Below the pieces are notes generated by a model. That model made no database searches, was not told the origin of the DNA, and worked only from the letters and a program-made list of their open reading frames with translations. A stretch of DNA of 63,038 nucleotides, from NCBI GenBank assembly GCA_043747955.1, contig JAYTOF010000159.1, forward strand, positions 1-63,038, given 5' to 3'. Origin of the DNA: Chitinophagaceae bacterium. GTDB taxonomy: Bacteria; Bacteroidota; Bacteroidia; Chitinophagales; Chitinophagaceae. Positions 1-63,038 of this stretch are shown here, in pieces; within the stretch, counting starts at the first letter, position 1; every line of letters begins with the position of its first letter. The translations under genes and the position numbers were made by a program.

Positions 1-557
1 TGATGAAGGTGGTGGATAAAATACTGGATTGGGAAAATGCAGGTAAAGCAAAACTGGTAAGTGTTGGATATTCTTTACGGGCACCGGAATTGCTGTTCCG
101 TAAAATTGAAGATGAAGAAGTAAAGCTACAGGTTGAGAAATTAAAAAATAAAAGTGAAAAATTAAAAATGGAAAATAATACAGACAGTACAAAAACAGTA
201 CATGCAGAACCACAAACTAAAAGCAGTAAACCACAAATTGAATTTGATGATTTTGCAAAAATTGATTTGAAAGTGGGAACCATACTTTTGGCAGAAAAAG
301 TAGAGAAGGCAGATAAATTACTGAAACTGGAAGTTGATCTGGGTTTTGAAAAAAGAACCATAGTCAGTGGTATTGCTTTGCATTTTAAACCGGAAGATAT
401 TATTGGAAAACAGGTTGTTGTTGTTGCAAATCTTGCGCCCCGTAAAATGAGGGGTATTGAAAGCCAGGGAATGATCTTAATGGCAGAAGATAAAGCAGGA
501 AAACTTTATATTGTAAAACCGGATGCTGAAATTGACGAAGGCAGTTCAGTAAACTGA
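1..557 (+). CDS. metG: Methionyl-tRNA synthetase, C-terminal part (5'-truncated by window edge)
   Basis: LLFRKIE end of anticodon-binding domain, linker, then tRNA-binding OB fold (FDDFAKIDLKVG...ADKLL...NLAPRKMRGIESQGM). Confidence 0.93.
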   Translation, partial: MKVVDKILDWENAGKAKLVSVGYSLRAPELLFRKIEDEEVKLQVEKLKNKSEKLKMENNTDSTKTVHAEPQTKSSKPQIEFDDFAKIDLKVGTILLAEKVEKADKLLKLEVDLGFEKRTIVSGIALHFKPEDIIGKQVVVVANLAPRKMRGIESQGMILMAEDKAGKLYIVKPDAEIDEGSSVN

Positions 558-629
558 TAATCCCCCGTCTTTTATCTGTTTATATTTATGCCAGGATAAC
601 CCGTTACATTTTTATAAAAAACTTCGTTC

Positions 630-1712
630 ATGAAAAGTAAAAACATATTGACAGCCTTATTGATTTTGCTGTTTGCAGCACCTGTTTTTGCACAGGATGC
701 TGATATGACTTTGATACCTTACCGCCAGGGTGATCTTTGGGGATATGCAGATCCGGATAAAAAAATAGTTATTAAGCCGGAGTACACCGAAGCCAATTTA
801 TTTTATGAAGGGTTTGCCAGTGTAAAAAAAGGAACAAAATTCGGGTATATCAATAAGGCGGGATTTGTGATCATTCCATTTAGGTTTTATACTGCAGGCC
901 CGTTCCGGTTTGGATATATATCTAAAGCTGCCAAAGCTAAAATAGTGACTGCAGACGATCTTTCAGAAAATCAAAATGTAATTCTTTTTGCAGGCGCATC
1001 GCTTCGAACAGATGGATATGAAATCTGTATAAATACAAAAGGCGAAACGATACCTAAATGTCCTGCTATAAATGAAAACAGCACTCCTGGTTTGAATGAG
1101 GCATCCACAACAACATATAAGACAAATTACAGCACCATAAATAAAACGGATCTATTTGACAGGATCATAAATGATTATAAAATGGCCGGCAGAGAAGATA
1201 GCTATTATATTGCTTTGAGAAATAACAGCCAGGGGGTATTTAATAATAAATTTGAGGTGATAGTGCCTTTTGAGTACGACTCAATAAAAAAAATAAATAT
1301 TGGAGGCCTGGTCTATTTACAGGTTTCTAAAAACGGAATGCATGGAGTACTTTACGGAAATGGATCTCCTTATATTACTGCTGAAAACAGTAATATTCTT
1401 TATGTGAAAGCAAAGAATGAAAAAGATTATTTTATTATTTCTAAAGATGGAAAAGCAAGTATAAAAGATATACAATACAGGAATGTAGTGGAAGCAAATT
1501 ATAGCGGTATTTCATATGATAGTGAAGGGGGGTTTGTATTAGCCGGAAATCAAAACCTGAAAGGTTTTTATTTTTTAAACAACCAGCTCCTGGAACCAAA
1601 ATATACCGATGTGAAACTGGTAAAAGGGGGTAAGTATGTAATCATAACTACATCAACCGGTAAAACAGGATTTGTTAATGAATATGGTGTGGAGTTTTTT
1701 GAAGAAAAATAA
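630..1712 (+). CDS. Secreted WG-repeat-containing protein
   Basis: Signal peptide (..PVFA-Q); LWGY, F.EGFA.V, KFGYIN, KTGFVN repeats typical of WG repeats. Confidence 0.7.
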   Translation: MKSKNILTALLILLFAAPVFAQDADMTLIPYRQGDLWGYADPDKKIVIKPEYTEANLFYEGFASVKKGTKFGYINKAGFVIIPFRFYTAGPFRFGYISKAAKAKIVTADDLSENQNVILFAGASLRTDGYEICINTKGETIPKCPAINENSTPGLNEASTTTYKTNYSTINKTDLFDRIINDYKMAGREDSYYIALRNNSQGVFNNKFEVIVPFEYDSIKKINIGGLVYLQVSKNGMHGVLYGNGSPYITAENSNILYVKAKNEKDYFIISKDGKASIKDIQYRNVVEANYSGISYDSEGGFVLAGNQNLKGFYFLNNQLLEPKYTDVKLVKGGKYVIITTSTGKTGFVNEYGVEFFEEK

Positions 1713-1713
1713 C

Positions 1714-3651
1714 TTATTTAAAGGCGGCATGGTTATACTGCATAGTTGCTTTTTGTAAAAAGGCTTTTATTTTTAAGCTTAGATCGGTAAGCGCCTTTTG
1801 GGCTGAATGATCTGTTATCAGGTTATTTTTTAATGCCACATCTGTTTTATAATGATATAAAAATTCAGCTTTATCAGTATGGGCGTTAAACCCCAGTATC
1901 CAGGCACTGTCAATAACATGATATAAACCGGCATCGGCCCTGGAAAAGACTGCCTCATGGTTAGTAGTACTGTCCAGCAAGCTGTTACCATAGGTGATGA
2001 TACTGTCTTTATATCCGGCAATGTCTAATAGGGTGGGCAGGATATCAAATTGGCTGGCCAGTTTATGATTAATGCTGCCCTGGCTGATTGCAGGGTCATA
2101 AATGATCACCGGAATCCGGTACCCGGTTATAGCATTAAAGACAATAAGGTTATCATCCGGTACCAGCCAGTGATCCGAACAAAAAATAAATACTGTTTCC
2201 TTAAACCAGGGTTCATTTTTTGAGGCTTCAAAAAATTGAAGTAAGCAGTTATCATAATAACGCATACTTTTCATAGGGGCTGTATAGTTTTCCGGAAGTT
2301 TTTCAGAAAATGATGCTGGAATATCATAAGGGTAGTGTGTAGAGATATTGTAATTGATAGCAAAAAATGGTTGCCGGATAGTATTGATTTTCTGGTGAAA
2401 AAAATTTAAAACATATTCATCCTGAAGCCCCATACTGTGGGCCGGTAGCTTTTTATAGCCGGGGATGTCTTCTTTGCTGTAATAGTTATCTATTCCTAAC
2501 CAGTTCATGCATTTTGCAAAACCAAAATTATCATAGTCGTCACCGATACAAAATAAGGACTGGTAATTGTATTTTTTAAGGACGGTGCCAACCCGGGAAA
2601 GAGGCATATTTATAAAGGGAGAATGATAAACCGGTATATCAGTAATGGTAGGAACAGAAGTCAATATTGCCGTGATACCTTTATTAGACTGATGTGAATA
2701 AGAAAAAGCATTGTTGTAAAATATACTTTTCTGTAATAAGGAATCAAAAAAAGGCATAGCCACTTTATAGGCTCCGGCAGCATCAAAAAAATCATAAGGC
2801 ACACTCTCCATAATAAAAAGTACTATATTTTTTTTGCCGGCTCCGGTACTGGTAGTGTTGATTTTTTTTCTGATGGGGTAAACCGCATCACATATAGCAG
2901 GGCTGAAATAGTCTTTTTGTTTTATAGCAGCCCCGTTTCTGAAAACCGAATATGAAAATGTATGAAAAGAGTTTTGAACAAAGGGCAATTGATTGCTCTT
3001 TATTTCAACCAGGGGATAGGTGGGTACCAGGAATTTTATTGTACTGTTTTTAAACAAAACAAGTAATACGATACCTGAAAGCAGTATCAGGGTAATAAAA
3101 CCGCAATGCCTGCCGTTTATAAAAGACGTAAAAAATTTTTTATGCAGTTTCCAGTTTAAAAAAAGGATGCCCGAAATGGCAGCAGAAAAAGCGAGAATGA
3201 TAAGTATATTGAAATGGAAAAGTTGTTTAAGGGGATGATCCAATACATACAGCAGATCGGCATTTGCCCGTTGAAAATGAAACCGGAAATAAAAAATATC
3301 GGCGAGATTTAATAAAACGGCAAAACTGTTTAATAAAAAAAATGCAGTTATAATAATCCGGCCGGATATTTTGATTGATACAAGCCTGTTTACATGCAAA
3401 AGAAATAGTAAAGCCGTATTGATCAGTAAAATGGTCAGCAAATCATATCCTAAAGACCATTTGCCAAGTTTTATTTTATCTTGGAAAAAAACATTTTCTT
3501 CAGCTTCTGTAAAAAATAAGGAAAAGTTGTAATTATAAAATATTATTTTTGAAATGGAATGTATAATCAGTAAACTTAAGAGTAATAAAATAAAGGGTTT
3601 GTTATTTTGCCAGACAGCTTTGCCGGATAATGGTAAATAGTTAATTTTCAT
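1714..3651 (-). CDS. LTA synthase-family / sulfatase-like membrane phosphotransferase
   Basis: N-terminal multi-TM region followed by KNIVLFIMES, STHYPY, FIFCSDHW and SQFDILPTLL alkaline-phosphatase-superfamily motifs. Confidence 0.8.
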   Translation of the reverse strand: MKINYLPLSGKAVWQNNKPFILLLLSLLIIHSISKIIFYNYNFSLFFTEAEENVFFQDKIKLGKWSLGYDLLTILLINTALLFLLHVNRLVSIKISGRIIITAFFLLNSFAVLLNLADIFYFRFHFQRANADLLYVLDHPLKQLFHFNILIILAFSAAISGILFLNWKLHKKFFTSFINGRHCGFITLILLSGIVLLVLFKNSTIKFLVPTYPLVEIKSNQLPFVQNSFHTFSYSVFRNGAAIKQKDYFSPAICDAVYPIRKKINTTSTGAGKKNIVLFIMESVPYDFFDAAGAYKVAMPFFDSLLQKSIFYNNAFSYSHQSNKGITAILTSVPTITDIPVYHSPFINMPLSRVGTVLKKYNYQSLFCIGDDYDNFGFAKCMNWLGIDNYYSKEDIPGYKKLPAHSMGLQDEYVLNFFHQKINTIRQPFFAINYNISTHYPYDIPASFSEKLPENYTAPMKSMRYYDNCLLQFFEASKNEPWFKETVFIFCSDHWLVPDDNLIVFNAITGYRIPVIIYDPAISQGSINHKLASQFDILPTLLDIAGYKDSIITYGNSLLDSTTNHEAVFSRADAGLYHVIDSAWILGFNAHTDKAEFLYHYKTDVALKNNLITDHSAQKALTDLSLKIKAFLQKATMQYNHAAFK

Positions 3652-3666
3652 AAAACTTAAATATTC

Positions 3667-4461
3667 ATGCAGCTAAAGTGGATTAATCAAAACAAATATA
3701 AGCTAATGGCTTTTATCATTGGCCTGTATGTGTTAGTTGATATTGTACAACACAAGGGTTTGGTATGGATCTTGATACCAAAAAAATATCCCGTCTATAA
3801 AATAGATAACAACCATCCCCGGAATAAAAATAAATTGATCAATAACAATAAAGAATGGGAAAAAGCAATTAATACTAAAGAATTACTGAATGCAGTTAAA
3901 GTGGAGAGTAGCGGAATAGAATGTGATGTTTATTTTGATATACAAAAAAATATATTTGATATACATCACGATCCTGATGAATCCATCGGGTTAACTTTGG
4001 AAAGCCAATTTCAATTATATAAGCAAAGAGAATTACAGGCCAGTATCTGGATTGATCTGAAAAACCTGGATGATTCAAATTGCAGTTCTGCTGTAACAGT
4101 ATTATCTGAATTACGAACTAAATATGACTTAAAGGATAAAGTGTTGGTTGAATCAGTTCGTGCAGATCTGCTTAAAGTATTCAGCGATAGCGGATTTTTT
4201 ACCTCATATTACACACCAATGTTTAATCCATACCGTTTAAGCGATGATGAAATAAAGCATCGGGTGGATAGCCTTTCTTTTATAATTAATATTTCAAATG
4301 TTAATGCCTTGTCAGGGTATTATTTTCAATATCCGTTTCTGCATCATTATTTCCCAAATTATCCCATCTTGACCTGGACAGGTCATGACAAGTTCAGCCT
4401 GGTTAACTATTTCATTCGAAAGAAAATTTCCGGTGCAAAGGAAATTTTTATTCTTTTATAA
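3667..4461 (+). CDS. Hypothetical membrane-anchored protein with GDPD/PLC-like TIM-barrel motifs
   Basis: N-terminal TM; GIECDVYF, IHHD, IWIDLKN, VLVES resemble glycerophosphodiester phosphodiesterase motifs. Confidence 0.5.
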   Translation: MQLKWINQNKYKLMAFIIGLYVLVDIVQHKGLVWILIPKKYPVYKIDNNHPRNKNKLINNNKEWEKAINTKELLNAVKVESSGIECDVYFDIQKNIFDIHHDPDESIGLTLESQFQLYKQRELQASIWIDLKNLDDSNCSSAVTVLSELRTKYDLKDKVLVESVRADLLKVFSDSGFFTSYYTPMFNPYRLSDDEIKHRVDSLSFIINISNVNALSGYYFQYPFLHHYFPNYPILTWTGHDKFSLVNYFIRKKISGAKEIFILL

Positions 4462-4556
4462 CCCTGAACCGGGTTTACGTGTTTTTATTTTCAGCTTAAG
4501 TGAGAAAGTCTTAATTTCGATTTTACAAATAGTTGTTTAACTAACTAATTATAAGC

Positions 4557-6938
4557 ATGTCAAAAAGAATAATTAAAAAAGTAGCCGTTTTAGGCAGTGG
4601 AGTAATGGGCAGCCGTATTGCCTGTCATTTTGCCGGCGTAGGTTTACAGGTCCTATTATTGGATATTCAGCCAAAAGATTTACCGGCCGGTGCAAAGCCT
4701 GCAGAAAGAAATAAAATAGTAAATGAGGCTTTGGCCACAGCAATTAAAAGCAATCCTTCACCTGTTTATACAAAAGATGTAATAAAGAAAATAAAGACCG
4801 GCAATTTCACCGACAATATGAAAGACATTGGCGATTATGATTGGGTGATTGAAGTTGTGGTTGAAAGACTCGATATAAAACAACTGGTTTTTACCGATGT
4901 TGAAAAATACCGCAAGCCGGGCACATTAATTACTTCCAATACATCTGGCATCCCTATTCACATGATGACGGATGGCAGAAGTGATGATTTTAAAAAACAT
5001 TTTTGTGGTACTCACTTTTTTAATCCACCAAGATATTTGCGTTTGCTTGAAATTATTCCTACACCGCATACCGACCCGGAAGTGGTAGATTTCCTGATGC
5101 ATTATGGTGATCTTACATTAGGTAAAACAACCGTGTTGTGTAAAGATACACCTGCTTTTATCGCCAACCGTGTTGGGGTTTTTGGTATGATGGCTATTAT
5201 GAATGCCATGGAAAAACTGCAATTGAATGTTGATGAAATTGATGCATTGACCGGACCGGTTGTTGGCCGCCCAAAATCGGCAACATTCCGTACGGCTGAT
5301 GTGGTGGGCATTGATACTTTGGTGAAAGTAGCTAAAGGTGTTGCAGATAATTGCCCTGATGATGAAGCTAAAGATGTGTTTACCATTCCTGCATGGTTAC
5401 ATAAAATGGTAGAGAATAACTGGCTGGGTGATAAAACTGGCCAGGGGTTTTTTAAGAAAACAAAATCAGCTTCCGGCGAAAAAGAAATTCTTACGCTCAA
5501 TTTAAAAACATTGGAATATGGGCCAAGGCAAAAACCAAAATTCGCAACATTAGAAGCTGCCAAACCTATTGAAGATCTGAAAACAAGAATTAAAGTGCTC
5601 TGTGCCGGAACAGATAAAGCAGGTGATTTCTATCGCCAGTTTCATTACAACCTGTTTGCTTATATTTCTCACCGCATTCCGGAGATCAGTGATGAGCTAT
5701 ATCGTGTTGATGATGGTATGATGGCCGGTTTTGGCTGGGAGATCGGTGCTTTTGAAAGCTGGGATGTATTGGGCGTTTCAAAAACTGCTGAAGCCATGAA
5801 AGTTGCAGGTCATAAAGTAGCGCCCTGGGTTGATGAAATGATCGCTATAGGTGCAACTACATTTTATAAGGTGGAAAATGGAAAGCGGCAGTGTTATGAT
5901 GTAAGCAGCAAATCTTACAAAACTATGCCGGGGGCAGATGCCTTTATTGTGATGAAGAATTTTGAGAACGAAACCGTTTGGAAAAATTCGGCCTGCAGAA
6001 CGTATCATTTGGGTAATGATGTATTAGGACTCGAATGGTATACTAAAATGGGAAGTATTGGAGGTGAAGTATTGGAAGGAGTTCAACGCTCCATTGCATT
6101 GGCAGAAGATAAATATAAAGGCTTGGTAATTGCTAATGAAGGTTCAAACTTTAGTGCAGGTGCGAATGTTGGTATGATATTTATGATGGCCATTGAACAG
6201 GATTATGATGAAATTGATATGGCCATCCGCCAGTTTCAAAATACAATGATGCGGGTGCGGTATTCTGGCATTCCTGTTGTAGTTGCGCCCCACGGGCTTG
6301 CACTGGGTGGTGCCTGCGAAATGAGTTTGCATGCTGATAAAGTTATTGCAGCAGCAGAAACTTATACCGGGTTAGTGGAAGTAGGCATTGGTGTAATACC
6401 GGGTGGTGGTGGTACCAAAGAATTTGTTTTAAGGGCTTCTGATGAAGTGCATAATGGCGAACCCGAAACCATTCCTTTACAAAATCGTTTTTTAACTATT
6501 GCTACCGCAAAAGTAGCCACCTCGGCATATGAAGCGTTTGAAATGGGTATATACAGAAACGGCAGAGATATTGTGAGCATTAACCAGGGCAGAAGAATTG
6601 CTGATGCCAAACAGGCTGTTATAGAAATGTATGATGATGGTTATGTAATGCCGGTACAACGCACTGATATAAAAGTATTAGGCCGTTCTATGTTAGGTGC
6701 CATGCACGCCGGTATTAATGGTATGTGGCGGGGTAATTATGCTACCGGCCATGATGTTACCGTAGCGAAGAAATTAGCTTATGTAATGTGTGGTGGCGAT
6801 TTAAGTGAGCCCACTTTGGTAAGCGAACAATATTTGCTCGACCTGGAAAGAGAAGCATTCCTGAGTTTAACCGGCGAAAAGAAAACGCTGGAAAGAATTC
6901 AGTCTATATTAAAAAGTGGTAAGCCTTTGAGGAATTAA
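4557..6938 (+). CDS. fadN: 3-hydroxyacyl-CoA dehydrogenase / enoyl-CoA hydratase (FadN type)
   Basis: GSGVMG Rossmann motif, SNTSG, HFFNPP; C-terminal crotonase domain (NFSAGAN, ALGGACE, GLVEVGIG). Confidence 0.9.
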   Translation: MSKRIIKKVAVLGSGVMGSRIACHFAGVGLQVLLLDIQPKDLPAGAKPAERNKIVNEALATAIKSNPSPVYTKDVIKKIKTGNFTDNMKDIGDYDWVIEVVVERLDIKQLVFTDVEKYRKPGTLITSNTSGIPIHMMTDGRSDDFKKHFCGTHFFNPPRYLRLLEIIPTPHTDPEVVDFLMHYGDLTLGKTTVLCKDTPAFIANRVGVFGMMAIMNAMEKLQLNVDEIDALTGPVVGRPKSATFRTADVVGIDTLVKVAKGVADNCPDDEAKDVFTIPAWLHKMVENNWLGDKTGQGFFKKTKSASGEKEILTLNLKTLEYGPRQKPKFATLEAAKPIEDLKTRIKVLCAGTDKAGDFYRQFHYNLFAYISHRIPEISDELYRVDDGMMAGFGWEIGAFESWDVLGVSKTAEAMKVAGHKVAPWVDEMIAIGATTFYKVENGKRQCYDVSSKSYKTMPGADAFIVMKNFENETVWKNSACRTYHLGNDVLGLEWYTKMGSIGGEVLEGVQRSIALAEDKYKGLVIANEGSNFSAGANVGMIFMMAIEQDYDEIDMAIRQFQNTMMRVRYSGIPVVVAPHGLALGGACEMSLHADKVIAAAETYTGLVEVGIGVIPGGGGTKEFVLRASDEVHNGEPETIPLQNRFLTIATAKVATSAYEAFEMGIYRNGRDIVSINQGRRIADAKQAVIEMYDDGYVMPVQRTDIKVLGRSMLGAMHAGINGMWRGNYATGHDVTVAKKLAYVMCGGDLSEPTLVSEQYLLDLEREAFLSLTGEKKTLERIQSILKSGKPLRN

Positions 6939-6964
6939 CAGATAAAAATCTACAATTAATTAAA

Positions 6965-7642
6965 ATGGGCGAAGCCGAGCTCCAGCCGAATAATAATTTA
7001 CTTCTCATTCATGCCTTAATTATTTGTTACGGCGATGCAGCCAATAATGATTTGAGCTTTCAAATTGCAAAGGACATTGAAAATTATTGGAATGCTGCTG
7101 ATGGAAAAGTTGAACTCTCAGAAAACTGGTTTTCCAAAAAAACATATCGTGTACTATTTAAAGTAGCGGGCATGTTTGATAAAACACTTACGCCGCAAAA
7201 GGTTTTTGAAAACACCGGTCCCCGCAACAACTATTTCCGCATTGAAGAATTTGCCAGCGGTAATATTTCATTTGTAGACGGCATTAATTCCAATACCGGA
7301 TATTTTAAGCTGGAAAATTTATTGAATAACTCAACAACCGCGGCACACGAATTTGGTCATACCCTTGGTCTCGATCATCCCCATGATCTGGATATAAGGG
7401 GGAAAGGAACACCTGGAATGATGTATCCCAGGGGTACCTGGGTTGATCCGGAGTTTCAATATTATCCGGAAGTTGCTCCGGGCGAAAAAGGCGGTACATT
7501 AAATCCATTTACCCGAAAAGTATTACAAAAAGACATTGATGACCTGAAGCTGGCCAAACTCAAATTCAATGAAAATGGTTTTGCCGCAGTTGGCGGTTTT
7601 ACTTCGGTTTGGCATGAAAAGCATTTACCGGGTATTGATTAA
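6965..7642 (+). CDS. Zinc metallopeptidase (metzincin, M10-like)
   Basis: HEFGHTLGLDH zinc motif (HExxHxxGxxH) followed by Met-turn-like MMYP. Confidence 0.75.
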   Translation: MGEAELQPNNNLLLIHALIICYGDAANNDLSFQIAKDIENYWNAADGKVELSENWFSKKTYRVLFKVAGMFDKTLTPQKVFENTGPRNNYFRIEEFASGNISFVDGINSNTGYFKLENLLNNSTTAAHEFGHTLGLDHPHDLDIRGKGTPGMMYPRGTWVDPEFQYYPEVAPGEKGGTLNPFTRKVLQKDIDDLKLAKLKFNENGFAAVGGFTSVWHEKHLPGID

Positions 7643-7682
7643 TAAAATTCAATTATCTTCATTGCCATTTATATTTTTACCT

Positions 7683-8603
7683 ATGGCAATACTCAGTATT
7701 GATAATCTCACAAAAAATTACAGGGCTATAAAAGCATTGGACAAAGTAAGTTTTTCAGTGCCTGAAAAAACGGTTTTTGGAATCCTGGGCCCCAACGGCA
7801 GTGGTAAAACAACTTTGCTGGGTATCGTAATGGATATTTTAAAAGTTACTGGTGGCAGTTACAAATGGGCAGGAGATCAAACCACTGATGAATTAAGAAA
7901 AAAAATCGGAACATTATTGGAAACTCCCAATTTCTACCATTATTTAAGTGGGGAAGACAATTTAAAAATTGCAGCCAGGATAAAAAGCAGGGGAGAAGCA
8001 GATATTCCCAAAGTACTGCAGATGGTTAACCTGTATGAAAGAAGAAAATCCAAATTCAACAGTTATTCCCTGGGGATGAAACAGCGGCTGGCCATTGCTT
8101 CCACTTTATTAGGCGATCCGGAAATACTTGTTTTTGATGAACCAACCAATGGACTGGATCCTGCGGGTATTGCAGAAATAAGAGAATTGATTAAAGACCT
8201 CAACCGCCAGGGCAAAACCATCATCATGGCCAGCCATATATTAGATGAAGTAGAAAAGGTTTGCACGCATGTGGCCATCATCCAAAAAGGGGTTTTAAAA
8301 ACAGTTGGCTCGGTAAGTGAAGTATTAAACACTTCGGGCACCAGTTTGGTCAACAGTATTTTGATTGAATTAAGTGCTGCTGATAATGCTGCTTTAAAAG
8401 ATTTATTGCAACAGATGCCGGGTTTGGAAAGTATTTCTGAATCTGAAAACGGGATAGAGATCATTTGTCCTTATACTATTACCGCCGAAGAGGTAAACAA
8501 ATTCTGTTTTGAAAAGGGAGTTGTATTAAACAAATTGAATGTAAAAAGAAAATCACTGGAAACCAGGTTTTTAGAAATCACTGGAAAACAAAGTGACCGC
8601 TAA
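7683..8603 (+). CDS. ABC transporter ATP-binding protein (ABC-2 / BcrA-like exporter)
   Basis: GPNGSGKTT, YSLGMKQR, FDEPTNGLD; ATG 7683 (MAILSIDNL) preferred over 7569, which overlaps the upstream gene. Confidence 0.9.
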   Translation: MAILSIDNLTKNYRAIKALDKVSFSVPEKTVFGILGPNGSGKTTLLGIVMDILKVTGGSYKWAGDQTTDELRKKIGTLLETPNFYHYLSGEDNLKIAARIKSRGEADIPKVLQMVNLYERRKSKFNSYSLGMKQRLAIASTLLGDPEILVFDEPTNGLDPAGIAEIRELIKDLNRQGKTIIMASHILDEVEKVCTHVAIIQKGVLKTVGSVSEVLNTSGTSLVNSILIELSAADNAALKDLLQQMPGLESISESENGIEIICPYTITAEEVNKFCFEKGVVLNKLNVKRKSLETRFLEITGKQSDR

Positions 8604-8628
8604 ACTAAAACTTACTTAAAAATATCAT

Positions 8629-9435
8629 ATGTTCAGTCTTTTTAAAATAGAATGGCTTAAAATAAGAACTTACCGTACTTTCTGGGTATTATTTTCAGGC
8701 TTTATCATATTTTTTCCGCTTGCCTTTTATCTCTCTGCAAATAAGTATATGGAGACAATGTCAAACTCTAAAAGTATTGAAGAAAATTTATTAAAAGCCC
8801 TACTGGATGCTCCTTTTGTTTTTCCAAAAGTATGGATGGCAGCCAGTTGGATGGGTGGGTTATTCTTTGTAATGATAGGGATGTTATTCATCTTGCTGAT
8901 CACCAATGAAGTTCAATACCGCACACACCGCCAGAACATCATAGATGGCTGGAGCCGGATGGATTTTTTAAAAGCCAAATTTTCGTTACTGATATTTTTC
9001 ACTGCTGTAAGCACATTCCTGGTATTCATTATGGGATTAGTTGTAGGTAGTGTTTTTTCTCCTTCAACTTCAAATATTTTTCAGGGGATTCATTATGTAG
9101 GTTATTTTGCTTTAATGGCAACCTTATATTTAATGCTTGCTTTTTTAATTGCCATTTTAATAAAACGCACCGGGTTATCAATCATTATCTACTTTGCAAT
9201 TGTATGTATTGTAGATAATGTGTTATGGCTGATATTTACACTAAAAGAAAGCCAGATCGGGTATTTCATGCCCCTGGAAGCAGTTGATTCTTTAGTACCC
9301 AATCCATTTAAACCAAAAATGATGGAAAAAAGAACTGTGGCGGATTATAGTTTGATAATAGCTGCAGTAGCATATATAGCAGCATATGTGTACATCATCA
9401 TCAGTTATTTCCGTAAAACAGATCTTAAAACCTGA
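8629..9435 (+). CDS. ABC-2 transporter permease
   Basis: KIEWLK N-terminus, about 6 TM helices, ends FRKTDLK; directly follows ATPase. Confidence 0.85.
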   Translation: MFSLFKIEWLKIRTYRTFWVLFSGFIIFFPLAFYLSANKYMETMSNSKSIEENLLKALLDAPFVFPKVWMAASWMGGLFFVMIGMLFILLITNEVQYRTHRQNIIDGWSRMDFLKAKFSLLIFFTAVSTFLVFIMGLVVGSVFSPSTSNIFQGIHYVGYFALMATLYLMLAFLIAILIKRTGLSIIIYFAIVCIVDNVLWLIFTLKESQIGYFMPLEAVDSLVPNPFKPKMMEKRTVADYSLIIAAVAYIAAYVYIIISYFRKTDLKT

Positions 9436-10362
9436 TCATTTATTTTTTGTAAGATCTGTCAAAGCGGTATCTATATTTTTAAAATTAAAGGTAAAGCCTG
9501 CATCTGTAATTTTTTGACAGCTTACCGTAGCGCTTTTTAAAACTTCAATACTTCTTTGTCCCATCATCAATTTTAATAGGAATGCCGGAACATAAACTGG
9601 GATATAAAAATTGCCATTCATTTTTTTTGCCAGCATAACCGTTAATATTTTATTGGTTACGGGTTGGGGTGCTACTGCATTATAACTGCCCTGTAAATTT
9701 TCATTTTCAATTGCATAAATAAATAAACGGCATAGGTCTTCAATATGTATCCAGCTTACCATTTGTTTTCCATTTCCTAAAATTGCAGCCAGTCCAAACC
9801 GGATGGATTTTTTAAATTCCGGTAATGCCCCACCTTCATTACTGAGCACAATACCTATTCGGAGCTTTACAAGTCTTTTATCCAGTTTCACAACGGGTTC
9901 AATGCTTTCCTCCCAAAGTTTACAGGTTTTGCCTAAAAAACCATGATCGGATGACGCTGTTTCTGTAAATGGTTTTCCGGTATCCGTATCTGCACCATAC
10001 CAGCCCATTGCACTGGCACTAACAATAACCTTTACTTTGTTTTCATTATTTTTTAAAGCTTCAAGAATTAGATGGCTGCTTTGGATTCGGCTGTCAACTA
10101 TTTCTTTTTTATAGGCTGCGGTCCATTTTTTATCCACTACACCAGCACCAGCTAAATGAATAATGATATCTGCCTTTTGTATTGCAGTAATGTCAATTTC
10201 CTGTTTTTTTATATCCCACCGGGCATAGCTTATATTTTCAGGCGTGTGTTTTACACTGATATTTCTGGTTAAAATAATTACTTTATACCCTTTTTGCAAC
10301 AGGGCTTTCGTTAGTGATCTGCCTACTAAACCTGTTCCTCCTGTTATTAAAACTGTTTGCAT
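9436..10362 (-). CDS. TIGR01777-family NAD-dependent epimerase/oxidoreductase (YfcH-like)
   Basis: ITGGTGLVG, HLAGAG, LRIGIVLS..GGAL, SWIHIEDL, YNAVAP. Confidence 0.88.
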   Translation of the reverse strand: MQTVLITGGTGLVGRSLTKALLQKGYKVIILTRNISVKHTPENISYARWDIKKQEIDITAIQKADIIIHLAGAGVVDKKWTAAYKKEIVDSRIQSSHLILEALKNNENKVKVIVSASAMGWYGADTDTGKPFTETASSDHGFLGKTCKLWEESIEPVVKLDKRLVKLRIGIVLSNEGGALPEFKKSIRFGLAAILGNGKQMVSWIHIEDLCRLFIYAIENENLQGSYNAVAPQPVTNKILTVMLAKKMNGNFYIPVYVPAFLLKLMMGQRSIEVLKSATVSCQKITDAGFTFNFKNIDTALTDLTKNK

Positions 10363-10475
10363 CCTGTAAAAAAGTTAAATCTGTTATGTAATAACAAATA
10401 TCTGTACATCTTGTTTAATGTAATGTACAGTCATTTAATTTTAAGTCGTAATTTTACTATCAAAGATTTATCTGC

Positions 10476-11987
10476 ATGAATCGTATATCTTATTTTCTTT
10501 TTCTATTATTTATTCTGGTTCCGGCCGCCATTATGGCCCAAACTATACACTATTCTGATTTTGACCGGGAAGATGACCGTGACATTAATTTTGAGATCAT
10601 AGGGAAAATGAATAATAAGATATTGGTGTATAAAAATGTGAGGTGGAAACATAAGATTTCTGTTTATGATAATACCATGAAAAACCTGGAGACAATTAAA
10701 ATTGATTTTATTCCCGAAAAGACGTTCAATTTTGATTTTGTTATCTATCCTGATTTTTTTTACATGATCTATCAATATCAGAAAAAAAATATTCTTTATT
10801 GCATGGCTGTAAAAATGGATGATAACGGAAAAAAAATAGGAGAACCTGTTGAGATTGATACTTCCCGGATATCGACTCTTGCAGATAATAAAATATATAC
10901 AGCAATCAGCAGTGAAGACAGGCAAAAGATAATGCTTTTTAAAATTCAAGCCAGGTATCAAAAAATGAGTATGGTAACATTGTTATTTGATAACCAACTG
11001 CGCCTGATAAAAAAGAGCCGGGAACTGAAAGAGTATAATGACAGAAAAGAAAACTATGATAACTTTTCTGTTGCAAACGATGGAAGTTTTGTTTTTACGT
11101 ATGATAAACAAACAAACAACCGGGAAAACAGTAACGAATTGAGTCTTGTAATAAAAGCACCGTTAGCAGATGAATTTGTTTATCACAAAATAGAATTGGA
11201 TAAAAAATATATCGACGAATTGAATCTTAAAATTGATAATTTAAATAACCGCTATATCCTGAATACATTCTTTTATAATAAATACAGGGGAAATATTGAG
11301 GGGCTGTTTACTTATATTTGGGATAATGGGCGTGTAGGAAAATATGCAGCTGAATTTGCTGAATTATATGATACTTTGCGTTACGAAGCAAAAAAAGACG
11401 GCCAGTTACGTTTTGCGTTTAATAATTTTTTAATCAGGCAGGTTGTTGTTAAAAGAGACGGAGGTTTTATTCTTACTGCAGAAGATTTCAGCTCCCAAAC
11501 AAGGGGCTACAATGATACCTACAACCGCTGGGATTATCTAAATAACCCTAATTCTTTGTATTCCAACTCTTATTATTATAATCCGTATTATGGATATTAC
11601 AGACCCCGGAACAGTTATTTCAATCAGAGCGTAAGGTATTATGCCGAAAACATTGTTGTATTCAGTATCAGTAAAGAGGGTAAAAATGAGTGGAGCAAAG
11701 TGATTCAGAAAGATCAGTTTGATGATGATGATGATAATTTTCTATCTTTTTCAACTATGAATTCGGGGGGTGAAATACATTATTTATTTAATGGTGATAA
11801 AAAAAATCAAATTATTTCTGATCAAAGCCTTTTGCCCGATGGAACCATAAAAAGAAACCCTACACTTAAAAGCAGGGAAAAAGGATATGCATTTATGCCT
11901 AGGCTGAGTAAACAGGTTGGGGCTAGCCAAATTATTGTTCCCTGTACGTACAGGGGATTTATTTGTTTTGCTAAAATTGATTTTTAA
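10476..11987 (+). CDS. Secreted hypothetical protein
   Basis: 503-aa ORF with signal peptide (..AIMA-Q), Tyr/Asn-rich segment, C-terminal aromatic residue. Confidence 0.75.
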   Translation: MNRISYFLFLLFILVPAAIMAQTIHYSDFDREDDRDINFEIIGKMNNKILVYKNVRWKHKISVYDNTMKNLETIKIDFIPEKTFNFDFVIYPDFFYMIYQYQKKNILYCMAVKMDDNGKKIGEPVEIDTSRISTLADNKIYTAISSEDRQKIMLFKIQARYQKMSMVTLLFDNQLRLIKKSRELKEYNDRKENYDNFSVANDGSFVFTYDKQTNNRENSNELSLVIKAPLADEFVYHKIELDKKYIDELNLKIDNLNNRYILNTFFYNKYRGNIEGLFTYIWDNGRVGKYAAEFAELYDTLRYEAKKDGQLRFAFNNFLIRQVVVKRDGGFILTAEDFSSQTRGYNDTYNRWDYLNNPNSLYSNSYYYNPYYGYYRPRNSYFNQSVRYYAENIVVFSISKEGKNEWSKVIQKDQFDDDDDNFLSFSTMNSGGEIHYLFNGDKKNQIISDQSLLPDGTIKRNPTLKSREKGYAFMPRLSKQVGASQIIVPCTYRGFICFAKIDF

Positions 11988-12077
11988 TGAGCTGAAAATA
12001 CAAACAGTTTTCACCGGTTAACAATAATTGCTCATTTTTGCAAAAGCAATATATTACTAACTACCAATTATTTTTCA

Positions 12078-13055
12078 GTGACAGGTATTTTTAAAGCCAA
12101 TAATCCGTATAACAATTTTTTGCTTTTACTATATGGCTTAATTTTAAAACTGCCGGTATTTTTACACCCAACAACGCCTCAACCCAGGCAAACCGATGGT
12201 TTTTTATACAGGGAATTATTAAAACTGTTGCAATCAATAGGCATCGGTTTCCCGCTTGTTTATCCGGTAGTTGCATTTGTTCTTTTATATTCCCAGGCTG
12301 TATCTTTCAATAAACTGGCGAATGATCAGCGTATTATGCAACGTCCCAATTATCTTACCGGTATGAGTTACCTGCTCATCACCTCCCTGTTTATGGAGTG
12401 GAATATATTATCGGCCCCGCTTATCATTAATAGCCTGCTTATCTGGGTTTGGGCAAAAATGAGTGGCCTGTATAATGATCAAAATCCAAAATCTTCATTA
12501 TTCAATATATGTATAGCAATCGGGGTTTCCACATTCTTTTATTTTCCATCTTTGGCCTTTGCAGCGCTGATCATTTTCGGATTGGCAATTACCAGGCCTT
12601 TCAAACCTGCTGAATGGCTGATCACTTTATTCGGGATCATTACACCCTATTATTTTTTGCTCGCCATCGTTTTTATAACAGATAAATGGAAAGGCTATCA
12701 ATTTCCGGGTTTTGCCATAACAACCCCGGTTTTTAACCAAACACAATGGGCATATGCCGCCATTATTATCATTTTATTCACTTCTGTTGTGGGTATATTT
12801 TTTATTCAGCAAAATTTCAGACGCCAGCTGATTCAGGCCCGAAAAAGCTGGAACCTGGTTTTTTTATACTTAATGGTTGCCATATTTGTACCCTTTATTA
12901 ATGAAACACATACTTTTGATTATTGGATATTATGTGCTGTACCATTGTCAGCATTCTTAGGAGCAGCTTTTTTATATCCTTCTAAAAACTGGTTTCCTAC
13001 CCTGTTACATTGGTTATTGGCTGCTTTTGTAATTGTTATAAGCTACTTCGTCTGA
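12078..13055 (+). CDS. Polytopic membrane protein (DUF6427-like)
   Basis: GTG start, about 10 hydrophobic segments; family assignment from recall only. Confidence 0.6.
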   Translation: MTGIFKANNPYNNFLLLLYGLILKLPVFLHPTTPQPRQTDGFLYRELLKLLQSIGIGFPLVYPVVAFVLLYSQAVSFNKLANDQRIMQRPNYLTGMSYLLITSLFMEWNILSAPLIINSLLIWVWAKMSGLYNDQNPKSSLFNICIAIGVSTFFYFPSLAFAALIIFGLAITRPFKPAEWLITLFGIITPYYFLLAIVFITDKWKGYQFPGFAITTPVFNQTQWAYAAIIIILFTSVVGIFFIQQNFRRQLIQARKSWNLVFLYLMVAIFVPFINETHTFDYWILCAVPLSAFLGAAFLYPSKNWFPTLLHWLLAAFVIVISYFV

Positions 13056-13134
13056 TAATTGAAATCGTAATAGTACATTTGTACTTTATTGACTTTTTAG
13101 TAACCGGCATCAAAGCATTAATCAGCATTTATAC

Positions 13135-13806
13135 ATGAAATTTGGCGTAGTAGTTTTCCCCGGCAGTAATTGCGACAGCGACATGATTGAAGCCCTGCAG
13201 CATAATTTGCAGCAGGAAGTAATTCAGCTTTGGCATAAAGACAAAGATATCAGTACGTTTAGCCTCAACGATTGTATTGTATTGCCCGGCGGTTTTAGTT
13301 ATGGTGATTACCTGCGTTGTGGGGCTATTGCAAGATTTAGTCCTATGATGCAAAGTGTAATAGAATTTGCAAATAAAGGAGGTAAAGTTTTAGGTGTTTG
13401 CAATGGTTTTCAGATCTTATGTGAGAGTGGACTACTGCCCGGTGTTTTATTACGCAACAGTCAGCAGCAATTTGTTTGTAAAAATATTTTCATGAAAGAA
13501 GCTTCCGCTCAGGGAGGTATTGCTTTAAAAATTCCGGTGGCACATGGGGAAGGCAGATATTTTGCAAATGCTTCAACCCTGGAGGAACTGGAAATGAACC
13601 GCCAGATCATTTACCGTTATTGTGATGAAAAAGGAAATATAAATTCAGCAGCCAATCCAAATGGCGCTGTTCATAATATAGCTGGTATTTGTAATAAAGA
13701 AAGAAATGTATTTGGTATGATGCCACACCCCGAAAGAGCCTGTAGTAAAGCATTAGGCAACCAGGACGGCAAAAATGTATTCAACCACCTGTTTGGAATA
13801 AATTAA
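13135..13806 (+). CDS. purQ: Phosphoribosylformylglycinamidine synthase subunit PurQ
   Basis: [37 protein letters not shown]. Confidence 0.97.
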
Positions 13807-13888
13807 CAGTAATTAGGGTTAAAAAGGTCTTTTAACTGACATGTGGCCTAACTATAAATCCGTAATTTTGAGTATGAAAAAATTATAC

Positions 13889-14344
13889 ATGAAAAAACTT
13901 ATACCGGTTTTATTTTTAATGATACCTGCTTTTTCAGGCAATGCCCAGATAAATAATCCGGTAACCTGGTCCTACACCGCGAAAAAAATTGCCGATAAGA
14001 CCTATGAGTTGCATTTGACCGCAACCATTGAAGGTAACTGGCATTTATATGCACAGGATGCAGGAAAAGGCCCGGAACCAACAACTATAAATTTTTCACC
14101 AAACCCTTTGCTAACCTTTGATGGGAAAGTGAAAGAGATAGGAAAAATGGAGAAGTCTTATGATAAGAATTTTAATTCTGTTTTAAAATTCTTTGCTAAA
14201 AAAGTCGACTTTGTTCAAAAAGTGAAAGTAAAGTCTTCTGTGGCTACGGTTGTAAAAGGAACCATAAATTTTATGGTATGTAACGACAGGCAATGTTTGC
14301 CTCCGCGGGATGTTCCGTTTACCATAAATGTTGGTGGAAAATAA
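13889..14344 (+). CDS. DsbD N-terminal-domain (disulfide interchange) protein
   Basis: Signal peptide MKKLIPVLFL..NA-Q; GNWHLYA and MVCNDRQCLPP (CxxxxC); TAnnTTTG at 13863 argues for this start rather than 13841. Confidence 0.8.
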   Translation: MKKLIPVLFLMIPAFSGNAQINNPVTWSYTAKKIADKTYELHLTATIEGNWHLYAQDAGKGPEPTTINFSPNPLLTFDGKVKEIGKMEKSYDKNFNSVLKFFAKKVDFVQKVKVKSSVATVVKGTINFMVCNDRQCLPPRDVPFTINVGGK

Positions 14345-14402
14345 AACTGCTTTATAATATTCCCCGAAATAACCTGTCGGGATTTTTTTTAAATAAAACA
14401 TT

Positions 14403-16367
14403 ATGCTTTCAAAAAAGGTAGTTTCAATACTCATCTTGGTTCTTTTTCTTTTTCAATTTTCAGGTATAGCACAGGATTCATCTGCTGTTGCCTGGGCGGC
14501 AACCGGAAAAAAAATCGCTGAAGGCCAATATGAAATTCAACTTAAAGGAACTATTAAAACCGGTTGGCATATATATGCTAAAACAAATACTTTTGCCGGC
14601 CTGGAAGGGTTAAAAATTACTTTTTCAGATTCAGCCATACAAAAGAATGGCAGCCAGTTATTAACAGGTAATTTTATAACAATTTCCGATAAAATTTTCG
14701 AGACTCAGGTTGAGGTTGCAGTCCAAAACATTGTTGTTGTTCAGCAAATTAATTTACCCGGTGTCGTACCTTCTAAACTGAAAGCTGTATTACTTTATAA
14801 CACAGCAGGTAACGATTCCTTTTTTCCGGAAGAAAAAAGAATTGAAATTGAAATGAAAGGGGGCATTGATATGTCATCTTCCAACAGGATATTAATACCA
14901 ACAATTGATTTAAAAAATCCTGTAAATACCTGTGGTGGCACAGGTATTACAGCAGAAGAATCTGGGTCAGGCGGTTTATTAACCATTTTCTTGCTGGGTT
15001 TTCTGGGTGGTTTGGTGGCTTTAATTACCCCTTGTGTTTTTCCAATGATCCCTTTAACGGTTTCATTCTTTACTAAAAAAGCAGTAACAAAAAAGAAAGG
15101 TATTTTCAATGCATCACTTTATGGTTTTTTTATTTTCCTAATTTATATTCTTCTTAGTGTACCCTTTTATTTTATTGACAGTGCCAGCCCTGAGATTTTA
15201 AATTCTGTATCTACTAATCCCTGGCTTAACGTTTCCTTTTTTGCCATATTTATCATTTTTGCTTTATCCTTTTTTGGTTTATACGAAATAACATTGCCCG
15301 GAAGCTTTTCAGGAAAAGCAGATTCTAAGGCAGGCACCGGAAATATTATAGGTATATTTTTCATGGCTCTTACATTGGCCATTGTTTCTTTCTCCTGTAC
15401 AGGCCCTATTTTAGGATCATTATTAGTGGGTTCATTAACGGGGGGGGCGGTTCAGTTAACCATTGGTATGGGAGGTTTTGGGCTGGCCCTGGCATTACCT
15501 TTTGCCTTATTTGCCTTATTCCCAAACTGGTTAAACTCTCTTCCAAAATCCGGCGGCTGGTTAAATTCGGTAAAAGTTGTTTTGGGTTTTATTGAAATAG
15601 CGCTTGCCATTAAGTTTTTATCCAATGCCGACCTGGTACAGCATTGGGGAATATTAAAAAGAGAAGTATTTATCATCATATGGATTTTAGTTGGCGTAGG
15701 AATTACTTTATACCTGCTGGGTAAATTAAAATTCCCCCACGACAGTCCGGTAAAAAATCTCAGTAAGGCAAGAGTTGTGCTGGCCATTATATTCGGGGCT
15801 TTTACCATTTATTTAATTCCGGGTGTAACTAATACAAAATGGGCAAACCTTACTTTGATCAGTGGTTTTCCGCCACCCTTATATTACAGCATTTATCAAA
15901 CAGACAGTGAATGTATTTTAGGATTGAATTGTTCTCATGATTATGAAGAAGGGTTGGCAAAAGCAAAAGCAGAAGGCAAACCGGTTCTTTTAGATTTTAC
16001 AGGCTATGCCTGCGTTAACTGCCGGCGTATGGAAGAAAATGTATGGAGTGATGCAGAAGTATTTAAGATCATGAAAGAAAAATATGTAGTTATATCGCTG
16101 TACGTTGATGATAAGAAAAAACTACCTGCGGCAAAACAATTTACATACACCAGCAAAGAAGGTATTGAAAAGGAGATCATAACCATTGGAAACAAATGGG
16201 CAACATTTGAAACAGAGAATTTTAAGAATAATGCACAACCGCTTTATGCCATTTTAAATTCAGGTGAGATTTTACTGAACAACCCGGTTGGCTATACCCC
16301 TAACATAAAAGAATATAAAGACTGGTTGCTTTGCGGCCTTGAAGCTTTTGAAAAGAAAAATAAATAA
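14403..16367 (+). CDS. dsbD: Thiol:disulfide interchange protein DsbD
   Basis: TPCVFPMIP and SFSCTGP membrane cysteines; C-terminal thioredoxin DFTGYACVNCRRME. Confidence 0.9.
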   Translation: MLSKKVVSILILVLFLFQFSGIAQDSSAVAWAATGKKIAEGQYEIQLKGTIKTGWHIYAKTNTFAGLEGLKITFSDSAIQKNGSQLLTGNFITISDKIFETQVEVAVQNIVVVQQINLPGVVPSKLKAVLLYNTAGNDSFFPEEKRIEIEMKGGIDMSSSNRILIPTIDLKNPVNTCGGTGITAEESGSGGLLTIFLLGFLGGLVALITPCVFPMIPLTVSFFTKKAVTKKKGIFNASLYGFFIFLIYILLSVPFYFIDSASPEILNSVSTNPWLNVSFFAIFIIFALSFFGLYEITLPGSFSGKADSKAGTGNIIGIFFMALTLAIVSFSCTGPILGSLLVGSLTGGAVQLTIGMGGFGLALALPFALFALFPNWLNSLPKSGGWLNSVKVVLGFIEIALAIKFLSNADLVQHWGILKREVFIIIWILVGVGITLYLLGKLKFPHDSPVKNLSKARVVLAIIFGAFTIYLIPGVTNTKWANLTLISGFPPPLYYSIYQTDSECILGLNCSHDYEEGLAKAKAEGKPVLLDFTGYACVNCRRMEENVWSDAEVFKIMKEKYVVISLYVDDKKKLPAAKQFTYTSKEGIEKEIITIGNKWATFETENFKNNAQPLYAILNSGEILLNNPVGYTPNIKEYKDWLLCGLEAFEKKNK

Positions 16368-16389
16368 ACTATAAAAGTATCAGCAATAA

Positions 16390-16418
16390 AAAAACCTCCG
16401 TTAATTCCGGAGGTTTTT
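16390..16418. terminator. Bidirectional intrinsic terminator between dsbD and sigma gene
   Basis: AAAAACCTCCG-ttaattc-CGGAGGTTTTT perfect inverted repeat between convergent genes. Confidence 0.85.
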
Positions 16419-16441
16419 AATTTGTGTTTGGGAGTTACAGA

Positions 16442-16477
16442 TTTCTCCTTCCCCTTTTGAAGAAGGTTGGTATTAGG
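16442..16477 (+). repeat. Degenerate copy of 36-nt hairpin/G-tail element
   Basis: tttctccttccccttttgaagaaggttggtattagg aligns without gaps to 41601-41636 (24/36 identical). Confidence 0.55.
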
Positions 16478-17059
16478 TTATAATGCTATTTGTTTTTCAG
16501 TCATCATTTTACGCAGGTTTATTAAACCATAACGCATACGGCCTAAAGCAGTATTAATGCTGCAACTGGTTAATTCTGCTATTTCTTTAAAACTCAGATC
16601 GGCATAGTGGCGCAAAATAATTACTTCCCGTTGGTCTTCTGGCAGCATATCAACCATCTTTCTTACCCTGTCGTGGCTTTGGTTACTCATCATTTTTTGA
16701 TCAGCACCGGGTTCAGAAAAATTAAGTACTTCAAAAATATCACGGTCGTCGCTGGTTTTAATAGCCGGAGTACGCTTTACTTTTCTAAAATGATCTACAC
16801 ACATATTGTGTGCAATGCGCATGGCCCAGGGTAAAAATTTGCCTTCGTCAGTGTATCGGCCACCTTTTAAAGTGTCAATTATACGGATAAAGACATCCTG
16901 GAAAATATCTTCAGCCAGGTACTTGTCTTTTACCAGTAAATAAATAGAGGTGAAAATCTTGTCCTTGTAACGCAAAACAATGGTTGCAAGGGCATTGGCA
17001 TCCCCATCCATATATAAATGGATAAGTTGTTGGTCGGTTAAGTTGTTAAGGCATTTCAT
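16478..17059 (-). CDS. RNA polymerase sigma-70 factor, ECF subfamily
   Basis: AEDIFQDVF..WAMRIAHN..DHFRK (region 2); LPEDQREV..LSFKEIAE..SINTALGRMRY (region 4). Confidence 0.92.
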   Translation of the reverse strand: MKCLNNLTDQQLIHLYMDGDANALATIVLRYKDKIFTSIYLLVKDKYLAEDIFQDVFIRIIDTLKGGRYTDEGKFLPWAMRIAHNMCVDHFRKVKRTPAIKTSDDRDIFEVLNFSEPGADQKMMSNQSHDRVRKMVDMLPEDQREVIILRHYADLSFKEIAELTSCSINTALGRMRYGLINLRKMMTEKQIAL

Positions 17060-17382
17060 AAACTTCTACAGTTTTAGATTGTTAGGATTTTAGTAACAGG
17101 TCCAAAAAGGGTGAAAATGCGTAGAAGTCTACCAGATAGGCTTTTTGGCTTTTCATTTTTTTGGATATTGGACTGTAAAAATAAAAGATGTTTTTAAAAT
17201 AGTATGAGTACTAGTGCTTAATCTTAAAAGTTTTTTTACTTAGTAAAACTACGATACCGGTAATACACTTATACCATACATATAAAACTACAATTTGTTT
17301 TTACACCTTATTCAGTGACCATGAGCTTTAAGAATAATTTCACATATTCAGTGTAACATAATTAATGTAAGTATTTTTGGGT

Positions 17383-20262
17383 ATGGTAACTGTAAAAACA
17401 AAACAAAAGGAAGTAATTATATCCAATAAAACAGGTATTTATATAAAAGGGGCAAGGGTTCATAACCTGAAAAATGTGGATGTTACAATTCCCCGCAATA
17501 AATTAATAGTTGTAACCGGTGTTTCCGGTTCGGGCAAATCATCGCTTACAATTGATACATTATTTGCCGAAGGCCAGCGTCGTTATGCCGAAAGCCTTAG
17601 TGCCTATGCCCGTCAGTTTATGCAGCGAATGAATAAACCGGATGTAGATTATATAAAAGGGTTATGCCCGGCAATTGCCATTGAACAGAAAGTAATTACC
17701 CGCACACCCAGAAGTACAGTGGGAAGTATGACAGAAATATATGATTACCTGCGGCTGTTATTTGCCAGGGCAGGTAAAACAATTTCACCGGTGAGCGGCA
17801 GGGAAGTTAAAAAGGATGATGTTGCAGATGTGGTAAAAGCTATTGAAAATTTACCGGAAGGCGATAAGGTATTGTTATTGGTTACTTTTAAACAACATGC
17901 AAAACGTAATATAAAAGAAGAGCTGAATATATTATTGCAGAAAGGTTTTTCAAGGCTGTATTTGCTTAAAGAAATAATAAGAATAGAAGAACTGCTGGAA
18001 CCGGAAAAGAAAATCAGCATCAATAAACAGGATACAGTTTATCTTTTAGTAGACAGATTGGTAGTGAAACAATTTGATGAAGACGATAAACACAGGATTG
18101 CAGATTCTGTAAATACTGCTTTTTATGAAGGGGAAGGTGAAATGTATATAGAAGTAAATAATGATAAACTGCATCATTTCTCCAATAAATTTGAAGCGGA
18201 TGGAATTTTGTTTGAAGAACCGGTACCCAATTTATTTTCATTTAACAATCCTTTCGGTGCCTGTCCAACCTGCGAAGGATTTTCACAGATACTGGGTATT
18301 GACCCGGACCTGATCATCCCCGATAAAAGCTTAAGTGTGTTTGAAGGAGCCGTTGCCCCCTGGAAAGGAGAGAAGCTTGGTTTATGGAAAGAACAATTTA
18401 TTAAAGCTGCCAGGAAATTTGATTTCCCCATTCATAAACCAATTATTGATTTAACGGAGCAACAATCGGCTGCATTATGGGAAGGTAATGAGTACACCCG
18501 GGGGATCAATGATTTTTTTAAAGAGGTGCAACAGAATTTATATAAAGTACAATACCGTGTTTTATTAAGCCGGTATCGTGGTCGCACTTTATGTACATCC
18601 TGTAAGGGTTACCGCCTGCGTGATGAAGCATTGTATGTAAAAGTGGGGAGCAAACATATCGGACAGTTATGTCAGCTTCCGGTAAAGGATCTATACACCT
18701 GGTTCGAAAAATTAAAACTAAGTGAATATGATCAGCAGGTGGCAAAAAGAATATTAACCGAAATTCGAAACCGTATTAAAACCCTGTTGGATGTCGGGCT
18801 TGGCTATTTAACCTTAAACCGGCTGGCTAATTCTTTAAGTGGTGGCGAAAGCCAGCGTATACAGTTAACCCGAAGCCTGGGAAGTAATTTGACTAATTCA
18901 TTATACATTTTAGATGAACCATCTATTGGTTTGCACAGCCGTGATACAGAAAGATTAATAAAAGTTTTAAAAGAATTGAGAGACCTCGGGAATACGGTTG
19001 TGGTAGTGGAGCATGATGAAATGATGATGCGGGAAGCAGATCATATTATTGATATGGGCCCATTGGCAAGCCATTTGGGTGGCGAAGTGGTTGCAGAAGG
19101 CGATTATGATGAAATAATTAATAATACTGAAAGCTTAACCGGTAAATATTTATCAGGTGAATTAAAAATTGAGCCACCCAAACAGGTTCGGACATGGAAC
19201 CGCTCTGTAAAACTGGAAGGAGCCAGGCAGCATAATTTAAAAAACCTGTCGGTAGAATTTCCATTACAGGTTTTTTGTGTGGTCACCGGTGTTAGCGGTA
19301 GTGGCAAAACAACATTGGTAAAACAAATTCTTTATCCTGCCCTGCAGAAATTGAAAGGTGAATTTATAGAAAAAGCAGGTTTGCATAAATCCATAGGCGG
19401 AGAGGTGGATCAAATTGCACAAATTGAAATGGTTGATCAAAATCCAATTGGAAAATCCTCAAGGAGCAATCCTGTAACCTATATTAAAGCCTATGATGAA
19501 ATAAGAGACCTCTACAGCAAACAGCCGTTAAGTAAAATGCGGGGATTTATGCCCAAACATTTTTCATTTAATGTGGATGGTGGCAGGTGCGATGCATGCA
19601 AAGGTGAAGGAGAACAAACCATTGAAATGCAGTTTTTGGCAGATGTTCATCTAACCTGTGATGTTTGTGGCGGCAAACGTTTTAAAGAAGAAGTGCTGGA
19701 AGTAAAATACAAAGACAAAAGCATTTACGATCTACTCGATATGAGTGTTGATGAAGCGATAGAATTTTTCTCTTCCTCTTTTGGGGGTTACCGGGATGAC
19801 CGAAGGGAAGGTATGAAGTTGGGGGAGGGGGATGACATTGCAAAAAAATTACAGCCATTATGCGATGTGGGATTGGGTTATGTAAAACTGGGACAGTCAT
19901 CTGATACATTGTCCGGTGGTGAAGCACAAAGGGTAAAACTGGCTTCATTTTTAGGAAAGCCTCCCCGGATGGCCCGGTCAGATGCTGGCAAATCACAGGG
20001 AACTATCTTATTTATTTTTGATGAGCCAACTACGGGACTGCATTTTCACGACATCAAAAAATTACTGGCTTCCTTTAATGCCTTAATTGAACAGGGACAC
20101 TCAATACTGGTTATCGAACACAATACCGATGTAATAAAATCTGCTGATTGGGTAATTGATCTCGGCCCGGAAGCAGGTGATGCCGGTGGTAATCTTGTAT
20201 TTGCCGGTAAGCCGCAGGATTTAAAAAAATGTAAGGAAAGTTACACGGGTAAGTTTTTATAA
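17383..20262 (+). CDS. uvrA: Excinuclease ABC subunit A, carrying two in-frame repeat-derived insertions
   Basis: Two GVSGSGK Walker A motifs, zinc fingers (CPTC/CTSC, CDAC/CDVC), LSGGE signatures, DEP Walker B; ATG 17383 preferred to TTG 17377. Confidence 0.96.
19771..19830 (+). repeat. Compound GC-rich in-frame insertion in uvrA
   Basis: 22 aa lie between EFF and IAKKL where canonical UvrA has about 5; purine/G-rich DNA atypical of flanking codon usage. Confidence 0.6.
19960..19986 (+). repeat. 27-nt in-frame element (PPRMARSDA) in uvrA
   Basis: cctccccggatggcccggtcagatgct; 15/27 identical to and in the same frame as the 27-nt insert in GH65. Confidence 0.65.
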
Positions 20263-20292
20263 TATTATCATTAAAAATTTTATTTCTTGAAT

Positions 20293-20703
20293 TTATCTAA
20301 GCCGGTCACTGTCCTTTACAAGTTTTTCATCTTTATTAATTGCCCGGGCTGCCAGGAAAAATGCCAGTACAATAATACTATGCAGAATGGAAGTTAAAGA
20401 AAGTGTACCACCTGAAAATGTAGCTACTTCACGGTAATATAAAAAGATCAGCAGTGCTTCCATCAAAATACCCAGTACAGAAAACCTTAACTGCAACGTT
20501 CTTTTTTTAAAAAGAAAAATCGTAACTAAGGCCAGTCCACCTACAACAATTGTAGATAACATCAGCAAAAAATTTTCTGTTGCATTTAATTCATAAGGTG
20601 CCAGGCCCTTTGCATTTGTACCGCTGTAAAAAGGAAATTTAAATCCGGCAAATGCACAGGCTGCTGCCAGTAATAACCAAAGTGATTGAATGCGTTGTAT
20701 CAT
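20293..20703 (-). CDS. DUF4293-family membrane protein
   Basis: MIQRIQSLWL N-terminus and KDEKLVKDSDRLR C-terminus, 4 TM. Confidence 0.8.
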   Translation of the reverse strand: MIQRIQSLWLLLAAACAFAGFKFPFYSGTNAKGLAPYELNATENFLLMLSTIVVGGLALVTIFLFKKRTLQLRFSVLGILMEALLIFLYYREVATFSGGTLSLTSILHSIIVLAFFLAARAINKDEKLVKDSDRLR

Positions 20704-20718
20704 AAAGATCAGTTTTAA

Positions 20719-21996
20719 CTAACTTAATTCGGGGTATAGTGGAAACTGCTGCATAAAATCCCTCACCTCTTTTTTTACTGATGAAACCATATTTTCATCA
20801 TCTATATTCATTAAAACCTGATCAATAAAATCAACCACTGCCTGCATGTGTTCTTCTTTCATGCCACGGGTGGTAATAGCAGGTACTCCTATACGGATGC
20901 CGGAGGTTACAAACGGGCTTTTATCATCATAAGGGACAGCATTTTTATTTAAAGTGATATGTGCTTTGTCTAAAGTTTCCTGTGCTTTTTTTCCGGTGAT
21001 ATTCTTATTTCTAAGGTCTATCAGCATCAAATGATTGTCGGTACCGCCACTAATGAGATCATATCCTTTGTTTACAAAAGCTTTAGCCATTGCCTGTGCA
21101 TTACTTATGATCTGTTTTCCATAGATCTTGAAATCTTCTGACAAAATTTCACCAAAAGCAACTGCTTTTGCAGCGATCACATGTTCGAGCGGCCCTCCCT
21201 GTGTGCCTGGAAAAACAGCCAGATCAAGCAATGAACTCATCATCCGTAAATTTCCTTTCGGGTCTTTTATTCCCCAGGGATTTTCAAAGTCGTGCCGCAG
21301 CATGATGATACCACCCCTGGGCCCACGTAATGTTTTATGTGTGGTTGACGTAACGATATGACAGTGATCAAAAGGGTCATTTAATAAACCAGCTGCAATT
21401 AAACCGGCAGGATGGGCAATATCGGCAAATACCACTGCGTCGATCTCATCGGCTATGGCACGGATACGCTTGTAATCCCATTCACGGCTGTAAGCTGATG
21501 CGCCGCAGATGATCATCTTAGGTTTTTCTGAACGGGCCTTTGATTCCAGTTGTTCATAATCAACAAAACCTTCTTTGGTTACACCATAATGAATAGCCTG
21601 GTAAGTTTTTCCACTGAAGTTGGCCGAACTCCCATGCGTAAGATGCCCGCCCATATTCAGGTCAAGGCCTAAAAATTTTTCTCCGGGTTTCATCACAGCA
21701 AGAAAAACAGCACCGTTTGCCTGTGCACCGCTATGTGGTTGTACGTTTGCCCAACGGGCATCAAAGATTTTTTTTAATCTTTCAATGGCTATGTTTTCAA
21801 TTTCATCTACAATTTCACAACCCCCATAATATCTTTTTCCCGGATATCCCTCAGCGTATTTATTGGTTAATGAAGTACCCATTGCCTGCATTACCTGTAA
21901 ACTTGTAAAATTTTCTGAAGCGATCAGTTCAATACCATTTTGCTGGCGTTCAAGTTCTTTATCAATTAAATCAAAAATCAAACTATCTTTTTGCAT
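20719..21996 (-). CDS. glyA: Serine hydroxymethyltransferase
   Basis: [43 protein letters not shown]. Confidence 0.98.
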
Positions 21997-22019
21997 ATGT
22001 TATGTATGTGTTAGAAACG

Positions 22020-22027
22020 CAAATATA
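22020..22027 (-). promoter_or_regulatory. Bacteroidota -7 promoter box for glyA
   Basis: caaatata = TATATTTG on minus strand, ~24 nt upstream of ATG. Similar TAnnTTTG boxes at 13074(+), 13863(+), 17372(+), 24296(+), 30253(-), 32394(-), 36295(-). Confidence 0.65.
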
Positions 22028-22183
22028 AGCAGCGCCGGTTACTTTTATAAATTGATTATATCCTGCGTAATAGTATATGTATTGTATTTACTTAAAATTT
22101 ACTACTTTCACACCCGTTTCAAGTTTTAAGAAAAATACAATTGTGAACTAAATGTACTGCCCATGGCAGATTAGTTTTAAACA

Positions 22184-23191
22184 ATGAAGGCAATTATTCC
22201 AGTAGCGGGTGCAGGTACTAAGCTTCGTCCGCATACCTATACCCAGCCCAAAGCATTAATTCCCCTGGCAGGAAAAACCATACTTAGTATTATTGTAGAT
22301 CAGCTGCATGAAGCCGGAATAAAAGATTTTATTTTTATTATTGGTTACCTGGGAGAAAAGATACAGGATTATGTTCAGGAAAAGTACCCTCATTTACACT
22401 GTCATTTCATTCTTCAAAGTGAGCGTTTTGGAATTGGACATGCAGTAAACCTTACCAGGGATATAGTAGGCAAAGAAGAGGTATTGATCGTTTTAGGAGA
22501 TACGATTGCCGAATACGATGTAAAAGAAGTAATGGATTCTCCTTTTTCTATGTTAGGGGTTAAGAAAGTAGATGATCCCAGGAATTTTGGTGTAGCCGAT
22601 ATTGAAGAGGATGGTTTTATAAGCCGTGTTGTAGAAAAACCCTCAATCCCAAAAAGTAATATGGCACTGGTAGGGGTTTATAAAATTAAAGAAACAAATT
22701 TTTTGTTTTCCTGCCTTGAAAAAATAATTGAAACAGAAACAAAAAGTTATGAGGAGTATAGTTTAACCGATGCCCTTGAATGTATGATTCAGAGTGGAGC
22801 CAGGTTTCAGTCATTTAAAGTGCAAAATTGGTTTGACTGTGGCAAAAAAGAAACTTTACTGGAATCAAATGCAACTTTGCTGAAAAAATTTGGCGGTAAT
22901 ATCTCAGAAGACCATCATTTTGAAAACACCATAATCATCCCGCCCGTTTCTATTGCTGACGGGTGTGATATAAAAAATTCAGTTATTGGCCCCAATGTTG
23001 CCATTGGAGAAAATTCTTCCCTTAATCATGCTATCATCAAAAATTCTATAATCGGGTCCTATTCAAACCTCTTTGAAATCGTTTTAAGCAATTCTCTTAT
23101 CGGCAGCGATGCCGAAGTAAAAGGTGTAAACCGCAGCTTAAACATTGGTGATAATACAGCCATTGACCTTAGTGGCGGAAGCAGAACGTAG
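22184..23191 (+). CDS. Sugar-phosphate nucleotidyltransferase (glucose-1-P thymidylyltransferase long-form-like)
   Basis: PVAGAGTKLRPHT..PK, LGDT, VEKP, WFDCG; C-terminal hexapeptide beta-helix. Confidence 0.85.
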   Translation: MKAIIPVAGAGTKLRPHTYTQPKALIPLAGKTILSIIVDQLHEAGIKDFIFIIGYLGEKIQDYVQEKYPHLHCHFILQSERFGIGHAVNLTRDIVGKEEVLIVLGDTIAEYDVKEVMDSPFSMLGVKKVDDPRNFGVADIEEDGFISRVVEKPSIPKSNMALVGVYKIKETNFLFSCLEKIIETETKSYEEYSLTDALECMIQSGARFQSFKVQNWFDCGKKETLLESNATLLKKFGGNISEDHHFENTIIIPPVSIADGCDIKNSVIGPNVAIGENSSLNHAIIKNSIIGSYSNLFEIVLSNSLIGSDAEVKGVNRSLNIGDNTAIDLSGGSRT

Positions 23192-23351
23192 CCTGTTCAG
23201 ATTATTTTTCATTGTACAACTTCTTATTTTTTTGGGTTTTTACAAAAAAAGGGGCGGGATGTAAAATAAATTCTTTTACTTTGCGTTTCAAAGTACTTTC
23301 TGTTTGTTTATTATTTTTAACGATATTTGAAAAAAAAGATATTTAATATAA

Positions 23352-24290
23352 ATGCAAAACCGCTTAACATCACTGTTTAATATAGATTATCCCATAGTTC
23401 AGGCAGGTATGATATGGGCAAGTGGATGGCGGTTGGCGAGTGCAGTAAGTAATGCGGGGGCTTTGGGCATAATAGGAAGCGGAAGTATGTATCCGGATAT
23501 ACTGCGGGAGCATATTCAGAAATGTAAAACAGCAACAAAAAAACCCTTTGCAGTAAATGTGCCCCTGTTATATCCTGATATTGAAAAACACATCCGGGTC
23601 ATTATTGAAGAAAAAGTTTCCATTGTATTTACTTCTGCAGGTAATCCCAATAACTGGACATCCATATTAAAACATGAAGGAATTAAAGTAGTACATGTTG
23701 TCAGCAGCAGTAAATATGCAATTAAAGCGCAGGAATCCGGCTGTGATGCAGTTGTTGCAGAAGGTTTTGAAGCGGGAGGGCATAACGGAAGAGAGGAAAC
23801 CACTACCATGGTTTTAGTACCTGCAGTTTGTGCTGCTGTAGATATTCCTGTACTGGCGGCAGGGGGTATTGCAACCGGAAGACAAATGCTGGCTGCCATG
23901 ATCTTAGGTGCAGATGGGGTTCAGGTTGGCAGCAGGTTTGTTGCCAGCCATGAAGCTTCATCACATGAAAAGTTTAAAGACCTCGTAATAACTGCAAAAG
24001 AAGGAGATACCCAATTAACGTTAAAACAGGTGACCCCGGTGAGAATGTTAAAGAATAATTTTTTTTTACAGGTACAACAGGCAGAACAGGCTTGCGCATC
24101 GGCAGAAGAGCTGAAAAAATTATTAGGAAAAGGCAGGGCAAAAATGGGCATGTTTGAAGGTAATCTGGAGGAAGGCGAATTAGAGATAGGGCAGGCGAGT
24201 GCTTTAATAAATAAGATAAAACCTGCTGCAGAAATTGTTAAAGAAATGTGGAATGAGTTTGAAGAAGCATTAAGGCAGCCACTGAAATAA
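23352..24290 (+). CDS. Nitronate monooxygenase / FabK-like FMN-dependent enoyl-ACP reductase
   Basis: PIVQAGM, AVSNAGALG, EGFEAGGH, AAGGIATG, GVQVGSRF. Confidence 0.85.
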   Translation: MQNRLTSLFNIDYPIVQAGMIWASGWRLASAVSNAGALGIIGSGSMYPDILREHIQKCKTATKKPFAVNVPLLYPDIEKHIRVIIEEKVSIVFTSAGNPNNWTSILKHEGIKVVHVVSSSKYAIKAQESGCDAVVAEGFEAGGHNGREETTTMVLVPAVCAAVDIPVLAAGGIATGRQMLAAMILGADGVQVGSRFVASHEASSHEKFKDLVITAKEGDTQLTLKQVTPVRMLKNNFFLQVQQAEQACASAEELKKLLGKGRAKMGMFEGNLEEGELEIGQASALINKIKPAAEIVKEMWNEFEEALRQPLK

Positions 24291-24339
24291 ATTATTATAT
24301 TTGCGCATTATTAAAATTTTGTAAATCAACCCCCAACAG

Positions 24340-26748
24340 ATGTTATCAATATCAGGAAAAATGTATTCCCGTTATAATAAAGTGATTTTTATATTCAGCT
24401 TGTTTTTTTTCTTTGTAATCAAATTTACAAATGCCCAGATCATCAAAGATCCCAGTAATCCTAATATTCCTGAGTTACCCACTAATTTTACGCCCCCGCA
24501 GTTATATGACCTGTTAAAAGATAAAAATACAGATGGTAAAAAAACCGGCTCAGATAATAACAGCGTACTTAAAGATAAAATTGTAAAAGACAGCCTGGTT
24601 AAAGAGAATACACCCCAATCACAAAATATTACAGAAGACACCTATGGCATGAATTTATTCAGATCGGGTGTTGTGGCATCTATAACCGAACTGTCAACAC
24701 CTCCTTTAGATTATCCCATTGGTGTTTATGACCGGATCATAGTATCACTGTGGAATGGGGCAGAAGCTACCCTGGATTATACGGTAGCCAGAGATGGTTC
24801 TATCTTTCCTACAAGTATTGGTAAAATATACCTGCAGGGTTTAACATTTGAAAACGTACGTTCACTTTTAACACAGCGGTTTAAATCTTTTGTGCCTGCC
24901 AGCACAAATATTTCGGTATCGCTGGGACAACCCCGTACCATTTCCATAAATGTTGCAGGAGAAGTACAAAAACAGGGCCCTGTTACTGTTTCAGCTTTTA
25001 CCAATGCCTTTAATGTAATTGCATTGGCCGGCGGACCTACTAATCTGGCTAATCTTCGCGACATTCAAATTAAAAGAAATGGAAAGGTAATAGATGTGTT
25101 GGATGTTTATAAATATCTTACAACGGGTGATTTTGGAAAACACATTTACCTCGAAAATAATGATTTTGTAATTCTGCAAACAGTAGAAAAGAAAGTGAAG
25201 GCGGAGGGTAAGTTTAAAAGGCCTATGTTTTATCAATTGAAAAAGAATGAAGGGATGAAAGACCTTTTACGATATACCGGTGGATTGGAAAGAGATGCTT
25301 TTTCAAGTGGCGTAAAAGTATTTAGAACAGAATTGGAAAAGCAGACCATAAATGATGTTAATGTTACAGCTATTATTAATCCTACCAATGATGACCGTTT
25401 AAAAGGACAGGATTTTTCACTGGTAGATGGTGATATTATTAAAGTAATTGCTGTTAACCCGGGATTAATTAATAAAGTTGATATAAAAGGAGAGGTTTCT
25501 TACCCCGGACAATATGAAACCAGGAAAGGGGATAAGCTTTTTGACATCATAAACAGGGCCGGGGGTATTACCCGTAACACATACTTACCCAGGGCTTATA
25601 TTTTCAGGGGCGGCGGTGACAGTACTAATATTAAGGCAAGTAAGGTGGAGGTTGATTTAACTGATATTACCACCAATGATACTGCCAGTATATTTAATGT
25701 GGAATTATTTGCCAACGACCAGGTGCTGCTTTTTAACAGCAATCAGTTTGCTGATAAACAATATGTAGAAATATTTGGGGAGGTAAGGAAAGAAGGTAAA
25801 GTAAACAGGTATTTAGGAATGACCTTGCAGGATCTGCTGTATTTATCCGGGGGATTGAAACAGTCTGCCGAATATGGCAGGATTGAAATATCCAGTGTTG
25901 TTGATCTTGACTCTGCCAAAGGATTGCAGCAACCAACCCGAACGGTATTGCGTTCAATTAAAGTAATGCCAAACCTGGAGCTTGATAGTATTACAGGAAC
26001 AATTGAAATGAAACCTTATGATCAGGTGTATGTTAGAAAGAACCCAACATTTGAATTACAGCAATTAGTACAAATAAACGGATTGGTACAATATTCCGGG
26101 CCTTACCCGAGGCTTAGTAAATATGAACGCATTTCTTCTTATATCGAAAGAGCAGGAGGTATAAAAGAAAATGCAGATTTAAGCGGCGCCATTTTATACA
26201 GAAGGAAAACACAGTTCTTCAGGGAGAATGTTGCCGGTAAAGCTGGTTCATTAACCGATTCCATCGGCAGTATAGTTTTAGATTCGTCCAAAACCAGTCT
26301 TAGTGAAGTAGCCAATGAACCGGTTAGTATTGATCTGGCCCGGGCTTTAAAATATAAAAATACAAAGTATGATATCATCCTGCAGGATGGCGACGTTATT
26401 TTTATTCCGGAAATAAATCCGTTTGTTAAAGTAACAGGCATTGTTCAGTCGCCATTGAAATTAACATTCGATAAAGAACATACCAATGTTGGATTTTATG
26501 TAGATAAAGCCGGAGGCTATGGAATACGCCCATGGAAAAAAAGAATATTTGTAACCTATTCCAATGGTAAAAGCAGGCGTACCAGAAGCCTGTTCTTTAT
26601 ACATTTTTATCCAAAGGTAAAAGAGGGAGCCACCGTTAATGTACCCTTAAGACCCGAAGGGGCAGAAGTAACAGATGCTGTATTGCAGGTAGTACTTTCC
26701 AGTATCCCTATTGCAGTAGCTGCTTTCCTGGTTAAAATAATCAATTAA
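24340..26748 (+). CDS. Polysaccharide export protein with multiple SLBB domains (Wza/KpsD-like)
   Basis: DYPIGVYD poly_export domain; repeated GEV..PG / ..AGG SLBB units; C-terminal amphipathic helix. Confidence 0.85.
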   Translation: MLSISGKMYSRYNKVIFIFSLFFFFVIKFTNAQIIKDPSNPNIPELPTNFTPPQLYDLLKDKNTDGKKTGSDNNSVLKDKIVKDSLVKENTPQSQNITEDTYGMNLFRSGVVASITELSTPPLDYPIGVYDRIIVSLWNGAEATLDYTVARDGSIFPTSIGKIYLQGLTFENVRSLLTQRFKSFVPASTNISVSLGQPRTISINVAGEVQKQGPVTVSAFTNAFNVIALAGGPTNLANLRDIQIKRNGKVIDVLDVYKYLTTGDFGKHIYLENNDFVILQTVEKKVKAEGKFKRPMFYQLKKNEGMKDLLRYTGGLERDAFSSGVKVFRTELEKQTINDVNVTAIINPTNDDRLKGQDFSLVDGDIIKVIAVNPGLINKVDIKGEVSYPGQYETRKGDKLFDIINRAGGITRNTYLPRAYIFRGGGDSTNIKASKVEVDLTDITTNDTASIFNVELFANDQVLLFNSNQFADKQYVEIFGEVRKEGKVNRYLGMTLQDLLYLSGGLKQSAEYGRIEISSVVDLDSAKGLQQPTRTVLRSIKVMPNLELDSITGTIEMKPYDQVYVRKNPTFELQQLVQINGLVQYSGPYPRLSKYERISSYIERAGGIKENADLSGAILYRRKTQFFRENVAGKAGSLTDSIGSIVLDSSKTSLSEVANEPVSIDLARALKYKNTKYDIILQDGDVIFIPEINPFVKVTGIVQSPLKLTFDKEHTNVGFYVDKAGGYGIRPWKKRIFVTYSNGKSRRTRSLFFIHFYPKVKEGATVNVPLRPEGAEVTDAVLQVVLSSIPIAVAAFLVKIIN

Positions 26749-26776
26749 TGAACTTTGATAAAATTACACTTCTGAA

Positions 26777-27829
26777 ATGAATAATATAGAGCTTATAAAA
26801 AATCTATTACGAAGATTAAAAAAATACAGCTGGCTGATTGCCGTTATTGCTGGTTTATTTGGGGGACTATTTTTTTACATCGCCAGGCAAAGTGTCATGT
26901 TATATACTTCTACTGCTACTGTATTCCCTTTAAACAGTTCAACGGAAAGCAGCCCGGGATCAACAATCAGTAATCTTTTAGGTCTGGCTGATGTACCAAA
27001 ATCATTTAGTGGAGAGGCTTCAATTAACATTGTGGAGCTGGCAACCAGCCGAAGAACACGGGAAGCCGTTGCTATGGAAAGGGTTCCCTCTTTGAAAAAT
27101 AAAACCATTTCGGAATTATTGATCGAGGAAAATAACAGGTATACCGGTTTTATGCAGAATGAAACAATAGAACCTCCGGCTGACAGCCTGCAACAAAATA
27201 ATATCGCCAGTAACCTCTTAAGAGGTGCCTTTGTAGCAAAGATTAATAAAAATGGTATTCTTGAATTGCACTTTACCAATAGTAATAAGCAAATTGTACG
27301 GGAGGTAAGTTATGTTTATATTGAAAAACTCTCGGGGTTTTACATCGAACTGAAAAAGAAAAAAGCACAGATTGATTTTGAATTTGCAGTTAAAAAAGCA
27401 GATTCATTACTAACTGTTTTAAATGCATTGGATAAAAGGGCCATTACCCAGGATGAACAGACTTTTTTTACAAATGAAGAACGTAAAAGATATAGTTTAC
27501 CTAAAATTAACCTGGGCCAGGATAAAGCTACAGTGCAATCCCAATATTATTATGCGGTTAATAACCGGGAATCTGCGGCTTACAGGTTGCAAAAAGAAAC
27601 ACCCATTATTGAACCTTTAGACAGGCCGGAACCTCCTTATGATCAAACAAAAAAATCTAAAATAATTTACAGCCTTTTAGGATTGATATTAGGTACTTTC
27701 ATTGGCCTGTTAATTGTTAGCTGGAAAATAATTAACCAGTATTTCAGTGAAGAATTAAATAAAGCGATCGAAAAAGCATCTAAGCCTAAAGTTGAATTTG
27801 TAAAACCGCAAACTGAACCTATCAAATAA
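26777..27829 (+). CDS. Chain-length determinant / polysaccharide co-polymerase (Wzz-like)
   Basis: N- and C-terminal TM helices flanking a coiled-coil periplasmic domain; Pro-rich TPIIEPLDRPEPP before the last TM; follows Wza-like gene. Confidence 0.7.
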   Translation: MNNIELIKNLLRRLKKYSWLIAVIAGLFGGLFFYIARQSVMLYTSTATVFPLNSSTESSPGSTISNLLGLADVPKSFSGEASINIVELATSRRTREAVAMERVPSLKNKTISELLIEENNRYTGFMQNETIEPPADSLQQNNIASNLLRGAFVAKINKNGILELHFTNSNKQIVREVSYVYIEKLSGFYIELKKKKAQIDFEFAVKKADSLLTVLNALDKRAITQDEQTFFTNEERKRYSLPKINLGQDKATVQSQYYYAVNNRESAAYRLQKETPIIEPLDRPEPPYDQTKKSKIIYSLLGLILGTFIGLLIVSWKIINQYFSEELNKAIEKASKPKVEFVKPQTEPIK

Positions 27830-27853
27830 ATTATAGAACCTGTATCAGGAGAA

Positions 27854-27950
27854 TGTCAAGTTAAGCCTGCCTACCGTACAGGCAGGCATGTTGAAACATA
27901 TTTGAATATAAAAAGTTTGGTAAAAGGACTTCGGCAAGCTCAGTAAGTCA
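27854..27950. repeat. Decayed REP-like inverted doublet with a nested 21-nt palindrome (27866-27886)
   Basis: gcctgcct-accgtac-aggcaggc perfect 8-bp stem; flanking arm tgtcaagttaag|catgttgaaac is an imperfect inverted match (12/23) to acttcggcaagctcagtaagtca. Confidence 0.6.
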
Positions 27951-27978
27951 GTAATGTTTGACTTTTGAGAAAGTCTTT

Positions 27979-29277
27979 TTATTTCCTGAAAGTCCACTTG
28001 ATCATTTCTTTCCAGCTAGGTTTTTTACCATACATTAATATGCCGGTTCGGTAGATCTTTCCGGCCATCCAGGTAGTAAATAAAAAGCCGGCAATTAATA
28101 ATACCATCGATAATGCCAGTTGCCACCAGGGTGGCGAAGTAGCAATTCGGCCCATCATAACAATGGGTGAGGTAAAAGGGATCATGCTTCCCCAAAACAT
28201 AGCATCATTGTCGGGGGTATTTAAATTACTTGATAAAATAATAAAGCCAAAAATGATCGGCATCATGATCGGTAACATTAATGACTGCGCCTCCTGGGGA
28301 TCTTCATTCACAACACTCCCGACAGCTGCAAACAAAGCTGAATAGAAAAGATATCCGCCAACAAAATAAAAAATGAAACAGGCAATGATCAGTGGCCAGT
28401 TCAGGCTGCTTACATTCGCTAATATTTTTGCTGCTTCGTTAAATTGTGCAGCATTATTGTTTACAACAGAAGGGTTATTTTGTATTTGTTGCACCTGGTT
28501 CATAATATCGCCTGGCAGAAATGCGCTTGCCGCAACTGATAAAGCACCCATTAAAATTATCCATAAAAGTAACTGTGTTAATCCAACTGCACCAATCCCT
28601 AATATTTTACCCAGCATTAATTGAAATGGTTTAACACTGCTAACCATCACTTCGGCAATACGATTGGTTTTTTCTTCCATTACACCCCTCATAACCATTG
28701 CACCAAAAATAAACATGGTGATATAAATTAAGATACCGCTTCCAAAACCAACTGCATAATTAATACCTGCATTTACGATCTTATCATCGCCCCCTTTATT
28801 ATCAACACTAAAATATCCCGATGATACTTTTTTAATGGAATCTAAATATTCCCTGCTTATACCGGATTGCTGTAACTGGTAATTCTGATAGGCCTCATTC
28901 AGTTTGTTTTCAATTGAACTTATTGTACCAATTGAAGCTGCTTTTGGTGTACGTAATATAAAATGATGATTAACGCTGTCATCGAGGTAAACATAGCCAT
29001 CAAAACCCTTTGCAGTATAGTTTGCTGTATCGGTACCCCGGTCATAAACAAAGCCCAGTTTAGAGGAACTGTCGTTTTTAAGCAGCGGTTTAAAAAAATC
29101 GGAGGAGTCTGAAAACGCAATTGTTTTATGTTTTTCTTCAGATTTAGCGGCTAAAAAAACACTGCCTGCTATAAACAGAACGATCATAAAGGGTAATAAA
29201 AAAGTTGAAAGCAGAAAAGTTTTATTGCGGACCCTGGTAATGTATTCGCGTTTTATTATGAGCCAAATTTTATTCAT
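27979..29277 (-). CDS. ABC-2 transporter permease (NatB/YhaP-like)
   Basis: MNKIWLIIKREY start (ATG 29277), EEKTNRIAEV..SSV, PFTSPIVM. Confidence 0.88.
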   Translation of the reverse strand: MNKIWLIIKREYITRVRNKTFLLSTFLLPFMIVLFIAGSVFLAAKSEEKHKTIAFSDSSDFFKPLLKNDSSSKLGFVYDRGTDTANYTAKGFDGYVYLDDSVNHHFILRTPKAASIGTISSIENKLNEAYQNYQLQQSGISREYLDSIKKVSSGYFSVDNKGGDDKIVNAGINYAVGFGSGILIYITMFIFGAMVMRGVMEEKTNRIAEVMVSSVKPFQLMLGKILGIGAVGLTQLLLWIILMGALSVAASAFLPGDIMNQVQQIQNNPSVVNNNAAQFNEAAKILANVSSLNWPLIIACFIFYFVGGYLFYSALFAAVGSVVNEDPQEAQSLMLPIMMPIIFGFIILSSNLNTPDNDAMFWGSMIPFTSPIVMMGRIATSPPWWQLALSMVLLIAGFLFTTWMAGKIYRTGILMYGKKPSWKEMIKWTFRK

Positions 29278-29299
29278 GTCTGGTAAAATTATAAGTTTA

Positions 29300-30226
29300 T
29301 TAAATTGCCTGAAACTGGCGTGAGGTTTTTGTACCCTCAACCAATTTTATAAATATCCCGTTAAGGGAAGGCAGTACTTCGCTAAAGGTATTCACCGTTA
29401 TATTTTTAGAAATAAAATACTGCAGTATATCATTTGTTTTGGTGCCGGGTGACAGTTTTATCAATATTTCATCAGGTTGATGTTTAATAACCTCAAAAGC
29501 CTGGTTTATTAAATGCTCAGGCAAAATGGCTGCGCCTATCCGGTAAATATTTTCTTTAAATTCGTTTTTTATACCGTTTACTGTGCCATCTAATATTTTT
29601 TGTCCTTTATTCACCAGTACAATATGGTTGCAGATCTCCTCCACCTGTTCCATTCTGTGTGTACTGAAAATAATGGTGCTGCCTTTTTGGGCCAGGTTAA
29701 AAATTACATCCTTTATCAGGTTGGCATTTACAGGATCTAATCCACTAAAAGGCTCATCTAAAATAATTAATTTAGGTTCGTGTAAAACGGTTGTTACAAA
29801 TTGTAATTTCTGGCTCATTCCTTTACTTAGATCTTCAACTTTTTTGTTCCACCAGCTTTCCATTTCAAATTTCACAAACCAGGCTTTTAGTTTACTCATG
29901 GCTTCTGCCTTACTGAGCCCTTTTAATTGTGCTAAATAAACAGCCTGTTCCCCGATTTTCATTTTTTTGTACAACCCCCTTTCTTCGGGCATATAACCAA
30001 TAAATGCAGTATCATTAACTGGGTCAAATTTTTTGCCATTAAAAATAACGTCACCACTGTCGGGATAAAAAATACCGGTGATCATCCGCAGCAGGGTGGT
30101 TTTACCGGCACCATTAGGGCCCAGCAATCCAAAAATATCTCCTTGCCTTATATCAAAACTGATATCGTCCACTGCTTTTTGAGAAGCAAAATATTTTTTA
30201 AGATTGTGTAATTCTAAAATATTCAT
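29300..30226 (-). CDS. ABC transporter ATP-binding protein (NatA/YhaQ-like)
   Basis: GPNGAGKTT, YMPEERGLY, LSKGMSQK, LDEPFSGLDP. Confidence 0.92.
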   Translation of the reverse strand: MNILELHNLKKYFASQKAVDDISFDIRQGDIFGLLGPNGAGKTTLLRMITGIFYPDSGDVIFNGKKFDPVNDTAFIGYMPEERGLYKKMKIGEQAVYLAQLKGLSKAEAMSKLKAWFVKFEMESWWNKKVEDLSKGMSQKLQFVTTVLHEPKLIILDEPFSGLDPVNANLIKDVIFNLAQKGSTIIFSTHRMEQVEEICNHIVLVNKGQKILDGTVNGIKNEFKENIYRIGAAILPEHLINQAFEVIKHQPDEILIKLSPGTKTNDILQYFISKNITVNTFSEVLPSLNGIFIKLVEGTKTSRQFQAI

Positions 30227-30308
30227 ATTAAATAAGGTTATTTTAAGAATGTCAAATGTAAGTATCTATGAATGATAATACATGCTCATTTTATAAGTGG
30301 TCATTTAT

Positions 30309-31907
30309 TCATGATATGATGTTGACCAATTGCCTGGCAATTTTTTCCCCATCCATGGCTGCACTTACAATGCCACCGGCATAACCGGCACCTTCACCGC
30401 AAGGGTAAAAATTATTTAATTGAGGATGGGTCAGGGTTTCGCTGTTACGGGGAATCCGGACCGGCGATGAGGTGCGGCTTTCTGCAGCCAATATCACTGC
30501 ATCATTGGTAAAATACCCCGGCATTTTTTTTCCAAACTCAATAAAACCTTTTGCTAAAGCCTGATACACAAAAGCAGGTAATACTTCATTTAAAGGGATT
30601 GATTGTAAACCCGGTTGGTAAGAACAGACAGGTAAAGATGAAGACGTATCACCATTGCTGAAATCAACCATACGTTGCGCAGGTGCAACAAATTTTCCGC
30701 CACCGGCTTCAAAGCATTTACGTTCTATCATCTGCTGAAAATATAACAATGCTAAAGGATGCTTTTCATTGAGCATTGAATATTGAGCATTGAACATTGA
30801 AGATTTTAGTTCTTTCAAAGCATCATTCAATTCAACCTGCACCACCATACCACTGTTGGCATAAGGATTATTTCGTTTTGAAGGGCTCCAGCCATTCACC
30901 ACCAGTTCGCCGGCCGAAGTTGCAGCAGGTGCTATTATACCACCCGGACACATGCAAAAGGAAAATACACCTCTCTTACTTACCTGTTTTACCAATGAAT
31001 AAGATGCAGGGAGCAAATGTTCATCCCTTATGCGGCAATGGTATTGTATACTGTCAATTAATTCCTGTGGATGTTCAATTCTTACACCCAGCGCAAATCC
31101 TTTTGCTTCAATTAAAATTTGATGATGATGTAAAAGTTCAAAAATATCCCGGGCACTATGCCCGGTAGCCAGAATAAATGCATCAGCTTCAAAAATATTT
31201 CCATCACTGGTTTTAACTGATTTTATGTTTTCCTTTTCAATAGTAAAATCAACCACTTTTTTCTCAAATAAATATTCACCACCGCAATCTGTAATTTGTT
31301 GCCGCATAGCAGTAATAATTTGAGGGAGTTTATTTGTGCCTATATGCGGGTGCGACTGGTAAAGAATTTGATTATCGGCCCCAAATTGAACAAATAGATT
31401 AAGAATGCGGTCAATATCGCCTCTTTTATTACTGCGGGTGTAAAGTTTACCATCACTGTAAGTACCTGCACCTCCTTCACCAAAGCAATAATTACTTTCG
31501 GGGTTAATAATTCCTTCTTTATTAAGAATGGCCAGGTCCCTTCTCCTTGATCTAACATCTTTACCACGCTCTAATATAATGGGTTTAATACCCTGTTCAA
31601 TTAAATGTAATGCAGCAAAAAGGCCTGCTGGCCCTGCACCAATAATAACAACCTGCTTTTCAGTTTTGGTTACATCCTTAAAATGGAATGCCTGTATTTC
31701 TCTTTCAATAAATGGCTCATCAATAAATGCATTCACGGTTACATTAACCCAAATGGTTTTTGCCCTGGCATCAATAGATTGTTTTAAAATATGAAAACCG
31801 GTAACCAAACCAGCTTTTTCGCCACTATTAGCGGCAATCAATCTTTTTACAGCTGATTCGTCAGCTGCTTCCGAAGGAAGTAGTTTAAAGGAGATCTTTT
31901 GTTGCAC
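30309..31907 (-). CDS. NAD(P)/FAD-dependent oxidoreductase (conserved uncharacterised dehydrogenase)
   Basis: IIGAGPAG, FGEGGAGTYSDGKL, ATGHSAR, FCMCPGG, GEGAGYAGGIVSAA; GTG start. Confidence 0.88.
   Translation of the reverse strand: MQQKISFKLLPSEAADESAVKRLIAANSGEKAGLVTGFHILKQSIDARAKTIWVNVTVNAFIDEPFIEREIQAFHFKDVTKTEKQVVIIGAGPAGLFAALHLIEQGIKPIILERGKDVRSRRRDLAILNKEGIINPESNYCFGEGGAGTYSDGKLYTRSNKRGDIDRILNLFVQFGADNQILYQSHPHIGTNKLPQIITAMRQQITDCGGEYLFEKKVVDFTIEKENIKSVKTSDGNIFEADAFILATGHSARDIFELLHHHQILIEAKGFALGVRIEHPQELIDSIQYHCRIRDEHLLPASYSLVKQVSKRGVFSFCMCPGGIIAPAATSAGELVVNGWSPSKRNNPYANSGMVVQVELNDALKELKSSMFNAQYSMLNEKHPLALLYFQQMIERKCFEAGGGKFVAPAQRMVDFSNGDTSSSLPVCSYQPGLQSIPLNEVLPAFVYQALAKGFIEFGKKMPGYFTNDAVILAAESRTSSPVRIPRNSETLTHPQLNNFYPCGEGAGYAGGIVSAAMDGEKIARQLVNIIS
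30767..30801. repeat. Five tandem heptamers (YATTGAR) inside the oxidoreductase CDS
   Basis: cattgag cattgaa tattgag cattgaa cattgaa. Confidence 0.85.
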
Positions 31908-31989
31908 GCGTTTGGTTTTTATCCAAAAAGCAGGAGTAATTATTGATAGCTAATCCGGTTATCTGCCAGCCGGAGAAGCGCAGGGCGTT

Positions 31990-32376
31990 TTAAAAAGGTA
32001 AATCATCTACAGCATCCGGAGTAGTTTCAGAGAAAGTATCCAATGGTTCCAGGTAATCATTATCAGTTTTAGAAGTACCAGCCTGTAAAATCTGTTCTAT
32101 TCTCCAGGCATCTAGATTGGTTATATAATTCACTTTTCCATCTTTTTCCCATTTACTGCCTTTAATATTAAAGTACACTTTAATTTCATCTCCAATGTTT
32201 ACCCGGTCAATTATAGCAGTTTTATCCTGTACACATTGAAACTTGGCATAATTAGTAATGGTTCGGCCGTTTATATCTTCGGTTTTCTCTACTGCAAATT
32301 CGCGTGTCTTAAAAGTTTCGGTACGTTGTACAGTATCATACTTGGCAACTAATTTGCCGGTTAGTTCATAACTCAT
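31990..32376 (-). CDS. DUF3127-family protein (SSB-like OB fold)
   Basis: FKTREF..V.FNIKG..W....Y..L.AWRI and acidic DDLPF C-terminal tail. Confidence 0.75.
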   Translation of the reverse strand: MSYELTGKLVAKYDTVQRTETFKTREFAVEKTEDINGRTITNYAKFQCVQDKTAIIDRVNIGDEIKVYFNIKGSKWEKDGKVNYITNLDAWRIEQILQAGTSKTDNDYLEPLDTFSETTPDAVDDLPF

Positions 32377-33244
32377 ATAAATATTTTAATATCCAAAAGT
32401 AATTCTATTTTATTGGAAAATTATTTTTTGATTCTATTCTTTATTATTAAGAAAATTGGTATCTTCCTTTTATTATCGTTAAAGCATTTTACAAAACCTG
32501 ATCAGCTGTTTACTTTTAATTGAATTAAATACAATAAAACTTTCCGTTTTCTGTAAGTTTTCCTGTTAAACCTAATTTGTACACTATGAATGATTACCCT
32601 GTAAAACAAAATCAGTAAACAGGAAAATACCAGTTAAAAGATAAAGCCACCTTATAAAAGCAACATAAAATTTTAATCAGTCTTTCATTTATCTTCTTTA
32701 ATTTTTTTGGCAAAGGGATAACAGGTTTTTAACCAGGTTCCTTTATTGCAGAAAATAAACCGAAAATTCTAAGAAGATCTGTATGCAGTAATCTTAAAAT
32801 ATAAGCCTGATGCATACCCCGGTTTTATCATTTAACCGGGTTATCCGGGTTATCAGTATAAAATAATAAAGAAAGAATCTACAAAAGCAATGGGATAAAA
32901 CGACTTGAATGAGGGAGTTGATGATCCTGTAGCCCAAGGTCATTTATAGGAATTTACAAATGAAATACGGCACGATTTGCCTGTAAATCAGTGAGGTTGG
33001 TAAGATATTATTTCCGGAAATGATGATTTTTATTTTTACGGCTGACGAAAGTAAAATCTTGTAAAAATTACATACTGTGGTTTAATAGAAAAAAACAAAT
33101 GAATAAAAAATTTTTTTTTCAACATTTTATTCGATATTCGCTTTCCTGCGAAGGTTTTTTTTCAATAAAAATGAAAAAGAATTTTAACCGGCAAAGTGCA
33201 AGAGAAACTAATCTTAACTCAATATATAAATTGCCTAAGGACTA

Positions 33245-34678
33245 ATGGATAAAGCTTTTGAAAAAGTATGGATCAATTGTTTGGAGATAATCAAAGACAT
33301 TGTTGAATGGCAACATTTCAAAACATGGTTTGAACCCATTAAGCCGGTTGCGTTGAAAGAAAAAATTTTAACCATTCAGGTACCCAGCCAGTTTTTTTAT
33401 GAGTACCTTGAAGAACATTATGTTTCACTTTTAGCAAAAACATTAAAAAGAGAATTAGGTAAAGAGGCAAGATTGGAATACCGGATAATGGTGGATAGCG
33501 GAAATAGTAAAAACAAGCCCCAAACTGTTGATGTACCGGGACAGGGTTATAAATCATATTCAAATAACGAAATGGATTTTCCTTTAGTAATAAATAATCC
33601 TGTTAAAAACCCATTTGTAATTCCCGGGCTCAAAAAAATGCAGATTGATCCACAATTGAATCATGCTTACACGTTTGATGCTTTTATCGAAGGAGATTGT
33701 AACCGTGTGGCTCGCCGGGCCGGTAAAACCGTTGCAGAAAAGCCAGGTACTACTTCTTTTAACCCATTGGTTATTTATGGAGGGGTTGGTTTAGGTAAAA
33801 CACATCTTGCACAGGCAATAGGTAACGAAGTAAAAAGACTTCATACCAATAAAATTGTATTATATGTAAGCTCTGAGAAGTTTATCAACCAGTTTATAGA
33901 TCATGGCCGTAATGGGGCCATTAATGATTTTATACATTTTTATCAGTTAATAGATGTATTGATAATTGATGACGTTCAATTCTTTAACCGTGCCGAAAAA
34001 TCACAAGATGCTTTTTTCTCTATATTCAATCATTTACACCAGAGTGGCAAACAATTAATATTAACCAGTGATAAGCCCCCAAAAGACCTGGAAGGGGTAC
34101 AGGAAAGATTGTTAAGCAGGTTTCGGTGGGGTTTAAGTGCCGACCTCCAGGTACCTGATTATGATACAAAAATTGAGATACTGGAAAAAAAGATGAAGAA
34201 TGATGGCCTGGAAATGCCCCGTGAGGTTGTAAAATATATAGCTTATAATATCAACAGTAATATACGTGAACTCGAAGGTGCATTAATATCATTATTGGCA
34301 CAGTCTTCGCTTAATAAGAGAGAAATTGACCTCGAATTGGCAAAAAAAGTACTACGAAATTTTGTGAAGTCATCCAGCAAGGAGATTACCATAGATGCTA
34401 TTCAAAAAATGGTGTGTGAGTATTTTGATGTTCCTTATGATAAGCTGTTGCAAAAAACACGTAAACGTGAAATTGTACAGGCACGGCAGATTACGATGTT
34501 CCTTGCCAAAGCATTTACTAAAAATTCGCTTAAAACCATTGGTGAACATTTTGGTGGCAGGGATCACACCACCGTCATTCACAGTTGCCAAACCGTAAAA
34601 GACCTGATGGATACTGACAACCTGTTCAAGGAAAGTGTATTGGAACTGCAGCAGAAAGTTCACCTGGCAGCCATGTAA
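33245..34678 (+). CDS. dnaA: Chromosomal replication initiator DnaA
   Basis: FNPLVIYGGVGLGKTH, IDDVQF, RLLSRFRWGL, NIRELEGAL, FGGRDHTTVIHS. Confidence 0.98.
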   Translation: MDKAFEKVWINCLEIIKDIVEWQHFKTWFEPIKPVALKEKILTIQVPSQFFYEYLEEHYVSLLAKTLKRELGKEARLEYRIMVDSGNSKNKPQTVDVPGQGYKSYSNNEMDFPLVINNPVKNPFVIPGLKKMQIDPQLNHAYTFDAFIEGDCNRVARRAGKTVAEKPGTTSFNPLVIYGGVGLGKTHLAQAIGNEVKRLHTNKIVLYVSSEKFINQFIDHGRNGAINDFIHFYQLIDVLIIDDVQFFNRAEKSQDAFFSIFNHLHQSGKQLILTSDKPPKDLEGVQERLLSRFRWGLSADLQVPDYDTKIEILEKKMKNDGLEMPREVVKYIAYNINSNIRELEGALISLLAQSSLNKREIDLELAKKVLRNFVKSSSKEITIDAIQKMVCEYFDVPYDKLLQKTRKREIVQARQITMFLAKAFTKNSLKTIGEHFGGRDHTTVIHSCQTVKDLMDTDNLFKESVLELQQKVHLAAM

Positions 34679-34809
34679 AATAATTACCAGGCACAATTAC
34701 CCTAATCCAAAAACTTTATTGATTTTGGGTTTTTTATTTCCGGGAAGATTTTATTAATGAATAAAGACTGGTTTTCTTATTTTGTTTTGGGTATTAGTCC
34801 CCATCATTG

Positions 34810-34817
34810 TATTTTTG
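34810..34817 (+). promoter_or_regulatory. -7 promoter box for tRNA-Ser
   Basis: TATTTTTG followed by CC, matches TAnnTTTG, ~100 nt upstream of tRNA. Confidence 0.6.
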
Positions 34818-34920
34818 CCACCCCTCCCAAAAAAAGAGGAAGGGTTCTGCCAGCAGGCGGACAATAAGAACAGTTTACTGATTAATAAATGTAAACTGAA
34901 GTTGGAAAAGAAATAATTCT

Positions 34921-35010
<90 letters not shown>

Positions 35011-35025
35011 AAAGAAAATTTGATT

Positions 35026-35073
35026 GGTTAAACTGTACCACTGTTGCGGATTCTATCACACCCACTCCGCAAA
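35026..35073 (+). repeat. Degenerate direct repeat of the tRNA-Ser 3' half
   Basis: ggttaaactgtacc is identical to 34971-34984; cacccactccgcaaa vs caccctctccgcaaa. Confidence 0.8.
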
Positions 35074-35286
35074 TAGAACTGATCAAATAGATCTATCCCT
35101 TTTTTAATTTATGACAGGTGGCTTTGTTGTAAAAAAAAGTTGTTATTTCAAAAAACAGACGTCGGTAAATTCAATTTTACATGCAAATAATTTATATAGT
35201 CTTAGTTTAAAATTCAGGTACCTGTTTGCCGCTGTTTGGTTCAAAATGATACAACATCAATAAAGTTAAAGTAAATACACAATGTG

Positions 35287-36276
35287 TTATATAGATTCAC
35301 CTGTAAACAACGGTGAATCGGTAAAAATTTCAACCGGCTCAACTTTTCCATCCAGGCAATTCAACATTCTTGTAAAAGCAAGTTTTCCTAATTTATAACC
35401 ACTGGTTTCAATATAGGTAATTTCAGGTGTGTAAAATTTTGGTAAAAACCCATCGCTTAAAGCAATTACTGATGTTTGTGCAGGTATTTCTATCTTTAGT
35501 TCATTCAGGCCTTTCATTACACCAATCAGAATTTCATCACTCATACAAAAGATGGCATCCGGAATTGTTTTTTTTGAAAAGTATTGCCGGGTAATATTTT
35601 TTGCTTCTGAATGTGAATTACAATGTTCAAAAAAAATTTCAACTCCTTTTTTTGTGGAAATAGTTTTTTTTATTGATTGCAATCTTTTTCGGGTTATGGA
35701 ATGCGATTTATTGCCCAGTAATGCCAAAAGCTTTTTTTTATTTTTTTTAAGCAATGATTCAATGGCCAGTTTTGCAGCTTTTTCATCAGGGATGCAAACT
35801 TTATTATAACCTTTACCAATGGGTACCTTGTCAAAAAAAACAAGGGGAATATCAGCCTCTTTAAATTTATCAAATGCCTTCATGTTAACGCTGTTTGTAG
35901 CAAGACACACAAATAAACCGGATACACGGTTTTGCCTGCATATACTTAAATTATTTATTTCGACCCCGGGGTCATTTCCTGATTGTAATATGATCAGGGT
36001 ATAATCATTTGTCCTGCATTCTTCCTCAATGGCCGAAATAAAGCTATCATAAAAAAAGACTGAAATGGTCGGAACTATTAATCCCAGAACCCTGTTTTTT
36101 TTTGATCTTAGGTTAATCGCATTGATATTTGGCTCATAGTCTAAAAAGGAAGCTATTTCATGTACTCTTTTTTTTGTGGAAGCCGATATATCAGGATGAT
36201 TCTTTAATGCCCGGGATACGGTTGATATACTCAGGCCCAGCACTTCAGCCATCCTTTTTAAGGTAATATTCTCCAT
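35287..36276 (-). CDS. LacI-family transcriptional regulator
   Basis: ITLKRMAEVLGLSISTVSRAL HTH, YEPN..A..L hinge, periplasmic-binding-protein-like sensor domain. Confidence 0.93.
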   Translation of the reverse strand: MENITLKRMAEVLGLSISTVSRALKNHPDISASTKKRVHEIASFLDYEPNINAINLRSKKNRVLGLIVPTISVFFYDSFISAIEEECRTNDYTLIILQSGNDPGVEINNLSICRQNRVSGLFVCLATNSVNMKAFDKFKEADIPLVFFDKVPIGKGYNKVCIPDEKAAKLAIESLLKKNKKKLLALLGNKSHSITRKRLQSIKKTISTKKGVEIFFEHCNSHSEAKNITRQYFSKKTIPDAIFCMSDEILIGVMKGLNELKIEIPAQTSVIALSDGFLPKFYTPEITYIETSGYKLGKLAFTRMLNCLDGKVEPVEIFTDSPLFTGESI

Positions 36277-36327
36277 AAATCAATGTATTGGGTACAAATT
36301 TAAGTTTTTTTCCACAACAAACAGTTT

Positions 36328-36341
36328 CGCAAACCTTTGCA
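36328..36341. promoter_or_regulatory. Putative LacI operator (lacI/susC)
   Basis: cGCAAACcTTTGCA, variant of the TGCAAwCGkTTGCA palindrome also at 55221 and 57757. Confidence 0.55.
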
Positions 36342-36422
36342 TAAATATAAAAAACATTAACACTAATTTAATTCATCATAAAGAGAATACTTTTATGTAT
36401 ACGTTCATCTAAACGAAACTAT

Positions 36423-39413
36423 ATGAGAATAAAATTGCTTGTAAAAAGGCTAACTATAGCCATATTACTAATTGCTACCCCATTTATTATGAATGCACAG
36501 CAAAAGACAGTCACAGGAAAAGTTACCAGCGATAAGGATGGTTCTCCGGTTAGCGGGGTATCTGTTGTTGCAAAAGGTGCAAAATCCGGAACGCAAACAC
36601 TTGCAGACGGCACTTTCAGCATTTCTGTAGAAAATGCAGTTACTAAACTGGTATTTTCATCCATTGGATTTGCCACGCAGGAAGTAAGTGTTGGCTCAGA
36701 CCCTGTAAATGTTGTATTAATCGTAACAGCAGAAGGTTTGAACGAAGTGGTGGTAATTGGTTATGGTACTGCCAGGAAAAAAGATCTGACAGGTTCTGTT
36801 AGCTCATTAAAAGAAAAAGATTTTAATAAAGGTATTTATGTATCGGCAGATCAGTTGATACAAGGCAGGGTTTCCGGTGTACAAATGGTAAATAACAGCG
36901 GACAACCCGGTGGTCAAACTACCGTAAAAATAAGGGGAGCTTCGGCCGTAACAGGTAGCGGGCAACCTTTATATGTAATTGATGGTATACCCTTAGATGG
37001 CAGGTCGCCCCGTCCGGGAATAGGCGATATTGGTGTAGGAGGAAGTAATCCGGGTAATAATGCGCTTAATTTTATAAACCCATCAGATATTGCTTCTATC
37101 GACATTTTGAAAGATGCTTCGGCAACCGCAATCTACGGATCAAGAGCAGCTTATGGTGTGGTTTTAATTACTACCAAAAGAGGAACAACCGGACAACCAA
37201 AGGTTGAATTCGGTTCTTCTGTTGGATTTTCTAAAATTGCCAGAAGAATAGAGGTTTTAAATGCCGGAGAATTCAGAGAAGCTCTTGGCTATTATGGTTT
37301 AAGTAATGCAAATGATAAGGGAACTGATGTAAATGCATTGGATGCCATTTTAAGAAGTGCTGTTACACAAAATTACAATTTGTCTATAAGTGGTGGAAAT
37401 GATAATGCAAAATTCAGGGTTTCCCTGGGGGTTTTAGATCAGGATGGTATTGTAAGAAAAACGGGAATCAAAAAATACACCGCCAATATCAGCGCTAATT
37501 TCAAATTCCTGCAAAGCAAGAAATTTGGTTTAGATATCAATATTATTCCCAGCCAGTACAAAGAGGAAATAGCACCTATTTCAAATGACGCCGGTTCAAG
37601 AGGTAGTTTGATTGGTAATGCCTTGCAATGGAACCCAACTGAGTCATTGCGAAAAGCCGATGGCTCTCTTAACGTAGTGCCTGGTGGCGATTTAATAAAT
37701 CCGCTTGCTCTTCAGGAAGCCATTACCGATAAATCAAGGGTAACTACTATACTTGCCAGTATATCACCCTATTACAAAATCATAAAAGATCTTGAATACA
37801 GGTTTTTATACAGTATTAATTACGGTGTTGGTAACAGAGGTACAACGATTCAGCCATTCATTAATTTTAATGATACTTATGGAAAAGGCCGTGTAAGGCT
37901 GGCACAATCGCAATTAACCACCGAACAGTTTACACATACTTTAAGCTACAACAAAAAAATTACTCAGGATTTAAACATAAATGCTGTTGCAGGTTTTGAA
38001 TACCTTAAATATACCAATAAAGGGTATGACCTGGGTGGATTTGGGCAGGCTGGTGTTGGTTTAGGTAATTACGGTTTGGATTATGCTGATTACATTCAGT
38101 ATACAGACCCTACCAACAGAAGTATCAGTTCATATTCTGATCCTACAAATGAACTGCAATCTTATTTTGTAAGAGCCGTGGTTAATTTTAAAGAAAAATA
38201 TCTGTTAACTGCTACATTCAGGTCTGATGGTTCAACCAAATTTGGTAAGAACAATAAATACGGATATTTCCCTTCTTTTGCCGGTGCCTGGAATGTAAGC
38301 AAAGAAGGATTCTTCAAAGTTGATTTCATCAGTTCACTGAAATTGCGTGCAGGTTGGGGAAAAACGGGTAACTCTGAGTTCCCATCCGGAGCTTCTCAAT
38401 TCAGGTATTCATTCCCTAATGGAAGCCCTTCTTTAAGTGCTGCCAATAATGCAAACCCAGATTTAAAATGGCAGGCCGACAGGCAATACAATATTGGATT
38501 CGATATTGCTTTTTTGGGTAACCGGATAAATTTAGTAGCTGATTATTTTGATAAAAAAACTACAGACCTCTTATTCCCAAGCGAACCTTATGTACCTGGT
38601 GCTCCCGGTGGTGCAATCAAATGGGTTAACCTTGATGGAAACATCGTAAATAAAGGATTTGAGTTTGCCATCAACGGTTCAGTGATTAATAAAAAGGACT
38701 TCACCCTGGATTTGGGAGTGAACGCTACTTTTGTTAAAAATGAAGTTTCGGGCCTTACTTCTACCATCAATACCGGTGGCTTACACGGTCAGGGTATTAC
38801 CGGTACTACCGTTGAAGTAATTAAAAATGGTTTACCCATCAATGCATTTTTTACCAAGCGGTTCCTTGGATTTGACAAAGCATCAGGTTTTGCAATTTAT
38901 GAGGATGATGGATATACTTTATATTATGTAGGTAATCCAAATCCTAAGACTTTGTTGGGTATAAACATTAGTGCAGCCTGGAAAAAATTGAGCTTTACAG
39001 CCAATATGAATGGTGCTTTTGGCCATATGCTTTACAATAACACCTTAAACAGTGTAATAAATGTGGGTAGTATCAGTAATGGTAAAAACATTGCCTTGTC
39101 TGTTTTACGTGATCCTGTAAAAGAATCATTTGCCAATCCATTATCAGCTTCTTCCAGGTTCCTGGAAAAAGGAAATTATCTTAAAATGGCTAACATGACT
39201 TTCTCTTATAACTTCGGAAATATTGGGAAAAACATAAAAGGCTTAAATGTGTATGTAACCGCTCAAAACCTGTTTACTATTACCAAGTTTAGTGGATTTG
39301 ATCCTGAAGTAAACGTTGATAAAAACCTTAATGGTGTACCATCAACCGGTATTGAATATATTCCTTACCCATCAGCAAGAGTATTTACTTTTGGATTTAA
39401 TATAGGCTTATAA
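36423..39413 (+). CDS. SusC/RagA-family TonB-dependent transporter
   Basis: CarboxypepD-like N domain, EVVVIGYG, PLYVIDG, DILKDASATAIYGSRAAYGVVLITTKRG plug, beta-barrel. Confidence 0.96.
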   Translation: MRIKLLVKRLTIAILLIATPFIMNAQQKTVTGKVTSDKDGSPVSGVSVVAKGAKSGTQTLADGTFSISVENAVTKLVFSSIGFATQEVSVGSDPVNVVLIVTAEGLNEVVVIGYGTARKKDLTGSVSSLKEKDFNKGIYVSADQLIQGRVSGVQMVNNSGQPGGQTTVKIRGASAVTGSGQPLYVIDGIPLDGRSPRPGIGDIGVGGSNPGNNALNFINPSDIASIDILKDASATAIYGSRAAYGVVLITTKRGTTGQPKVEFGSSVGFSKIARRIEVLNAGEFREALGYYGLSNANDKGTDVNALDAILRSAVTQNYNLSISGGNDNAKFRVSLGVLDQDGIVRKTGIKKYTANISANFKFLQSKKFGLDINIIPSQYKEEIAPISNDAGSRGSLIGNALQWNPTESLRKADGSLNVVPGGDLINPLALQEAITDKSRVTTILASISPYYKIIKDLEYRFLYSINYGVGNRGTTIQPFINFNDTYGKGRVRLAQSQLTTEQFTHTLSYNKKITQDLNINAVAGFEYLKYTNKGYDLGGFGQAGVGLGNYGLDYADYIQYTDPTNRSISSYSDPTNELQSYFVRAVVNFKEKYLLTATFRSDGSTKFGKNNKYGYFPSFAGAWNVSKEGFFKVDFISSLKLRAGWGKTGNSEFPSGASQFRYSFPNGSPSLSAANNANPDLKWQADRQYNIGFDIAFLGNRINLVADYFDKKTTDLLFPSEPYVPGAPGGAIKWVNLDGNIVNKGFEFAINGSVINKKDFTLDLGVNATFVKNEVSGLTSTINTGGLHGQGITGTTVEVIKNGLPINAFFTKRFLGFDKASGFAIYEDDGYTLYYVGNPNPKTLLGINISAAWKKLSFTANMNGAFGHMLYNNTLNSVINVGSISNGKNIALSVLRDPVKESFANPLSASSRFLEKGNYLKMANMTFSYNFGNIGKNIKGLNVYVTAQNLFTITKFSGFDPEVNVDKNLNGVPSTGIEYIPYPSARVFTFGFNIGL

Positions 39414-39441
39414 AATTATATAAATTTTAAAACAGAATTTT

Positions 39442-41013
39442 ATGATAAAAAAATCATTATTGAAGATTATGGTTATCACGCTTTTTACAGTGAGTTGTAC
39501 CAAGCTTGATGAAAATCTCAACGGGCAGTTAAATGAGAGCCAGGTTGGTGGTGGCGGTACTGCCAATACAGCCGCATTATTAAATGGTATCTATGATAAT
39601 ATCAGGGGTACTTTTCAGGATCAGGCCGGTGTTTATGCACTTTGGGAAATGACTACCGATGAGCTAATCGGACCAACACGTGGTGGTGACTGGGATGATA
39701 ACGGTGCATGGCGGGTTTTACATGCCCATAAGTTTGATGCTGATCATGTTCGTGTTCGTGAAGTATTTGCAGCATTGGGTAGTGTTATGTACAGTGCTAC
39801 CGATTTACTGCGTTTTAGCCCAACTGCTCAACAGGCGGCTGAAGCCAGGATGTTACGTGCTTTTGCTGAATTTATGATGCTGGATGGTTGGGGACAGGTA
39901 CCTTACAGGCTACCAGGTGAAAGTGTATTGAACCCACCAAATGTAAGAATGGGAGTGACAGAATTAGATTATATTATTTCTGAATTAAATGCAGTTATTC
40001 CTGCTTTACCTGCATCACCAACTACCAGAGCCAATCAAAATGCGGCAAAGGTATTGTTAATGAAATGCTATCTAAATAAAGGCGCTTTTGCTAATAGGGC
40101 AGCCCCAACATTCAGTACTGCTGATATGACACAGGTTGTTACACTGGCCGACCAGGTAATCGGATCAGGTACTTATACTTTCCGTCCGGTATATTTTGAT
40201 GCTTTTGCGCCTAATAATGTAACAATTGGTACAGAAAATATATGGACACAGGAAAACCGCGGAGGTGTTTCATCTCAAAATATCAGGTCAAGATGGCATT
40301 CAACCATGCACTACAATCAAAATCCTTCCGGTTGGAATGGTTTTACTTCTTTATCTGATTTCTACAACAAATTTGAAGCAACAGATAAAAGAAGAGGTAT
40401 TAATTACCCTTATACATCACCAGGTGCTCCGCCAAATCCGGCTAATGCAATCAATGTAGGTTTTTTAAGAGGGCAGCAATTTGATATGACAACAGGTGGT
40501 GCATTAAAAGACAGAACCGGTGCTCCTTTAGCGTTTACAGATGCTATAAGCATCATTGAAAGGGGAACGAACCTGGAAGTTACCGGCCTCAGGGCTTACA
40601 AATATCCCATCGATTTTCAATACGATAATAACGGAAATGTTGATAATGATTATGTTTATTTCAGGTTGGGTGATGTTTTACTGATGAAAGCAGAGGCGAT
40701 CTTGAGAGGTGGTACAGGCGCCACCAATGCAGGTGGTTATGGCAGCACAGCCCTTGCGGTGGTGAACTCTTTAAGAACTCATCCATCAAGAACTGCAAGT
40801 GCCTTGGCTGCTGTTACCATAGACCAGTTATTAGACGAAAGAGGTAGGGAAATGTATTTGGAAAGCTGGAGAAGGCAGGATCTTATCCGTTTTGGAAAAT
40901 TCTTATTGCCTTGGCAGGAAAAAGCTGCCAGCGATCCCAAGTATTTGTACTTTCCTATTCCTAACGGTCAGGTTGCAGCTAATCCAAACCTAACCCAAAA
41001 CCCGGGATATTAA
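39442..41013 (+). CDS. SusD/RagB-family nutrient-binding lipoprotein
   Basis: Lipobox FTVSC; FRLGDVLLMKAEA, ERGREMYLESWRRQDLIRFG, NPNLTQNPGY. Confidence 0.95.
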   Translation: MIKKSLLKIMVITLFTVSCTKLDENLNGQLNESQVGGGGTANTAALLNGIYDNIRGTFQDQAGVYALWEMTTDELIGPTRGGDWDDNGAWRVLHAHKFDADHVRVREVFAALGSVMYSATDLLRFSPTAQQAAEARMLRAFAEFMMLDGWGQVPYRLPGESVLNPPNVRMGVTELDYIISELNAVIPALPASPTTRANQNAAKVLLMKCYLNKGAFANRAAPTFSTADMTQVVTLADQVIGSGTYTFRPVYFDAFAPNNVTIGTENIWTQENRGGVSSQNIRSRWHSTMHYNQNPSGWNGFTSLSDFYNKFEATDKRRGINYPYTSPGAPPNPANAINVGFLRGQQFDMTTGGALKDRTGAPLAFTDAISIIERGTNLEVTGLRAYKYPIDFQYDNNGNVDNDYVYFRLGDVLLMKAEAILRGGTGATNAGGYGSTALAVVNSLRTHPSRTASALAAVTIDQLLDERGREMYLESWRRQDLIRFGKFLLPWQEKAASDPKYLYFPIPNGQVAANPNLTQNPGY

Positions 41014-41069
41014 AATTTAAATAAAGGCAGTTAGTTTTTCTCTAGTTATTGATTTCTCATAAGCTAAGT

Positions 41070-41109
41070 AGGGGCGGTCCAAAAATATTGGACGCCTCTT
41101 CTTTTTTTT
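41070..41109 (+). terminator. Intrinsic terminator / stabilising hairpin after susD
   Basis: aggggcggtccaa-aaata-ttggacgcctct followed by a T-run. Confidence 0.65.
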
Positions 41110-41137
41110 GCTAAATTCAAATCCTGAAAATAATAGC

Positions 41138-44100
41138 ATGTATCATAAACCTTCAAGCTTTCTTTTATTTTCATTTTGCATCGGTATCCTTAGTTTTTCC
41201 TGTACCAATAAGAAAGATGTCGAAGAACGGCTTTTTCAACTGATGGATAAAACCGGGATTGATTTTAATAATGTAGTGGAAGATGACAGCCTGGAAAACG
41301 GTTTTTTATTTCGTAATTTTTATAATGGAAACGGTGTAGCAATCGGGGATATCAATAATGATAGCCTGCCGGATATATTTTTTACATCAAATGTTGGGGA
41401 AAATAAATTATTCCTCAATAAGGGCGGTTTTATCTTCGAAGATATTTCTGACAGGGCCGGCATTATTAAAGACGATAAATGGAATACCGGGGTTGTGTTT
41501 GCTGATGTGAATGCAGATGGATGGCTTGATATCTATGTTTGCGCATCCGGCCATATGGGAACCGGAACCAGAAAAAATAAACTCTACATAAATAATCACC
41601 TTTCTCCCTCTCCAGATGGAGAAGGCAGGGGTGAGGTTACATTTACCGAACAGGCATCAAAATTTGGCCTTGATATTTCAGCCTATACCACCCAGGTTTC
41701 TTTCTTTGATTATGACGGCGATGGAGACCTGGATTTTTTTATGATCAACAATAGTCCTATACCCATTAACCAGTTAAATTATGCCAATAAAAGAGATACG
41801 CCTGACAGCTTATGGAAGATTGCAGATTTCTTAAAAGGGGGTGGTGATCATCTGTATAAAAATGATAACGGGCATTTTACGGAAGTTACCAGTAGCGCCG
41901 GTATTCATGGCGGACTGATCAGTTTTGGTTTGGGTGTTTCCGTAACAGATATAAACTTAGATGGCTGGCCGGATATTTTTATTTCAAACGACTCTTACGA
42001 ACGGGATTATTTATACATCAACCAACAGAACGGAACCTTTAAAGATGAAATGGAAGACTGGTTTCAACATACCAGCTTTTCTTCGATGGGTGCCGATGTG
42101 GGGGATATCAATAATGACGGCTATCCCGATCTGTTTACGACCGATATGTTGCCGGTTAATGATTACCGTTTAAAAACCACCGGTTCGTTCGACAATATCA
42201 GCCTGTTTACCGATAAGTTAAAATCGGGATTTTATTATCAATACACTAAAAACTGCCTGCAACTGAATAATAAAAACGGAAAATTTATTGATGTAGCCAG
42301 ATACAGTGGCGTGGCCGCTACCGACTGGAGTTGGGGCGCTTTAATATTTGATATGGATAATGACGGATGGAATGACCTGTATGTTTGCAATGGCGTAAAC
42401 CGGGATGTTACGGATCTTGATTTTACCGATTTTTTTGCCAATGATGTCAATCAGGAAATGGTTTTATCAGGTAAAAAGAAATCGGTTGATAAAATATTAC
42501 AAAAAATACCCCGTACGCCATTGCCCAATAAAGTTTACCGGAATAACAAAAATCTGCACTTTGCAGATGCTGGTAATGAATGGGGATTAGCACAGCCATC
42601 CTATTCAAACGGGGCTGCCTATGCCGATCTTGATAATGATGGCGACCTTGACCTGGTGGTCTGCAATCAAAATCAACCGGCCTTTATTTATAAGAACCGG
42701 TCAAGGGAGATCAACCAAAATAATTTTATCAGTTTTTTGCTAAAAGGAAAAGATAATAACCCTTTTGCAGTTGGCAGCAAAGTACAGGTCTTCAGTAAAT
42801 CAGAAATTTTAACACGTGAATTATTTCCCAGCAGGGGTTTTCAATCATCGGTTGATTATAAATTGGTTTTTGGATTGGGAAAAAATACAATAATTGATTC
42901 TGCTGTTATTGCCTGGCCCGACAGAACAACCAGCACTTTTATTGCACCCCAAATAAATAAACTACATGTTGTTGATCAGTCTGTAGCAACGGTTACCGTT
43001 GAAAAAATTAAGGAAGACATACCTGTGTCAACAACCTTCTCCATGCAGGCCAGTAGTTTTGAAAAGCACCAGGAAAATAATTATGTTGATTTTTATAATG
43101 AGCGATTGGTTCCCCATGCACTTTCACGGGAGGGCCCAAAGGCAACAACAGCCGATGTTAACGGCGATGGCCGCACCGATATTTTTATTGGTGCAGCTGA
43201 AGGCGGAACCGGACAACTTTATCTGCAAACCCCTTCAGGCACATTTATAAAAAAGGAAGAAAAGCATTTTAAACAGCCATACCGGTATGAAGATGTAGCC
43301 ACACTATTCTTTGATTGTGATACCGATGGCGATATGGATCTGCTGATTTGCCCTGGGGGAAATAACCACCTGCTTAACAGCCCGGAACTAAGATTACGAC
43401 TGTTTAAAAATGACAGTAAAGGAAATTTTACATTGGATGATGCAGCCTTTCCCTTTTTAAACATGAATATTTCGGTTGTCATAGCCAATGATTTTAATGA
43501 AGATGGTTACCCCGATCTTTTTATTGGTGCCAGAAGTTACCCCGGAGTTTATGGAAAAGATCCGCAGAGCGCATTATTTGTAAATGATGGTAAAGGACAT
43601 TTCACTGATATAGCAAAAAACAGGAATCCGGATATTGCAGCTATAGGCATGGTGACCGGGGCAGTTTGGGCAGACATTGCCGGCGACAAACGAAAAGAGC
43701 TGATCATTGTTGGCGAGTGGATGTCGCCCAGGGTATTCTCTTTTAATAAAGATCATTTTGATGAAGTAAAAACAAACCTCAGTGATCATTATGGCTGGTG
43801 GCAAACCATTGCAACAGCAGATGTGAACAATGATGGAAAAGAAGATTTGATACTGGGAAATATCGGCGAAAATTTTTACCTGGATCCAACCTCTGAAAGG
43901 CCGGCAAAATTATGGATGAATGATTTTGATAAGAACGGAGAGATGGATAAGCTGATGACCTATACCATTGAAAGTAAGGACATGCCGGTATTTTTAAAAC
44001 GGGATGTGCAGGAACAGATTCCCGGCCTTAAAAAACAAAACCTGAAGCATAGCGATTATGCAACCAAATCTATTCAGGAATTATTTGCACCGGAGTTGAT

Positions 44101-44509
44101 CAAATCGGCTGTGGTAAAGCAATTCAATTACACGCCCTCCTGCGTGGTAATCAACCAGGGCAATGCTCAATTTTTAATGCAGCAATTACCGGTGATGGCG
44201 CAACTATCCTGCATCAATGCCATTCAACCGGTTGATGTGAATGGAGATGGATTTGTTGACCTGGTAACCGGCGGAAACCAGTTTGGATTTTTACCACAGT
44301 TTGAAAAACTGGATGGCAGTTTCGGAGATGTGCTGATCAATGACGGCAAAGGAAATTTTGTATGCCTGGATTCGAAGAAAACCGGGTTAAATTTAAGAGG
44401 CGAATTAAGGGATATTGCACTCATTAAAAATCCGAAAGGCAGTTTTTTATTGTTTTTACAGAATAATGAATTTCCTGCTTATTATAAATTAAATGGCCTA
44501 TCAAAGTAA
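41138..44509 (+). CDS. FG-GAP/VCBS-repeat + ASPIC/UnbV (CRTAC1-like) lipoprotein, paralog 1
   Basis: Lipobox ILSFSC; many D-x-[DN]-x-DG-x-x-D Ca-binding repeats; central ASPIC/UnbV-like segment (SRGFQSS...FGLG); ATG 41138 preferred to TTG 41108. Confidence 0.85.
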   Translation: MYHKPSSFLLFSFCIGILSFSCTNKKDVEERLFQLMDKTGIDFNNVVEDDSLENGFLFRNFYNGNGVAIGDINNDSLPDIFFTSNVGENKLFLNKGGFIFEDISDRAGIIKDDKWNTGVVFADVNADGWLDIYVCASGHMGTGTRKNKLYINNHLSPSPDGEGRGEVTFTEQASKFGLDISAYTTQVSFFDYDGDGDLDFFMINNSPIPINQLNYANKRDTPDSLWKIADFLKGGGDHLYKNDNGHFTEVTSSAGIHGGLISFGLGVSVTDINLDGWPDIFISNDSYERDYLYINQQNGTFKDEMEDWFQHTSFSSMGADVGDINNDGYPDLFTTDMLPVNDYRLKTTGSFDNISLFTDKLKSGFYYQYTKNCLQLNNKNGKFIDVARYSGVAATDWSWGALIFDMDNDGWNDLYVCNGVNRDVTDLDFTDFFANDVNQEMVLSGKKKSVDKILQKIPRTPLPNKVYRNNKNLHFADAGNEWGLAQPSYSNGAAYADLDNDGDLDLVVCNQNQPAFIYKNRSREINQNNFISFLLKGKDNNPFAVGSKVQVFSKSEILTRELFPSRGFQSSVDYKLVFGLGKNTIIDSAVIAWPDRTTSTFIAPQINKLHVVDQSVATVTVEKIKEDIPVSTTFSMQASSFEKHQENNYVDFYNERLVPHALSREGPKATTADVNGDGRTDIFIGAAEGGTGQLYLQTPSGTFIKKEEKHFKQPYRYEDVATLFFDCDTDGDMDLLICPGGNNHLLNSPELRLRLFKNDSKGNFTLDDAAFPFLNMNISVVIANDFNEDGYPDLFIGARSYPGVYGKDPQSALFVNDGKGHFTDIAKNRNPDIAAIGMVTGAVWADIAGDKRKELIIVGEWMSPRVFSFNKDHFDEVKTNLSDHYGWWQTIATADVNNDGKEDLILGNIGENFYLDPTSERPAKLWMNDFDKNGEMDKLMTYTIESKDMPVFLKRDVQEQIPGLKKQNLKHSDYATKSIQELFAPELIKSAVVKQFNYTPSCVVINQGNAQFLMQQLPVMAQLSCINAIQPVDVNGDGFVDLVTGGNQFGFLPQFEKLDGSFGDVLINDGKGNFVCLDSKKTGLNLRGELRDIALIKNPKGSFLLFLQNNEFPAYYKLNGLSK
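41601..41636 (+). repeat. 36-nt hairpin/G-tail element in frame (LSPSPDGEGRGEV)
   Basis: tttctccctctccagatggagaaggcaggggtgagg; 32/36 identical to 44997-45032. Confidence 0.75.
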
Positions 44510-44536
44510 CAATAACCGCAACTCTGTTTTTATAAT

Positions 44537-47500
44537 ATGCACGTAATTAAAAAATATACCAGCCTTTTTTGTTGCCTGTTGCTGTTTATTCTTTCGTGCA
44601 AAACAAAAAAAACCGCCCCGCCATTATTTGAACTCCTGAAAAATTCGGGTATTAATTTTGTGAATACCGTGCAGGATAATGATTCCATCAATATCCTTAA
44701 TTACCGCAATTTTTACAATGGTGCCGGTGTTGCTGTGGGCGATCTGAATAATGATGGTTTGGCAGATGTTTTTTTTACTGCCAATCAAGGCAGTAATAAA
44801 TTATTTATAAATAAAGGCAATTTGCAGTTTGAAGACATATCTGCCAGAGCAGGGTTTAACAATAAGATGCAATACAGTACGGGTGTGGTTTTTGTTGATA
44901 TCAACAACGATGGCTGGCTGGATATTTATGTTTGCAATGCCGGAAATATGCAGGATGCTGCCCTGCGAAAAAATCAGTTATTCATCAATAACCACCTTTC
45001 TCCTTCTCAAGGTGGAGAGGGCAGGGGTGAGGTTAGTTTTACAGACAGTGCGGCACAATATGGCCTTGACAATGATGGGTACAGCACACAGTCCAGCTTT
45101 TTTGATTATGATATGGATGGCGACCTGGATTGTTTTATCATCAATAACAGTCCGGTACCGGTAAGTAGTTTGGGCTATCCCAAACAAAGAGACCTGCATG
45201 CCAACGAATGGAAAGTGGCTGATCATTTAAAAGGTGGTGGCGATCATTTATACCGGAATGATAACGGGCATTTTACCGAAGTAACGCAACAGGCCGGTAT
45301 CCATGGTTCATTGATGAGTTTTGGATTGGGTGTAACGGTAGGAGATATTAATGGCGATAACTATCCCGATGTTTATGTGTCGAACGATTTTTTTGAAAGG
45401 GATTATTTATACATCAACCAAAAAAACGGAACTTTTAAAGATGAGCTGGAAGAAAGGCTGAAACACAACAGCTATGCCTCCATGGGTGCCGATTTTGGCG
45501 ATATCAATAATGATGGATACCCCGAGATCTTTACAACTGATATGCTGCCTGCCGATGATTACCGGCTAAAAACAACGTTAAGTTTTGATGATATAGATCA
45601 ATACCGGCTTAAAGAACGTAACGGATTTTTTCACCAGTTTCTGCAAAACACCCTGCAACTGAATGACGGGCACGGAAAATTCAAAGATATTGCCAACTTT
45701 AGCGGGGTGAATGCATCGGAGTGGAGCTGGGGAGCTTTGATGTTTGATGCAGATAATGATGGTTATAATGACCTGTATGTTTGTAATGGCATTTACCGCG
45801 ATCTGACCAACCAGGATTTTTTAAGTTTTGATGCCAATGAAATTAAAGAGCAGATGATGGTGTCGGGCAAAAAAAATCTGAGTGAACTGGTAAAAAGAAT
45901 CCCTTCCATAGCGGTGCCCAATAAGATGTACCGTAACCTGGGCAACCTGCCTGTCGGACAGGCAGGTTTAAAATTTGCTGATGAAGGCATGAACTGGGGG
46001 TTCACCGAAAATTCTTTTTCAAACGGAGCAGCTTATGCCGACCTTGATAATGACGGAGACCTTGACCTGGTTGTAAACAATGTAAATGAACCGGCATTTG
46101 TTTTTAAAAATAACAGCCGTGTGCAACATAAAAATAATTTTATTGGGGTTAACCTGAAAGGCGGCTCACAAAATACTTTCGCCATTGGCAGTAAAATTTT
46201 TATTTACAAAGGCAAAGAGATTTACAGCCGGGAAGTAATGCCCAGCCGCGGATTTCAATCATCAGTTGAATATCGCCAGGTAATCGGTATTGGTGAATCG
46301 GGTCAGGTTGATTCAATGCTGATCATCTGGCCCGACCTTAGTTTTACAAAAACGATCCATCCGGCGATCAATACTTATATCAGTTACAGTCAGCCGGTCA
46401 ATGGTGAAAAAATTAAAAAAGCAAAAGCAATTGATTCTGAAACGCTGTTTGAAAAGGTAACTTCCGCTTTTGAAAAAAATGCCGATGATGATTTTATTGA
46501 TTTTTACAGTGAACGCGGCATACCACAAATGAATTCGCATGAAGGGCCAAAAGCAGCGGTGGCAGATGTGAATGGGGATGGGCTGGATGATGTTTATATT
46601 GGAGGTACCGTTTTAAAACCCGGACAATTATACCTGCAACAAGCATCGGGATCTTTTATTAAAAAAGGAGAAGACATCTTTAAACAGTCAAGTGGTTTTA
46701 CAGATGCTGCCAGTTTGTTTTTTGATTGTGATAAAGATGGCGACCAGGATCTGATGGTTACTGCTGGTGGCAATGAAGTCTTACCTTTTAGTGCTGAATT
46801 ACAGCATCGGTTATTTATAAATGATGGACAGGGTAATTTTAAAATTGCACCAACAGCCTTCCCTGCAAATAAAGACAATATCGGCGTTTCCATTGCCCAT
46901 GATTTTGACGGAGATGGCGACCAGGACCTGTTTACTGGCGGAGGCTTTGTAAGCCGTGGATATGGAGTAACACCGCTGAGCCATATTTATTTGAATGATG
47001 GCAAAGGTAACTTTAGTGATATGCCTGCCGGCAAATGCAAAGGAATTACAGATGCAGGAATGGTAACCGGTGCAGTTTGGGTAGATATGGATGGAGATAA
47101 AAAAGAAGAACTGGTGATCGTGGGAGAATGGATGAGTCCTAAGATATTCAGGTATACCAACATTGGTTTTACAGAGATACAAACCAATCTTTCTTCCATT
47201 TCGGGTTGGTGGCAAACAGTTGCTGCAGCTGATTTAAACGGGGATGGAAGAACTGACCTGGTACTCGGTAATTTTGGAGAAAATTTTTCACTGAAAGCAG
47301 ATACTGAGAATCCGGTTAAATTATTTTTAAATGATTTTGACAACAATGGCCAGATTGATAAAATACTGACAAGAACCGTGGATGGCAAAGACAAACCGGT
47401 TTTTATGAAAACCGAACTGGAAAGCCAGTTGCCGTTTCTGAAAAAGCAAAATCTGCACAATGCGGAATTTGCAACAAAGAATATGCAGGACCTGTTCAGC

Positions 47501-47935
47501 AAAGCACAATTGGAAAAAGCGGTCATCAGGCAAATCAATTATTCATCTTCCTGCATCGCATTCAATAATGGGAAAGGGAATTTCAGCATAAAAAAACTGC
47601 CGCTGCCTGTTCAGCTTTCTTCTGTAAAAAAAATATTGCCTTTAGATGTTAATGCAGATGGATTCATCGATCTGGTGATGGGTGGAAACGAATTTGGATT
47701 TCAACCACAGCTGGGCCGGTTAGATGCCAGCGATGGAGATGTATTGATAAACGATGGGAAAGGTAATTTTATGGTGATGGATCAAAACCTTTCCGGTATT
47801 GCATTACCGGTGCAGTTGCGGGATATTGTTTTAGTAAAACGAAAAGGGAATGCGGCTGTTTTGTTTTTACAGAATAATGAATGGCCTGTTTTATACGAAT
47901 TGAAAATAAAAACAAATAAACCTTTAAAAAAATAA
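44537..47935 (+). CDS. FG-GAP/VCBS-repeat + ASPIC/UnbV lipoprotein, paralog 2
   Basis: Lipobox LFILSC; same repeat architecture as paralog 1. Confidence 0.85.
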   Translation: MHVIKKYTSLFCCLLLFILSCKTKKTAPPLFELLKNSGINFVNTVQDNDSINILNYRNFYNGAGVAVGDLNNDGLADVFFTANQGSNKLFINKGNLQFEDISARAGFNNKMQYSTGVVFVDINNDGWLDIYVCNAGNMQDAALRKNQLFINNHLSPSQGGEGRGEVSFTDSAAQYGLDNDGYSTQSSFFDYDMDGDLDCFIINNSPVPVSSLGYPKQRDLHANEWKVADHLKGGGDHLYRNDNGHFTEVTQQAGIHGSLMSFGLGVTVGDINGDNYPDVYVSNDFFERDYLYINQKNGTFKDELEERLKHNSYASMGADFGDINNDGYPEIFTTDMLPADDYRLKTTLSFDDIDQYRLKERNGFFHQFLQNTLQLNDGHGKFKDIANFSGVNASEWSWGALMFDADNDGYNDLYVCNGIYRDLTNQDFLSFDANEIKEQMMVSGKKNLSELVKRIPSIAVPNKMYRNLGNLPVGQAGLKFADEGMNWGFTENSFSNGAAYADLDNDGDLDLVVNNVNEPAFVFKNNSRVQHKNNFIGVNLKGGSQNTFAIGSKIFIYKGKEIYSREVMPSRGFQSSVEYRQVIGIGESGQVDSMLIIWPDLSFTKTIHPAINTYISYSQPVNGEKIKKAKAIDSETLFEKVTSAFEKNADDDFIDFYSERGIPQMNSHEGPKAAVADVNGDGLDDVYIGGTVLKPGQLYLQQASGSFIKKGEDIFKQSSGFTDAASLFFDCDKDGDQDLMVTAGGNEVLPFSAELQHRLFINDGQGNFKIAPTAFPANKDNIGVSIAHDFDGDGDQDLFTGGGFVSRGYGVTPLSHIYLNDGKGNFSDMPAGKCKGITDAGMVTGAVWVDMDGDKKEELVIVGEWMSPKIFRYTNIGFTEIQTNLSSISGWWQTVAAADLNGDGRTDLVLGNFGENFSLKADTENPVKLFLNDFDNNGQIDKILTRTVDGKDKPVFMKTELESQLPFLKKQNLHNAEFATKNMQDLFSKAQLEKAVIRQINYSSSCIAFNNGKGNFSIKKLPLPVQLSSVKKILPLDVNADGFIDLVMGGNEFGFQPQLGRLDASDGDVLINDGKGNFMVMDQNLSGIALPVQLRDIVLVKRKGNAAVLFLQNNEWPVLYELKIKTNKPLKK
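44997..45032 (+). repeat. 36-nt hairpin/G-tail element in frame (LSPSQGGEGRGEV)
   Basis: tttctccttctcaaggtggagagggcaggggtgagg. Confidence 0.75.
45946..45966. repeat. 21-nt palindromic element in frame in paralog 2
   Basis: cctgcctgtcggacaggcagg; with flanks forms a perfect 12-bp inverted repeat (45944-45968); adds 7 aa relative to paralogs 1 and 3. Confidence 0.85.
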
Positions 47936-47950
47936 CAGCTCCGGGTCTGT

Positions 47951-50900
47951 ATGAATAAATTATCTGTCTATATCATTTTATTTGCAATATGCCCGTTTGC
48001 TGTTTTCTTTAGTTCCTGTAAAAAAAGATCGGCACCTGTTGGCCCTTCTATATTTGAAGTATTGAAAGCAGATAAAACCAATTTGCAATTTTCAAATGAT
48101 CTGAAACCTACAGCAGAGTTTAACATGCTTAAGTACATGTACTATTATAATGGAGCCGGTGTTGGAGCAGGTGATTTTAATAATGACGGCAGGATTGATC
48201 TTTTTTTTGCCAGTAACCAGGGCCAGAACAGTATGTACCTGAATGAGGGGAATATGCAGTTTAAAGAGGTAACAAAGGAAGCTCAGATACCTGTTGAGAA
48301 AGCCTGGAGCACCGGAGTAAGTGTTTTGGATATCAATAATGATGGCATGCTTGATCTGTATATTTGCCGGGTTGGAAATTATAAAACACTGCAGGGAAAA
48401 AATGAACTATTGGTTTGTACCGTAATAAAAAACGGAATACCGGTTTACCGGGATGAAACAGATGCATACGGACTTGGATTTTCCGGCTTCAGTACCCAAT
48501 CGGCTTTTTTTGATTTTGATGGCGATGGTGACCTGGATATGTTCTTAATGAATCACTCCATAAATCACAACGGGAATTTTGCACCAAGGGCTAATTTTTT
48601 AAATACCTATGATAGCCTTGCAGGAAGCCAGTTTTTTAGAAATGACAAGGGCCATTATACAAATATTACCAAACAGTGTGGTATCAACAGCAGCAGGATC
48701 AGTTATGGTTTAGGAATCGCTATCAGCGATATTAACCTGGATGGATGGCCTGATATTTATATTGGCAATGATTTTCATGAAAATGATTACCTCTACATCA
48801 ACCAGAAGAACGGGAGTTTCAAAGAAGAGTTGAATGATCATATCATGCATACCAGCCAGTTCAGCATGGGGGTGGATGTGGCAGATATCAATAACGATAT
48901 GTATCCCGATGTGATCTCTATGGACATGCTGCCTTATGACCCGGCAATATTAAAACGTTCGCTGGGCGAAGATGAATACCAGACAAGCCTGGAAAAAAGA
49001 AAATATGGGTATAATCACCAGTACTCCAGAAATAACCTGCAGTTGACCCAGGGAAACGGAATGTTTGCCGAGACTGGTTTTTACAGCGGCATTTATGCTA
49101 CTGACTGGAGCTGGAGCAGCTTATGGATGGACTTTGACAATGATGGAAACAAGGATCTTTTTATCAGCAACGGAATTCCCAAAAGATTAAATGATATTGA
49201 TTATATAACCTACCTGGTGAATGACCAGATGCAGGAAAAAATACAGGGCCAGAACCTGGATGAAAGTGATATGGCCATGATCAATAAATTTCCGGAAATA
49301 AAACTGCCCAACCGGTTTTTTAAAAATACGGGTAGTGCCCGGTTTGAAGATGTAAGCAATAATATACAGGGCAATCCCAATTCATTCAGTAATGGCGCAG
49401 TGTATGCCGACCTGGATAATGACGGTGACCTGGATATTGTGGTAAATAATATCTGGAGCCCGGCACTGCTGTATAAAAATAATGCAGCGCAAAAAAATAA
49501 TTATTTCAATCTTACATTAAAGGGCCCTAATCAGAATATAAATGCATTGGGTGCTAAATGTTTTGCTTTCTGCCAGGGTGAAGTTATCTATTACGAAAAA
49601 TATGCTGTAAAAGGTTTTATGTCATCCATGGAAATACCCTTGCATATTGGTTTTGGAAAAAAGAAAGCTGATTCCCTTATTTTAGTTTGGCCCGATAATA
49701 CATTTCAATATCTGCTGGTTGATTCAGTGAATCATAGTTTAACTGTGGAATGGAAAAAAGGGTTGCCGGTATTTGACTACAATATGGTAAAGGGTTATTT
49801 TAAACCGCTTGGTAAACCCATGACAGATATTACTGCTGCAACCCATTTGGATTATATACATGAAGAAAATAATTTTAATGAGTTTAACCGGGAATTGCTT
49901 TTGCCAAAAATGTTCGGCAGTGAAGGGCCGGCGCTGGCAGTTGCTGATGTAAATGGGGATGGTTTGGATGATGTTTTTATTGGCAGCAGCAAATGGAAAA
50001 CAAGTGCTTTATTTTTTCAAAATAAGAACGGGACTTTTTCGGGATCAGCTCAACCAGGGTTTTTACAGGACAGCACGTATGAAGATGTTGATGCCTGTTT
50101 TGTGGATATTAATAATGATGGATTTACCGATCTGGCAGTAGCCAGTGGAGGCAATGAATTTTTTGCACAGGAAGAATGGCGTAAACCCAGGGTTTATCTG
50201 AACGATGGCAAAGGCAATATGAAAAAATCACCCAATGCCTTTCCTGCAATTTATCAAACACAATCCTGTATTAAACCCTGCGATTTTAATAAGGATGGTT
50301 TTGTTGATCTTTTTTTAGGAGCCAGGGTAACGCCTTTTCAATATGGCAAAATTCCAACTTCCGCACTTTTGCAAAATGATGGAACCGGGCATTTTACAGA
50401 TGTTACCAATACTTTAGCAACAGGTTTAAGTGATATAGGTTTTGTAACCAATGCAGCATGGGCCGATATCAACCGGGATCAACAACCGGATCTGATCGTA
50501 TCACTGGAGTGGGGCGGGATAGAGGCTTTTATTTTTAACAAAGGGAAATACATAAAAAAAGAACTGACCAATAAACATGGCTGGTGGAATTTTATATTAC
50601 CGGTAGATATTGATGGCGATGGCGATATGGATTTTATTGCCGGTAACCAGGGACAGAACAGTATTTTTCAACCAACGCTAAAAGAGCCTATACGGATGTA
50701 TTATAACGACTTTGATGATAATGGTACAAAAGAACAGATCGTTACCTATTATCAGCAGGGGATAGAAATCCCGATGGCTACCAAGATGGACCTGGAAAAA
50801 CAAATGCCATTTATCAAGAAGAAGTATTTATATGCAGGTGATTTTTCCAAAGCATCTTTAACAGATATTTTCCCTGCTAAAAAACTAAGTACTGCTTCCA

Positions 50901-51271
50901 TCTTTACTGCAGATTACTTTTCAAATGCAGTTTTAATAAATGATGGGAATGGGAATTTTTCAGTAAAGGAACTTCCCTGGCAGGCACAGTTATCCTGTTT
51001 AAAAGATGCAACCGTATTTGATGCCAACGGAGATAATTTGCCTGATATTTTAACCGGCGGTAATTTTTATGAACAGGCAATGCCATTAAACAGGAATGAT
51101 GCCAGTTTTGGCACCATACTGGTCAATAAGGGCAATGGAAATTTTGCAGCAGAGAATATAAATGGCATCATCATTAAAAATCAGGTGCGCCATATCAGTC
51201 CGGTCAATATTAATAAAAAGATAGGGTATGCAATTGCAAGGAATAATGATACTTTGCTGATCATACAATAA
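47951..51271 (+). CDS. FG-GAP/VCBS-repeat + ASPIC/UnbV lipoprotein, paralog 3
   Basis: Lipobox VFFSSC; same repeat architecture. Confidence 0.85.
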   Translation: MNKLSVYIILFAICPFAVFFSSCKKRSAPVGPSIFEVLKADKTNLQFSNDLKPTAEFNMLKYMYYYNGAGVGAGDFNNDGRIDLFFASNQGQNSMYLNEGNMQFKEVTKEAQIPVEKAWSTGVSVLDINNDGMLDLYICRVGNYKTLQGKNELLVCTVIKNGIPVYRDETDAYGLGFSGFSTQSAFFDFDGDGDLDMFLMNHSINHNGNFAPRANFLNTYDSLAGSQFFRNDKGHYTNITKQCGINSSRISYGLGIAISDINLDGWPDIYIGNDFHENDYLYINQKNGSFKEELNDHIMHTSQFSMGVDVADINNDMYPDVISMDMLPYDPAILKRSLGEDEYQTSLEKRKYGYNHQYSRNNLQLTQGNGMFAETGFYSGIYATDWSWSSLWMDFDNDGNKDLFISNGIPKRLNDIDYITYLVNDQMQEKIQGQNLDESDMAMINKFPEIKLPNRFFKNTGSARFEDVSNNIQGNPNSFSNGAVYADLDNDGDLDIVVNNIWSPALLYKNNAAQKNNYFNLTLKGPNQNINALGAKCFAFCQGEVIYYEKYAVKGFMSSMEIPLHIGFGKKKADSLILVWPDNTFQYLLVDSVNHSLTVEWKKGLPVFDYNMVKGYFKPLGKPMTDITAATHLDYIHEENNFNEFNRELLLPKMFGSEGPALAVADVNGDGLDDVFIGSSKWKTSALFFQNKNGTFSGSAQPGFLQDSTYEDVDACFVDINNDGFTDLAVASGGNEFFAQEEWRKPRVYLNDGKGNMKKSPNAFPAIYQTQSCIKPCDFNKDGFVDLFLGARVTPFQYGKIPTSALLQNDGTGHFTDVTNTLATGLSDIGFVTNAAWADINRDQQPDLIVSLEWGGIEAFIFNKGKYIKKELTNKHGWWNFILPVDIDGDGDMDFIAGNQGQNSIFQPTLKEPIRMYYNDFDDNGTKEQIVTYYQQGIEIPMATKMDLEKQMPFIKKKYLYAGDFSKASLTDIFPAKKLSTASIFTADYFSNAVLINDGNGNFSVKELPWQAQLSCLKDATVFDANGDNLPDILTGGNFYEQAMPLNRNDASFGTILVNKGNGNFAAENINGIIIKNQVRHISPVNINKKIGYAIARNNDTLLIIQ

Positions 51272-51303
51272 CAGAAAGTTTTTTTATATAGCTTTTCTTA
51301 AAT

Positions 51304-52242
51304 TTAATAAACAGGATACTGGGCCCTGGCCTGGATGATCTGTGAATCATCAAATTCAATGCCTTCAGTAATCAGTTTAATAAAAGGGATTGCCATGGAG
51401 TTCATCCCATTATCCGATTTAAATTGCTCCAATGCATACAATACGGCATCCACTTTACCAAAACTTCCCTGGTAGTACGACATTAACAGGCGTCCCATAT
51501 AGGGCATTCTTTTTAAAATAAAAGATCCTGAAAAGGGCGCATTGCTTGTATTGGTAATTCCTATACTGGTAAATAAGTGAAGACTGTCTTTGCCAAAAGG
51601 CAAAATATAAAAAATGCGTACACCATTATAACCGAGGTCTTTTTCTGCTGCAAACTGAATCAATGATTCGTATAAATTTTTAAACGCTGCTTTTTTGTTT
51701 TGAATAGGCACTACTTTAGAACTGAATAAAAAAGCGGTGTCTGCAACATTGATCATTTCTACTTCGTAACCATACATCTTTTTGGCATCACCCAAATAGT
51801 CTTTAAGGTCTTCCAAACCTTTTATGGCATTTTGAAAGGTATTACCGGTTTTAAAAAACGCATTCCATAAAGTTGTTTTATAAGTTAATATCACTTTACT
51901 GAAATGACCGGTATCAGGCATCACATCGTATAATATGGTTTCAGGTTTATTATTTTCAGTAAGCTGGTATGTGGTTGAGTAGCCGGTAATATGGGTTATT
52001 TTCAATACGGTATTATCGTATTCAAGCCTGTCTGGTTTAATTATTTTATTGGTATTGGTATCTGCAGTTGCAAATGGATTAAACCACCTGGCGATCCTGT
52101 CATAGGAAGAAATTTCGTGGTGAATTACGGGAACAGAAGCACTGATCTTTATTTCTTTATGGTATACATGGCCAACAAAAGCTGCATATAAAATAAATAA
52201 TGACAGAAGTATGAATAATGCAAACAGAATTTTCTTTTTCAT
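51304..52242 (-). CDS. Hypothetical membrane-anchored protein (SRPBCC + GyrI-like small-molecule-binding architecture)
   Basis: Start MKKKILFALF (ATG 52242), single N-terminal TM, W.NPF, C-terminal YYQGSF...YPV; fold call tentative. Confidence 0.5.
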   Translation of the reverse strand: MKKKILFALFILLSLFILYAAFVGHVYHKEIKISASVPVIHHEISSYDRIARWFNPFATADTNTNKIIKPDRLEYDNTVLKITHITGYSTTYQLTENNKPETILYDVMPDTGHFSKVILTYKTTLWNAFFKTGNTFQNAIKGLEDLKDYLGDAKKMYGYEVEMINVADTAFLFSSKVVPIQNKKAAFKNLYESLIQFAAEKDLGYNGVRIFYILPFGKDSLHLFTSIGITNTSNAPFSGSFILKRMPYMGRLLMSYYQGSFGKVDAVLYALEQFKSDNGMNSMAIPFIKLITEGIEFDDSQIIQARAQYPVY

Positions 52243-52294
52243 AAATAAGTAAGCGGAATTTTTATTATTTGGCTGCAAATTAATAATTACTTGC

Positions 52295-53788
52295 TTACCA
52301 TGCTGTTTTCATTTCCCAAAGATGCAGGTTGCTGAATTTGCTTTTTACACCCAGGTTAAATAATTCAATACCATTATCTGTTGTATTTGGGAAAAGTTGT
52401 GCAGTAAAGACAGCTTCGCCATCATTTACAAAAATTTCTGCTATACTGTTGTCAAAAAAAACCTGCAGGTGGAGCTTGTTGTTTTTTAAGGCAATTAGTT
52501 TTTCAAAACGATTTAGTTTTTTATAATTATCATTGAAAGCCGTATTGCTACTTTTGCTGCGGTCAATATAAAATAATTGTTTTGCAGCATTATAACCCAT
52601 TTCAAACCAGGTCTCATTGCCAACAGCTAATTTTATACCGCAAACCCCATCCTGACCGGGTTCCATATCTAACTGCAATTCAAATTGGTTGCTCTTAACA
52701 GGTAAACTTTTTTTATCACTCACTGAAATATCCTTCAATTGATACAGCTCTTTTCGTAATGTATTTGTTATACCAACCGGTCTTTGTATCAGTATCCATT
52801 CGTTATTAATTTTTTTAGTGCTCAGGTTACGTGGCAGCGACATAGCACTTTTCCAGGGGCTGGTGGGAATATCATTGGCATAGTTCCAGTTGTTTACCCA
52901 GCCAATAGCGGTTGGTAAATGCGTTGCCGGTAATTGATTATAGGCAATGGCTGCATAATAATCGGGCCCGTAATCTGGCCTGAAAATTTTATCGGCGGGG
53001 TTTTCATTTATAAATTTTTCTCCATCAAACTCACCCACAAAATATTGCATGGCAGCATTCATCGACATTTGTAATAGCCATTTCTTTTTACCGGGCATCC
53101 CTGCTACAGGAACGGGTGTAAGATCCGGGCATTCCCATACGCCACTGGTATCTCCGGCCGGGCCAAAATCACTCAGGTGGTTCCATTCCTTTAAATTTTT
53201 TGAAGCATAAAACTGTACCTGGTGTTCAACAGGCAGCATAACACTCATCACCCAATATTTTTTAGGTTCATACCAGAATATTTTCGGGTCCCGGAAATCA
53301 ACCTTGTGTAGATCCAGTACCGGGTTATCGGCATATTTGGTCCAGGTAAGTCCGTTGTCTAAACTCCAGGCAATATGCTGCGATTGATTTTTATTTTCAA
53401 TATGCCCGGTATAAACGGCTACCATCGGTATCTTACCATCTTTGCCAAAACCGCTGGTATTATCTTTATCTACCACACAGGTTCCGGAAAAGATCATAAT
53501 GCCATTTTCTTCCGGAATGGCGATGGGCATGTGTTTCCAGTGAATCAGATCTTTACTGGTTGCGTGTGCCCAGGTCATATGCCCCCATTGATTGCCAAAT
53601 GGGTTATGTTGATAAAATAAATGGTAAGTACCTTGATTATAAACCAAACCATTGGGATCATTGCACCAGTTGGTTGCCGGCGAAAAATGAAATTGTGGGC
53701 GGTATTGTTGTGTATACATTTTATTCTGTGCAAAAAATTGCAAAGAACTGACCAGGAGTATAATAAAAAAAACAGTTTTTAATTTCAT
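52295..53788 (-). CDS. GH32 beta-fructofuranosidase / levanase / exo-inulinase
   Basis: Signal peptide; WCNDPNG, FSG, FRDP, WECPD catalytic motifs; C-terminal beta-sandwich. Confidence 0.93.
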   Translation of the reverse strand: MKLKTVFFIILLVSSLQFFAQNKMYTQQYRPQFHFSPATNWCNDPNGLVYNQGTYHLFYQHNPFGNQWGHMTWAHATSKDLIHWKHMPIAIPEENGIMIFSGTCVVDKDNTSGFGKDGKIPMVAVYTGHIENKNQSQHIAWSLDNGLTWTKYADNPVLDLHKVDFRDPKIFWYEPKKYWVMSVMLPVEHQVQFYASKNLKEWNHLSDFGPAGDTSGVWECPDLTPVPVAGMPGKKKWLLQMSMNAAMQYFVGEFDGEKFINENPADKIFRPDYGPDYYAAIAYNQLPATHLPTAIGWVNNWNYANDIPTSPWKSAMSLPRNLSTKKINNEWILIQRPVGITNTLRKELYQLKDISVSDKKSLPVKSNQFELQLDMEPGQDGVCGIKLAVGNETWFEMGYNAAKQLFYIDRSKSSNTAFNDNYKKLNRFEKLIALKNNKLHLQVFFDNSIAEIFVNDGEAVFTAQLFPNTTDNGIELFNLGVKSKFSNLHLWEMKTAW

Positions 53789-53800
53789 GGTTCAAATCAT

Positions 53801-55150
53801 TTATGCACTTAATTTTTTTTCCAGTTCTTCCAGTGATACTCCTTTTGTTTCCGGCATTTTAGTGAGCGTCCAGATGAGTTGTAAAACCATCATGCCTGCA
53901 AGAAATGCAAAAATGATCCAGGGAGCATCTTTTAAAATTCCTTTTTGATCATCCAGAAACAAGGGCGTAATTAAAGTTATGATTGCAGCAAACACCCAAT
54001 GTACACTGGCGCCGAAAGATTGACCCTTTGCCCGTATTTTATTGGGAAAAATCTCTGACAGGAATACCCAGATAACTGCTCCCTGTCCAATTGCATGTGA
54101 AGCAATGAACAACAATAAAAAACTCATCATGAATACAGGACTGCCATGTGTTTTAAAAGCATAAGCTACCATGGCGAGACTGATAATATAGCCTATCGAA
54201 CCGATGAGCATCAGGGTCATTCTGCCCAGCCTATCAATCAGGTAAAGGCCAACAAATGTGAAAATTAAATTGGTGCCGCCAATGGCAATGGAATTTAAAA
54301 GGGATTCCTTTGCGCCCAATCCTATTCTGGTAAGAATTTCGGGTGCATAGTACAAAATAAAATTGATGCCGGAAAGCTGGTTGAAGAAAGCAATTAAAAA
54401 GGCTAGCCAGATAATTTTATGATGTTTAGTGCTAAAGAAGGAAGATACCTGTCCGTCAACTGCTTCATGTTTGTTGCTTTTAAGTATAAGAGCAATTTCT
54501 TCTTCAGCATTTTCAACTCCCGTTTCTTCCAGCGCTTTTTTAGCATTGGTCAGGTCGTTCTTTTTTGTGATGAGCCAGCGTGGACTTTCCGGTACATATA
54601 AAACCATCACTGAATGGATCAAAGCAGGTATTGCCAATACGCCCAGCATCCAGCGCCAGTCATTGGCACCGCCAACGCCCTGTAAAAAATAATTTGATAA
54701 AAAAGCGATCAATATTCCAAACACAATATTGAATTGGTACATAGCTACCAAACGCCCCCTGGTTGCCGGAGTTGATATTTCAGAAATATAGGTTGGCGCC
54801 ACAACGGATGATACGCCAATTCCGATACCACCGATAAACCTGAAAAACGAGAACGTATAGGGGTCCTGTGCCAAGGCAGATCCGAATGCAGAAAGGGTAA
54901 ACAGAATTCCAATCCACAGTAATACTTTCTTTCTTCCATATTTATCCGTAGGGATTCCTCCGAAAACTGAACCCAGTACCGTTCCCCACAATGCCATCGA
55001 CATGATAAAAAATCCGTGAAATAATGGGGTGGTTTGCCACAGGGCTTTGATGGGTTGGTTGGCACCGGAAATAACTACGGTATCAAATCCAAAAATAAAC
55101 CCGGCAAGTGCTGCTACAATGGCATAGCGGAAAAGATTGTTCTTATTCAT
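53801..55150 (-). CDS. Sugar porter family MFS transporter
   Basis: FGFDTVVISG, DKYGRK, PESPRWL, FFNQLSGIN, PETKGVSLEE; ATG 55150 (MNKNN) or TTG 55156. Confidence 0.93.
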   Translation of the reverse strand: MNKNNLFRYAIVAALAGFIFGFDTVVISGANQPIKALWQTTPLFHGFFIMSMALWGTVLGSVFGGIPTDKYGRKKVLLWIGILFTLSAFGSALAQDPYTFSFFRFIGGIGIGVSSVVAPTYISEISTPATRGRLVAMYQFNIVFGILIAFLSNYFLQGVGGANDWRWMLGVLAIPALIHSVMVLYVPESPRWLITKKNDLTNAKKALEETGVENAEEEIALILKSNKHEAVDGQVSSFFSTKHHKIIWLAFLIAFFNQLSGINFILYYAPEILTRIGLGAKESLLNSIAIGGTNLIFTFVGLYLIDRLGRMTLMLIGSIGYIISLAMVAYAFKTHGSPVFMMSFLLLFIASHAIGQGAVIWVFLSEIFPNKIRAKGQSFGASVHWVFAAIITLITPLFLDDQKGILKDAPWIIFAFLAGMMVLQLIWTLTKMPETKGVSLEELEKKLSA

Positions 55151-55220
55151 AAGCAAGTTTATAAGCTTTAAATTACGTTAATCAGGCATGTTTAATGAAT
55201 TCTTTTTTTAAACAGATATT

Positions 55221-55234
55221 TGCAATCGGTTGCA
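55221..55234. promoter_or_regulatory. Putative LacI operator between divergent MFS and GH3 genes
   Basis: TGCAATCGGTTGCA near-perfect palindrome with central CG. Confidence 0.65.
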
Positions 55235-55421
55235 GTGCGCAAATAGTTATTAACTGCTTTGGCATATATTAATATCTTTAGTATCAAAGGGGCGGTATGT
55301 ATAAATAATGCACAAGCTGTAATGTTTTTAAGGGATAGTGCAGTTGCAACCCTACCAGGCATGCATAATAAAACTTAAAAACTAATAAACAATTATCTTA
55401 ATAAAACTAAAATTAAAATTA

Positions 55422-57668
55422 ATGAAATGTTTTTTTTCTGTAGTATTTATATTCATTACCTGTATGGCTTACTCGCAAAATAAGTTCCCGTTTCAAAACC
55501 CAAAGCTTACTGTTGAACAAAGGGTAAAAGATCTGTTATCCCGCATGACCGTAGCAGAAAAAGCCGGTCAGTTAAACCAGTTGAATGGTGGCGCTTTTAC
55601 CGGTCCGGCGTCAAACAATGCAGGGCAGGGCGAAAAAACGCAAATGGTAAAGGATGGACGGGTGGGCTCACTGTTGAATGTAACCGGTGTTGCCGATACC
55701 CGGGCAATACAGCAAGCAGCCGTGCAGAGCCGCCTGGGAATACCATTGATCTTTGGTTATGATGTGATTCATGGTTACAAAACAATCTTCCCAATACCGC
55801 TGGCCGAAGCCTGTAGCTGGGATCTGCCAGGCATTGAAAAAAATTCTTCCATCGCAGCAAAAGAAGCAGCTGCAGCGGGCATACACTGGACCTTTGCGCC
55901 CATGTGTGATATCAGTAATGACCCACGCTGGGGCCGTGTAATGGAAGGTGCAGGTGAAGATCCATATTACGGTGGATTGGTTTCGGCAGCCAGGGTAAAA
56001 GGATTGCAGGGTAACTTAAATGATAATGAACATATTCTCTCCTGTGTAAAACATTTTGCGGGCTATGGTGCTGTTGAAGCCGGGCGTGAATATAACCAGG
56101 TAGATATTAGCCGTGTTATGTTGTGGAATAAATATATGCCACCATACAAAGCTGCTGTTGATGCCGGAGCTGCTACAGTAATGAATGCATTTAATGTTTT
56201 GGATGGTATACCGGCAAGTGCCAATAAATTTTTAGTAACCGATGTATTAAAGAACAAGTGGGGCTTTAAAGGTTTTATGGTCAGCGACTGGGCATCTTTT
56301 AAAGAGATCATTATACATGGTAATGCTGCCGATGGAAAAGAAGCTGCACTAAAAGCCATGCAGGCAGGCAGTATGATGGATATGGAAAGTAAGGTTTCGG
56401 AAAAATATTTACCCGAACTGGTCAAAGAAGGAAAAGTTACCCTGGCACAGCTGGATGACGCTGTTGGAAGGGTTCTGCATCAAAAATTTAAATTGGGTTT
56501 ATTTGAAGATCCTTTTAAATTCTGTAATGAACAAAGAGAAGCAACTACTTTATTTTCGGCTGCCAACAGGGCTGTTGCAAGAACAGCTGCGGAAAAATCA
56601 ATCGTGTTATTAAAAAATACCCGCCTGCCGGGGCAGGACAATAATGTGTTGCCACTGGATAAAAATAAAAAAATTGCACTCGTAGGTTTTTATGCAGGCA
56701 GCAAGGATGATATGTTTGATTTTTGGGTAGCACAGGGAAAAAGTGATGACGCTGTTTCTGTTCTTGAAGGTTTGAAAAATAAATTCAGTAACCTGAGTTT
56801 TTGTAATGGCTACAAAGCAGATAATACTACCTCTGAAACATTAATTAACGAGGCAGTACAAAATGCCGGTATAGCTGATGTAATTATAGTAAATATTGGT
56901 ATCAGCGGTAAAATGGCAGGCGAAGACAGATCAATTGCTTACCCGGTGATCTCTGATGGTCAGATCGCTTTACTGAAAGCTTTACAGCAAACCAGAAAAC
57001 CAGTTGTGGCATTGGTTTCAAGCGCAAGACCATTAATACTTACACAGGCCGAGCCATTGGTAAACGCCCTTGTACAATGCTGGATATTGGGAACTGAACA
57101 CGGCAATGCCATTGCTTCTATGCTAACAGGAGAATTTAATCCTTCTGCCAAAACAGTAATGTCTTTTCCTTATGCAGTTGGGCAAATACCGGTTTACTAT
57201 AATCATTTTAATACAAGCCGGCCCGATCCAACTGATGACTTTGGTAATTGGTTCAGCCGGTACAGGGATATACCCAATGAACCTTTATACCCTTTTGGTT
57301 ATGGTCTGAGTTATACAACTTATGCATACTCCGGGTTAACACTTTCTTCATCAGCTATAAAAAAAGAAGATAAACTGAACGTTACCGTTTCTGTAAAAAA
57401 TTCCGGAACTGTTGATGGAGAAGAAACTGTACAGCTTTATATCAGGGATTATGCAGCTTCTGTTGTAAGGCCCGTAAAAGAATTGAAGGCATTTAAGAAA
57501 ATAATGCTTAAGGCAGGAGAAACGAAAGAGGTCAATTTTATACTTACTAAAAATGACCTGTCATTTTTTGATGCCTATGGTAACAGTTTGATTGAACCCG
57601 GAAAATTCAGTGTGTTTGTGGGTGGAAATTCGCGTGATGTAAAGCAGGCAGATTTTGAATTGAAATAA
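55422..57668 (+). CDS. bglX: GH3 beta-glucosidase (BglX type)
   Basis: Signal peptide; DVIHG, DPRWGRVMEG, VKHFAGYG, VSDW nucleophile, PFGYGLSYT, FN3-like C-terminus. Confidence 0.92.
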   Translation: MKCFFSVVFIFITCMAYSQNKFPFQNPKLTVEQRVKDLLSRMTVAEKAGQLNQLNGGAFTGPASNNAGQGEKTQMVKDGRVGSLLNVTGVADTRAIQQAAVQSRLGIPLIFGYDVIHGYKTIFPIPLAEACSWDLPGIEKNSSIAAKEAAAAGIHWTFAPMCDISNDPRWGRVMEGAGEDPYYGGLVSAARVKGLQGNLNDNEHILSCVKHFAGYGAVEAGREYNQVDISRVMLWNKYMPPYKAAVDAGAATVMNAFNVLDGIPASANKFLVTDVLKNKWGFKGFMVSDWASFKEIIIHGNAADGKEAALKAMQAGSMMDMESKVSEKYLPELVKEGKVTLAQLDDAVGRVLHQKFKLGLFEDPFKFCNEQREATTLFSAANRAVARTAAEKSIVLLKNTRLPGQDNNVLPLDKNKKIALVGFYAGSKDDMFDFWVAQGKSDDAVSVLEGLKNKFSNLSFCNGYKADNTTSETLINEAVQNAGIADVIIVNIGISGKMAGEDRSIAYPVISDGQIALLKALQQTRKPVVALVSSARPLILTQAEPLVNALVQCWILGTEHGNAIASMLTGEFNPSAKTVMSFPYAVGQIPVYYNHFNTSRPDPTDDFGNWFSRYRDIPNEPLYPFGYGLSYTTYAYSGLTLSSSAIKKEDKLNVTVSVKNSGTVDGEETVQLYIRDYAASVVRPVKELKAFKKIMLKAGETKEVNFILTKNDLSFFDAYGNSLIEPGKFSVFVGGNSRDVKQADFELK
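56620..56637. repeat. 18-nt variant of the CCTGCC...GGCAGG element, in frame in GH3
   Basis: cccgcctgccggggcagg; yields LLKN-TRLPGQ-DNNVLPL inside the normally compact LLKNxxxxLPL motif. Confidence 0.65.
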
Positions 57669-57756
57669 ATAAATTATTGCGAAAAAGCCAGCGAACGGTG
57701 GTAGGTTAAGGCCATTCAAACCAGTTATTTACGAGTATTGAAATGAAATTTTTTAC

Positions 57757-57770
57757 TGCAATCGTTTGCA
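57757..57770. promoter_or_regulatory. Putative LacI operator upstream of GH65
   Basis: TGCAATCGTTTGCA. Confidence 0.65.
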
Positions 57771-57773
57771 AAC

Positions 57774-57803
57774 AACCCGTGTAGCTTTCTTACACGGGTT
57801 TTT
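57774..57803 (+). terminator. Intrinsic terminator after GH3
   Basis: AACCCGTGTA-gctttct-TACACGGGTT followed by TTT. Confidence 0.8.
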
Positions 57804-57852
57804 GCTTTAATAGCGTTACTTTAGTCTTTTAAAAATTGCTAACAATTTTGCT

Positions 57853-59910
57853 ATGAAGAAATTGATATTCGCCTCACTTCTTTTTTTAAATGTGCAGTCA
57901 TTCTCACAGTCCGTTGATACCTGGAAAATAAATGCTAATTCCATTGATCCCAATAATTATTATGGTGTTACGGTTGCCAATGGTATGATCGGTATTGTTT
58001 CTGCTCCCGAGCCATTTAAAGTAAGAGAGGTAGTGCTGGCCGGTGCTTATGATCTGTATGGCCGTGGCCGGGTAAGTAATTTTTTAAAAAGTTTTAACCT
58101 GTTGAATGCCTACCTGGATATTGATGGAAGAAGTGTGGATGCAAAAAATGTATCGGGCATGAAACAGGAACTGGATATGAAAAAAGCAAGCTTTACCACT
58201 TCTTTTGAATTTGGCGATAAGGCAACTGTTTCCTATACTTATTATTCACTTCGCCAGTTGCCTTATACGGTGCTGATGGATGTGAACATCACCGCTAAAA
58301 AAGATATTGTTATTAATGGCGCCAGTGTTATGGAAGCGCCGGATGCGTTAAAAGATGTTCAGAATTATTACAACGAAATAGACCGGCCGCATGTAGTGAT
58401 CAGTTTGCTTACTTCAACTGCAAAAAGTCCGACGGGTAAATTGCAGATGTGTGCCAGTAATACCTTTTTATTCAGTGAGGCACATGGTAATGAACCAAAA
58501 GTGATTCATGAAATGTGGGATAACAATATGCACCTGATGAAGTTCATCAAAAAAATAAAAGCGGGTGAAACGTATCGTTATTCCATTGTTGGATCTTCTA
58601 TCACTTCGGCACATCATCCCGATCCATTGAATGAAGCAGAACGAGCAACCATCTTTGCAAAACTGGAAGGAAGAGAAAGATTGATCAGCTTTCATACCAA
58701 AGCCTGGGATGAATTGTGGAAGAGTGATATTGTGATTGAAGGCGATGATCAAAGCCAGCAGGATGTGCACAGCATGCTGTATCATCTTTATTCATTTGCA
58801 AGAGAAGGAACCGCTTTATCGCCTTCGCCCATGGGATTAAGCGGTCTGGGTTACAATGGTCATGTTTTTTGGGATACCGAATTGTGGATGTTCCCTTCTA
58901 TTTTGGTACTTCAACCCGAGATGGCAAAAAGCATGATGGAATACCGCTTTCAGCGGCTGGATGCGGCAAAGAAAAATGCATTCAGTAAAGGGTATAAGGG
59001 AGCCATGTTTCCCTGGGAGAGTGCAGAGACCGGTGTTGAAGAAACGCCCGTTTGGGCTTTAAGTGGCCCCTTTGAACATCACATTACCGGCTGTGTTGCT
59101 TTTGCAGCATGGAATTATTATTGTGTTACACAGGATAAACTTTGGCTCAGGGAAAAAGGCTGGCCCATATTAAGCGCTACCGCCGATTTTTGGGCAAGCC
59201 GTGTAGAACGTAAAGGTACCGGCCAATACGATATTAATAATGTAGTGGCCGCTGATGAGTGGGCTGAGAATGTAAACAACAATGCATTTACCAATGCCGT
59301 GGCAAAAAGCAATTTGCAGAATGCAACAGAAGCTGCAAAAATTTTAGGCATTATACCCGATGCCGACTGGATGCTGGTGGCAAATAATATTCCCATTTTA
59401 AAAATGCCTGCCCGGCCCGGACAATCGGACGGGGCAGATGGCGTTACCAGGGAACATGCTACTTACAATGGCGAAGGCATTAAACAGGCCGATGTTAATT
59501 TACTTTCTTATCCTTTAAAACAAATTACTGATCCTTTGCAAATTAAAAAGGACCTGGCTTTTTATGAAACCCGGATACCCAACGAAGGAACACCGGCCAT
59601 GACCCAGGCAATATTTTCATTGTTATATGCAAGGCTTGGAGAAAGTGACAAAGCATTTCATTGGTTTAAAGATGCTTATACTCCCAACCTGAATCCGCCT
59701 TTTAGGGTTATTGCCGAAACAAAAGGGGGTACCAATCCATACTTTGCAACAGGTGCCGGCGGGGTTATTCAAAGTGTATTGATGGGCTTTGGAGGGCTGG
59801 ATATCACTTCAACAGGTATTATACAAATAAAACCGGTTTTGCCAAAACAATGGAAAAGCTTAACCATTACAGGTGTTGGGCCTCAGAAAAAAACGTATAT
59901 TGCCAAATAA
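57853..59910 (+). CDS. GH65 glycoside hydrolase (secreted; probably hydrolase-type alpha-glucosidase)
   Basis: Signal peptide; YNGHVFWDTE, GAMFPWES, EHHITG, AADE catalytic acid, IKQADV. Confidence 0.88.
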   Translation: MKKLIFASLLFLNVQSFSQSVDTWKINANSIDPNNYYGVTVANGMIGIVSAPEPFKVREVVLAGAYDLYGRGRVSNFLKSFNLLNAYLDIDGRSVDAKNVSGMKQELDMKKASFTTSFEFGDKATVSYTYYSLRQLPYTVLMDVNITAKKDIVINGASVMEAPDALKDVQNYYNEIDRPHVVISLLTSTAKSPTGKLQMCASNTFLFSEAHGNEPKVIHEMWDNNMHLMKFIKKIKAGETYRYSIVGSSITSAHHPDPLNEAERATIFAKLEGRERLISFHTKAWDELWKSDIVIEGDDQSQQDVHSMLYHLYSFAREGTALSPSPMGLSGLGYNGHVFWDTELWMFPSILVLQPEMAKSMMEYRFQRLDAAKKNAFSKGYKGAMFPWESAETGVEETPVWALSGPFEHHITGCVAFAAWNYYCVTQDKLWLREKGWPILSATADFWASRVERKGTGQYDINNVVAADEWAENVNNNAFTNAVAKSNLQNATEAAKILGIIPDADWMLVANNIPILKMPARPGQSDGADGVTREHATYNGEGIKQADVNLLSYPLKQITDPLQIKKDLAFYETRIPNEGTPAMTQAIFSLLYARLGESDKAFHWFKDAYTPNLNPPFRVIAETKGGTNPYFATGAGGVIQSVLMGFGGLDITSTGIIQIKPVLPKQWKSLTITGVGPQKKTYIAK
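59407..59433 (+). repeat. 27-nt in-frame element (PARPGQSDG) in GH65
   Basis: cctgcccggcccggacaatcggacggg; ctgccc/gggcag stem (59408-59437); related to uvrA 19960-19986. Confidence 0.65.
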
Positions 59911-59913
59911 TTT

Positions 59914-60462
59914 GTGAAAAAAACGGGTACCATATTTCTATTATTGATCATGTTGTTCAACATGGCGGGTTATCGTTTTGTTTTTTCCATACTGGATGAC
60001 AGGGCTACAGAAAAACTGGATGCCCGGTTAGATGCCGGTGAATATGCTGATGCCAGTCTAATTGAATTACGGGTCCCGCTTAACATGCCGTACCAAAACA
60101 GAATGACAGCATTTGAGAGACATTATGGTGAAATAACGGTGGATGGAGTTTTATATACGTATGTAAAAAAGAAGGTTGAACAGGATATGTTGGTATTAAA
60201 ATGTATTCCAAACACCGACGGGCAGCAAATAAAAAACACTGTAAATTACCTGGCAAAATCGAACAGTAACCAGGACATGGAGCATCATGGCAAAAAAAAT
60301 AAATCTTCAAATAACCAGAACTTCAACAATGATTATGATGATAAGAACCAATCTTATTTAATTACGCATCACTCCATATTAATCGAGTCACAATTTCCTG
60401 AATTCTCAACACCTGTACAGGAAGCCCTTTTAAAAATGCCCCTTCAGCCACCACGCTGTTAA
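59914..60462 (+). CDS. Hypothetical protein with N-terminal hydrophobic segment and C-terminal QPP
   Basis: GTG start 3 nt after GH65 stop; 182 aa; ends MPLQPPRC. Confidence 0.7.
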   Translation: MKKTGTIFLLLIMLFNMAGYRFVFSILDDRATEKLDARLDAGEYADASLIELRVPLNMPYQNRMTAFERHYGEITVDGVLYTYVKKKVEQDMLVLKCIPNTDGQQIKNTVNYLAKSNSNQDMEHHGKKNKSSNNQNFNNDYDDKNQSYLITHHSILIESQFPEFSTPVQEALLKMPLQPPRC

Positions 60463-60512
60463 CTTGTATTCCATACTTTTTTATACATTTTAATAAAGCA
60501 CAAATTATTTTT

Positions 60513-61844
60513 ATGCGAATAGTACTCATTACTATTGCAGCAGCCTGTATATTATCGGCCTGCAATACAAAAAAAGATTATGAAAAAATTATTCATGATC
60601 CGATGTTATTTTCAAATACTGTACATGAATTGAACCAGGTGGTGATGGGCAATAATTTCAGCCCGATAGTCGCATCCCGCAATTATGCCTATGCCAGCAT
60701 AGCAGCTTATGAAGTTATGGCAGCAGGAAATTCAGATAAATATTTTTCATTGGCCGGACAACTTCACGGCCTGTCAGATCTTCCTAAACCCGAACCAGGC
60801 AAAAAAATTGATTTTGAACTGGCAGCTATCATTGCTTATTCAAAACTGGGCGAAGCCGTTACATTTCCCGAGGGCAGTATGCATGAATATACTGACAGTA
60901 TTAAAAACCTGGCAAAGGAACACGGAATGACAGCTGAAGTTTTTAAAAACAGTATTGCATTTGCAGACACCGTATCAGCTGTAATATTAAGATGGAGTAA
61001 AAAAGATAATTACCTGCAGTCAAGAACTTTTCCCAGGTACAATGTAATTGATACACCGGGCAGATGGGTGCCCACACCACCTGCATATACCTCTGCCATG
61101 GAACCTCATTGGAATACGATCAGGGCAATGGTAATGGACAGTGCATCGCAATTTATTACACCCAGGCCTCCGGTTTTTAATATGACCGAAAAAAACAGTG
61201 TCTATTACAAAGAGGTAATGAAGGTTAAAAATGCGGTAGATAGTTTAACGGATGAACAAAAACACATAGCTGAATTCTGGGACGACAATCCGTTTAAACT
61301 GAATGTAAGCGGGCACATGATGTTTGGTACAAAAAAGTTTTCACCTCCCGGCCACTGGATGAGCATTGTAGGCATTGCTGCAAAAAAAGCAAACTATGAT
61401 TTTGCCGGAACAGTTTTTGCGTATGGCATTACAGCCATTTCTCAATTTGATGCCTTTATACATTGCTGGGATGAAAAATACCGGAGTAATTATGCCAGGC
61501 CCGAAACAGTGATCAATAAATATGTTGACCAGAACTGGACGCCTTTTTTGCAAACACCTCCTTTCCCTGAATATACCTGTGGACATTCAACTGTTTCGTC
61601 TGCAAATGCCGAAGCATTAACCTATGTATTTGGCGATAATTTTGTGTATACCGATACCAGTGAACTGGAGTTTGGCATTAAAAGCAGGTCATTTACTTCT
61701 TTCAGAAATGCAGCCATCGAAAATAACTGGGCCCGTTTTTACGGTGGTATCCACTTTCATAATTCATGCCTGGTAAGCACAGAATATGGGAAAAAAGTAG
61801 GTGAGTTCATTATTCAGAAACTTAAACTTAGAAAAAATAAATAA
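60513..61844 (+). CDS. Vanadium-dependent haloperoxidase-like / PAP2-superfamily lipoprotein
   Basis: Lipobox ILSAC; K-x6-RP (KYRSNYARP), PPFPEYTCGHS, R-x5-H (RFYGGIH). Confidence 0.85.
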   Translation: MRIVLITIAAACILSACNTKKDYEKIIHDPMLFSNTVHELNQVVMGNNFSPIVASRNYAYASIAAYEVMAAGNSDKYFSLAGQLHGLSDLPKPEPGKKIDFELAAIIAYSKLGEAVTFPEGSMHEYTDSIKNLAKEHGMTAEVFKNSIAFADTVSAVILRWSKKDNYLQSRTFPRYNVIDTPGRWVPTPPAYTSAMEPHWNTIRAMVMDSASQFITPRPPVFNMTEKNSVYYKEVMKVKNAVDSLTDEQKHIAEFWDDNPFKLNVSGHMMFGTKKFSPPGHWMSIVGIAAKKANYDFAGTVFAYGITAISQFDAFIHCWDEKYRSNYARPETVINKYVDQNWTPFLQTPPFPEYTCGHSTVSSANAEALTYVFGDNFVYTDTSELEFGIKSRSFTSFRNAAIENNWARFYGGIHFHNSCLVSTEYGKKVGEFIIQKLKLRKNK

Positions 61845-61901
61845 AGGAATTAAAAGAAACAAATGTTTCAATAATTCATTCAGCATTTAAAATTAAAAAG
61901 T

Positions 61902-62831
61902 ATGCGAAAAATAAATTTTATTGTAATACTGCTTACGATTTTTTATAATACAGCTGCACAAACGGATCTGGACGGACTGATGATGGAAAAAAACTATTTC
62001 TGTGTGGGCCTGACAGCCGGTAAAAGTAGCTGGAAAAATTATTGGGAGGGAACAACGAAAAGAGATAATGCCAACCTGGGCAGGGTGAGTGCTACTCACG
62101 CCATGCTCATGGGTAATTATGGTATTACCGGAAAATTGAATGTGCTTTTTGGCTTGCCCTATATTAAAACAAAAGCAAGTGCCGGGCAATTGGCGGGCCA
62201 GAAAGGCTTACAAGACCTCTCTTTATTTATCAAATGGCAGGCCTGGGATAAACATATAGGAAAGGGGCATGTAAAAACATTTCTAACAGCAGGTTATGCT
62301 TTTCCTGTTTCAAATTACACGCCCGACCTCTTGCCACTCTCCATTGGATTACATAGCAAGAACAGTTTGTTACGGTTGATGGTAGATTATCAGCGAAACA
62401 ACTTATTTGCTACCATTTCGGGCAGTTATGTGTACCGATCAAATGTAACTTTGGACAGAAATACGTATTATACAACCGAATTGCATTATACCAATGAAGT
62501 AAAAATGCCGGATGCTTCTCAATTTAATTTCAGGGCAGGTTATCGCAGCAGCACCTGGATATTTGAAGCCATTCTTGATAAGTGGACAACCCTGGGCGGT
62601 TTTGATATCATTAAAAACAATATGCCCTTTGTAAGTAATAAAATGAATGCAACCACACTGGGCCTTCATGTAAAATACGATACCGATTTTGTGAATGGTC
62701 TTTCTTTTGTTGCAGATGGCAATACAGCTATTGCCGGCAGAAATGTTGGACAAAGTACCGGCTATAGTGCCGGTATATTTTACATTCTTGATTTTACTAA
62801 AAAGAAAAAAGAAACTAAAAAAACAAAATAA
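61902..62831 (+). CDS. Putative outer-membrane beta-barrel protein
   Basis: Signal peptide, alternating amphipathic strands, GLQDLSL..K, terminal YILDF plus basic tail. Confidence 0.6.
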   Translation: MRKINFIVILLTIFYNTAAQTDLDGLMMEKNYFCVGLTAGKSSWKNYWEGTTKRDNANLGRVSATHAMLMGNYGITGKLNVLFGLPYIKTKASAGQLAGQKGLQDLSLFIKWQAWDKHIGKGHVKTFLTAGYAFPVSNYTPDLLPLSIGLHSKNSLLRLMVDYQRNNLFATISGSYVYRSNVTLDRNTYYTTELHYTNEVKMPDASQFNFRAGYRSSTWIFEAILDKWTTLGGFDIIKNNMPFVSNKMNATTLGLHVKYDTDFVNGLSFVADGNTAIAGRNVGQSTGYSAGIFYILDFTKKKKETKKTK

Positions 62832-62876
62832 AACCTTGTAAAAATAATAAAATACAAGTGATTTAAAAACGCTGCA

Positions 62877-62902
62877 AAGTCCACTTCAGGGGAATTAGGG
62901 GT
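62877..62902 (+). repeat. Short hairpin + G-tail element
   Basis: aagtccacttcaggggaattaggggt; GC island in AT-rich intergenic DNA with the same stem-loop-then-G-tail layout as the 36-nt element. Confidence 0.35.
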
Positions 62903-62915
62903 AAACTAAATAATT

Positions 62916-63038
62916 ATGAAAAAGATATTTTTATATACACTGTTAATCAGCTGTGTTCTTTTTACAGCATCCTGCAATAAGAGCATAACAGAGCAAAACC
63001 TTACTTATACAGCCATCAACCCAACAAGGCCCGATGCA
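62916..63038 (+). CDS. Lipoprotein, N-terminal fragment (3'-truncated by window edge)
   Basis: ATG 62916: MKKIFLYTLLISCVLFTASCNKSITEQ..., lipobox TASC, open to window end. Confidence 0.75.
   Translation, partial: MKKIFLYTLLISCVLFTASCNKSITEQNLTYTAINPTRPDA

Follow-up and report, generated by a model that had tools for sequence, protein, structure and literature searches.

How tiny palindromic repeats such as BoxC, CGTC repeats, RPE and SDR spread without a transposase is a long-open question, and it is raised again by the 63,038-nucleotide stretch of a Chitinophagaceae contig analysed here (the window). A preliminary description had claimed three recurrent types of GC-rich mini-element in the window, and all ten sites that it listed were found in the sequence. 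It had also claimed that the coding copies sit where relatives are shorter, and none of the seven coding inserts has a counterpart in the orthologs compared. We drew on the organism's own genome (G000), a sister species about 91% identical to it (G023, for which the comparison covered 1.88 of the 3.9 Mb of the sister genome) and a set of 120 genus genomes. At the level of sequence, it is confirmed that GC-rich palindromes have been inserted in dozens of G000 genes, where they would add short peptide loops.

All copies in the window lie on the forward strand. The 21-nt type 1 palindrome at 45946..45966 is in frame in an FG-GAP/ASPIC gene (44537-47935), where it reads LPVGQAG; 8 of 9 homologous loci have no insert at this site, the insert is common to G023, and its hairpin has a z of -4.9. 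An intergenic 21-nt copy (27866..27886) falls within a 69-nt block absent from G023, and an 18-nt variant (56620..56637) is in frame in a GH3 gene (55422-57668), its 6 aa being kept in G023 and missing in both the sole aligned non-sister ortholog (L403) and the sole aligned paralog (on C306). Type 2 is represented by a decayed 27-nt copy in uvrA (19960..19986), between the signature helix and Walker B, whose 9 aa are common to G023, missing in the genus orthologs listed (29 aligned) and opposite a gap in solved UvrA, and by a 27-nt copy in frame in a GH65 gene (59407..59433; gene 57853-59910) that is missing in 9/9 orthologs, G023 included. No empty allele was found at 56620 or 59407 in contigs of runs X1 and X2, which may be the source sample and which bridge both sites without difference, contigs being apt to drop rare variants.

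Type 3, a BoxC/PIT-like hairpin with a G tail, occurs as solo arms in frame in an FG-GAP gene (41601..41639; gene 41108-44509) and at the homologous site of its paralog (44997..45035; gene 44537-47935). Both inserts, net 33 nt each, are missing in 9 of 9 homologous loci, for 44997 with G023 included; the two copies are identical at 35 of 39 positions, and reflect either independent insertion or gene conversion. These two members of the original type 3 list stand, whereas two others are weak: the decayed intergenic copy at 16442..16477, common to G023, departs from the BoxC/TM consensus at 9 positions and clears the lowest PWM threshold only, and the possible decayed piece at 62877..62902, for which no spanning sister alignment was found, has no TM match within 13 mismatches. 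A decayed nest in uvrA (19771..19846, right boundary approximate), in which a type 3 remnant encloses a type 2-like piece, is common to G023, 10 aa longer than the empty uvrA orthologs listed (29 aligned) and a 17-aa gap against T. maritima UvrA; two of the uvrA orthologs listed carry a solo type 3 at this site. A PWM match at 22939 was rejected as a type 3 copy, being native coding sequence.

Genome-wide, the strict type 1 pattern recurs, with 37 copies in G000 and occurrences in 71 of the 120 genus genomes, against none for the reversed pattern used as control. Many copies genome-wide had been anticipated, and correctly so, but the density of the window proved a poor guide: about 70 coding copies were recovered against about 350 extrapolated, in a scan that misses decayed copies such as 19960, the window being richer than average. 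Empty orthologous sites and copy differences between G000 and G023 bear out the proposal of dispersed, recently active, non-autonomous insertions, with turnover since the split of the two species at 8/35 and 18/44 comparable loci.

Unit lengths in multiples of three had been put forward as a property of the system, but 20-nt type 1 copies are the commonest, ahead of those of 21 nt, and one 20-mer frameshifts a gene, a Y1 gene in G000. The 21-mers make up 23 of 33 coding type 1 copies, against 8 of 45. Type 1 insertion ignores the reading frame; selection sorts the lengths, and only those that keep the frame persist in genes. Nor is the system specific to the lineage, as had been supposed, since identical 21-mers turn up at unrelated sites across about eight phyla, of which one is archaeal; isolates of Arenibacter, Maribacter and Terrimonas are among the carriers of type 1. 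The insertion point of type 1 mostly has a purine on one side and a pyrimidine on the other, and no target sequence is duplicated. In the sister pair, about 11 gaps have just the length of the element while two are one base longer, which does not fit target-site duplication of the MITE type. It also nests in other repeats, in attC-like sites and in itself, and tandem forms occur. The element enters with a polarity: one double-variant was seen among 268 copies where about 8.7 were expected, and independent addition of the two arms was rejected on this ground. General hairpin targeting by type 1 found no support (1/8 junction-folding tests at p 0.04; stem counts near expectation). A replication-strand bias by GC skew (23/35, confounded by gene direction) was set aside, as was a ScmA motif within the 20-mer, in which the methylated C and the variable position do not coincide.

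Where, then, does type 1 lie outside protein-coding genes? It sits in a partial tRNA-Leu copy, at several different positions of it, beside a GIY-YIG gene of 77-83 aa. Among 71 distinct metagenome GIY-YIG loci chosen by protein alone, 64 have type 1 within 250-300 bp, and 77 copies lie near clade loci against 3 in a similar length far from them. An intact tRNA was found at 54 of 60 loci scanned, 53 of these being Leu. Among 30 GIY-YIG loci from five genomes, only the 3 of the tRNA-Leu clade carry type 1, and where the clade gene was present, 12/12 non-query genus genomes had at least three type 1 copies, against 33/105. Because many loci are related tRNA-Leu cassettes and the genus genomes are kin, neither the metagenome nor the genus counts are independent. 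Eighteen genus genomes, several about 100% complete, have at least five type 1 copies with no clade gene detected, and viral contigs yielded no clade gene either. G000 holds two clade genes, one intact (C205) and one with a stop (C20). The modelled clade protein is predicted to adopt a GIY-YIG fold nearest to UPF0213 and Slx1, and is 31-37% identical to the repeat-B-flanked GIY-YIG proteins of G000. Read by eye at 12 loci, the palindromes differ from one tRNA-linked GIY-YIG subclade to the next, each being particular to its subclade. Total GIY-YIG or Y1 counts were discarded as predictors, giving generic correlations of 0.2-0.5 only. The idea that the element enters functional tRNAs or their introns was also rejected, no tRNA call spanning a junction once the element was removed: tRNA-associated type 1 copies lie in partial duplicates (3/60 intergenic copies against 14/3000 control positions). 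Rfam returned one tRNA and nothing else on four G023 loci.

Type 3 has a different neighbour: types 1 and 3 adjoin GIY-YIG and DUF559 nuclease genes, respectively. The single system originally envisaged is not supported. Type 3 forms inverted arms of DUF559 cassettes at 24 of 31 loci (control 2/935), lying upstream of 20/31 and downstream of 24/31. DUF559 is present in 68 of 71 type 3-positive genomes against 20 of 49 negative by a strict pattern, with a rho of 0.71; a first census pattern was dropped as too loose (60 control matches) and a PWM used instead. The cassettes themselves insert in frame in housekeeping genes, with empty G000 orthologs for three hosts. We take the hosts to be MetRS, LeuRS, MetH, Acs and MCM-like proteins, the empty G000 orthologs presumably being those of MetRS, MetH and Acs. 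Against a mobilising role, a DUF559 protein of Caulobacter has been taken for a repair enzyme (PMC12907096).

For type 2, no partner is established. It shares its ends and polarity with type 1, in agreement with the common ends noted earlier, and its link to a partner is a lean at the genome level only (13/24 against 17/96). Judging from sequence, type 2 likely uses a GIY-YIG protein related to that of type 1. Its matches in viral contigs were set aside as mostly GC-rich chance matches (9/120 with a type 2-like interior), and none of the type 2-like ones there had a GIY-YIG gene nearby.

The window itself contains no mobiliser, as had been stated, and the associated nuclease genes lie elsewhere in the genome. 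We consider it probable that two small nuclease cassettes, flanked by types 1 and 3 as their repeats, spread these in trans, mobilisation by the nucleases being something we infer from association only. The nuclease would recognise its cognate hairpin on one DNA strand, the one keeping a G-C or G-T pair, and nick; host repair would then copy or ligate the hairpin at a new nick, and selection would retain those copies whose added loop is rich in Pro/Gly and free of cysteine. Counting against this, we know of no strand-transfer step for GIY-YIG or PD-(D/E)XK nucleases, which are hydrolases, and adjacency to the nuclease gene could reflect a preferred target rather than a substrate. More tentatively, the two pairings may belong to a class of transposase-free mobile DNA, in which GIY-YIG and Vsr-like nucleases of 80-130 residues, each matched to a hairpin of its own, act in trans to copy palindromes of 20-40 nt across bacterial phyla and archaea. 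Pairing two repeats with named nucleases of this size reduces a test of the question to a single small gene and a single oligonucleotide. It also explains why LPAGQAG/LPAGRQG and other loops rich in Pro and Gly keep appearing in proteins with no relation to each other, and it draws attention to new small nucleases that are specific for structure or sequence. If the reading is true, the type 1 20-mer is among the smallest mobile elements known and a steady source of new protein loops.

The blunt junctions, the nesting of type 1, the abundance of copies in genomes without the clade gene and the identity of sequence across phyla would also be accounted for if some separate templated polymerase or ligase wrote palindromes as repair patches at breaks, with copies piling up where the nucleases cut. 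A general patcher, however, does not predict the subclade-specific palindromes, and in the version with independently added arms it fails on the scarcity of double-variants; we regard it as rather unlikely. The lead originally suggested, a RAYT/IS200-type Y1 transposase acting as in REP/REPIN, appears improbable. G000 has four Y1 genes, and HUH chemistry in general fits one-strand polarity and the lack of target duplication, but the Y1 genes of G000, the only genome in which their flanks were inspected, have different repeats at their flanks, and the gene broken by a type 1 20-mer is among them. Moreover, Y1 and type 1 counts correlate with a rho of 0.20, and five type 1-positive genomes, one a single-contig 100% genome, have no Y1.

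Between genes of the same direction the copies favour the sense strand (14 vs 3), and type 1 is strongly conserved in sequence, as would suit functional elements kept by the host as RNA hairpins or protein-binding sites, with domesticated nuclease cassettes as proposed for Ssn in Neisseria; yet presence is patchy, turnover fast, older copies decay and one copy breaks a gene, which makes this very unlikely. Local origin by template switching or slippage, with no dedicated enzyme, is scarcely credible. It draws on the four-base periodicity and palindromy of type 1 and on its tandem and nested forms, but the empty sites have no sequence in common with the insert, which largely refutes this reading, and neither the exact 21-mer at unrelated sites in many phyla nor the tight link to specific genes is to be expected.

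Repeats paired with a nuclease have a precedent. Ssn GIY-YIG proteins, assigned by membership of CDD family cd10448, cut ssDNA adjoining their own NTS/SRM hairpin repeats, and mobility is hypothesised in the available sections of that paper (Chenal et al. 2025, PMC11893778). Like them, type 1 pairs a small single-domain GIY-YIG gene with a flanking cognate hairpin also dispersed in the genome, but it is a bare 20/21-nt palindrome, has no GTC tag, enters coding frames and lies in a partial tRNA-Leu copy, the term tRNA being absent from the available text on Ssn (PMC11893778). The SRM consensus matched none of 7 window sites and gave 7 matches genome-wide against 8 in the control. REP/REPIN-RAYT and GTAG/CGTC repeats resemble our elements as 20-40 nt palindromes beside a cognate gene, with intragenic copies that include uvrA, but the elements here have no tetranucleotide tag, form single units instead of doublets and have a partner that is not an HUH transposase, as far as the accessible part of that study describes (Di Nocera et al. 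2013, PMC3733652). The GTAG/CGTC tag is absent on most window copies (6/7 lack GTAG), with one chance GTAG and one TGTC neighbour. Rickettsia palindromic elements (RPE) are likewise translated in frame in unrelated genes; they are, in the portion available, about 150 bp, genus-restricted and named with no partner gene (PMC10969869), whereas the inserts here measure 18-39 nt and type 1 is spread over several phyla. Our elements are set apart by description, sequences not being compared, from cyanobacterial small dispersed repeats, there being no HIP1-like target here. Elhai et al. reportedly described the latter in 2008 as mobile units of 21-27 nt that insert precisely. One of them, SDR5, inserts into HIP1 according to the accessible text (PMC4390886). 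Neither the type 1/GIY-YIG nor the type 3/DUF559 pairing was found in the literature searched.

The closest resemblance of type 3 is to the BoxC/PIT/TM triplex repeat, which shares its layout (a C-rich stem and a G-rich stem around a loop, then a spacer of 3 nt and a G-rich tail) and also occurs in inverted pairs, although the two best window copies (41601 and 44997) have 6 mismatches to the consensus; in the available part of the source the E. coli K-12 elements are always intergenic and no mobility gene was found, (Holder et al. 2015, PMC4666352), whereas here type 3 is found translated within genes and on the flanks of DUF559. If nuclease-mediated spread is true, DUF559 would supply the mobiliser that BoxC/PIT repeats have so far lacked. 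In G000 the TM consensus has 5 matches at 4 mismatches and 28 at 6, against 0 and 1 in the control.

Insertion of small palindromes into this genome is real and recently active, and it reflects two or three systems, not the single one claimed in the preliminary description. Two distinct repeat-gene pairings were found: type 1, a GC-rich palindrome of 20/21 nt, goes with a GIY-YIG nuclease gene, and type 3, a hairpin with a G tail, goes with a DUF559 nuclease gene. These type 1 and type 3 systems are of the repeat-plus-cognate-enzyme kind. Each mini-element could be located in the window sequence, for type 1 at 45946, 27866 and 56620, for type 2, of 27 nt, at 19960 and 59407, and for type 3 at 41601, 44997 and 19771; of the further type 3-like pieces, the copy at 16442 is weak and that at 62877 was unconfirmed. 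The coding inserts lie in uvrA, two FG-GAP/ASPIC paralogs, one GH3 and one GH65 gene. As anticipated, orthologs are shorter at 7/7 of them, and both uvrA inserts fall in gaps when aligned with solved UvrA. Orthologs of uvrA at loci L022-L050 have at least four additional sites with lineage-specific GC-rich in-frame inserts, making it a repeated target, and uvrA insertions are likewise noted for REPs in PMC3733652. The gene at 44537-47935 is 76% identical to its counterpart in the sister species G023, against a genome average of 91%, which suggests allele exchange or transfer.

The assembly (3.1 Mb, 72% complete, 38% GC, with SusC/SusD genes, which suggest Bacteroidota) holds 37 copies of the strict type 1 pattern, with none for the reversed-pattern control, and 71 if up to two substitutions are allowed; the strict pattern is present in 71/120 genus genomes. 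A census with PWMs trained on the sister genome, which decayed copies escape, gave 129 copies of types 1/2 (52 coding; control hits 3) and 39 of type 3 (19 coding; control hits 4). Copies are many genome-wide, as predicted, and by these totals their density in the window is several times the genome average. Types 1 and 2 have common ends of the form CCYGYCY...RGRCRGG, with length peaks at 20, 21, 22 and 27 nt. Comparison with G023 (91% identical where aligned, over an initial 1.56 Mb; turnover scored on 1.88 Mb of a 3.9-Mb genome) bears out active or recent insertion, 8/35 comparable copies lacking a counterpart there and 18/44 G023 copies lacking one here. About 11 of the gaps are exactly element length, and target duplication is therefore absent; two are 1 base longer, and several differences are messy larger replacements. 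Junctions in other genomes (n=125) are purine^pyrimidine in 69 cases and G^G or C^C in 39.

Two small GIY-YIG genes of this genome, one intact on contig C205 and one with a stop on C20, each have an intact tRNA-Leu on one side and, on the other, a partial copy of it bearing the 20-mer. Among 30 GIY-YIG loci from five genomes, type 1 was nearby in three, all of this clade; an alignment of these three proteins retrieved, by protein alone, 80/377 metagenome loci. Type 1 lay within 250-300 bp at 64/71 distinct retrieved loci (77 copies near vs 3 far), placed in the D-loop, anticodon-arm or T-loop of the partial tRNA copy, and an intact tRNA was present at 54/60 clade loci scanned, 53 of them Leu. 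Within the genus, and leaving the query aside, at least three type 1 copies occur in 12/12 genomes that carry the clade gene, vs 33/105 of the others; the gene was undetected in 18 genus genomes with at least five copies. Its predicted structure (pLDDT 96) is nearest to UPF0213 and Slx1. Type 2 is found in 30/120 genomes and, by genome-level co-occurrence, leans to those with a sister GIY-YIG clade (13/24 vs 17/96). By eye, 12 other tRNA-linked GIY-YIG loci, some tandem (L407, L408, L410, L412, L413, L415, L416, L418, L422, L425, L427, L431), have their own distinct GC-rich palindrome in each tRNA fragment. An 18-nt perfect palindrome family with a GATAGCTATC core (about 20-30 copies, e.g. C20:12000, C83:23935, C185:1058) is polymorphic relative to the sister and is found, too, within a partial tRNA copy. 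A fourth, GTC-tagged repeat with a TTCGACAAGCTCA core (window 27930; C50:6870-7300, C197:5128-5600) flanks a different GIY-YIG group in a layout resembling Ssn, but was missed by the published SRM consensus.

Inverted type 3 stands upstream at 20 of 31 DUF559 loci and direct type 3 downstream at 24 (two overlap), compared with 2/935 control windows. DUF559 is present in 68/71 type 3-positive vs 20/49 negative genomes, and rho, at 0.71, exceeds the 0.2-0.5 of other pairs, related genomes being non-independent. Many cassettes sit in frame within long housekeeping proteins, their arms translated as linkers resembling the window's LSPSQGGEGRGEV. One, at C147:1900-5826, is embedded in frame in an MCM-like protein of 1308 aa; in relatives a single MetRS or MetH holds up to two, and the orthologs here of MetRS, MetH and Acs are empty (host names presumed from family motifs). 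The type 3 layout matches BoxC/PIT/TM, for which PMC4666352 reports no mobility gene in E. coli.

Insertion, junctions, length sorting, polarity and the two pairings were observed. Among 268 exact 20-mers (121 genomes), about a third have a change in one arm (27/75 listed copies, counted by hand) and one is changed in both, against about 8.7 expected; the element is accordingly copied whole and with polarity. A G-C or G-T pair is retained on one strand, which would fit a hairpin read on that strand alone. We favor, with some reserve, a course in which the nuclease would recognize the hairpin on one strand, a nick would be made in DNA, and the hairpin would be copied with the help of repair. 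The main rival, a separate patching enzyme acting where these nucleases cut, seems to us rather improbable. The RAYT lead is unlikely, as one Y1 gene is itself broken by type 1 and the Y1 transposase genes here (C300, C167, C39, C99) have other short palindromic flanks of their own.

Unit lengths in multiples of three, taken earlier as a property of the system, are not one: insertion is blind to frame, 20-mers insert too, and one frameshifts the Y1 gene on C99, where the G023 site is empty. Coding copies make up 23/33 of 21-mers and 8/45 of 20-mers (p 5e-6; coding interior is 77% of the genome), the eight all in unbroken frames and seven reading LxAGRQ. Across phyla, 37 of 54 single-open-frame loci read LP(A/T)GQAG and none LPVRQAG, and coding 21-mers in this genome and G023 together are 29 sense and 5 antisense. 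The dominance of one reading is most simply put down to selection on the peptide, because most alternative frames encode cysteine. A transcription-linked bias may instead underlie the sense preference; intergenic copies between co-directional genes lean sense (14 vs 3), although these are partly shared and some lie within short genes.

Intragenic palindromes (PMC3733652, PMC10969869) and GIY-YIG/hairpin pairs (PMC11893778) are already known. The literature searched, mostly at the level of records, gave no match to the type 1 sequence, no tRNA-nested GIY-YIG/palindrome pair and no DUF559/BoxC pairing.

The exact 21-mer occurs at no fewer than 122 loci in a database search, with hosts among the matches listed in Bacteroidota, Patescibacteria, Nitrospirota, Omnitrophota, Chloroflexota, Planctomycetota, a delta proteobacterium and a Woesearchaeote; the 20-mer occurs at 54 loci in viral contigs. 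Several intergenic 7-nt tandem repeat families are present genome-wide, some hosting type 1 inserts. Repeated intergenic units that we take to be attC-like (L126:5950-14200, L141:9850-12300; C150:2550-2850) carry type 1 and other palindromes in number.

What the first reader, a model, noticed from the sequence alone, without database searches (positions are those of the whole stretch)
45944..45968. Clean 21-nt palindrome insertion with a reconstructable empty site
aacctgcctgtc-g-gacaggcaggtt is a perfect 12-bp inverted repeat. Deleting 45946-45966 gives ggc aat tta aaa ttt (G-N-L-K-F). That restores the register of paralog 1 (YRNNKNLHFAD) and paralog 3 (FKNTGSARFED) in the same window, so the neighbouring paralogs serve as internal empty-site controls. 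The insertion point is the centre of AA^TT and there is no target-site duplication. This is more consistent with HUH/Y1-type or hairpin-mediated insertion than with DDE transposition (inference).
Basis: partly seen in the sequence, partly recalled or inferred. Interest (0 to 1): 0.75.

Follow-up and report, generated by a model that had tools for sequence, protein, structure and literature searches.

The report
21-base mobile hairpin inside a gene
A 21-letter DNA hairpin sits precisely and in frame inside a protein gene of this bacterium; it is one of about 66 copies of a tiny repeat that relatives have gained or lost many times at this same codon, and it is likely spread by a very small nuclease encoded beside tRNA genes rather than by a transposase.

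Summary
Window 45946-45966 is a precise 21-nt insertion adding LPVGQAG to a predicted beta-hairpin turn of an FG-GAP/ASPIC protein. The closest empty ortholog reads exactly the predicted empty site. The insert belongs to a dispersed family, CCTGCC-N-GGCAGG, with 66 copies in this genome. 21-mers sit in open frames (15 of 19); 20-mers avoid them (4 of 25). There is no target duplication. The target is a loose purine^pyrimidine step, not a palindromic 4-mer, and the perfect 12-bp symmetry is partly incidental. The HUH/Y1 partner is not supported. The hairpin instead lies within 200 bp of a standalone ~80-aa GIY-YIG nuclease gene in 85 of 110 loci, usually inside a partial tRNA duplicate, with exact junctions in 76 of 82 testable copies. 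Hairpin type tracks nuclease clade. Among 55 homologs, filled alleles need at least 8 gains or losses at this one codon. Best reading: a solo, frame-preserving copy of a nuclease-linked mini-element; the joining chemistry is untested. Nine literature searches found no description; closest are Ssn/NTS, REP/RAYT and Rickettsia RPEs. This scan noted the same element before on other DNA.

The parts
45946..45966 (+). 21-nt hairpin element (frame-preserving variant of the 20-nt CCTGCC..GGCAGG family); adds LPVGQAG
45944..45968 (.). perfect 12-bp inverted repeat: the element plus the AA and TT target bases
45944..45945 (+). left half of the target step (AA of AA^TT); not duplicated
   Evidence: empty ortholog L299
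45967..45968 (+). right half of the target step (TT of AA^TT); not duplicated
   Evidence: empty ortholog L299
45954..45954 (+). C>T difference from the common 21-mer; it makes the inner arms perfect and turns Ala into Val
   Evidence: comparison with the G023 copy
44537..47935 (+). host gene: 1132-aa FG-GAP repeat / ASPIC-UnbV protein; the insert lies in a predicted beta-hairpin turn at residues 471-477
41108..44509 (+). paralog 1, empty at this site
47951..51271 (+). paralog 3, empty at this site
27866..27886 (.). second 21-nt family copy in the window, between ORFs

Best explanation
The 21 bases are a solo, frame-preserving copy of a 20/21-nt hairpin repeat that inserts precisely without target duplication and is likely mobilised in trans by a cognate ~80-residue GIY-YIG nuclease encoded beside tRNA genes. 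Shown: the copy family; precise junctions; R^Y preference; sorting by length (21-mers in genes, 20-mers outside); tight linkage of this hairpin to one nuclease clade; repeated gain or loss at this codon. Inferred: the nuclease recognises the hairpin in single-stranded or cruciform DNA, as SsnA does with its own repeat, and cuts at the stem base. The freed hairpin would be joined into a nick at an R^Y step, on one strand, so replication yields an insertion with no duplication and no loss. Selection then keeps 21-nt copies that fall in tolerant loops such as this turn. Untested: whether the nuclease or host enzymes do the joining.
For: Nuclease-first: 85 of 110 loci have the hairpin within 200 bp and 94 of 110 have a tRNA. 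Junctions against the intact tRNA are exact in 76 of 82 testable copies out of 107; 4 of the other 6 are my pattern stopping 4 nt short on a mutated last unit. The insertion point varies over many tRNA positions, so these are repeated events. Element-first: 7 of 48 copies from low-copy genomes lie within 200 bp of this nuclease, and no other neighbour recurs by eye. Hairpin type follows the nuclease: CCTG type in 91 of 98 closest nucleases but 6 of 60 scoring under 95 bits, where other palindromes occur. Co-occurrence in 300 genomes: element in 17 of 24 with a close nuclease against 32 of 276 without (kin are not independent). This genome has two such cassettes, one with an open frame. The GIY-YIG catalytic-type residues Y5, Y16, R26, H30 and E62 are invariant in 44 sequences; nearest folds are UPF0213, Slx1 and HIGLE. 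Recent movement: 10 of 23 orthologous sites filled in G023 are empty in G000, 5 of them by an exact 20- or 21-nt gap. This site: 8 changes forced on the tree and one clade rejected, AU p = 0.0002. Flanking informative bases side with the empty G517 allele, not the filled G023 allele.
Against: No activity was measured. GIY-YIG enzymes are known as hydrolytic nucleases, not as joining enzymes (own knowledge). 11 of 49 element-bearing genomes showed no such nuclease at E <= 1e-15, and 41 of 48 low-copy elements had none nearby. The nuclease alignment was built from hairpin-linked members, so the clade test is partly circular. Empty sites in G000 are not significantly more structured than neighbouring DNA (p = 0.15). 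The tree cannot tell repeated gain from one old gain with many precise losses. Three of the 10 polymorphic sites differ by one extra base, so not every event is clean.
Confidence: 0.6

Rival explanations
1. A host Y1/HUH transposase (RAYT or IS200-like) moves the hairpin in trans by peel-and-paste; the nuclease cassettes are only passengers or safe landing places.
For: Precise insertion without duplication is what IS200/IS605 enzymes do (own knowledge). The genome has four Y1 genes. One copy lies 283 bp from a Y1 gene, and 1 of 48 low-copy elements abuts an ORF that looks RAYT-like by eye (L183).
Against: The Y1 genes carry other repeats and one is broken by a 20-mer. No fixed tetranucleotide at junctions. 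GTAG/CGTC tag in 2 of 66. It does not explain why hairpin type changes with nuclease clade.
Confidence: 0.15
2. The insert arose once at this codon and spreads or vanishes by homologous recombination (homing-like gene conversion after a nuclease cut, or DNA uptake), not by new insertion.
For: The same codon is filled in scattered lineages. This gene has a different history from the rest of the genome: G000 and G023 are about 60-88% alike across it but 92-98% at many other sites.
Against: Informative bases 8 and 12 nt left and 11 and 13 nt right of the insert match the empty G517 allele, leaving no shared tract of useful length. An equivalent turn in another blade is filled in 3 other homologs. 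Recombination cannot create the dozens of unrelated sites.
Confidence: 0.12
3. One old insertion at this codon, followed by many precise excisions (by the same nuclease or by hairpin skipping in replication); the element is mobile, but this copy is not recent.
For: Each filled allele has an empty sister with strong support. Some inserts are diverged (LSEGQAS, LPGGQPS).
Against: 45 of 55 rows are empty. There are no flanking direct repeats to guide slippage. The two closest empty genomes hold 1 copy each genome-wide, against 45 and 79 in the two carriers, as expected if gains happen in genomes with active spread.
Confidence: 0.1
4. Local replication error (fold-back or slippage) or an assembly artefact made the palindrome.
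For: The copy is a perfect palindrome; the family varies by 4-nt CCTG units (12, 16, 20 nt), a slippage signature.
Against: The sequence is unrelated to its flanks and identical at unrelated sites and in other phyla. Other genomes and assemblies hold it at this codon. Contigs of two runs span it with no difference (one study, possibly the source).
Confidence: 0.03

Closest known systems
Ssn nucleases with NTS/SRM hairpin repeats (Chenal et al. 2025, PMC11893778)
   Same: A single-domain GIY-YIG gene linked to a dispersed hairpin repeat; Tyr/Tyr/Glu at matching positions (Y5, Y16, E62 here; Y6, Y17, E64 in SsnA); the authors raise an IS-like origin.
   Different: The SRM search pattern matches 0 of 66 copies. 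This nuclease clade sits at tRNA genes (the word tRNA occurs 0 times in that paper's main text). Here the repeat is shown inserted precisely at new sites, including in frame in genes.
REP elements with RAYT transposases, GTAG and CGTC families (PMC3733652)
   Same: A short palindrome, dispersed, mostly extragenic for 20-mers, some intragenic, linked to one enzyme gene.
   Different: No GTAG/CGTC tag; the partner is a GIY-YIG nuclease, not a HUH tyrosine transposase.
Rickettsia palindromic elements (RPE; as summarised in PMC10969869)
   Same: In-frame insertion into unrelated genes, giving a shared peptide.
   Different: About 150 bp there, 21 bp here; other phyla; a candidate mobiliser is at hand here.
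IS200/IS605 peel-and-paste transposition (own knowledge)
   Same: Hairpin substrate, precise insertion, no target duplication.
   Different: No HUH enzyme linked; no fixed 4-5 nt target; the element is one hairpin with no cargo.
Slx1, At-HIGLE and UPF0213 proteins (PDB 6seh, 7wme, 1zg2, 1ywl)
   Same: Nearest folds and sequences to the nuclease; Slx1 cuts branched DNA.
   Different: No partner or extra domain here; none is known to go with a repeat (own knowledge).

Membership tests
MITE / DDE transposon | target-site duplication | tested here: not met
   direct duplications of 2, 3, 4 and 5 nt in 4, 3, 1 and 0 of 66; zero offset in 76 of 82 tRNA junctions
REP / RAYT | 20-40 bp hairpin, dispersed in many copies | tested here: met
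   66 copies of 15-22 nt
REP / RAYT | GTAG or CGTC tag at one end | tested here: not met
   2 of 66
REP / RAYT | cognate Y1 transposase gene flanked by the repeat | tested here: not met
   four Y1 genes in G000: one interrupted, one 283 bp away, two with none near; own genome only
Rickettsia palindromic element | in-frame insertion in unrelated genes | tested here: met
   15 of 19 21-mers in open frames of 150 codons or more
Rickettsia palindromic element | about 150 bp length | tested here: not met
   20-21 nt
Ssn / SRM | small single-domain GIY-YIG with conserved Tyr, Tyr, Glu | tested here: met
   PF01541 over cut-off; invariant Y5, Y16, E62
Ssn / SRM | gene linked to its own hairpin repeat | tested here: met
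   85 of 110 loci
Ssn / SRM | repeat matches the published SRM pattern | tested here: not met
   0 of 66; the pattern also missed the flanks of the three other small GIY-YIG genes of G000, so it is narrow in this genome
Ssn / SRM | CDD family cd10448 | not testable with these tools
   no CDD library; on the tree the clade separates from two proteins that I labelled Ssn-like from recall
Ssn / SRM | sequence-specific cleavage of single-stranded DNA | not testable with these tools
   needs biochemistry
IS200/IS605 | insertion next to a fixed tetra- or pentanucleotide | tested here: not met
   only R^Y (81 of 122 sites; RR^YY 46 of 122)
IS200/IS605 | no target duplication | tested here: met
Free-standing GIY-YIG homing endonuclease (SegB type) | spread by gene conversion with co-converted flanks | tested here: inconclusive
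   no co-converted tract at this site between G000 and G023; one pair only

The most novel reading that the evidence does not exclude
An 80-residue GIY-YIG protein works as a new kind of transposase: it excises and inserts a single 20-21-nt hairpin precisely and reversibly. This would make the hairpin the smallest known mobile element. Its 21-nt variant is a gene-compatible lineage that keeps writing the same 7-residue linker into protein turns, again and again at the same codon.
Probability: 0.3. Interest if true: 0.9.

Novelty: new variant of a known kind. Interest (0 to 1): 0.65.

Why it matters
How short palindromic repeats (REP, RPE, NTS) reach new sites is still inferred rather than shown. 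This family gives unusually clean material: exact empty sites (intact tRNAs, near orthologs), a single small candidate enzyme whose clade tracks the hairpin sequence, and a built-in selection read-out (20 versus 21 nt). It makes the question testable with one 82-residue protein and short oligonucleotides. If the nuclease also joins DNA, it would be new chemistry for the GIY-YIG fold and a scarless short-insert tool. It also warns annotators: LPAGQAG, LPAGRQ and PAYRTGR loops in Bacteroidota proteins are DNA inserts, not conserved motifs, and can recur at one site without common descent.

Tried and rejected
Palindromic 4-mer target: rejected (15 of 66 against 14.0 permuted, p = 0.41); 5-bp palindromic flanks were slightly enriched (3 of 66 against 0.24). 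Structured target DNA: no significant excess in G000 (p = 0.15), though some copies sit in other hairpins. Disrupted real tRNAs: removing all copies in silico gained no tRNA (25 before and after); the tRNA-like hosts are partial duplicates. Other candidate mobilisers in G000: DUF559 (2 genes, no copy on their contigs), four-helix-bundle genes (9, nearest copy 228 bp) and the three non-tRNA GIY-YIG genes (no copy on their contigs). Viral contigs: 104 stretches hold the element, 2 with the nuclease within 400 bp; the open-frame test there (20-mers 37 of 53, 21-mers 37 of 44) is uninformative because most are 55-70% G+C. Sequencing runs: no RNA holder listed; no empty allele seen in the laid contigs. 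Homodimer prediction of the nuclease: no verdict. NCBIfam gives no name to the nuclease or the host gene above cut-off. Literature searches without a description of this element or cassette: (listings only).

Full report
1. Observation. Window 45944-45968 is a perfect 12-bp inverted repeat around one G, inside ORF 44537-47935, an FG-GAP repeat / ASPIC-UnbV protein. It has 7 residues more than both neighbouring paralogs at this point. Of 120 best homologs, 10 carry the insert (self included), 105 have the short loop and 5 were unparsed or odd. Of 27 alleles parsed at DNA level, 2 are filled (G000, G023). An AlphaFold model of residues 21-540 (mean pLDDT 73.8) puts the insert between two strands, with pLDDT under 50 in the insert, so it lengthens a predicted beta-turn. 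Homolog names and nuclease record titles point to Chitinophagaceae, near Ferruginibacter (inference).

2. The family. The genome (72% complete) holds 25 copies with an 8-nt and 20 with a 9-nt spacer between CCTGCC and GGCAGG, against about 0.5 expected each; 66 merged copies are 15-22 nt long. The common forms are a 20-mer built of CCTG/CCGG/CAGG units and a 21-mer with one more base in the loop. The window copy differs from the common 21-mer by C>T at 45954, which makes it a perfect palindrome. Copy number in 60 relatives ranges from 0 to 79, with 0-5 for the reversed control. A strict pattern is found in 49 of 300 genomes of the phylum and in 104 stretches of viral contigs.

3. Junctions. 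Direct duplications of 2-5 nt are rare (4, 3, 1, 0 of 66). The base before is a purine in 61 of 66 and the base after a pyrimidine in 55 of 66; no Y^R junction occurs. Across 122 non-redundant solo sites R^Y is 81 and Y^R 3, with about 24% background each. AA^TT is the commonest but only 11 of 66, and palindromic 2+2 flanks are at the permuted level. Of 48 listed G023 copies that I fetched (of 79), 23 had a two-sided ortholog in G000. By my reading of the alignments 13 are shared and 10 are empty in G000: 5 by an exact gap, 3 with one extra base, 1 a nested double copy and 1 inside a larger insertion. One shared copy shows a compensatory change of both arms (L131).

4. Selection. With or without the element, 15 of 19 21-mers but only 4 of 25 20-mers lie in open frames of 150 codons or more; random positions do so 84% of the time (Fisher p = 4e-5). 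In four other genomes the figures are 28 of 36 and 5 of 24, some being orthologs of G000 copies. Of 17 21-mers in G000 ORFs, 12 are in the frame that reads LPxGQAG, and 15 of 16 classifiable copies have the same orientation to the gene (counted). One 20-mer frameshifts a Y1 transposase gene. These ORFs were not all verified as genes.

5. Repeated events at this codon. On a tree of 55 homologs (the top hits over 1000 aa plus the window protein, insert peptides removed), 10 filled and 45 empty alleles need 8 changes, all forced by well-supported branches, and one clade is rejected (AU p = 0.0002). The window allele's nearest rows are empty. The four informative bases nearest the insert (-12, -8, +11, +13) match empty G517, not filled G023; of 28 such sites within about 65 nt, 20 side with G517, 6 with G023 and 2 with neither. 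G517 and G542 have 1 family copy each. Three other homologs carry LPAGQAG at the equivalent turn of another blade. I read this as independent insertion at a favoured, tolerated site; repeated precise loss is not excluded.

6. The partner gene. Two copies in G000 lie in partial tRNA-Leu duplicates 42-48 bp from a small GIY-YIG gene, itself next to the intact tRNA; one gene has an open 82-codon frame, the other a stop. I saw this before consulting earlier findings on it. In 110 loci of the nearest nucleases (30, 80; titles include Bacteroidota and Patescibacteria), 85 have the hairpin within 200 bp and 94 a tRNA. With the intact tRNA as empty site, 76 of 82 testable junctions are exact; 107 copies were examined, 9 lacked an intact tRNA and 16 had one flank too diverged. 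Four of the six exceptions are my pattern ending 4 nt early and two are ambiguous. Insertion points include tRNA positions near 8, 14, 15, 22, 31, 39, 63, 69 and 75. Starting from the element, 7 of 48 copies in low-copy genomes are within 200 bp of the nuclease. More distant nucleases carry other palindromes (TCCGCC..GGCGGA at tRNA-Met, TCCCGA..TCGGGA): CCTG type is 91 of 98 at 110 bits or more, 8 of 14 at 95-110 and 6 of 60 below 95. On a 63-row tree the labels need 9 changes against 24.8 shuffled; the tree has few columns and kin share labels. The nuclease folds like UPF0213, Slx1 and HIGLE.

7. Mechanism. Shown: precise insertion, R^Y preference, recent polymorphism, selection on length, specific linkage to one nuclease clade. 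Inferred (0.6): that nuclease mobilises solo hairpins in trans. By analogy with SsnA, which binds its hairpin as single-stranded DNA and cuts a few bases upstream (PMC11893778, passages), it would cut at the stem base, and the hairpin would be joined into one strand of a target. The joining step is the weak link, since GIY-YIG enzymes are known as hydrolases (own knowledge). Against: 11 of 49 element-bearing genomes lack a detectable nuclease of this kind. Rivals: Y1 in trans (0.15), recombination (0.12), old gain with many losses (0.10), artefact (0.03).

8. Comparison and novelty. It works like REP/RAYT and RPE in pattern and like Ssn/NTS in partner, but fails defining tests of each (no tag, no Y1 partner, wrong size, no SRM match). 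I read passages of PMC11893778 and its section 10, and passages of PMC3733652 and PMC10969869. I read no supplements; the Ssn paper's supplementary tables of GIY-YIG clusters and flanking motifs may bear on whether this clade was noted. Nine searches listed no description; the library lacks most subscription papers. Earlier notes of this scan describe the same hairpin and cassette in other genomes; they are not independent support. Verdict: real, a new variant of enzyme-linked palindromic repeats, interest 0.65.

Noticed in passing
window 44990-45042 and 41594-41645: A second, unrelated hairpin repeat (CCYTCTCC..GGAGAGGG family, 7 loci in G000) is inserted in frame in the same gene and in paralog 1, read as LSPSQGGEGRGEV and LSPSPDGEGRGEV; present in 8 of the 120 homologs by a loose peptide pattern.
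   Followed up: partly
G000:C99:2345-2709 (L106, L107): A Y1 (IS200-like) transposase gene is frameshifted by a 20-nt copy of the element.
   Followed up: yes
G000:C48:17303-17618 (L056): A third tRNA-linked GIY-YIG gene at tRNA-Arg(CCG); its duplicate carries longer variant hairpins in the D- and T-loop regions.
   Followed up: partly
G000:C50, C63, C197 (L051, L052, L054): Three other small GIY-YIG genes, not at tRNAs, flanked by different repeats; they look Ssn-like from recall, but the published SRM pattern does not match their flanks.
   Followed up: partly
L065, L069, L071, L072, L080, L458, L464, L468: A tRNA-Met clade of the nuclease goes with a 16-nt TCCGCC..GGCGGA palindrome that appears to replace part of the anticodon arm instead of inserting cleanly.
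   Followed up: partly
L125, L246, L269: Nested or head-to-tail double copies of the element: a second copy in or beside a first one.
   Followed up: no
G000:C118:5446, C297:14585, C273:763; L091, L115: Copies inserted inside other hairpin repeat families (CCCC..GGGG types), some of them in frame in genes.
   Followed up: no
window 44537-47935 versus G023:C11: This gene is only about 60-88% identical between G000 and G023, which are 92-98% identical at many other loci, suggesting replacement of the locus in one lineage.
   Followed up: partly
window 39442-51271: A SusD-like gene followed by three tandem FG-GAP/ASPIC-UnbV paralogs.
   Followed up: no
G131:C2:365030-368832; G100:C19:516155-517910: Tandem arrays of the small nuclease gene (13 and 5 units listed).
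   Followed up: no
G000:C75:1999 and C23:227: Copies directly followed by short TTCTTAA-type heptamer repeats.
   Followed up: no
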